Assembly: GCA_963840455.1 (NCBI GenBank)
Contig: CAWIYV010000004.1
Span: forward strand, 42,770-74,769
Source of the DNA: Nitrospirota bacterium
GTDB taxonomy: Bacteria > Nitrospirota > UBA9217
Length of the DNA: 32,000 nt
Reading direction: 5' to 3'
Below the pieces are notes generated by a model. That model had not been told where the DNA came from, did no database searches, and was given only the letters and a program-made list of their open reading frames with translations. The position numbers and the translations under genes are program-made. Positions 1 to 32,000 of the stretch are shown in pieces. Within the stretch, counting starts at the first letter, position 1. Every line of letters begins with the position of its first letter.

Positions 1-1056
1 GCGGATCTCTTCGGCGTGTACGGCATATCCTTCCTGATCGTGCTCGCGAACATTGGCATCGCCGAGGTGCTCGCGGACCGGAAGAGATATCGTCCGCTGT
101 TGGCCGCGGCGATCATGACGGCAGTTGTTGTCGGCTATGGATACTATCGTCTGAACGCGCCAGAAAGCGCAGGAAGCATCAGGATAGCGGTTGTCCAGGG
201 GAACATCGAGCAGGACAAGAAGTGGGACCCGTCCTATCAGGGCGAGGTCATCGCGACCTATAAACGCCTTACGCTCAAAGCACTGGAGCAAAAACCAGAC
301 CTCGTGATTTGGCCCGAAACCGCCACACCCTTCTACTTCGGCGGAGGCGGCGACAACGTAAAATGGACCGACGACCTCAGACAGTTCGTCAGGACAATGA
401 ACACCCCCCTGCTCTTCGGCAGCGCGACCTATGAGGTCAAGCCCGGCAGGGTCATCGATCTGTGGAATTCGGCGTTCCTGCTGGACCGTGACGGAGTAAC
501 CAGCGCCGTGTATCAGAAGATGCATCTGGTCCCCTACGGCGAATATATCCCCATGAAGAAGATCCTGTTCTTCGTGGAAAAACTGGTGCAGGCCATCGGC
601 GACTTCCAGACCGGTAGGGAGTACACGGTCATGAAGGTCCGGCCGCCGGCGGGAAATGATGTTGGCCTCAGCACGGTCATCTGCTACGAGATCATCTTCC
701 CCGACCTCGTCAGAAGGTTCGTGAACAACGGGGCAACGGTCATGACCACCATCACGAACGACGCCTGGTTCGGCAAGACCGGAGCGCCGTACCAGCATTT
801 CTCCATGGCAGTGCTGCGGGCGGTGGAGAACCATGTCCCGATCGCCCGCGCGGCGAACACCGGTATATCCGGTTTCATTGACGCAAAAGGCCGCATCCTC
901 GAGACCACAAGCATCTTCACCGAAGCGTATCTTACCCGCTCGCTTTCTCCTTCCACGCAGAAGACCATCTATACCCGCTATGGCGATATCTTTTCCTGGC
1001 TTTGTGTCATCGGATGTTTCCTGGCTGTCCTTCCCCTGCCGCGACCCAAACGATAG
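1..1056 (+). CDS. lnt: Apolipoprotein N-acyltransferase, C-terminal part (5' end truncated by window edge)
   Basis: Reading frame is open from base 1; nitrilase-fold signatures IRIAVVQGNIEQDKKW, LVIWPETATPFY, STVICYEIIFPDLVR, TNDAWFGKTGAPYQH. Confidence 0.95.
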   Translation, partial: ADLFGVYGISFLIVLANIGIAEVLADRKRYRPLLAAAIMTAVVVGYGYYRLNAPESAGSIRIAVVQGNIEQDKKWDPSYQGEVIATYKRLTLKALEQKPDLVIWPETATPFYFGGGGDNVKWTDDLRQFVRTMNTPLLFGSATYEVKPGRVIDLWNSAFLLDRDGVTSAVYQKMHLVPYGEYIPMKKILFFVEKLVQAIGDFQTGREYTVMKVRPPAGNDVGLSTVICYEIIFPDLVRRFVNNGATVMTTITNDAWFGKTGAPYQHFSMAVLRAVENHVPIARAANTGISGFIDAKGRILETTSIFTEAYLTRSLSPSTQKTIYTRYGDIFSWLCVIGCFLAVLPLPRPKR

Positions 1057-1090
1057 CGCCGGGCCGCCCGGGCAAGCGATCAATAAAAAA

Positions 1091-1116
1091 GCCGCCGGAC
1101 CTCATGGTCCGGCGGC
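1091..1116 (-). terminator. Rho-independent terminator of the minus-strand outer-membrane protein gene
   Basis: Perfect 11-bp stem GCCGCCGGACC / GGTCCGGCGGC with TCAT loop; followed on the minus strand by TTTTTTATTG. Lies between the convergent ends of lnt and the OMP gene. Confidence 0.85.
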
Positions 1117-1149
1117 AGATGCTTCACTTCTCTCGCTGCCCGCTCGCTC

Positions 1150-2145
1150 TCAGAACCGGAAGGCCGCGTACAGCCCGATACCGGTGTTCGTCGTCTTGAG
1201 CGTTTGCTCGCCGACGGGGTCAATGAACTTCTCCTCGCTGGATTCGGCATAGATCGGCACCTCCATGCCGAAACGTTCGCTGAACCAGTACCGGCCGGCA
1301 AGCGTCGTCCGCGCCGTCGTTATCTTGTGCTCGTTTCCAGCTGCCATCCCGGTTTCTTTTTCCTCTTCGGCCTCGAGCGCGAGCCAAAGCGTGAGCTGCT
1401 TTCCGATGTAGCCCGCGATCTCGAAGTTCACTGCCGCGATGTCGTACTTGGTCGTGCCCATGAATTCGACCTCACTTTTGCCGCCGCCGAATTCGAGCAC
1501 AAGGCCGACCACGTCAGCGATCACTCCCCGGCCCCCGAAATAGACCACACCGATGTCGCGCGTCGCATCCGGCAAGCCGCTTTGCGTGTTCTCCGTCGAT
1601 TCGCCATGGTACCGGAGATGGAGTTCCATGCTCGGGACAATGTACTGCCGGATACCCAGATCAAGCATGCTGTGTGCGATATCGATCTCCGGTTGAGAGA
1701 CCCCGTTCACGGTCTGATCGATTGTTCCGCCACCAAATCCGATGTTCAGGAACAGGCCGGTGTTCGTGGGAAAGAAATATTCGCCTCCGAACTGGAGAAC
1801 GGCTGCGCTTGCCTTGCTGTCGGTTTCGAATCCAGGGAACGTATTGTCCTTGTCCTTCGCCCCGATGAACACCAGGCCGGCTGATAGGGTGGACGGATGC
1901 TGGTAGAACTGCCGGAGATCGATGGGCTTGTCATCGTCCTTCAGGGGTGTGAAGAAGTGAGTGTACTGCACTGTGAACAGCGAGTTCTTCGTGTCGATCT
2001 TGCTCTTCGGGTCCGTGATGACGTTTGACTCCACTTTGCTCGTCGAGTCGCCCTCCAGGCCCACGACCACTTCATTCGACACGTCTGCAAAGGCCGGAAC
2101 AGCAGCAAGACAGAAAAGCACTGCAATGACAATCAATTTCCTCAT
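1150..2145 (-). CDS. Putative outer-membrane beta-barrel protein
   Basis: Signal peptide MRKLIVIAVLFCLAAVPAFA, alternating hydrophobic/polar strands, C-terminal ...GLYAAFRF ending in Phe. Confidence 0.7.
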   Translation of the reverse strand: MRKLIVIAVLFCLAAVPAFADVSNEVVVGLEGDSTSKVESNVITDPKSKIDTKNSLFTVQYTHFFTPLKDDDKPIDLRQFYQHPSTLSAGLVFIGAKDKDNTFPGFETDSKASAAVLQFGGEYFFPTNTGLFLNIGFGGGTIDQTVNGVSQPEIDIAHSMLDLGIRQYIVPSMELHLRYHGESTENTQSGLPDATRDIGVVYFGGRGVIADVVGLVLEFGGGKSEVEFMGTTKYDIAAVNFEIAGYIGKQLTLWLALEAEEEKETGMAAGNEHKITTARTTLAGRYWFSERFGMEVPIYAESSEEKFIDPVGEQTLKTTNTGIGLYAAFRF

Positions 2146-2263
2146 GCGTCATACCTCCTCAGGGCTAGGCTTAAATGCAGGATGCATTGCGATGAAGATA
2201 GCAGAGGGGTCCGGGGACGTCAAGGTACTATTCACCATGGGAAACCGGCGCAGCACGAACTGG

Positions 2264-3016
2264 TCAGAGCGTGCAGACCGACCGCAGGAATGCCGCTGAC
2301 TTAAGCCGCTTGCCGAGGATATGGAGAGTGTGGGAGGTGAACGCCTGGTCAAGTTCCCGCATGATGTCCACGGAGGGTTTGAGACGGGTGACCTTGTCGA
2401 GGTCCATTCGGAGGGCATGATAATAGAAACCGATGGCGCCGGGGGAAAGCCGTATCTGGTCCTCGCCGGACGAGATGAGGCAGTCAGGGCAGAGCACGCC
2501 GCCCTTGAGGCCATAGAAGACCATGGGGCGCTCGGCGCCGCAGCCGCAGGAAAGGCACTTATCGAGTTTGGGCTGGAAGCCGAGGAGCGACAGGAACCGG
2601 ATCTCGAAGATCCGGAGCAGGAACAGCGGATCGACCCCTTCATTCAACAGGTGAAGGACATGGGCGAGCAGAAGGAATGCCTGCGGGTTCCGCTCTCCTT
2701 CCGGGGCGACCTCACGCACCAGTTCAACGATGACGGAGCCAACGGCCATGCGGTCGAGGTCTCCGGCGATATCGAAATGCTGGCTGATGATATCGCTGGA
2801 TTCTATCCGGATCAGCTCCTGGTGCTCTTTCTCATACAGGTGCAGGCGCGCGTGGGTGAACAGTTCAAGCCCCGCGCCAAAGCGACGAAAAGACTTCCGG
2901 GCATTCTTGGCAACGCCGCGGAGCCTGCCCCGGTCCAGGGAAAAGAAGGTGACGAGCTTGTCCGCCTCCCCCAGGTTCATGCTGCCAATGATGACGGCTT
3001 CGGTCTTGGACTTCAT
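2264..3016 (-). CDS. recO: DNA repair protein RecO
   Basis: N-terminal KTEAVIIGSMNLGEADKLVTFFSLDRGRLRGVAKNARKS and zinc-type cysteines CLSCGCG...CPDC. Confidence 0.93.
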   Translation of the reverse strand: MKSKTEAVIIGSMNLGEADKLVTFFSLDRGRLRGVAKNARKSFRRFGAGLELFTHARLHLYEKEHQELIRIESSDIISQHFDIAGDLDRMAVGSVIVELVREVAPEGERNPQAFLLLAHVLHLLNEGVDPLFLLRIFEIRFLSLLGFQPKLDKCLSCGCGAERPMVFYGLKGGVLCPDCLISSGEDQIRLSPGAIGFYYHALRMDLDKVTRLKPSVDIMRELDQAFTSHTLHILGKRLKSAAFLRSVCTL

Positions 3017-3035
3017 GATCGGAGCAAAATAGAGG

Positions 3036-3773
3036 TTACTGCATCCTGCGGATCCGCACCTCGACCCCCTTCTGGTCCCTCATGAGCGCAGTGAGCTTCG
3101 CGATGTCGGTCTCGCCAGTATGATAGGGATAAAGCACCCTGGGCTTGAACATCTTCGCGGCGTCCGCGACCATTTCCGGCGTCATGGTGTAGGGCAGGTT
3201 CATCGGCAGGAAAGCGATTTCGATGTTCTTGAGGGACTTCATTTCCGGGACATTCTCTGTGTCGCCCGCCACATAGACCCGCTTGTCAGCGAGGGTGATG
3301 ATGTAGCCGTTCCCAACACCCTTGGGATGATAGGGCTGCCCGTTCTCGCGCTTGCTTACCATATTATATGCCGGGACCGCTTCGACCGTCATTCCCTTGA
3401 TCGCTTTCACGTCGCCGTTCTTCATGACCACGCCGCCGCTCACCTGTCCTGCGCCGGCTTCGGTCAGGACGATCGTCGTCTTCTCTGTTCGGACCTTCTC
3501 GATCGCAGCAGGATCAAGATGGTCCCGATGCTCGTGGGTGATCAGAATGACGTCTGCTTTGGGCAGTTTGGCGTAGTCCGTAAGCTTGCTGTAGGGATCA
3601 ACATAGATCGTTGCTCCGCCAAGCGTGAACAGCAGCGATCCATGTCCGATGAAGGTGATCACAAGATCACCGGCCGAGGTCTTGATAGTGTCCGGAGGGG
3701 ACTGTTCCTGCGCCGCGGCCGCAGACGCAAGGACCAGGCTAAACAGCATCAAGGACAGGGAAGAGCGGAACAT
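3036..3773 (-). CDS. MBL-fold metal-dependent hydrolase (UPF0173-like), with signal peptide
   Basis: ITHEHRDHLDPAAIEKV motif, DTE and YPYHTG motifs; N-terminal signal sequence. Confidence 0.85.
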   Translation of the reverse strand: MFRSSLSLMLFSLVLASAAAAQEQSPPDTIKTSAGDLVITFIGHGSLLFTLGGATIYVDPYSKLTDYAKLPKADVILITHEHRDHLDPAAIEKVRTEKTTIVLTEAGAGQVSGGVVMKNGDVKAIKGMTVEAVPAYNMVSKRENGQPYHPKGVGNGYIITLADKRVYVAGDTENVPEMKSLKNIEIAFLPMNLPYTMTPEMVADAAKMFKPRVLYPYHTGETDIAKLTALMRDQKGVEVRIRRMQ

Positions 3774-3787
3774 GGCGACCCTCCTGA

Positions 3788-4414
3788 CTATTTCTCCGGA
3801 CCTGCTGAAATTGCGCTGAGCTTTTTCTTCTTATGGTTCCGCACATAGAGCGCGATAATGACCGCACTCACGATAACAACACCGATCACTGCCTGATGGG
3901 AATACTGCATGATCAGTTCCCGGTTCGCGCCGATGAAGTAGCCGATGAAAGTAAGAATGGTGACCCAGATGCCTGCTCCCGCGAGCGTGTAGAGTGAGAA
4001 CTTGACGTGGTTCATGCCTGCCAGCCCGGCCGGGAGCGAGATAAGATGCCGCACAACAGGCAGGAGCCTGCCGATGAAGGTCGATATCTCGCCATGGTCA
4101 CGGAAATACCGCTCCACCTTGGCGAATTTCTCTTCCGTGATCCAGACGTACTTACCGTACTTGAGCAGCAGCGGCCTGCCGAGATAGTGCGCCGCATAGT
4201 AGTTCGCGTAGGCGCCCACCAGGCTTCCCAGCGTGCCGCACAGAATGGCGACGAGCGCGTTCATCTGGCCTTGCTGGGCAAGGTATCCCGCCGGCGGCAT
4301 CACCAATTCGCTCGGGATGGGGATGATGGAGCTCTCCATGGCCATGAGCAGGAAGATGCCCGGGTAGCCCAGGGCGCCGATGGTCAGGAGCAGCCAGTCG
4401 ATCAGTGCATGCAT
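3788..4414 (-). CDS. DedA family membrane protein
   Basis: MAMESSIIPIPSELVMPPAGYLA, FIGRLLPVVRHLISLPAGLAGM and GAGIWVT motifs typical of DedA/SNARE-associated proteins. Confidence 0.9.
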   Translation of the reverse strand: MHALIDWLLLTIGALGYPGIFLLMAMESSIIPIPSELVMPPAGYLAQQGQMNALVAILCGTLGSLVGAYANYYAAHYLGRPLLLKYGKYVWITEEKFAKVERYFRDHGEISTFIGRLLPVVRHLISLPAGLAGMNHVKFSLYTLAGAGIWVTILTFIGYFIGANRELIMQYSHQAVIGVVIVSAVIIALYVRNHKKKKLSAISAGPEK

Positions 4415-4458
4415 TGTTACACGCTCCCCTTGACAGATTTTTGGAAAACCGTATTTTC

Positions 4459-4543
4459 ACCGCAGAGTTCGCTGAGACCGCTGAGTTTTGACGCTTTTTA
4501 AATATCAGATCTATTTCTCTGCGTGCTCTGCGCTCTCAGCGGT
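4459..4543. repeat. Inverted-pair NNCGCNGAG element, copy A (strict)
   Basis: Left arm 4459-4485 ACCGCAGAG-TTCGCTGAG-ACCGCTGAG; right arm 4517-4543, reverse complement ACCGCTGAG-AGCGCAGAG-CACGCAGAG; 31-nt centre. Confidence 0.9.
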
Positions 4544-4622
4544 ATATCTCGTTCCATCTTAACGTCTTACGCCTTATGCTGTTTCTATTCCGTAATCTAA
4601 AATCTGCAATCCGCAATGCTGC

Positions 4623-5531
4623 CTATTCTTCTTCAATGATCCCGACGTTCCTGAGCATCCGGTTGTCGTCACGCCAGCCCTTCTTCACCTTCACCCAGAG
4701 CTGGAGGAACACCTTCACTCCCAGGAGCTTTTCCGCATCCAGCCGCGCCCGGGTGCCGATCTCCTTCAGCAGGGCGCCGTTCTTGCCGATGACGATCCCC
4801 TTCTGCGAATCGCGGTCCACGAAGATGGTGGCATCGATGCGCGTCAGGCCCGGCTCCTCCTTCACCTGGTCGATCATCACTGCCGTGGAGTACGGGATCT
4901 CCTCCTTGGTGAGCTCGAAGATCTTTTCGCGGATGATCTCGGAGACAACGAACCGCTCCGGCTGGTCCGTCAGCTGGTCGTCGGGAAAGTACTTTGGCCC
5001 CTTGGGCATCCGCTTCAGGAGGGCGTCCACAAGGCCGCCCAGGTCCTGCTTCAGGGCCGATACGGGGATGATCTCGGCAAAGGAGTAGAGCGTGCTGTAT
5101 TCCTGCATGAGCGGCAGGAGCCGCTCCTTGTTGATGAGGTCCACCTTGTTGATGATCAGCAGGACCGGGGTCCTGACCTTTGCAAGGGAGTCGATGATGA
5201 AGCGGTCACCGCCTCCCGGCTTCTCCGTGGCCTCCACGAGCAGCATGATGACGTCCACTTCGCTGTACGTGCCAAGCGCCATGTTCACCATGATCTCGTT
5301 CATCTTATGCAGCGGTTTGTGGATGCCCGGCGTGTCGATAAACACCAGCTGGGCGTCCGGCCGGCTCAGGATGCCGCGAATGCGATTCCGCGTGGTCTGG
5401 GGTTTGTCGGAAATGATGGATATTTTCTCGCCCAGGAGGCAGTTCATGAGCGTGGACTTGCCCACGTTCGGCCTTCCGATGATAGCGATGAAGCCGGATC
5501 GGAAATCCCTCTCGTTCTTCGCCTCAGTCAT
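4623..5531 (-). CDS. era: GTPase Era
   Basis: GRPNVGKSTLMNCLLGEKISIISDKPQTTRNRI, DTPGIH, NKVD, C-terminal KH-like IVIGKNGALLKEIGTRAR. ORF is open to 5711, but the canonical start is the ATG at 5531 (MTEAKNERDFRSG). Confidence 0.95.
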   Translation of the reverse strand: MTEAKNERDFRSGFIAIIGRPNVGKSTLMNCLLGEKISIISDKPQTTRNRIRGILSRPDAQLVFIDTPGIHKPLHKMNEIMVNMALGTYSEVDVIMLLVEATEKPGGGDRFIIDSLAKVRTPVLLIINKVDLINKERLLPLMQEYSTLYSFAEIIPVSALKQDLGGLVDALLKRMPKGPKYFPDDQLTDQPERFVVSEIIREKIFELTKEEIPYSTAVMIDQVKEEPGLTRIDATIFVDRDSQKGIVIGKNGALLKEIGTRARLDAEKLLGVKVFLQLWVKVKKGWRDDNRMLRNVGIIEEE

Positions 5532-6026
5532 GGCGGTAGCATACCCGAAAGAGGCATGCGACGCAAGAAAAAGCGGATCTCTTGTTGGGCAACACGGGGG
5601 GAGGTGGGAAAAGCAACTGCAACGACCTTGGTTATGGCAGTTCCAAAAGCCCCTGCAGCCCGTGAGCACTGACGATGCGTAGGCATGCGTCACAGAAGCA
5701 TGGCAAATCACCGCGTCGTTTCCAGCACGCGCGTCAGCGGAAGTGCTGAGGATAGGACAGAGCGGACAAGAAAACCGCGGACAAACTGCATGCCTGCAGC
5801 GCAGTGCGAATGGGCTGCAGAAAAAAGGAGATTTGCTTTTTTGGGCAGCCCGGGCTGCTGGAAAGGCAAAGGCTTACGTCTTTACCCAAACTCCGCAGGT
5901 CTCACCGGAGCGGACCTACACCCTGCCTTGCGATGCCGCGGGTGCAAGAGATTGAAGCTCTCTGCTCCTGGTCTTCTCCATGTCTCAATGGTCATCCTCT
6001 CTTCTGCCCGACATTTTAAATATCAT

Positions 6027-6056
6027 TTGACAATCTCCCGACGTTATCGGTATTAT
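6027..6056 (+). promoter_or_regulatory. Candidate sigma70 promoter for nadA
   Basis: TTGACA (6027-6032), 18-nt spacer, TATTAT (6051-6056). Confidence 0.55.
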
Positions 6057-6066
6057 CAACCTACCT

Positions 6067-7053
6067 ATGACCGACCAGACCGTCATCCGCGAACGGATCA
6101 TCAGGCTCAAGAAGGACCTGAACGCCATCATCCTGGCCCACAATTACCAGCGGCCCGAGGTCCAGGACATCGCGGACATCACCGGCGATTCGCTTGAGCT
6201 CTCCCGCGCCGCTGCACGGACGGACTTCAAGGTCATCGTGTTCTGCGGCGTCCATTTCATGGCCGAGAGCGCCTCCATCCTCTCGCCCGACAAGACCGTG
6301 CTGCTGCCTGAGATCACGTCGGGCTGTCCCATGGCGGACATGATCACCGTGGATGGCCCCCGCACAACAAAGCGGGATCTTTTCCGGGAGCTCTACGGCG
6401 TCACTTTTCAGTTCGCCGATGAATTCACGCTCCTGGACATCAAGCGGCAGCATCCCGGTGTTCCCGTGGTCGCCTACGTGAACACCTCGGCAGCAGTCAA
6501 GGCGGAGAGCGACATCTGCTGCACCTCGTCAAATGTGGTGAAGGTCGTCGAGTCCCTGAAGGAAGATACCGTCATCTGCGTCCCCGACCGGAACCTCTCG
6601 GCTTACGCTGCCAAGCGTACGAAGAAGAAGATCATCTCCTGGGACGGGTTCTGCAACGTCCATCAGGTCCAGCTCACTATGGACGACGTGACGCACGCCA
6701 AGTCCGAACACCCCAAAGCACTGCTCGTGGTCCATCCCGAATGCCCTCCCGGGATCCAGGACCTTGCTGACCACATCACCAGCACCTCCGGCATGCTGCG
6801 CTATTGCAAGGAGTCGCCCAACAAGGAGTTCATCATTGGAACCGAGGAAGGCCTCCTTCACCGGCTGAAGAAGGAAAGCCCGGACAAACGGTTTTATCTT
6901 CTCTCCCGCAAGATGGTCTGCCCGAACATGAAGCGCACGAAGATCGAGAGCGTCCTCACGGCCATGGAGAAGATGCAGTACGTCATCAAGGTGCCGGACG
7001 AGATCCGTGTCAGGGCAAAGCGGGCGCTGGACCGGATGCTGGAGATCACATAG
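6067..7053 (+). CDS. nadA: Quinolinate synthase
   Basis: [58 protein letters not shown]; complete protein of 328 aa. Confidence 0.96.
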
Positions 7054-7056
7054 TGC

Positions 7057-7148
7057 TGACGCGGAGAAACGGGGACAGGGAGACAGGGGGACAAAAGCAC
7101 GCCACTTCAATCATCCCTCTCCGCGTCACCGCGTCACCGCGTTCTCCC
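7057..7148. repeat. GACGCGG-type inverted repeat pair between nadA and rmuC
   Basis: Left TGACGCGGAGAAACGGGGACAGGGAGACAGGGGGAC (7057-7092); right arm carries 8-nt tandem CCGCGTCA CCGCGTCA CCGCGTTC (7121-7144). Confidence 0.55.
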
Positions 7149-7162
7149 GTCGAGATTTAACC

Positions 7163-8290
7163 ATGCTCACTGCCATCCTCATACTCCTCGCCGTCACTCT
7201 GCTGGTCCTGATCTGGTTCATCTTCCAGTCGCAGAAGCGTACTGCGGATCCGGCCGTCTCGCTCCTCCAGCAGGAGGTCCAGTCGCTGCGCGGCCAGCTC
7301 TCGGACGCCATGATCAAGAGTCAGGACGCGGTGAACCATCAGCTTGTCCACGTCGTGCAGCAGGTGAACTCGCAGCTCGGGCAGGTCACCTCACAGGTGA
7401 ACACGCGGCTCGGCCAGGTCACCGATCAGCTTCAGAAGTCCACGGGGGACCTCAATACGCGGCTGGACAACGCGGCAAAGGTCGTTTCCGAGGTGAGCAA
7501 GGGTCTGGGCGGGCTGTCCGAAGCAACGAAGAAGGTCTTCGAGGTGGGCAAGGACATAGCGAGCCTGCAGGAGATCCTGCGCTCGCCCAAGCTCCGGGGC
7601 GGCCTCGGCGAGCTGTTCCTGGGCGACCTGCTGGCCCAGATCCTGCCGCCCGCCCACTTCACGCTGCAGCACCGGTTCAAGAGCGGTGAGGCCGTGGACG
7701 CGGTCATCCGGCTCGGCCAGAACCTGGTGCCCGTAGACGCGAAGTTCCCGCTCGAGAACTTCCGGCGGGTCATTGAGGTTTCTTCGGAAGAGGAGCGGAA
7801 GGCGGCGAAGCGGAAGTTTCTGGCCGACGTAAAGAAACATGTTGACGCGATCAGCGGTAAGTATATCCTGCCGGACGAGGGTACGTTCGACTTCGCCCTC
7901 ATGTACATCCCGGCGGAGAACGTATACTACGAACTGATCATCAAGGACGAGGCCATGGACTCGGACAAGGGCCTGCTCAACTACTCATTCGCCAAGCGGG
8001 TCATCCCGGTCTCGCCGAACAGCTTCTATGCCTACCTTCAGACGATCCTCCTCGGCCTGAAGGGACTGCACATCGAAGAGCGGGCCCAGGAGATCCTGAC
8101 CAATCTTGCCCGTCTTTCAGGCGACTTCCGGAAGTTCCGGGAGGAATTTGATACGGTGGGAAAGCATATCACGAACACGAAGTCGCGTTACGATGACGCC
8201 GACAAACGGCTCGAAAAGTTCAGTGACAAGCTTGAGTCTCTTAGTGAAGCCTCCCCCGCCATCGAGGAGACCCGGAAGCTACCGCTCTAG
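7163..8290 (+). CDS. rmuC: DNA recombination protein RmuC family
   Basis: N-terminal TM helix plus coiled coil, then RGGLGELFLGDLLAQILPP, VDAKFPLENFRR, LPDEGTFDFALMYIPAENVYYELI. Start assigned to ATG at 7163 (MLTAILILLAVTLLVLIWF) rather than the ORF start at 7007. Confidence 0.92.
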   Translation: MLTAILILLAVTLLVLIWFIFQSQKRTADPAVSLLQQEVQSLRGQLSDAMIKSQDAVNHQLVHVVQQVNSQLGQVTSQVNTRLGQVTDQLQKSTGDLNTRLDNAAKVVSEVSKGLGGLSEATKKVFEVGKDIASLQEILRSPKLRGGLGELFLGDLLAQILPPAHFTLQHRFKSGEAVDAVIRLGQNLVPVDAKFPLENFRRVIEVSSEEERKAAKRKFLADVKKHVDAISGKYILPDEGTFDFALMYIPAENVYYELIIKDEAMDSDKGLLNYSFAKRVIPVSPNSFYAYLQTILLGLKGLHIEERAQEILTNLARLSGDFRKFREEFDTVGKHITNTKSRYDDADKRLEKFSDKLESLSEASPAIEETRKLPL

Positions 8291-8340
8291 TGGTTGGAGT
8301 TGTTCCTGCGCCTTCTGCCTTCAGACCTCAGCCTCCTGCC

Positions 8341-8673
8341 TCAATGGTCATGGCCTGACGCGCTATGCCCTCCCGAGATCACATACACGGCCTCTGAGCC
8401 GGTCCTGTTCTCCGCAATGCACATTTCCTCTCCTTTGAGATGGATGGCCTGGCCCTGCTTCAGCGTCACCGTGACCGCTCCCGTTAAGGTCAGGCCGCCT
8501 GTTATAACCATGATCATCTCCTCGTGGCCCCTGCCCGGCCTCAGCTCGCGCCCCTTTTCGCCGGCCCTGAGCACGCCGTAGATAAGATAGCACGCGTGGC
8601 TGCCGGTCTCATCAAAACCCAGGATGTACTCCCCAGACCCCGCGATCCTGCTGGCCACTTCGAACACCTTCAT
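8341..8673 (-). CDS. Small cupin-domain protein
   Basis: Single-domain 110 aa protein with RPGRGHEEMIMVITGGLTLTG...LKQGQAIHLKGEE. Confidence 0.7.
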   Translation of the reverse strand: MKVFEVASRIAGSGEYILGFDETGSHACYLIYGVLRAGEKGRELRPGRGHEEMIMVITGGLTLTGAVTVTLKQGQAIHLKGEEMCIAENRTGSEAVYVISGGHSASGHDH

Positions 8674-8860
8674 ATACGCACCTCACTGACACCTCAATGA
8701 TGTCGATCACGTCACAACGACTCTATCACAGGATATAGCATAGTGCAATACAGCGAAGGTACCGTTTGTCAGGTCCTGCCGCCCTGTGTGATGCGAGCAA
8801 GGTCCTTTTCATCTGGTTTGAGCTCTGGTACTATGACATGGCCAGAATGAGGAGGGAACA

Positions 8861-9472
8861 ATGGCAGCAACGACTGATGCCGGAGAACGGAAGGCCTGGG
8901 AGACCCTGGCAACGCTCAAGACTGCCGACGTTTGCAGGGCAGCGGCCGTGAGCTATGATGCTGCGTCGGGGCTCTATACGGTCAGGTCGTTCGGACAGGA
9001 CATCGTTGTATCGCCAAAGTACCGGACGGTGTCGGGCTTGCTTCCGGTGACCGGCTGCCTTCCCGGCGAATACGGGGAATTGTTCCCGCTGGCGGTCCTC
9101 TGGTACCTGGTGCTCGCGAAGGACATTGTCCCAACGGGGAAGCTCGTCCACCTGGAGGACCTCCGCGGCGGGGACATCTTCGCCCGGGGGTCCCATGTAC
9201 TGCCGCTGGAAAAGGTGGCCAAAAGATACGAAAATGACCGGGAAGGCTTCCTGAAGAAAGGGCTTGATCAGGGAGGTGAAACAATTCCGCTCGCAGACGC
9301 GGCGGTCCGGCTCACCCCCCTGCCGCGCGTGCCAATGACCATGACGTTCTGGCTTGCCGACGAGGAGTTCCCGGCGCGGGCGGGACTCTTTTTTGATTCC
9401 ACCTGCAGTCTGCAGCTTCCCACCGACATCCTGTGGTCCCTTGCCAGGCTCTGCTGCCTCGCCCTGTTGTAA
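8861..9472 (+). CDS. DUF3786-like conserved hypothetical protein
   Basis: AWETLATLKTADVCRAAAVSYDAASGLYTVRSFGQDIVVSP...ATLKTADV...FPLAVLWYLVLAKDIVPTGKLVHLEDLRGGDIFARGSH...FDSTCSLQLPTDILWSL. Family assignment is from memory of the DUF3786 pattern. Confidence 0.65.
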   Translation: MAATTDAGERKAWETLATLKTADVCRAAAVSYDAASGLYTVRSFGQDIVVSPKYRTVSGLLPVTGCLPGEYGELFPLAVLWYLVLAKDIVPTGKLVHLEDLRGGDIFARGSHVLPLEKVAKRYENDREGFLKKGLDQGGETIPLADAAVRLTPLPRVPMTMTFWLADEEFPARAGLFFDSTCSLQLPTDILWSLARLCCLALL

Positions 9473-9476
9473 GCTC

Positions 9477-11306
9477 CTACATCTCCACCCGCGTTACCAC
9501 GCCGTGCAGTTTGTTCGCCGGAAGCTTGAAGAACTGCACGATGTTCGGCGTCAGCTTCTTGATGACCGAGAACGCCTGCCAGCAGATGTTCGTTGCCGTG
9601 ATGTCCTCGACCCCGTAGAAGATCGTCTTCTCCCTGATGTCCGCTTCCCGAAGGATCTCCTCCACGTCGGGGATCTCCATGTACCCCATCTGGATCTCGA
9701 AGGACCGGAGCCCCGGCGCAAGGTCCTCCTTGAAGTAGCCGGTCACGCCGAAGGGATCGTCACGCCGGACGATCGAGACGATGATATTGTCCTCGTAGAG
9801 GATGTTGTTCTTGAACATGGTGTGGACCACATAAGGGGGGATCTCTTTCGCGTCCTTGGCGAAGAACAGCGCCGTGCCGCTGATCTTGTTCACGGCCTGG
9901 TAGATCTGATTATAGCTCAGCAGGAACACATCCAGCTGCAGCGGCTGGAGCGCATTATAGAGCTTCTTCTGTCCCCGCGTGTACAGCATGATCATGCTGA
10001 ACGGCATCGAAGCGATGATGAGCGACCAGAACCCGCCGTGGGGGATCTTGTAGGTGTTGGACACGAGGAAGGCAATGTTCACCACGGTCACGAAGATCGA
10101 AACGGCAGCGTGCCCGTATTTCCCGCGACGCAGGAAGATCCAGGTCATCATGAAACCGGTCAGCGTCATGGTCCCCGTGACCGCCAGGCCGTAAGCTGCC
10201 GCCAGGTTGCTCGACCGCTGGAACTCGAACATGATGAACAGCACGGCGATCAGCAGGAACCAGTTGACGGACCCGATGTAGATCTGCGACTGGCGCTCGC
10301 GTGAAGTGTAGTCGATCCTGAACATGGGCATGACGCGGGTGGCGATGCCCTGGTACACGATGGAGAACATGCCGCTGATCATGGCCTGCGATGCAATGAC
10401 CGTGGCCATGATGCTGAGCACCAGGAACGGGATGTAGAGCGGCCGGGCCTGGTTGAACACCATTTCGAACAGCACGTTCTTGGCATCGGGATGGGCGATG
10501 ACGAAGGCGCCCTGACCCAGGTAGTTGATGATCAGTGCGAAGAACACGAAGTACCATGCACGGACGATGGGCGCCCTGCCCAGATGCCCCATGTCGGCAT
10601 ACAGCGCCTCGCCTCCCGTGGCGCAGAGGATGACCTCGGACAGGACAAAGAACCCGGTGATACCGTGATCCACCAGGAAGTTGACCGCATAGTACGGATT
10701 GACGGCCAGGACGACGTACGGGGCGTGGATAATGGACGCGAGACCGGACAGCGTGAGCGCCGCGAACCAGACGATCATGATCGGGCCGAACGCCGCAGCC
10801 ACCTTCTCCGTTCCCTTTTTCTGGACCGAGAAGAGGGCGATGGCTATGAGGCCGGCGATGGCGATCAGGGCCGCCTGTTTGGTCTCCTCGAGCCCCGGGA
10901 TCAGGAGCAGGCCTTCCACGGCGCTCAGGATACTGATTGCAGGAGTAATGACGCCGTCGCCGATGATGAGAGAGATGCCGATGAAGGAAAGCAGGGTGAT
11001 AAAGGTCACCTGCCTGCCGGACCGGAGGAGCGGGACGAGGATCTCCCGCAGCACGATCGTGCCGCCCTCGCCCCGGTGGCCGAGACTCATGGCAAGCCAG
11101 GCGTACTGGACCGTGACCAGGAGGATGAGTGTCCAGACGATGAGCGACAGGACACCGACCACATGCTCATCTGTTACCGGCTTCGGCATCAGCAGGAAGA
11201 TGACCGTGAGGGTGTAGATGGGGCTTGTGCCGATGTCGCCGAACACCAGGCCGAGCGACTGAACGATGCCGCGGAGAGAGATTTTTTTCTTCGTCATAGC
11301 GCCCAT
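9477..11306 (-). CDS. kup: KUP-family potassium transporter
   Basis: LGLVFGDIGTSPIYTL, GEGGTIVLREIL, LIIGDGVITPAISILSAVEG, GGEALYADMGHLGRAPI; 609 aa. Confidence 0.95.
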   Translation of the reverse strand: MGAMTKKKISLRGIVQSLGLVFGDIGTSPIYTLTVIFLLMPKPVTDEHVVGVLSLIVWTLILLVTVQYAWLAMSLGHRGEGGTIVLREILVPLLRSGRQVTFITLLSFIGISLIIGDGVITPAISILSAVEGLLLIPGLEETKQAALIAIAGLIAIALFSVQKKGTEKVAAAFGPIMIVWFAALTLSGLASIIHAPYVVLAVNPYYAVNFLVDHGITGFFVLSEVILCATGGEALYADMGHLGRAPIVRAWYFVFFALIINYLGQGAFVIAHPDAKNVLFEMVFNQARPLYIPFLVLSIMATVIASQAMISGMFSIVYQGIATRVMPMFRIDYTSRERQSQIYIGSVNWFLLIAVLFIMFEFQRSSNLAAAYGLAVTGTMTLTGFMMTWIFLRRGKYGHAAVSIFVTVVNIAFLVSNTYKIPHGGFWSLIIASMPFSMIMLYTRGQKKLYNALQPLQLDVFLLSYNQIYQAVNKISGTALFFAKDAKEIPPYVVHTMFKNNILYEDNIIVSIVRRDDPFGVTGYFKEDLAPGLRSFEIQMGYMEIPDVEEILREADIREKTIFYGVEDITATNICWQAFSVIKKLTPNIVQFFKLPANKLHGVVTRVEM

Positions 11307-11485
11307 CCCGGCAGGGCCCCCTTGAGATAGTGGAACACCTGGACCCTACCGTTCAACCGGCCAGCCACGTAGATGCGGTCGTTCCCATCGATGGCGATCC
11401 CCGCCGGGAGAGGAAAATATCCTGACCGGGGCCCAAACTGCCCGATAATGAGCAGAACATTCCCCTGATGGTCAAATTTGAACAT
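11294..11485 (-). pseudogene. C-terminal remnant of an NHL-repeat beta-propeller protein
   Basis: MFKFDHQGNVLLIIGQFGPRSGYFPLPAGIAIDGNDRIYVAGRLNGRVQVFHYL matches about one to one-and-a-half NHL blades. In-frame stop codon at 11504-11506 upstream, no signal peptide and no further blades. Confidence 0.6.
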
Positions 11486-11646
11486 TGCTGAAGGCCGCGT
11501 CGGTCACGATACTGGACAGTACCGCTATGAAGAATCGATTGTGGATCATATTGCAAAGGTATGCAGACAATGATCGACTGTTAGTATACCATAAAAACAG
11601 GTGTCCGCCTCTTACTTTCCAGGGTAATCCCGCAGAACACTGAAGA

Positions 11647-11780
11647 GTTAGCGCTCGCTCCTGGATTTAAGCTCCCTGCTGCAAGAGGCATGGAGCTTCG
11701 ATCCTCAGAGAACTCTGTTATTCTAATCGCTCGCTGGCCCCGCGGCAGACTGCGGGGAATGCGCTCGCTCCTGGATTTAA
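11647..11780. repeat. Palindromic interspersed repeat, locus 1
   Basis: 20-bp direct repeat GCGCTCGCTCCTGGATTTAA at 11651-11670 and 11761-11780; AAGCTCC/GGAGCTT hairpin (11669-11698); ATTCTAATCGCTCGCT (11720-11735); CCCCGC/GCGGGG hairpin (11738-11757). Confidence 0.8.
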
Positions 11781-11849
11781 GGTGAATTGTTGACTGCGAT
11801 GGCAGCTTCCCCGGGGCCATCGACCATCGCAGTACCGGTAAATATGTTC

Positions 11850-11878
11850 TTGACAGGCTATGCGATATTCGTTTAAAT
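11850..11878 (+). promoter_or_regulatory. Candidate sigma70 promoter upstream of the multiheme cytochrome gene
   Basis: TTGACA (11850-11855), 17-nt spacer, TTAAAT (11873-11878). Confidence 0.4.
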
Positions 11879-11950
11879 ATACCCTATGAAAAATATCAGC
11901 TGCCAGCACTGCCAACTGAAAGAGATCTATTGATCCGGCCTTCCGGATGA

Positions 11951-12772
11951 ATGTCTGATATGGCACGGTACCCGGCAAGGCTGTGTATGCTCAGCGTAGA
12001 GATCATGACCGTCCTCATCATGGGTGCTGCGCTGGCCTGCGTGAGCGACACCACTTCGGAAGGCATTTCAGGGACGCAATTCGATCTCGTCTGGAAATAT
12101 CCAAAACTCCCCCCTCCGGCCCAGTACGGCAATATCCTGATCAGCCGCCTGACCCGCAGCAGCACGCACCTGCCGGTCGCCTTCTCACACTGGGTCCACC
12201 GGCGCTTCTATACGTGCCGTGTCTGCCATTTCGAGCTGAACTTCGCCATGAAGACGAACGCGTCGGACATCACGGAAGCAACGATCCGGAAGGGCGATTA
12301 CTGTGGGGCATGTCACAACGGCAAGATCGCGTTCGGCATCAACGATTCCACATGCGGGAACTGTCACACCGGCAAGATCAACTCGTCCGATGACCGCTTC
12401 TCTCTCCTGAAGGACTTCCCGAAGGCAAGATACGGTGACGAGATCAACTGGGTCAAAGCGCTCAAAAAGGGCCTCATTACGCCGAAGCAGAGTCTCTTTA
12501 ATCCGGACTATGAGCCGATCCAGTTCGAAAAGATCCTGCGTCTTGAGCCCGAAAGGAGGATGATTAAGACCCGGGCGATCTTCCCCCACCAGAAGCACAC
12601 CGATTGGCTCGACTGCGCCGATTGTCATCCCGGCATCTTCAACATCCAGAAGAAGGGCGCCCAGCGTTTCCGTATGGACTACATCAATAGCGGGATGTTC
12701 TGCGGCGTCTGCCACCTCACTGTCGCCTTCCCTGTCCAGGACTGCAGGAGATGCCACCCTGACCTGAATTGA
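11951..12772 (+). CDS. Hexaheme c-type cytochrome, probable lipoprotein with two c(7)-type triheme modules
   Basis: Six CXXCH motifs: CRVCH, CGACH, CGNCH, CADCH, CGVCH, CRRCH; lipobox-like GAALAC. True start may be ATG 11987 or 12005. Confidence 0.88.
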   Translation: MSDMARYPARLCMLSVEIMTVLIMGAALACVSDTTSEGISGTQFDLVWKYPKLPPPAQYGNILISRLTRSSTHLPVAFSHWVHRRFYTCRVCHFELNFAMKTNASDITEATIRKGDYCGACHNGKIAFGINDSTCGNCHTGKINSSDDRFSLLKDFPKARYGDEINWVKALKKGLITPKQSLFNPDYEPIQFEKILRLEPERRMIKTRAIFPHQKHTDWLDCADCHPGIFNIQKKGAQRFRMDYINSGMFCGVCHLTVAFPVQDCRRCHPDLN

Positions 12773-13285
12773 CCCCACCCGATCCCCTGGCCGTGTGCAA
12801 TGAGCGCTCCCCGACGACCCTGTCCAGATCATGCTCGATCGCTGCAGTGACGCATGAACGAAAACGGTGGTTGAAACACAGATGAACACGGTTTAAAGAG
12901 CGGAGCAGAACCTTATGAGACGGAGGAACGTCACCCCACGGGTGATTCTTGTGTTTGGTTTATGATTCTGGAATATCCGTGTCGCTGAGAAGCGCCTGCT
13001 TTTGGTTATCCGTGTTGATGCGCGGCCAATGATTTTTCAGGATCAGAGACCTGACGAGCAGGGTCGGGCAATACGAGCGGGAGCGCTGTAGCGCGGTCAG
13101 CGGTACCGGAAACCGCGGAGTCAGCCTGCAAACGCTAGCCGCTGTAGCAGAGCAGCCGGGAGCACCATTCGCCTTCGGGTTCAACAGCAACGGTCAGATC
13201 AGACCAAACCGTTTCATGCGCCGGCGGAACGCGTCGCGGGGCATTTTCAGCAGCTGCGCAGCCCGGGTCTTAGTAATGCCATGGT

Positions 13286-14776
13286 TCAGGCGCTCCTTGT
13301 TTGTTCTTCGTTCTTGGGCAAGGGAAGGGTGATCGTGAAGGTCGCTCCCCTGCCCGGCGCGCTCTCCACGCCGAGTTCGCCTTTGTGCTGCTCCACGATC
13401 CGTTGCGTAATGGACAGACCCAGCCCCGTGCCCTGATGGCGCGTGGTGAAGAAGGGGATGAATATCCTGCCCAGGTTCTCGGGCGTAATGCCATCCCCGG
13501 AGTCCGTGAAGACGATCTTGATCGCGCCGGGAATGTCGCCTTCACGCTCCTCGGCCCGCGTTTCGACCGAGAATTTTCCGCCCTCCGGCATGGCCTTGAT
13601 GGCGTTCAGGGAGATGTTCAAAAGGGCCTGCTGCATCAGGTCCGGATCAAGGACCAGCCACGGCAGGCCGACCGTGAGCTTCCGCTCGACAGTGATGCCG
13701 TGTTTGGCGAACTGCGGCGAAAGGAAGTCGATAAGCTTCCCGATGAGCTCGTTGATGTCCACGAGAGTCATCTTGGGTTCGGGCGGCCGGGCGAAGGAGA
13801 GGAGGTTCCGGACCGCCTTGTCCATGCGCTCCACCTGGGACAGCACCTCGTCCAATATGCCACGTTTCGGGTCACCGGCCGCGATGTCCTTCTTCAGCAC
13901 CTGGATCACACCGGCAATGCCCGCCAACGGGTTTTTGATCTCATGGGCGATGCCGGCCGCCATCTCGCCGATGGATGCCAGACGGTCCGCCCGTTTCATC
14001 TGCTCGTAATGGTATCGCTCCACCCGGCGCCGGGCACGCTCCAGCTTGGACAGGAGCGAGTTGAACGCCTCGCCGAGCCTCCCGATGTCGTCGGCGCTCC
14101 TTACCTGCACCCGCGCCTCCAGCCCCCGCTCGGCGCGCTCCATGGTAGCAATGAGGTCCTGGATGGGGTCCGTAACGAACCGGGTCAGGAAGAGCCCGAG
14201 GAGGAGCGCCAGCGTCGCGGTGATGCCTAAGGCCCAGAGTATCATGGTCTTGCTGAGCTCGCCTACCTTTTCCTGCGTCTGGACCATGGACACGTCCACG
14301 GCCAGGATGCCGTTCAGCTTCGTCGAGGACCCATGGCAGCGAACGCATTGTTCCGTGTTCGCGATCGGGAAGAGCACGGAAAACACGCCTTCGTCCCGCC
14401 GCTTGATGGGCTTCTTGAACTCGCCCTCCAGGAACCATTTCTGGGTGGCGGCATCGACCTTCCGGCCGATCAGCCACGGTTTCGATGACTTCAGGATCAC
14501 GCCGCTGGGGCTGAAGATCTTCAATTCCCGGATATTCTGGTAGGTGCCGACGGCTTCGAGGACGTGCTGGACCTCCTTGCTCATGCCGTCCAGCATGGCG
14601 TTCGCGAGGCTCTGCTCGATGGTATTGGAGATGATGAGGACGTTGTCCTCGAGTGCGGACTCCATCTGTGCACGCTGGTAGCCGATGTTGATCCACGTAC
14701 CCGTACCGATGATGACTGCCAGGATGGCGGACACCGAGATGATGATCTTGCTCTTGAGGCTCGAGACGAATCTCAC
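13286..14776 (-). CDS. Membrane sensor histidine kinase with periplasmic CXXCH heme motif, HAMP, HisKA and HATPase_c domains
   Basis: TM helix, [31 protein letters not shown] helix, [24 protein letters not shown] (H-box), [23 protein letters not shown] (N-box), [32 protein letters not shown] start. Confidence 0.93.
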
Positions 14777-15708
14777 GCCGTCCTCACCTGCCCGACCAGC
14801 TCCCGCACGCTGCCGACACCCTGCTGCTCCAGGAACGCCCTGATGCCTTCCGCCACATCAACGGTCGCGCGGGGGTTCACAAAGTTCGCCGTCCCTACGG
14901 CGACCGCGGAGGCCCCTGCCAGGATGAACTCCAGGGCGTCCTCGGCCGTCATGATGCCGCCCATGCCGATGATCGGCAGGCTGACCGCTTTCGCCGCCTG
15001 CCAGACCATGCGCACGGCGACCGGCCTGATCGCCGGGCCGGAGAGCCCGCCCGTGCAGTTCGCCAGCCTCGGCCTCCGGCTCCGCACGTCGATGGCCATG
15101 CCGAGGAGCGTGTTGATGAGGGACAACCCATCGCACCCTGCATCGCGCGCCGCCTTCGCGAACTCGGTGATGTCCGTCACGTTCGGGGAAAGCTTGGCGA
15201 TGACCGGGAGCTTCGTGGCCTTCCGCACGGCCGAAAGGAGCTCAAAAGCGGCCGTGAGGTTCGTGCCGAACACGATGCCGCCGGCCTTCACGTTGGGGCA
15301 CGAGATGTTCACCTCGAGGCCGGACACGCCGGGCACACCGTCCAACCGCTCCGCCACGCCCACGTACTCCTCGAGACTGTAGCCGAAGATGTTCACGATG
15401 ACCGCCGTATCATAGATCCTGAGGAATGGGAGCTTGTCCCGGAGAAAGACGTCCACGCCCGGGTTCTCAAGGCCGATGGCGTTCAGCATGCCCGCCGGAG
15501 TCTCCCAGATGCGCGGCGGCGGGTTTCCGTTGATCGGTTTGAGGGAGATCCCTTTGACGATCACGCCGCCGAGCCGGTTCAGGTCGACGATATCGGCGTA
15601 CTCCTCACCGTAACCGAAGGTCCCCGACGCGGTCAGCACCGGGTTCTTCAGCTTGATCCCGGCGAAGTCGATGGCGAGATCGATGCTCATTTTTTTCTTT
15701 GGCTGCAT
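14773..15708 (-). CDS. pyrD: Dihydroorotate dehydrogenase, class 1B catalytic subunit
   Basis: [83 protein letters not shown]. Start ambiguous: ORF opens at 15753. ATG 15708 has GGAAG upstream, and ATG 15690 is also possible. Confidence 0.93.
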
Positions 15709-15819
15709 AGACGCGCTTCCGTTGATACGGACACTGTTGGCGGCAAGGATCATGAAGAGGAAAAAAGATATGCTGTCTTACGGGCCCAGCCTGCGCTCTT
15801 ACCCTTGTACCGCCTCGTG

Positions 15820-15982
15820 TTGAAGCTCCCTGCAGTAAGCTGCAGGGAATCTTCGGTCCTCAAGGTAGTAATAGATCATTCTAATCGCTCGCTAACCCGC
15901 TGCACTCGCGGGTCCACTCGTAAACGCTGGGGGCAGGACCCCGCAGCAAGCTGCGTGGTTAGCGTTCGTTCCTGGATTCACC
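15820..15982. repeat. Palindromic interspersed repeat, locus 2, between pyrD and pyrK
   Basis: CCCTGCAG-TAAG-CTGCAGGG perfect hairpin (15828-15847); ATTCTAATCGCTCGCT (15878-15893) identical to locus 1; ACCCGC/GCGGGT hairpin (15895-15913); outer clamp CGCTAACC (15890-15897) / GGTTAGCG (15957-15964); GTTAGCGTTCGTTCCTGGATTCA resembles the locus 1 end. Confidence 0.8.
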
Positions 15983-16019
15983 TTTCGACCAGGAACAGAG
16001 AATACGTTACGCCATAAAG

Positions 16020-16085
16020 TTCACCGGGGACACCGAGGAAAAAATCGGCAAGCATGTACGCACATTTTTTTGTGGTCTCTGTGGT
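16020..16085. repeat. Possible degenerate member of the NNCRCNGAG inverted-pair family (copy G)
   Basis: TTCACCGGG-GACACCGAG on the left and TGTGGTCTCTGTGGT (reverse complement ACCACAGAG-ACCACA) on the right; outer units only. Confidence 0.35.
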
Positions 16086-16097
16086 AAAAGATGCTTG

Positions 16098-16901
16098 CTA
16101 GAGTAATTTGACAGCCCACTCGACCTCGCGCGAGTCGAACACCGGTCCTTCCTTGCAGACGCGCTTGTATCCGCCCGCCTTCATGGCAATGGAGCAGCCC
16201 ATGCAAACGCCCAGGCCGCAGGCCATGCGCTCCTCCATAGAGACATAACAGGGTACTGCGTGCTCTGCGGCGAGCCTGCTTACCGCGGCGAGCATGGCAT
16301 GGGGACCGCAGGCGTAGATGACCGGCCGGCCGTCGCGCGCCTGACCGGAAAGATATTCCGCAAGGCTGTCGGTAACGAAACCGCAGGTGCCGCGGCTGCC
16401 GTCCTCGGTGGCGTAATGGATGGCCTTCACACGCGAACGGAAGTCCTTCATGGCCGACATCGGCGGCAGGCATTCTTTATCGCGGGACCCCGCGAACACC
16501 CGGGACTGTTTTCCGTACCGGGCCGCAAAATAGAGGAGCGGCGGGAACCCGCTGCCGCCTGCGATGAGAAGGGGCGTCGCGCCCTTTGCCGGTGCCGGGA
16601 AACCGTTGCCCAAGGGTCCAATAACGGACAGAATGCTTCCCTTCTTAACCGCCGTAAGCAGAGTCGTACCCCTGCCAACCACCCGGTAGTAAAGTTCAAG
16701 GGACCTCTTTGCGATGATCGAGGAAATGCCGAAGGGACGGGCAAGGAGCGGGTCAAGGTTCTCCGACACCCTGAGCATGACGAAATGGCCGGGGACGGAG
16801 ACAGAGGCAAGCGCCGGCGCCTGGAGCACGAGCCGATAAAATCCCCTGCCTGCCGGCCGGTGATGGAGCACGGTCGCGCGGTGCAGCTTACTCGACGGCA
16901 A
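16098..16901 (-). CDS. pyrK: Dihydroorotate dehydrogenase electron transfer subunit
   Basis: GHFVMLRV, RPFGIS, GPLGNGFP, and iron-sulfur cysteines ACGLGVCMGCSIAMK...RVCKEGPVFD. ORF start codon is TTG; the exact start is uncertain. Confidence 0.93.
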   Translation of the reverse strand: MPSSKLHRATVLHHRPAGRGFYRLVLQAPALASVSVPGHFVMLRVSENLDPLLARPFGISSIIAKRSLELYYRVVGRGTTLLTAVKKGSILSVIGPLGNGFPAPAKGATPLLIAGGSGFPPLLYFAARYGKQSRVFAGSRDKECLPPMSAMKDFRSRVKAIHYATEDGSRGTCGFVTDSLAEYLSGQARDGRPVIYACGPHAMLAAVSRLAAEHAVPCYVSMEERMACGLGVCMGCSIAMKAGGYKRVCKEGPVFDSREVEWAVKLL

Positions 16902-17370
16902 TCTCGATCTCCTGGATCTCGTATTCCACGGTCTTGGCAGGCGTGGTGATGGTCACCACGTCGCCCACCTTGTGGCCGATGAGCGCCTTGCCCACGGGCG
17001 ACTGCACCGAGATCTTGCCTTTTTTCAGGTCGGCCTCTTCCTGGCCCACCAGGGTGTACTTCCTGATATCGCCGGATGACCTGTCCGCAAGCGTAACCGT
17101 CATGCCGAACACGACCTTTTCGTTCGTCAGTTTCGAGACATCGATGATCTGGGCGTGGGCAAGCTTGTGCTCCAGCTCGCGCTTCTTGGCGTCGATGTGG
17201 CCCTGGCGCTCCTTCGCAGCGTGGTACTCGGCGTTCTCCGAGAGGTCGCCATGTCCCCGGGCCTCCTCGATGTCCCTGATGTTCTTGGGGCGCTCCACTT
17301 TCATCAGGTGGTCGAGCTCCTTCTTGATCTTTTCGTAGCCCTCTCTGGTCATCGGAACTTTCTTGGTCAT
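16888..17370 (-). CDS. greA: Transcription elongation factor GreA
   Basis: [57 protein letters not shown] and [21 protein letters not shown]. Confidence 0.97.
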
Positions 17371-20300
17371 CGCTGTTGATACTCCTGAATGGATCGTACC
17401 TGGATCTGTTTCGCCTTGAGGGCCTCGATGCCGCGCACCGCCGCCTTGGCGGCGGACATGGTCGTAAAATACGGGATGCCCTGCGTCAGGGTCGTACGCC
17501 GTATCGAGTAGGAGTCCTTCTGGGACTCCGCTCCGTACACCGTGTTGATCACCAGGTCAACCTGCCGGTCCTTGATGCTGTCGACGATGTGAGGACGGCC
17601 TTCGAACACCTTGTTCACCGTCTCGACGGCGACGCCGCGCTTGGTGAGGTACTCGGCCGTTCCGCGCGTGGCAACCAGCGAGAAGCCGGCCCTCTCGAGG
17701 CCCGAGGCGACCTCATAGGCCGCTGGTTTGTCCTTGTCCTTCACGCTGATGAAGACCCTGCCCGAGGTCGGCATGGGGTTCCCCGCCGCGATCTGGGACT
17801 TGGCGAAGGACATGCCGAAGTCCGTGTCGATGCCCATCACCTCGCCGGTGGATTTCATCTCCGGGCCGAGCAGTGTGTCCACACCCGGGAACTTGGCGAA
17901 GGGAAAGACCGCTTCCTTCACCGCCACATGCTTGATGTTCACGCTCTCCGTGAACCCGATCTCGGCCAGCGTCTTTCCCGCCATGACCCGTGCCGCGAGC
18001 TTCGCAAGCGGCACCCCGATGGCCTTGCTCACGAAGGGCACGGTCCGGGAGGCCCGGGGGTTGACTTCCAGGACGTAGATGAGGCGGTCCTTTACTGCAA
18101 ACTGGATGTTCATGAGCCCGACGACCTTCAGGTCCAGCGCGAGCGCTGTCGTCTGCCGGGCGATCTCCGCGATGATGTCCTTCGGCAGGGAGAAGGGCGG
18201 AAGCGAGCAGGCAGAGTCGCCCGAATGCACCCCGGCCTCCTCGATGTGCTCCATGATGCCGGCGACCACGACGGTTGTGCCGTCCGAGATCGCATCCACG
18301 TCGATCTCCACGGCATCCTCGAGGTAGCGGTCGACCAGCACCGGACGGTCCGGCGAGGCCTTCACCGCCCGGGTCATGTAGTTCCTGATGCTCTCCTCGT
18401 CGTAGACGATCTCCATGGCCCGGCCGCCGAGCACATAGGACGGCCGCACCATGACCGGGTAACCGATGCTGTTCGCGGCGTCCACGGCCTCATCGCACGA
18501 AACCGCCGTGCCGCTCTCGGCCTGGCGCAGGCCCAGCCGGTCCAGGAGCTCCTTGAACCGCTTCCGGTCCTCGGCACGGTCGATGCTGTCAGGCGACGTG
18601 CCCAGGATGCGCACGCCGAGCCGTTCCAGCGGCACCGCGAGCTTGAGCGGTGTCTGGCCGCCGAACTGAACGATGACGCCCATGGGCTTCTCGCGCTTTA
18701 TAATATGGTAAACATCCTCGAGAGTCAAGGGTTCGAAGTACAGGCGGTCCGAGGTATCGTAGTCCGTGCTCACGGTCTCGGGGTTGCAGTTCACCATGAT
18801 GGTCTCGTACCCGTCGTCCTTGAGGGCGAAGGCCGCGTGCACACAGCAATAGTCGAACTCGATGCCCTGGCCGATGCGATTCGGCCCGCCTCCCAGGATG
18901 ATGACCTTCTTCCGGTCCGTAGGCTCCGCCTCGCACTCGGCCGTTCCCTGCCCCTGCTGTTCCTGGCTCCCGGCCCCTGGACCTGGGACCCTGAAGAACG
19001 GCTTCTCATAGGTCGAATACAAATACGGAGTGTGCGCAACGAACTCGGCGGCGCAGGTGTCCACCTTCTTGAACACCGGAATGATGCCCATCTCCGTCCG
19101 GGCCTTGCGGACAGCGTCCTCGGTGGCGGTGATCAGCTTCGCGATCCGCCGATCTGAGAAGCCATACTCCTTGGCCATGCGGAGCGGATGATCGAGCGCG
19201 GGGATGCCGTTCGAGAGTATGCTCGCCCCGTTCTTTTTGATCTCCATTTCCCTATCAGTGATCTGTTTGATCTGGTGCAGGAACCAGGGGTCGATCTTCG
19301 AGAGGTTGAATATCTCGTCCACGGTCATTCCGGCGCGGAACCCGTCGGCAATGTACCAGAGCCGTTCCCAGTTCGGCACACTGATCTTTTGCCGGATGTC
19401 TGCGATCCCGTGCTCGATGTCGCCGTCGCGTTCGCGACGCGATTCGAGGCCGTAACGGTCGATCTCGAGGGAGCGGAGCGCCTTCTGGAGGGACTCCTTG
19501 AAGGTCCTGCCGATGGACATGGCCTCGCCCACGGACTTCATCTGCGTGGTCAGCGTGGCATCGGCCTGGGGGAACTTCTCGAAGGCGAAGCGGGGAAACT
19601 TCGTTACCACGTAGTCGATGGTCGGCTCGAAGGACGCAGGCGTGGCCTTGGTGATGTCGTTCAGGATCTCGTCGAGCGTGTACCCGACGGCGAGCTTGGC
19701 CGCGAACTTGGCGATCGGGAAGCCCGTGGCCTTGGAGGCCAGCGCGGAGCTCCGGGAAACGCGGGGGTTCATCTCGATCACGATCATCCTTCCGTTCTTC
19801 GGATCGACGGCGAACTGGATGTTCGACCCACCCGTATCCACACCGATCTCCCGGATGATCTTCAGCGACGCGTCGCGCATGATCTGGTACTCTTTGTCGG
19901 TCAGCGTCTGGGCCGGCGCCACGGTTATGCTGTCTCCGGTATGGATGCCCATGGGGTCGAGGTTCTCGATGGAGCAGACGATCACCACGTTGTCCTTGGC
20001 GTCGCGCATCACCTCGAGCTCGTACTCCTTCCAGCCGACCACGGATTCCTCGACCAGCACCTGGCGGACCGGGCTCGCGTCCAGTCCGCGGTTGATCAGT
20101 TCGGTGAACTCTTCCCGATTATAGGCGATGCCGCCTCCCGTGCCGCCGAGGGTGAAGGCAGGCCGGAGGATGGTCGGGAAGCCGACCTGTTCGAGGATCT
20201 CATAGGCCGTCTCCATGCTTGTGGCGAAACCGCTCTTGGGCACCAAAAGTCCGATGGCCTCCATGGCCGTCTTGAAGAGCTCGCGGTCCTCGGCCTTCTT

Positions 20301-20669
20301 GATGGCAGGGAGCTTGGCGCCGATGAGCTCGACCTTGTATTTCTCCAGCACGCCGGTCTCGGCAAGCGCGACCGCAGTGTTCAGTGCGGTCTGGCCGCCC
20401 ATGGTCGGCAGCAATGCGTCGGGCCGCTCGCGTTCGATGATCTTCTCGACGACGGCGGGAGTGATGGGCTCGATATACGTGCGGTGCGCCATCTCCGGAT
20501 CTGTCATGATCGTGGCCGGGTTCGAGTTTACCAGGACGATCTCGTAGCCCTCTTCCTTCAGCGCCTTGCAGGCCTGCACGCCTGAATAGTCGAACTCGCA
20601 GGCCTGGCCGATCACGATCGGCCCTGCGCCGATGATCAGGATCTTTTTGATGTCGGTTCGTTTCGGCAT
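17367..20669 (-). CDS. carB: Carbamoyl-phosphate synthase large subunit
   Basis: [44 protein letters not shown], two ATP-grasp halves, [23 protein letters not shown]-terminal MGS-like domain; 1100 aa. Confidence 0.98.
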
Positions 20670-20705
20670 TCACATACCTCACAAAAAAAATTCTAAACCT
20701 TTTTT

Positions 20706-20790
20706 AACGCAGAGGACGCCGAGTACGCGGAGAAGTGCCATGCCAATTCAAGGCTGTTCTTACCTCTGCGACCTCCGCGATCTCTGCGGT
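20706..20790. repeat. Inverted-pair NNCGCNGAG element, copy B (strict)
   Basis: Left arm 20706-20732 AACGCAGAG-GACGCCGAG-TACGCGGAG; right arm 20764-20790, reverse complement ACCGCAGAG-ATCGCGGAG-GTCGCAGAG; 31-nt centre. Confidence 0.9.
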
Positions 20791-20799
20791 GAAATTTAA

Positions 20800-21705
20800 T
20801 CACTCGAAGTTCTGCACCCAGCCGTTCTTCAATCCATACTTCATCTTGATGTCGTAGGCCTCGTCGTATTCTTGTTCACTGATCCGGCGGTTGATCTCGG
20901 GATGTTCCGCGGACTTGAACGCCGGAAAGTACTGCGACATGAGGCTGATGTACACATCTGCGGAGATCTCCGTTGCCAGGAATTTCATCACGGCTTCGGT
21001 CCCTGCCACACCATGGGGAAGCACCAGGTGCCTGACCAGGAGTCCGCGCTGCGCGATCCCGTGCTCATCCATGACCAGATTCCCTACCTGCCGGTACATC
21101 TCCTTGACCGCTGCCCGGTTCACCTCGACATAGTGCGGGGCCACGGAGTATCGCACGGCGGCCGCATTATCAGAGTACCGCATGTCCGGCATGTAGATAT
21201 CCACGATGCCGTCGAGCAGCTTGAGCATCTCCACGGAATCGTATCCGCTCGTGTTGTACACGATGGGCAGGTCGAAGCCCCGCTCCCGCGCGATGCCCAC
21301 CGCCTTCAGGATCTGGGGGACATAGTGCGTCGGGGTCACAAGGTTCAGGTTGTGGCAGCCCTGCTCCTGCATCCAGAGCATCTGGCAGGCCAGTTCCCCC
21401 GGCGTCCGCTCGGTGCCGTGTCCCATCTGGCTGATGGGATAGTTCTGGCAGTAGATGCAGCGGAGATTGCAGTTCGTGAAAAAGATCGTGCCCGAGCCTT
21501 TGATGCCCGAGAGCGGCGGTTCCTCGCCGTGGTGCGGGCTGACGCTCGCGATGGCCGGGTTGAGCCCCGAGCGGCAGAAGCCCAGCCTGCTGTCCTCGAG
21601 CCGGTTCACCCCGCACTCCCGGGGGCAGACAGTGCATTCCTCGAGATGACGGTACGCCGCCTCGATCCGAAGTTCCAGTTCTTCTTTTGAGATAACAACT
21701 GCCAC
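20800..21705 (-). CDS. Radical SAM protein, pyruvate formate-lyase-activating-enzyme-like (PflX/COG1313 type)
   Basis: GTIFFTNCNLRCIYCQNYPISQ (CX3CX2C), ECTVCPRECGVNR. ORF opens at TTG 21756 but its first codons fall in repeat copy C; GTG 21705 with GAAGAAGG upstream is preferred. Confidence 0.85.
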   Translation of the reverse strand: MAVVISKEELELRIEAAYRHLEECTVCPRECGVNRLEDSRLGFCRSGLNPAIASVSPHHGEEPPLSGIKGSGTIFFTNCNLRCIYCQNYPISQMGHGTERTPGELACQMLWMQEQGCHNLNLVTPTHYVPQILKAVGIARERGFDLPIVYNTSGYDSVEMLKLLDGIVDIYMPDMRYSDNAAAVRYSVAPHYVEVNRAAVKEMYRQVGNLVMDEHGIAQRGLLVRHLVLPHGVAGTEAVMKFLATEISADVYISLMSQYFPAFKSAEHPEINRRISEQEYDEAYDIKMKYGLKNGWVQNFE

Positions 21706-21721
21706 GGCCGAGCCTTCTTCA

Positions 21722-21798
21722 GCCACCGAGGTCACCGGGGTCACCGAGAAATTCAACGCGAGTGATTTTCTCTGTGTCCTCTGAGCGCTCTCTGCGGC
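21722..21798. repeat. Inverted-pair NNCRCNGAG element, copy C (variant)
   Basis: Left arm 21722-21748 GCCACCGAG-GTCACCGGG-GTCACCGAG; right arm 21770-21798, reverse complement GCCGCAGAG-AGCGCTCAGAG-GACACAGAG. Confidence 0.7.
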
Positions 21799-21807
21799 AA
21801 GGAGAAT

Positions 21808-22926
21808 TTATTTATGTTTTTCCATCATGTCCACAAAACGCTGGAACAGGTACCTGCTGTCGTGCGGTCCCGGCGACGACTCGGGGTGGTACTGGACGGA
21901 GAAGGCCGGCAGGGTCTTGTGCTGGATGCCCTCGCACGTCCTGTCGTTCAGGTTCATGTGGGTCATCTCCACGTGTTCCTTCACCGACTCCATGTCCACG
22001 GCGAAGCCATGGTTCTCGGCTGCGATCTCGACCTTGCGCGTCGTCAGGTCCATGATCGGCTGATTCCCGCCGCGGTGGCCGAACTTGAGCTTGTAGGTCC
22101 TCCCGCCGAGCGCCAGGCCCAGGAGCTGCTGGCCCAGGCAGATGCCGAAGATCGGTTTCTTGCCGAGGATCTTCTTGATGTTCTCGATGGCATAGGTCAC
22201 CGGCTCAGGATCTCCCGGACCATTCGAGAGAAACACCCCGTCTGGCTGCATGGCGAGCACCTCTTCCGCCGGCATGGTGGCAGGCACTACGGTGACATCG
22301 CAGCCCGCGCTCGTGAGCAGCCGCAGGATGTTCCGCTTGATGCCATAGTCGTAGGCCACGACCTTGTACCGCGACAGGGACTTCTTTCCGTAGCCGGTCT
22401 CGAGATCCCAGATGCCTTCGTCCCAGGCGTAAGGTTTTTTGCATGTAACGTCCTTTGCAAGGTCGAGTCCGTTCATCTTCGGCAGTTTCTTTGCTTTGGC
22501 GAATAAGCTCCCCGGGTCCAGGTCCTTCGTCGAGATGATCCCTGGCTGGGCGCCCACGTCGCGGATATGGCGCGTCAGTGCCCGCGTGTCGATGCCCTGG
22601 ATTCCTGCGATCTGATGCGCCTTCAGATAGGCGTCGAGCGATCGCTTCATCCGCCAGTTGCTCGGGAAGTCCAGGTACTCCTTCACGATGAACCCTTCCA
22701 CCTGTGGTTTCCCGGACTCCACGTCCTCGTCGTTCGTGCCATAGTTCCCGATCTGGGGATAGGTCATGGTGACGATCTGGCCCTTGTACGACGGGTCCGT
22801 CAGGATCTCCTGGTATCCCGTCATGCTGGTGTTGAAGACCACCTCGCCCGTGGCCTCGCCTTCCGCCCCGAAGGAGGAGCCTTCGAACACCATGCCGTCT
22901 GCCAATGCAAGGATCGCTTTTTTCAT
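21808..22926 (-). CDS. carA: Carbamoyl-phosphate synthase small subunit
   Basis: [41 protein letters not shown], class I amidotransferase [31 protein letters not shown]. Confidence 0.98.
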
Positions 22927-23023
22927 ATTCCACCTTCCCGCCTACCCCCCTGTCATCCCCCTTGGCAAGGGGGGAACGAGGGGGGTGCAATCCGCAATCA
23001 TTTTATATTGATAAACTTATTTT

Positions 23024-23109
23024 ACCGCTGAGCTCGCGGAGAACGCAGAGTTAATTCGTTATCTTGAATCAAGAATATATTTCTCAGCGCCCTCTGCGTC
23101 CTCTGCGGT
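23024..23109. repeat. Inverted-pair NNCGCNGAG element, copy D (strict)
   Basis: Left arm 23024-23050 ACCGCTGAG-CTCGCGGAG-AACGCAGAG; right arm 23083-23109, reverse complement ACCGCAGAG-GACGCAGAG-GGCGCTGAG; 32-nt centre. Confidence 0.9.
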
Positions 23110-23116
23110 GAAAGAA

Positions 23117-24013
23117 CTAGAATCTGTCTCGTATCTTGCCGTTCACATCCACTACTTCTCCGCTCACCTTTTCGCCGTCAACTGTCACATATACATAATG
23201 ATGGAATCCGCCGTCCTCGTCCTTCGCGTACAGCGGCGCTCCCCCGCCTCCGGCGATGATGTGGGGGATCCCGTCCACTGTTTTCCTGAGATACAGGTGC
23301 TCATGCCCCGCGAATACGGCCGTGACCTGGTGTTTCACAAAGAGCGCCTGCAGCCGGTCCCGGTCCTCTTTGTACCGGTCGAGGCTGTTCCCGTGATGCT
23401 TCCCTTTTCCCTTCTCGGGATAGAGCGGGTGATGGACAAAGACGAATGTATGCTTCTGCTTCGATGCGGCCAGGACCTGCTCCAGCCATTTGAACTGTTC
23501 GCCGGTGATCCGTTTATCCTCTCCCTTGATATAGGAATCGAGCACAACGAACAGCGAGTTCCCCCCGACGAAAGAGTAGTAGAGCTCGTTCCCGGGCAGG
23601 TCCACCTGCGCCTTGTAGATATCCTCGCTCCCCGCGACCTCCCCATGGATGTCATGGTTCCCCACCGTCAGGAAATAGGGAACAGCCACGCTCTTCGACA
23701 ACTCCCAGAACCGCTTCCAGTGTTCGATATTGCCCGGCTTGTCGATCTGGTCGCCGGTATTTACGATGAAGGCCGGCTTTCGTTCAAGCGCCGCAGCAAG
23801 CACCTTTTGATAGACCGCATCGCATGCCGGGTCGCCCGCGCGGTTGTCACCGAACACGACAAAGGAGAACTTCGAAGAAAGCTTCTCATGCGAGGCGAGC
23901 TTCTGCTGAAGCAGCTGATCCTGTGCCGCAATGCCATTCGTGATCGTTGCAAAAAAGATCAGAAGCGGTAGTAACGGTTTTATAATCCGCAATCCACGAT
24001 CCGAAATCCGCAA
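23117..24013 (-). CDS. Calcineurin-like metallophosphoesterase, exported or membrane-anchored
   Basis: VVFGDNRAG, NTGDQIDK, YFLTVGNHDIHG, GHEHLYLRK; N-terminal hydrophobic stretch. TTG start immediately after the pyrC stop, with GGAAGGAAG upstream. Confidence 0.88.
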   Translation of the reverse strand: MRISDRGLRIIKPLLPLLIFFATITNGIAAQDQLLQQKLASHEKLSSKFSFVVFGDNRAGDPACDAVYQKVLAAALERKPAFIVNTGDQIDKPGNIEHWKRFWELSKSVAVPYFLTVGNHDIHGEVAGSEDIYKAQVDLPGNELYYSFVGGNSLFVVLDSYIKGEDKRITGEQFKWLEQVLAASKQKHTFVFVHHPLYPEKGKGKHHGNSLDRYKEDRDRLQALFVKHQVTAVFAGHEHLYLRKTVDGIPHIIAGGGGAPLYAKDEDGGFHHYVYVTVDGEKVSGEVVDVNGKIRDRF

Positions 24014-25279
24014 TTAGATTCTTCCTTCCACAATCGTCCGCACGGCCTTCCCCTTCAATTTCCAGCCGTCGAACGGCGTGTTCTTCGACTTCGACAGGAA
24101 CTGCGAAGCATTCACGGTCCAGTCCAGGTCCGGGTCGATGATGGTGATGTCCGCTTCGGCTCCGACCGACAACATCCCGCCGCCGCTCTTGATGATCCGT
24201 GCAGGCGTCGTGCTCATACGGGTTATGAGGTCTGCCATCGAAAGGATGCCCTCCTGCACCAGTTTGAACGACAACCCGACGCTTGTCTCGAGCCCCACGA
24301 TACCGAAGGGCGCGGCGTCGAACTCCACCGACTTCTCGTCCAGGGCGTGGGGCGCGTGGTCCGTGGCGATCACGTCGAGCGTTCCGTCCTTGAGACCCTG
24401 CCTGATCGCCGCCACGTCATCGGCGGTCCGGAGCGGCGGGTTCATCTTTGCCATGGTATGGTACCCTCTCACTGCCTCGTCGGTGAGCGTAAAATAGTGC
24501 GGGCATGTCTCTGCGGTCACCTTGACGCCGCGCTGCTTTGCCTCGCGGATCATCCGGACGGAGCCTGCTGTGCTCACATGGCAGATATGGAGCCTCGCGC
24601 CGGTCAGTTCGGCAAGCTCGATGTCCCGGGCCGTCATCACGTCCTCGGCCGCGTTCGGAATGCCCCGGAGGCCGAGCTCCGTGGACACGAACCCTTCGTT
24701 CATAACGCCCTGTGCCGCGAGGCTTGCGTCCTCACAGTGCGAAATGACCGCGATGTCGAATATCGTAGAATATTCCATGGCTCGGCGCATGACCGCTGCC
24801 CTCATGACCGGTTTGCCGTCGTCGGAGATGCCTTTGCAGCCAGCCTCGTGCAGCTCGCCCATTTCGGCGAGTTCCTCGCCCTTTGAGCCTTTGGTGATGG
24901 CCCCGATGGGAAAGACCCGCGCCAAGGCCTTACTCGCCGCCTGGGAGAGGATGAACTCCGTCACCGACCGGGAATCGTTCACCGGGTTCGTGTTCGGCAT
25001 GCAGCAGACCGCCGTGAACCCGCCCGCCTTTGCCGCGGCAGTTCCGGTGGCAATGGTCTCCTTGTATTCGTATCCCGGCTCGCGAAGGTGGACGTGCATG
25101 TCGATCAAGCCCGGGACCACGAACTTGCCGCTCGCATCGATGATCTCTGCACCATTCGCTGGGAGTGAGCCCGGTTTGCCGAGCTTCGCGATCTTCCCGT
25201 CAGCGATGAGGAGATCGAGCTTCCCCTCCACCTTGTTCACGGGATCGATGATGTTGCCGTTCTTGATCAGTATATTCAT
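24014..25279 (-). CDS. pyrC: Dihydroorotase
   Basis: [74 protein letters not shown]. Start ATG 25279 ([13 protein letters not shown]). Confidence 0.97.
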
Positions 25280-25294
25280 AAACACACCTTTTTC

Positions 25295-25379
25295 ACCGCA
25301 GAGCACGCAGAGGTCGCAGAGTTTGGACCGTTAAGATCGGACCTTTCTCTTTCTCAGCGTTCTCAGCGATCTCCGCGGT
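25295..25379. repeat. Inverted-pair NNCGCNGAG element, copy E (strict)
   Basis: Left arm 25295-25321 ACCGCAGAG-CACGCAGAG-GTCGCAGAG; right arm 25353-25379, reverse complement ACCGCGGAG-ATCGCTGAG-AACGCTGAG; 31-nt centre. Confidence 0.9.
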
Positions 25380-25385
25380 AAATAA

Positions 25386-26315
25386 TTAGTTTTCTGCTTT
25401 TGTCCCGCCCGACAGCAGGAACATCACCGCCATGCGGACCGCAACGCCGTTCGTCACCTGGTCGAGGATGACCGAATGATGGTCCGCCACGTCGGAAGCG
25501 ATCTCCACGCCGCGGTTCATGGGACCGGGATGCATCACGATAGCGTTCTGTGCCGCCTGCTCAAGCCGCGCCCGGTTGAGGCCGAACAGCCGCGCGTATT
25601 CCCGCACGCCGGGAAAGAGCCCCGCGGCCTGGCGCTCGAGCTGGAGCCTGAGCGTCATGATGACGTCGGCGCCCCTGACCGCTTCGTCCATGTCGTAGAA
25701 GACCGGGACCCCCAGCTTCTCGATGCCCCTTGGAAGCATGGTCGGCGGGCCGCATACGCGGACCTTCGCGCCCATGGTCGTGAGCCCGTAGATGTTCGAA
25801 CGGGCGACGCGGCTGTGCAGGATGTCTCCCACAATGGCCACGGTGACCCCCTCGAGCCTGCCGTGCTTCTCGCGTATGGTGAACATGTCGAGGAGGGCCT
25901 GGGTCGGATGCTCGTGGAACCCGTCGCCGGCGTTGATCACCGAGCTCTTAAGCCGCTGCGCAAGGTACTCGGGCGCACCCGAGCAGGAATGGCGCACGAT
26001 GATCATGTCGCTCTTCATGGCCTCGATGTTCCGCGCGGTGTCGAGGAGCGTCTCGCCTTTCACCACGCTGGAGGTCGAGGTCGAGATGTTGATCACATCT
26101 GCCGAGAGCCGCTTGCCGGCCAGCTCGAAGGACGTCCGGGTCCTCGTGCTCGCCTCGTAGAAGAGGTTGATGACCGTCTTGCCGCGGAGCGCGGGCACCT
26201 TCTTGATGTCCCGCTCCGATACGTCCTTGAACGTGGCGGCGGTGTCGAGGATGAGCTTGATCTCCTCCGCGGCCATGCCTTTGATCCCGAGCAGGTCCTT
26301 TGAGCTGAGCGCCAT
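25386..26315 (-). CDS. pyrB: Aspartate carbamoyltransferase catalytic subunit
   Basis: [25 protein letters not shown]-like [44 protein letters not shown]. Confidence 0.97.
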
Positions 26316-26343
26316 GGCTTTCCTCTCACATCAACGGCAGTCT

Positions 26344-26427
26344 GCCACAGAGGACACCGAGCACATCATAGGCTGAAGAAAGCCATAAGATCCGATGTCG
26401 TTCGGCGACCTCGATGCTCTCTGTGGC
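26344..26427. repeat. Inverted-pair NNCRCNGAG element, copy F (variant) between pyrR and pyrB
   Basis: Left arm GCCACAGAG-GACACCGAG-CACATCATA (26344-26370); right arm 26401-26427, reverse complement GCCACAGAG-AGCATCGAG-GTCGCCGAA; 30-nt centre. Confidence 0.6.
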
Positions 26428-26467
26428 GAATTGCTTCGTTCTTTCCTTCCGCATTCCGAACCCGATG

Positions 26468-27013
26468 CTATTCTTCGAAAATGACGACCTTCTCCTCCAC
26501 CCCGTCCTCGGCGAGCGTGACCTCGACCTTTTCCCTGGACGAGGTGGGAAGGTTCTTGCCGACAAAGTCGGCCCGGATCGGAAGCTCGCGGTGGCCGCGG
26601 TCAACCAGCACCGCCAGCTGGATGCGCTGCGGCCTGCCATAGTCCATGATGCTGTTCAGAGCAGCCCGGATGGTCCTGCCCGTGAAGACCACGTCATCCA
26701 CGAGGACGATGGACCGGTCCTTGATATCAAAGGTGATGTCCGTAGCCTGGGGCACGGGCTGGGATTTCCGGGTGTTCAGGTCGTCCCGGTACATGGTAAT
26801 GTCCAGGCTGCCGACCGGCACCTCGACGCCTTCGATGGCCTTGATCTTATCTGCCAGCCGCTTCGCCAAATGCACACCGCCGCGCTGGATGCCGATGAGG
26901 CCGAGGTGCTTTGCGCCTTTATTCTTCTCCAGGATCTCATGCGCCACCCGGGTGAGCGCCCGGTCAATGGCCGGACGGTCCAGGATCAGGGCTTTCTCTT
27001 TTGTTGTGCTCAC
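26468..27013 (-). CDS. pyrR: Bifunctional pyr operon regulator / uracil phosphoribosyltransferase PyrR
   Basis: [39 protein letters not shown] (PRPP loop). Start assigned to GTG 27013, preceded by AAGGAG. Confidence 0.94.
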
Positions 27014-27035
27014 CGTATTCTCCTTGAAAGGACAC

Positions 27036-27072
27036 AAAAAAACCTTCTCCCCCGAACATGGGGAAGAAGGTT
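27036..27072 (-). terminator. Intrinsic terminator / attenuator in the pyrR leader
   Basis: Minus strand AACCTTCTTCCCC-ATGTTC-GGGGGAGAAGGTT followed by a T tract ending at 27036, 23 nt upstream of the pyrR start codon. Confidence 0.85.
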
Positions 27073-27117
27073 GGCGTGTTCGTGATAAGACGTTCTCGTC
27101 TCGTTATACTTTTTCAT

Positions 27118-27145
27118 GTCCTGCCCTTTCTGGCCTCACAGGACC
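27118..27145 (-). promoter_or_regulatory. PyrR-binding hairpin (pyr anti-antiterminator-type box)
   Basis: Minus strand GGTCCTGTGAGGCCAGAAAGGGCAGGAC. GGTCCTGTGAGGCC fits the PyrR site consensus ARUCCNGNGAGGYU at 12 of 14 positions; closing stem GTCCTG/CAGGAC. Confidence 0.8.
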
Positions 27146-27176
27146 AGACTTAAAGAGGATCGATTGATGCGGCGTT

Positions 27177-27205
27177 ACAATACTCCAACTGCCCGTTCCT
27201 GTCAA
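27177..27205 (-). promoter_or_regulatory. Sigma70-type promoter of the pyrimidine operon
   Basis: Minus strand TTGACA (27205-27200), 17-nt spacer, TATTGT (27182-27177), 32 nt before the PyrR box. Confidence 0.75.
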
Positions 27206-27233
27206 GAGCTTTCTGTGGGCGGCGATGCAGGCC

Positions 27234-27422
27234 TTATGCTTTGGCCGGTGGATCGATCTTCTTCGCCTCCTGCTGTTCCTCGGTGCCCTCGCGCATCCCC
27301 TGCTTGAAGCTCTTGATGGCCTTGCCCAGGCCTTCACCGAGCTGCGGCAGCTTATTCGGGCCGAAGATGATCAGTGCGATCACCAGAATGACCATCATTT
27401 CAGGAAATCCCAGTCCGCCCAT
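27234..27422 (-). CDS. tatA: Sec-independent protein translocase TatA/TatE
   Basis: [43 protein letters not shown]. Confidence 0.95.
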
Positions 27423-27800
27423 AAATTTCTCCTCTCGAAGTTTTTCCCTGAACGTATGAAAAATCTGCGCCGACCATCGTTCACGGCTCTAAGCCCGATC
27501 GTCGGAATCCAGCGATCTCGGCACGATGGTGTCGTCGGTCCTCCGGCAGCGGACATGAGCATCCCACCTGCGGGAATCCCCGGCCTGAGAATAGTACACC
27601 TCTTCAAAAACTGCATCAAGGCTTTTTTATGACTTCTCTGCAGGCACCGGGCTGGACGCATGACCGATGACCTGCGCACGTGTCTTGCTGGCGTAGCTCC
27701 TTGCAACGACGTTGCCACAGGGAATTGCGGCAGGACTGTATCGTGGGGAGGTGTTGCGCAGAAGCTGCCGATGAACTGCCCACGGAATCCGCCGTGTGCA

Positions 27801-28364
27801 TCAATTCATCTTCTTCAGATTCTGCAACTGGGCCGTGGCGCGGTCGATGGCCGTTTTTGCCTCCCCGTCGGAGGGATTGAAGACCAGGATCTTTTTCCAT
27901 ATCGCGATAGCCTGTTCAAGGTCCCCAGCCCGGTATTTCATGATGCCGAGCTCCATCAGCATTTTAGAGCAGGCTCCGATCCGCATGGCGAGATAATCGG
28001 CGTCGAAGGAAAGCGCCCTCTGGAGCCGCCGCTTCCCGAAACCGGATTTCAACAGCGTATGGTAGAGTTCGCCGGCCTTCGCATAGTCTCGTGCCTCATA
28101 TTCCTTATCGGCCTTTTCTTTGATGCTTTCCAGCGCCTCCGTGTATGCGTCCAGCAGGTCCTCGTTCCCGGGATGACTGTCAACGGCTGCAGCGTAGATC
28201 TCGATTGCCTTTTTGTAGTTTCCTGAAGACAGGTATGCTTTCGCCTGGTTCACGGTACTGACGTCCTCAGAGCTGGATGGCTGCGGGGGGTGAGCGCAGG
28301 ATGACGCGAGCGAGACGATGGCACTGAGGAGAATAGGACAGAGAATGGATTTCGCTTTGAACAT
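27801..28364 (-). CDS. TPR-containing lipoprotein
   Basis: Lipobox SLASSC; tetratricopeptide-like AKAYLSSGNYKKAIEIYAAAVDSHPGN and YRAGDLEQAIAIWKKILVFNPSD. Confidence 0.75.
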   Translation of the reverse strand: MFKAKSILCPILLSAIVSLASSCAHPPQPSSSEDVSTVNQAKAYLSSGNYKKAIEIYAAAVDSHPGNEDLLDAYTEALESIKEKADKEYEARDYAKAGELYHTLLKSGFGKRRLQRALSFDADYLAMRIGACSKMLMELGIMKYRAGDLEQAIAIWKKILVFNPSDGEAKTAIDRATAQLQNLKKMN

Positions 28365-28367
28365 CGG

Positions 28368-29792
28368 TCAGATCCGGACGAACGACTGCTCGACGGAGGT
28401 CTTGAGCCGTTTCACGATCCGGACGAATATATCCACCAGGCGCGGATCGAACTGCGTGCCTGCGCAAAGGATGATCTCCCGCACGGCATCCGCCTGCGCC
28501 CGGGATGGCCGATAGGGCCGAATCGAGGTCATCGCATCGAAGGCATCGGCAACGGAGATGATGGCTGCATGGAGCGGGATATCTTCTCCACTCAGGCCGT
28601 CAGGATAGCCGTCCCCGTTGAACCACTCGTGGTGGTGTTTCACCGCGGGTATGTACTTGTGGAGAAATGCCGCCCTGCTCAGGATCTGGGCGCCATCTTC
28701 CGTGTGCCTCATGATCTCCTCGTGTTCGTCCCGGTTTAACCTGCCCTCTTTGAACAGCAAGTGGTCCGGCGTTCTCATCTTTCCCACATCATGGAAAAGG
28801 CATGCGATCTCGAGGTCCTCGAGCTCTTTTTTGGAAAGACCGAGCGCTTTGCCCATCTTGAGGGAAAGAACGGCGACGCGGGTCGAATGGCCGTGCGTAT
28901 AGGGATCGCGGGCATCGATCGCCGCTGACAGGACCTTGACCGTAGCAATATAGGCTTGTTCCAATTCCCTGGCATAGTCGCCGAGCTCTGTCCTCTGGCG
29001 TGATATCAGCTCCGTCATTTCATTAAAGCTTGTTGTCAGCGCGCCGAGTTCGTCCCCGGAATAGATCATCAGCGGACGGGTCTTCTTTCCCTCCTTCAGC
29101 TCTTCGACTCCTTTTGCAAGCTCCATGACCGGCCTGGTGATCAACGAAGACATGATGACGATGCTGAGGATCGACAAGGCCAGAACAGCCGCCAGCGCGC
29201 CCAGGATCTGCCGCCGGACCTGGCCCTTTGCCTCAAGCAGGGATGACTTGTTCATCCTGATGATGACGGTGCCGATCTGCTTCTTCTGGAATACGACGGG
29301 GTTGATGATATCGAAATAATCCGCAGTACCGCTCTTGATCTCGTTGACGATCGTATCGCCGCTGTTCCGCATCAGCACGCTGTCCGATACCGGAATGAAG
29401 ACCGTTTCCCGCTTGCCGATATCACTGTGCGCCAGGATCGTCATGCTGTTCCCGACGATCGCCACATACTCCACGTCCGGATTCGCGGACTTTATTTTCG
29501 TTGCGATGGTATCAAGGCCCAGCAGGTCATGAGAAAGGATATTGTAGGACGCCAGTTCGGCGGCGCTTTTGCCGAGAGATTCTGCCCGTTTCATTACCTC
29601 GTCCATGATATGCTGTTCCATGGTCCGCAGGGTAAGCAGGGAGAAAACAATGGTGGTTATGAGCACAAGGAACACGATGAGCATGGACAGTTTAAAGCTC
29701 AGCGTGAAGATGGAAGTCGGCCGCAAAGCCGTCACCTTCTCTTGGAGGAGATCTTTGTCCCTTTCGTGCGTTATCTTCTCAAGTAATCCCAT
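28368..29792 (-). CDS. Membrane HAMP and HD-GYP domain protein, putative c-di-GMP phosphodiesterase
   Basis: Two TM helices, HAMP region, HGHSTRVAVLSLKMG, LFHDVGKMRTPDHLL, HHEWFNGDGYPDGL. Confidence 0.92.
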   Translation of the reverse strand: MGLLEKITHERDKDLLQEKVTALRPTSIFTLSFKLSMLIVFLVLITTIVFSLLTLRTMEQHIMDEVMKRAESLGKSAAELASYNILSHDLLGLDTIATKIKSANPDVEYVAIVGNSMTILAHSDIGKRETVFIPVSDSVLMRNSGDTIVNEIKSGTADYFDIINPVVFQKKQIGTVIIRMNKSSLLEAKGQVRRQILGALAAVLALSILSIVIMSSLITRPVMELAKGVEELKEGKKTRPLMIYSGDELGALTTSFNEMTELISRQRTELGDYARELEQAYIATVKVLSAAIDARDPYTHGHSTRVAVLSLKMGKALGLSKKELEDLEIACLFHDVGKMRTPDHLLFKEGRLNRDEHEEIMRHTEDGAQILSRAAFLHKYIPAVKHHHEWFNGDGYPDGLSGEDIPLHAAIISVADAFDAMTSIRPYRPSRAQADAVREIILCAGTQFDPRLVDIFVRIVKRLKTSVEQSFVRI

Positions 29793-30091
29793 AGTATACA
29801 GGCTGATATCGGTCGATCTCTTTTCTGATGCGCGTAAATAAAAAAAGCTTCTTTCAGAGCAAGGATAGTTATCCCCTGTTCCCCATCGAAAGGATTATGG
29901 CGGTACTGATCGGATGAATGGCCATAACAACAAGAATAGCTCGCCCCATAGTGAGAGTCAAGAGAAAAACCCATATTTTTCGATCAAAAATAATAAAAAG
30001 AACAAGTAGATACGTCGTCCTGAAAAGCAGGATGCTCGGCCATGGCCAGTGAAGTAAGTTACCTGGAGTGCTCATGCACCATTGGACGCGC

Positions 30092-31738
30092 CTATCCTAT
30101 CATTGTGGCGACCCTGTTCCTCCCCGCCTCTTTTGACGCGTAGAGCGCCGTGTCGGCGAGCGTTACGAAGGTGTCAATGTTCTCGACGGGAGCGCAGCAG
30201 CTGGCAACCCCCATGCTGAGCGTGACCCGTACCTGCTTGTTCCAGGGAATCTCGAGGTCCAGACCCTCGACCGTGCGGCGGATCTTTTCCGCAATACGCT
30301 TCGCTCCGGCGAGCGATGTCTCGGGTAGGATGATCATGAACTCGTCACCGCCGTACCGCCCCACGATGTCCGCCTTGCGCAGCGACTTCTGGAGCGCCAT
30401 GGCAACGGACAGGAGCGCACGGTCTCCCGCGGTATGGCCGAAGGAGTCGTTGATATGCTTGAACTTGTCGATGTCGCAAAGGACCAGCGAAAGGTTGGTA
30501 TTATACCGGGTTGCCCGGTCGATCTCGTGTTTCAGCGTGTCATTGAGCGCCCGGCGGTTGAGCAGTCCGGTAAGCCCATCGGTCGTCGACAAATGGTTCA
30601 AGGTGGCGATCATCCGCTTCTTCTCATCTTCCTCTTGCTTCCGGTCGGTGATGTTCCGGGTATATTCGATGACATGCGATACGTTCCCGGCGTGGTCGAA
30701 AATGGGATAGGTGAAGATCTCGATCCACAACGTTGAACCGTCCGACAGCGTCAGCTGCTTCTCCTTTGCGCAGGGATCCTTCGTCTGGAACGTCCTGTCA
30801 ACGATGCATTCATCGCACACGCCGGGCCTGTTGTGCAGCGCCTCGTAGCATTTCTTCCCGAAGAGGTCGCCCGATCGCTTTTCCCGCATGCGCGCGTAGG
30901 CGTCATTGAACTTGATGATCCTGTATTCGTGGTTCACGATGCTGAACGGGTCGTGAATGCTGTCGAAGATGGTGCTCAGAAAGTTCTCCGAACGGCAGAG
31001 CTCTTCCTCGGTCCGCGTCCGGTCGTTGATCTCCCTGCGCAGGACCTCATTGACCGCATGCAGTTCCTTGGTCCGCTCCGTCACCAGGTGCTCCAACTGC
31101 TCACGGTGTTTCCGCAGTTCCTTTTCCGATCTCTTGCGTTCGGTTATATCGCGCAGCAGTCCCACGGCGTGCCATTTCCCCTTGAGCAGAAGCGCGGAGA
31201 GAGAGATCTCGACGGGGAACTCCGGGCCTCCCTTGTGCACCGCCCTCAGTTCGAGCGTCCTGCCGGCGGTCGAATCCAGCCCCGATTCCCGGAACTTGAG
31301 GAAACTCTTCTGATAGGTCCGCAGGTATCGCTGCGGGGCCAGCAAGGCATGCAGTTCCCTGCCGATCGCCTCGTGTGAGGGATACCCAAAGATCCTTTCT
31401 GCAGCGCTGTTCCAGAACGAGATCCTCCCCTCGTGGTCCATCAGAACGATAGCATCGCTGGCCGCGTCGGCGAGTATGAGCAGGGTCTCATTGCTTTCCT
31501 GGGATGCCTTCTGGGCGCGGTTGCGTTTCAGAACGGTCCGGGCGAGGACCACGCCGACGGTGACGAGGCTGGCGATAAAGAGCGATCGGGAGTAGATCTC
31601 ATGGGCGGACAGGTGCAGCAGAAGGACGTCGGAGAAGGCGCCTGTTCGGAAAACAAAGGCATCCATGGCTGCGCCCCATACCCAGAGGGCAAGTGACGCA
31701 ATGCCGATAAGAACTATGGCGAGGCGCTTATTTTTCAT
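30092..31738 (-). CDS. Membrane PAS-PAS-GGDEF diguanylate cyclase
   Basis: Two N-terminal TM helices, PAS domains (AIVLMDHEGRISFWNSAAERIFGY; NHEYRIIKFNDAYARM), DGLTGLLNRRALNDTL, RKADIVGRYGGDEFMIILPET (GGDEF with RxxD I-site). Confidence 0.93.
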   Translation of the reverse strand: MKNKRLAIVLIGIASLALWVWGAAMDAFVFRTGAFSDVLLLHLSAHEIYSRSLFIASLVTVGVVLARTVLKRNRAQKASQESNETLLILADAASDAIVLMDHEGRISFWNSAAERIFGYPSHEAIGRELHALLAPQRYLRTYQKSFLKFRESGLDSTAGRTLELRAVHKGGPEFPVEISLSALLLKGKWHAVGLLRDITERKRSEKELRKHREQLEHLVTERTKELHAVNEVLRREINDRTRTEEELCRSENFLSTIFDSIHDPFSIVNHEYRIIKFNDAYARMREKRSGDLFGKKCYEALHNRPGVCDECIVDRTFQTKDPCAKEKQLTLSDGSTLWIEIFTYPIFDHAGNVSHVIEYTRNITDRKQEEDEKKRMIATLNHLSTTDGLTGLLNRRALNDTLKHEIDRATRYNTNLSLVLCDIDKFKHINDSFGHTAGDRALLSVAMALQKSLRKADIVGRYGGDEFMIILPETSLAGAKRIAEKIRRTVEGLDLEIPWNKQVRVTLSMGVASCCAPVENIDTFVTLADTALYASKEAGRNRVATMIG

Positions 31739-32000
31739 ATAACATTAAATACATGTTCATGCTAAATATTAAAGCATTAGTCATGCCAAGTTAAATCACT
31801 GTATTTATAGATGGTTAGCTGTTTGACAGCCAAGGAACATGTGGCTAAAAGGCTAATATTCGGTAATTATTGTAATAGTAAAGGCTTAGAAGGCGGGGAG
31901 AGACAGGGCTGGGGAAATGCTATTTTCTGCTCGCTTCCATCAATGCCTGGACCGGCTTGAGACTGTACGGGCTTCCATGCTCGATTGCCGTTAGCACGGT

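What the first reader, a model, noticed from the sequence alone, without database searches (positions are those of the whole stretch)
4459..26427. New-looking family of ~85-nt intergenic elements: two inverted arms, each 3 x NNCGCNGAG, with a fixed-length centre
Seen directly: four strict copies (4459-4543, 20706-20790, 23024-23109, 25295-25379). Each has a 27-nt arm, a 31 or 32-nt centre, and an inverted 27-nt arm. Reading each arm from its outer end (right arm reverse-complemented) gives three 9-mers, and all 24 match NNCGCNGAG. The two arms agree at 20 of 27 positions in every copy, with differences confined to positions 1, 2 and 6 of each nonamer. A folded RNA would therefore alternate 3-bp stems with 1-nt and 2-nt mismatches. 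Centres are not conserved. Flanks extend weakly as TTTT(C)-element-(G)AAA. Two variants (21722-21798, 26344-26427) use CACNGAG units. Strict spacing with variable sequence suggests selection on architecture, for example a structured RNA, a nuclease-processing site or a multi-site protein target. It could also be a mobile REP-like element. I cannot name a described family for it; similar CGCAGAG-rich strings may occur in other environmental genomes.
Basis: seen in the sequence. Interest (0 to 1): 0.85.

Follow-up and report, generated by a model that had tools for sequence, protein, structure and literature searches.

The report
Gene-less hairpin relatives of GxxExxY elements
The four 85-base repeats are real: they are gene-less copies of a hairpin-bounded selfish mini-element, found from many bacterial phyla to archaea, whose full form carries a small nuclease gene and which resembles the intervening sequences of 23S rRNA, a link I found described nowhere.

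Summary
Four 85-86 nt elements each have two inverted arms of 3 x NNCGCNGAG. All 24 units match, and the 8 arms compare with 0.01 expected by chance.

The window is a Nitrospirota pyrimidine operon on the minus strand. The elements lie in its intercistronic gaps, 6-9 nt after stop codons.

The same architecture occurs in more than 119 genome loci across over ten bacterial phyla and in ANME-1 archaea. The centre length is 20-45 nt there, not fixed.

The same arms directly bracket genes for GxxExxY proteins (PF13366/TIGR04256, a ~125-aa PD-(D/E)XK nuclease fold). In one Sulfuricella locus a gene-bearing copy and a gene-less copy share 12 of 14 variable arm positions. The window copies are therefore ORF-less members of that family.

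Close relatives show presence/absence at the same operon junctions. One has a PDDEXK_3 gene where the window has none.

The closest known analogue is the 23S rRNA intervening sequence. It has a tandem-repeat stem with a small ORF in the loop and is cut by RNase III.

RNase III processing and nuclease-driven mobility are inferred here, not shown. No paper or Rfam family describing the elements was found.

The parts
4459..4543 (.). Strict ORF-less hairpin element. Arms are ACCGCAGAG TTCGCTGAG ACCGCTGAG and the inverted partner; the centre is 31 nt. It lies between era (4623-5711, minus) and a VTT/DedA gene (3788-4414, minus).
20706..20790 (.). Strict ORF-less hairpin element with a 31-nt centre. 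It starts 9 nt after the stop of the radical-SAM gene (20800-21756, minus) and ends 36 nt before the carB start (20669).
23024..23109 (.). Strict ORF-less hairpin element with a 32-nt centre. It starts 7 nt after the stop of the metallophosphoesterase gene (23117-24013, minus), upstream of carA. It is absent at the orthologous junction in the relatives L221, L222, L223 and L225.
25295..25379 (.). Strict ORF-less hairpin element with a 31-nt centre. It starts 6 nt after the pyrB stop (25386) and ends 15 nt before the pyrC start (ATG at 25279, minus strand).
21722..21798 (.). Degenerate variant with CAC-N-GAG/GGG units, between carA and the radical-SAM gene. The same junction holds 8-nt-unit CACNAAG and CACGGAG hairpins in relatives L221 and L223, and nothing in L222 and L225.
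26344..26427 (.). Degenerate variant with CACNGAG units, between pyrR (26468-27037, minus) and pyrB (25386-26315, minus).
7057..7147 (.). Sister-type hairpin whose arms are tandem 8-nt units (CGCGGAGA / CAGGGAGA against TCTCCGCG / TCACCGCG). It begins directly after the stop codon at 7051-7053 of a plus-strand ORF.
17367..27037 (-). Host context: the operon pyrR-pyrB-pyrC-metallophosphoesterase-carA-radical SAM-carB. Five of its six intercistronic junctions hold a hairpin element. The sixth, pyrC|metallophosphoesterase, holds (AATCCGC)x4.4 tandem heptamers at 23984-24014.

Best explanation
The four 85-86 nt repeats, and the two degenerate CAC variants, are ORF-less copies of a hairpin-bounded selfish mini-element. 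The full-length form carries a ~125-aa GxxExxY protein gene in the loop (PF13366 PDDEXK_3, TIGR04256). That protein has a PD-(D/E)XK nuclease fold with its D...ExK residues conserved.

Anatomy: TTnAC, then three tandem 9-nt units NN-CGC-N-GAG, then a centre (or the ORF), then the inverted three units, then GTnAA. The CGC and GAG triplets of one arm pair with GCG and CTC of the other. The N positions are unconstrained.

The element lands a few nucleotides downstream of a host stop codon, mostly between co-directional genes. It is therefore transcribed as part of the host mRNA, here the pyr operon.

Shown: family membership, the cross-phylum and archaeal spread, the link to GxxExxY genes, arm covariation, presence/absence between close relatives, and the position after stop codons.

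Inferred: (1) In RNA the arms form an interrupted ~30-bp stem that RNase III cuts or trims, as was shown experimentally for 23S rRNA intervening sequences of the same architecture. (2) In the gene-bearing form the stem hides the ORF's ribosome-binding site (GGAG/GAGG in the last units), and ribosomes terminating on the upstream gene open it. (3) ORF-less copies are non-autonomous or decayed derivatives whose spread depends on a GxxExxY copy elsewhere, with the nuclease starting copying at the DNA level. (4) The window copies persist inside an essential operon because mismatches at nearly every N position weaken the stem.
For: Real, non-random repeats.

These include isolates (Geothrix limicola, Pelagicoccus mobilis, Planctomycetales ZRK34). 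An ANME-1 contig carries the element next to an archaeal tRNA Cm56 methyltransferase gene.

Arms bracket GxxExxY genes directly: L027, L123 and L133, and about 56 of 80 genes in a protein-first metagenome sample.

In L027 a gene-bearing and an ORF-less copy share 12 of 14 N positions. The background mean is 5.7, and 0.2% of pairs reach 12 or more. L053 holds at least 5 near-identical ORF-less copies.

Arm type tracks protein similarity (37/55 nearest neighbours against 19.8+-3.8) and not flank GC. Cargo GC is 0.50 against 0.58 in the flanks.

The two arms covary at the 'fixed' positions: same CGC/CAC type in 69/73 elements and same GAG/AAG type in 71/73 (P about 1e-14 and 1e-16).

GxxExxY genes are co-oriented with the upstream gene in 39 of 46 cases (P = 2e-6), and the left arm starts mostly 1-15 nt after its stop. 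The last unit ends 0-13 nt before the start codon in most cases.

Elements are rare between divergent genes: 3 of 59 against 21% of background gaps (P = 7e-4).

Orthologous Nitrospirota pyr operons show presence/absence. The closest relative has a PDDEXK_3 gene at a junction that is empty in the window.

The structure model has pLDDT 84. Its best PDB matches are lambda-exonuclease and Cas4-type nucleases. D67, E77 and K79 are conserved.

The Coxiella IVS has three tandem heptamers in a stem cut by RNase III, directly upstream of a small ORF (PMC4990558). 34 of 54 S23p genes sampled also have tandem-unit inverted arms.
Against: There is no GxxExxY gene in the window, and the rest of this genome could not be read. 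A trans-acting copy is therefore unproven.

The PDDEXK_3 gene in the closest relative has different arms, built of CGCAAAAAG-type units.

The four window copies differ at nearly all N positions and in their centres. They are not recent copies of one another. Yet they share the centre length, and turnover between relatives is fast. Simple MITE-like amplification does not explain this combination.

hicAB instead of GxxExxY sits between the same arms in L021, so the cargo is not obligatory.

S23p elements have very diverse arm units, which argues that sequence-specific recognition by the encoded protein is not general to the class.

The invariance of CGC and GAG in the DNA-first sample is imposed by the search pattern. 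My gene calls are from a crude ORF rule. No RNA data, no nuclease assay and no observed transposition event were available.
Confidence: 0.7

Rival explanations
1. The hairpins are host-selected structured RNA elements. They would act as intercistronic processing or stability signals, like REP/BIME hairpins in E. coli operons, that set the relative expression of the pyr genes. Any selfish origin would be secondary.
For: Three of the four copies lie 6-9 nt after a stop codon inside one operon. Predicted folds on the mRNA strand are -30 to -43 kcal/mol, with z-scores of -3.3 to -5.7. Centre length is uniform (31-32 nt) although the centre sequences are unrelated, and mismatches occur at 27 of 28 N positions. 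Both suggest selection on architecture.
Against: Close relatives (CarA 86-93% identical) lack the element or carry unrelated hairpins at the same junctions, so no junction needs it. The same element sits in hundreds of unrelated gene contexts and phyla. There is no Rfam match. This reading is not exclusive of the best explanation.
Confidence: 0.2
2. The ~85-nt hairpin is the primary mobile or target unit. Small selfish genes (GxxExxY, hicAB, S23p) would be secondary cargo that insert into its loop, for example by nuclease-initiated homing that uses the arms as homology.
For: Different cargo sits between the same arms (GxxExxY, hicAB). In the unbiased flanks of the fetched loci, ORF-less copies outnumber gene-bearing ones by about 21 to 3. 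Two loci have the arrangement arm-gene-[arm-loop-arm] (L024 and Gemmatirosa). L053 shows nested copies.
Against: Arm type follows GxxExxY phylogeny, as expected if gene and arms travel together. The gene abuts the arms within a few nucleotides on both sides, and its ribosome-binding site lies inside the arm. No filled/empty pair with the same arms at one site was found.
Confidence: 0.2
3. They are REP/REPIN elements mobilised by a RAYT (an IS200/IS605-type Y1 transposase).
For: They are extragenic, palindromic, multi-copy and lack target-site duplications.
Against: There is no GTAG head. Each arm is a tandem repeat and not itself a palindrome. No recurrent neighbouring gene family was found in 119 loci. 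The associated gene is a PD-(D/E)XK protein, not a Y1 transposase. REP families are specific to a species or genus, whereas this one spans phyla and both prokaryotic domains.
Confidence: 0.02
4. They are DNA operators: arrays of 9-bp sites bound by a symmetric regulator of pyrimidine genes.
For: Five elements lie in one pyr operon that begins with pyrR. The motif has fixed and free positions, like a protein-binding site.
Against: One copy lies between era and a DedA gene. The other loci have unrelated contexts. The elements sit after stop codons and avoid divergent, promoter-containing gaps. Related pyr operons lack them.
Confidence: 0.02
5. They are intrinsic transcription terminators or integron attC recombination sites.
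For: They are strong hairpins after genes. The flanks xAAC...GTTx resemble the attC R''/R' cores in about 40% of copies. The operon looks cassette-like, with one gene and then one hairpin.
Against: The T-run lies upstream and the A-run downstream on both strands, so no U-tract follows the stem. The terminator scan calls none of them. GTG and GTA replace GTT in about 60% of copies. The genes are a conserved housekeeping operon whose order is kept in relatives that lack the hairpins.
Confidence: 0.04

Closest known systems
23S rRNA intervening sequences (IVS) carrying an S23p / four-helix-bundle ORF (Salmonella, Leptospira, Coxiella; Burgin 1990, Ralph & McClelland 1993, Warrier 2016 PMC4990558)
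   Same: Both are selfish insertions transcribed inside a host RNA. Both have terminal inverted repeats that form a long stem and occur with or without a small ORF in the loop. In Coxiella the 5' side of the stem is three tandem heptamers (GACAGAT) directly upstream of the ORF start, with copy number varying between strains. Both have lower GC than the host and show evidence of horizontal transfer. S23p genes sampled here also have arms of tandem 6-9 nt units in 34 of 54 cases.
   Different: The present elements lie in intergenic mRNA regions, not in helix 25 or 45 of 23S rRNA. Their ORF is a PD-(D/E)XK nuclease (GxxExxY), not S23p. Their units are 9 nt of one conserved type across phyla, whereas S23p arms are very diverse. 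RNase III cleavage is shown for IVS but was not tested here.
REP / REPIN elements with RAYT transposases
   Same: Both are short extragenic palindromic repeats, often intercistronic, with no target-site duplication. In both, a protein-coding 'master' is flanked by the same repeats as the many gene-less copies.
   Different: These elements have no GTAG head, and each arm is a tandem repeat rather than a small palindrome. The associated gene is a PD-(D/E)XK fold, not an HUH Y1 transposase. The distribution spans phyla and both prokaryotic domains instead of being lineage-specific.
MITEs (non-autonomous derivatives of IS elements)
   Same: Both show the relation of short gene-less copies to longer gene-bearing copies that share termini within one genome (L027; L053).
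   Different: No target-site duplication was found and there is no DDE transposase. Copies within the window are not similar to one another in centre or N positions.
Intergenic tandem heptamer repeats: cyanobacterial STRR (recalled from my own knowledge; Mazel 1990 was not read) and TAACTGA repeats of Beggiatoaceae (PMC4679880)
   Same: Both are short tandem units of 7-9 nt in intergenic regions, next to start or stop codons, inside operons, scattered across phyla and suspected to be mobile.
   Different: Those repeats are described as direct repeats, with almost no inverted partner and no linked gene. Here the tandem units come as inverted pairs that form a hairpin around a centre or an ORF.

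Membership tests
   24 of 24 units in the four window copies. The same units flank GxxExxY genes.
GTnAA with covariation at n | tested here: met
   Window flanks. Family statistics: pairing at -3 is 0.63 against 0.41 expected. L123 has ctctcAC...GTgagag.
   Three of four window copies start 6-9 nt after a stop; the fourth is 79 nt away. Family counts: 46 tandem, 10 convergent, 3 divergent. For gene-bearing forms the distance is mostly 1-15 nt.
   The window copies have 31-32 nt centres, and the window holds no GxxExxY homologue. They are therefore filed as ORF-less members, not autonomous ones.
   Shown for Sulfuricella L027, with 12 of 14 N positions shared. The rest of the window's genome could not be fetched.
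23S rRNA intervening sequence | Insertion in helix 25 or 45 of the 23S rRNA gene | tested here: not met
   The elements lie between protein-coding genes. Rfam finds no rRNA in the window.
23S rRNA intervening sequence | Long stem formed by terminal inverted repeats, with tandem short repeats in the stem and an optional small ORF in the loop | tested here: met
   for the present elements; PMC4990558 for Coxiella.
23S rRNA intervening sequence | Excision by RNase III | not testable with these tools
   This needs RNA end-mapping in wild type and in an rnc mutant.
REP/REPIN-RAYT | REP unit is itself an imperfect palindrome with a conserved 5' GTAG | tested here: not met
   Arms are tandem repeats without internal dyad symmetry, and the ends are TTnACCGC.
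REP/REPIN-RAYT | Associated Y1 (IS200/IS605-like) transposase gene flanked by the repeats | tested here: not met
   No recurrent neighbouring family in 119 loci. The gene found between the arms is PDDEXK_3.
MITE | Terminal inverted repeats plus a target-site duplication | tested here: not met
   Inverted repeats are present, but no flanking direct repeat was found at any boundary offset of 0-11 nt or length of 2-8 nt in 124 copies.
Integron attC | R''/R' core sites RYYYAAC ... GTTRRRY | tested here: not met
   Position -3 on the left is A in 51, C in 48 and T in 25 of 126 copies. GTT therefore occurs in only about 40%, with GTG and GTA common.
Integron attC | Cassette array next to an intI integrase gene | not tested
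   No integrase gene was looked for. The genes between the hairpins are a conserved pyr operon.
Intrinsic terminator | G+C-rich hairpin followed directly by a U-tract | tested here: not met
   The T-run precedes and the A-run follows the stem on both strands. None of the elements is called by the terminator scan.
Any Rfam family | Covariance-model match | tested here: not met
   No match at gathering thresholds. At E<=5 there are two chance-level matches, neither on an element.

The most novel reading that the evidence does not exclude
The hairpins and the GxxExxY genes together form an unrecognised class of mobile element that spans bacteria and archaea. In this reading a minimal ~125-aa PD-(D/E)XK nuclease is the mobility enzyme. 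It recognises arms built of 9-nt units, and the element lives as an unspliced 'intervening sequence' of mRNAs, removed or tamed by RNase III. The 23S rRNA IVS/S23p elements, and perhaps the intergenic heptamer repeats of cyanobacteria and Beggiatoaceae, would be sister branches of the same class. In the window, selection would have kept only copies whose stems are interrupted at every free position.
Probability: 0.3. Interest if true: 0.85.

Novelty: new variant of a known kind. Interest (0 to 1): 0.68.

Why it matters
GxxExxY proteins and four-helix-bundle (S23p) proteins are among the commonest unexplained small genes in environmental genomes. Each search here saturated at 8000 clusters. What 23S rRNA intervening sequences are, and how they move, has been open since 1990.

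Three findings make that question testable outside rRNA. Both gene families sit in hairpins whose arms are tandem short repeats. Abundant gene-less hairpins in operons belong to the same families. One arm type is shared from Nitrospirota to ANME-1 archaea.

There are also practical consequences. The hairpins cause gene callers to over-extend start codons, as with pyrC here. They probably shape mRNA processing within operons, and they can serve as markers of horizontal transfer.

Tried and rejected
1. Target-site duplications: none at any boundary or length.
2. A recurrent neighbouring gene such as a transposase: all-against-all BLAST of ORFs from 119 loci gave at most 8 loci per family, and those were generic ATPases.
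3. Covariation at the N positions of the arms: pairing equals the expectation from base composition, except at position 3 and at the flank position -3.
4. Rfam at gathering and at permissive thresholds: nothing on the elements.
5. Sequence search of the PDB with the GxxExxY profile: no hit. Foldseek gave only weak matches to the generic nuclease fold.
6. Literature searches by motif strings, family names and accession numbers: no description of the arms or of their link to GxxExxY.
7. S23p homologues in the fetched genome loci: none.
8. Extending the window's own genome through exact-protein look-ups: no DNA returned, or protein not on record. One relative also returned no DNA.
9. Plasmids as carriers: GxxExxY occurs in only 6 of 72,556 plasmid records, none predicted to be mobilizable.
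10. A coding reading of the arms as xAE repeats: rejected. Centres carry stop codons, the third base of the 'NNC' codon is fixed, and the arms lie outside Pfam-supported genes.
11. PyrR-type attenuation: rejected because of the era/DedA copy and the cross-phylum distribution.

Full report
**1. Observation**

Reading the four sites directly shows the stated anatomy. A pattern search finds exactly eight arms matching CGCNGAGNNCGCNGAGNNCGCNGAG with no mismatch, arranged as four inverted pairs. Dinucleotide-preserving shuffles give a mean of 0.01 matches.

Each copy is a 27-nt arm, a centre of 31, 31, 32 or 31 nt, and a 27-nt arm. The arms agree at 20 of 27 positions in every copy, and they differ only at unit positions 1, 2 and 6. 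The centres are essentially unrelated.

The two CAC-unit variants are real but degenerate. A seventh hairpin at 7057-7147 has arms of tandem 8-nt units and starts directly after a stop codon.

**2. Context**

Pfam assigns the flanking ORFs to a minus-strand operon: pyrR, pyrB, pyrC, metallophosphoesterase, carA, radical SAM, carB. The first copy lies between era and a DedA/VTT gene.

Three strict copies begin 6-9 nt after the stop codon of the upstream cistron. Five of the six junctions of the pyr operon hold a hairpin.

CarA's best database relatives are 93% identical and below. Those that carry a source name are mostly called Nitrospirota.

On the mRNA strand the elements fold with -30 to -43 kcal/mol and z-scores of -3.3 to -5.7. 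A T-run precedes the stem and an A-run follows it on both strands. They are therefore not canonical terminators, and the terminator scan calls none of them. Rfam has no match at curated or permissive thresholds.

**3. Distribution**

I scanned one genome per species for the full architecture: ACCGC-led arm, a 20-45 nt gap, then the inverted arm.

The loci come from Planctomycetota, Acidobacteriota, Verrucomicrobiota, Chloroflexota, Nitrospirota, Gemmatimonadota, Desulfuromonadales and other delta-proteobacteria, Sulfuricella, Zetaproteobacteria, Bacteroidota, Calditrichia, Latescibacterota, Ignavibacteriota and Thermoleophilia. Three are isolates.

Three loci are binned as ANME-1 or Methanosarcinales archaea. 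In one of them the element lies next to an archaeal tRNA Cm56 methyltransferase gene that scores above its curated equivalog cut-off, so that contig is archaeal.

Centre lengths fill the whole 20-45 nt range searched. The fixed centre is therefore a local feature of the window, not a family feature.

**4. Statistics on 126 copies**

Caveat: the CGC and GAG positions are invariant in this sample by construction of the search.

- The outer flanks are TTnAC and GTnAA, with covariation at n.
- The variable positions inside the arms pair no more often than base composition predicts. A subset has nearly perfect arms: 26 copies have 5-7 of 7 agreeing positions against 7.6 expected.
- There are no target-site duplications.
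- With a crude ORF caller, 46 copies lie between co-directional genes, 10 between convergent genes and 3 between divergent genes. The background gaps are 253, 73 and 87 (P = 7e-4 for the divergent deficit).
- Many apparent overlaps with ORFs are over-extended starts or ends of the crude ORF calls.
- No gene family recurs next to the elements.

**5. The link to a gene**

Arms without a nearby partner led to longer versions.

In a Sulfuricella locus, arms at 2632-2656 and 3054-3078 enclose one 125-aa ORF in the trpC|trpD gap. It matches TIGR04256 'GxxExxY protein' with E = 5e-42.

In L123 the gene is bracketed exactly: ctctcACCGCGGAGGACGCAGAGGACGCGGAG-gaaaaac-ATG ... TAG-tttttc-CTCCGCGTCCTCTGCGTCCTCCGCGGTgagag.

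To remove the bias of searching by DNA pattern, I fetched 80 metagenome loci by protein similarity alone. Most of these genes are flanked by inverted arms of 2-4 tandem units of the type NN-C[G/A]C-N-[G/A]AG. A simple regex pairing finds about 56 of 80.

Further results from this sample:

- The two arms of an element use the same unit type: 69/73 for CGC against CAC, and 71/73 for GAG against AAG (P about 1e-14 and 1e-16). This is compensatory change at the paired triplets.
- Arm type follows protein similarity and not host GC. The cargo has lower GC than its flanks.
- The gene is co-oriented with its upstream neighbour in 39 of 46 cases, and the left arm starts mostly 1-15 nt after that gene's stop.
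- The last arm unit ends 0-13 nt before the start codon in most cases. GGAG or GAGG inside the arm is thus placed as the ribosome-binding site.

**6. ORF-less and gene-bearing copies are related within genomes**

In the Sulfuricella locus the two forms share 12 of 14 variable arm positions. The background mean is 5.7, and 0.2% of pairs reach 12.

A delta-proteobacterial locus holds at least five nearly identical ORF-less copies. They are nested with a sister family built of CACNGAC units.

Other arrangements also occur. hicA/hicB sits between the same arms in L021. The order arm-gene-[arm-loop-arm] occurs in L024 and on a Gemmatirosa kalamazoonensis megaplasmid.

**7. Turnover in the window's own lineage**

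I compared five related pyr operons (CarA 86-93% identical) junction by junction.

- The metallophosphoesterase|carA element of the window is absent in all four relatives that have this junction. The fifth, L224, lacks the metallophosphoesterase gene.
- The closest relative reads 'ttc tga ttgcggattgc' at that junction. The window reads 'ttc tag ttctttcac[hairpin]gtaaaataagtttatcaatataaaa tga ttgcggattgc'. This is an insertion at the stop codon.
- That same relative has a PDDEXK_3 gene with arms of CGCAAAAAG-type units between pyrC and the metallophosphoesterase gene, where the window has none.
- Other junctions hold hairpins with other tandem units, or nothing. Examples are 8-nt CACNAAG, CACGGAG, GGGTCAGG, GCGTAAGG and GGTAAGAAG.
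- The operon order itself is conserved.

The hairpins are therefore gained, lost or replaced much faster than the genes diverge.

**8. The protein**

The GxxExxY alignment keeps D67, E77 and K79, which form a D...ExK motif.

An AlphaFold model has pLDDT 84 and pTM 0.78. Its best PDB matches are lambda-exonuclease and Cas4 (SSO0001)-type nucleases, and they are weak (E about 2e-3). No solved relative is found by sequence.

The only paper found that classifies the family lists PDDEXK_3 as 'function unknown', present in prokaryotes and viruses, with multiple transfers between divisions (PMC3424549). The family is rare on plasmids.

**9. Comparison with what is known**

The closest described system is the 23S rRNA intervening sequence. 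The Coxiella IVS is a 428-nt selfish element. Its stem is cut by RNase III and its loop holds an S23p ORF. The 5' side of its stem consists of three tandem heptamers directly upstream of the ORF start, and their number varies between strains (PMC4990558).

I tested whether that architecture is general. I wrote an S23p consensus from memory, and all listed hits carried PF05635, which validates it as a query. I then fetched 64 loci from viral contigs.

34 of 54 distinct genes have inverted flanks above the 95th percentile of mismatched controls. The arms are visibly tandem 6-9 nt units of many different sequences.

So a small ORF inside a hairpin whose arms are tandem short repeats is a general design, and the window's elements are the ORF-less state of its GxxExxY branch.

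The defining features of REP/REPIN, MITEs, attC sites and intrinsic terminators were each tested and not met (see the membership table). Intergenic tandem heptamers have been described as direct repeats (TAACTGA in Beggiatoaceae, PMC4679880; cyanobacterial STRR from my own knowledge). They may be related, but no inverted partner or linked gene has been described for them.

**10. Mechanism**

Shown:

- The elements are family members with a hairpin design.
- The paired triplets covary.
- They sit after stop codons in transcribed regions.
- They are linked to a nuclease-fold gene.
- They turn over quickly.

Inferred, with my estimates:

- RNase III processes the stem (about 0.4-0.5), by analogy with the IVS.
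- The stem occludes the ribosome-binding site in gene-bearing copies and is opened by ribosomes terminating upstream (about 0.4).
- Spread of gene-bearing and ORF-less copies at the DNA level depends on the nuclease (about 0.3).

For the window copies, the most likely status is non-autonomous or decayed passengers of the pyr mRNA.

**11. Unexplained**

The four window copies share centre length but not centre sequence. They also mismatch at 27 of 28 free arm positions, which is far fewer agreements than the family background predicts (P about 1e-5 to 1e-4).

This suggests selection for an interrupted stem, perhaps to blunt RNase III cleavage or to limit palindrome instability inside an essential operon. 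A sample of four copies and the lack of the rest of the genome limit the inference.

**12. Verdict**

The element is not a new regulatory RNA of the pyr operon. It is one local sample of a very widespread hairpin mini-element tied to GxxExxY genes, and I found no description of it in the literature I could search. The link to 23S rRNA intervening sequences makes it more interesting than an ordinary REP-like repeat. The mobility mechanism and the RNA processing remain to be shown.

Noticed in passing
window 7057-7147: A further hairpin whose arms are tandem 8-nt units (CGCGGAGA/CAGGGAGA against TCTCCGCG/TCACCGCG). It starts right after the stop codon at 7051-7053 of a plus-strand ORF. It has the same design as the finding but a different unit.
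   Followed up: partly
window 23984-24014; also L222, L223, L224 junctions: Tandem heptamers (AATCCGC, i.e. ATTGCGG on the operon strand) lie at the pyrC|metallophosphoesterase junction. They recur at several pyr-operon junctions in related Nitrospirota. They may be single arms or a separate heptamer-repeat family, and gene callers read them as the 5' end of the next gene.
   Followed up: partly
window 22944-22986: A C/G-rich palindrome (ACCCCCCTGTCATCCCCCTTG / CAAGGGGGGAACGAGGGGGGT) lies just upstream of carA. It is conserved in the closest relative L221 but absent in L222 and L223. It could be another inserted hairpin or a carA leader structure.
   Followed up: no
window, all four strict copies: The two arms differ at 27 of 28 inner variable positions, which is far below the family background (P about 1e-5 to 1e-4). 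On the mRNA strand most of these are true mismatches rather than G-U pairs (checked by hand for two of the four copies).
   Followed up: partly
L226-L289 (viral contigs): Genes for four-helix-bundle / S23p proteins (PF05635) are flanked by inverted arms of tandem 6-9 nt units in 34 of 54 cases. The units are highly diverse, for example GGAGTAG, GTAGTCT, GTAGGCT, GGGCTTT, GAGTGGA, CGGCGTT and ATTGGGA.
   Followed up: partly
L021 6181-6761: A hicA/hicB toxin-antitoxin pair (6275-6714, minus strand) lies between CGCNGAG arms downstream of ilvC. A degenerate right arm sits next to the left arm. This is cargo other than GxxExxY in the same kind of hairpin.
   Followed up: partly
L053 700-6000: A dense array of near-identical ORF-less copies is nested with a sister family built of CACNGAC units (gcCACGGACccaCACGGACgaaCACAGAC). 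Left arms of 9-nt units are paired with right arms of 8-nt units (CTTTGCGt).
   Followed up: partly
L024 5024-5587; L290 1440-1975: The arrangement is arm, then GxxExxY gene (apparently frameshifted in both), then a complete arm-loop-arm hairpin. In L024 the last arm matches the distant first arm better than the adjacent one (5 against 2 of 7 N positions). That would allow two alternative pairings.
   Followed up: partly
L066 4054-4144; L070; L119: Strict copies occur in ANME-1/Methanophagales contigs. L066 carries an archaeal tRNA Cm56 methyltransferase gene next to the element, so the family crosses the bacteria-archaea boundary.
   Followed up: partly
L001 10430-10620: A CGCNGAG hairpin with a 141-nt centre encloses a second hairpin built of CGCAGAT units (gccgcagataaacgcagat ... 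ttcatctgcgttcatctgcggc). One element type is nested inside another, on a contig classed as viral.
   Followed up: no
window 25279-25306: The mechanical ORF for pyrC starts at a GTG inside the hairpin (25306). Relatives show that the true start is the ATG at 25279 (minus strand). The arms can mislead start-codon calling.
   Followed up: yes
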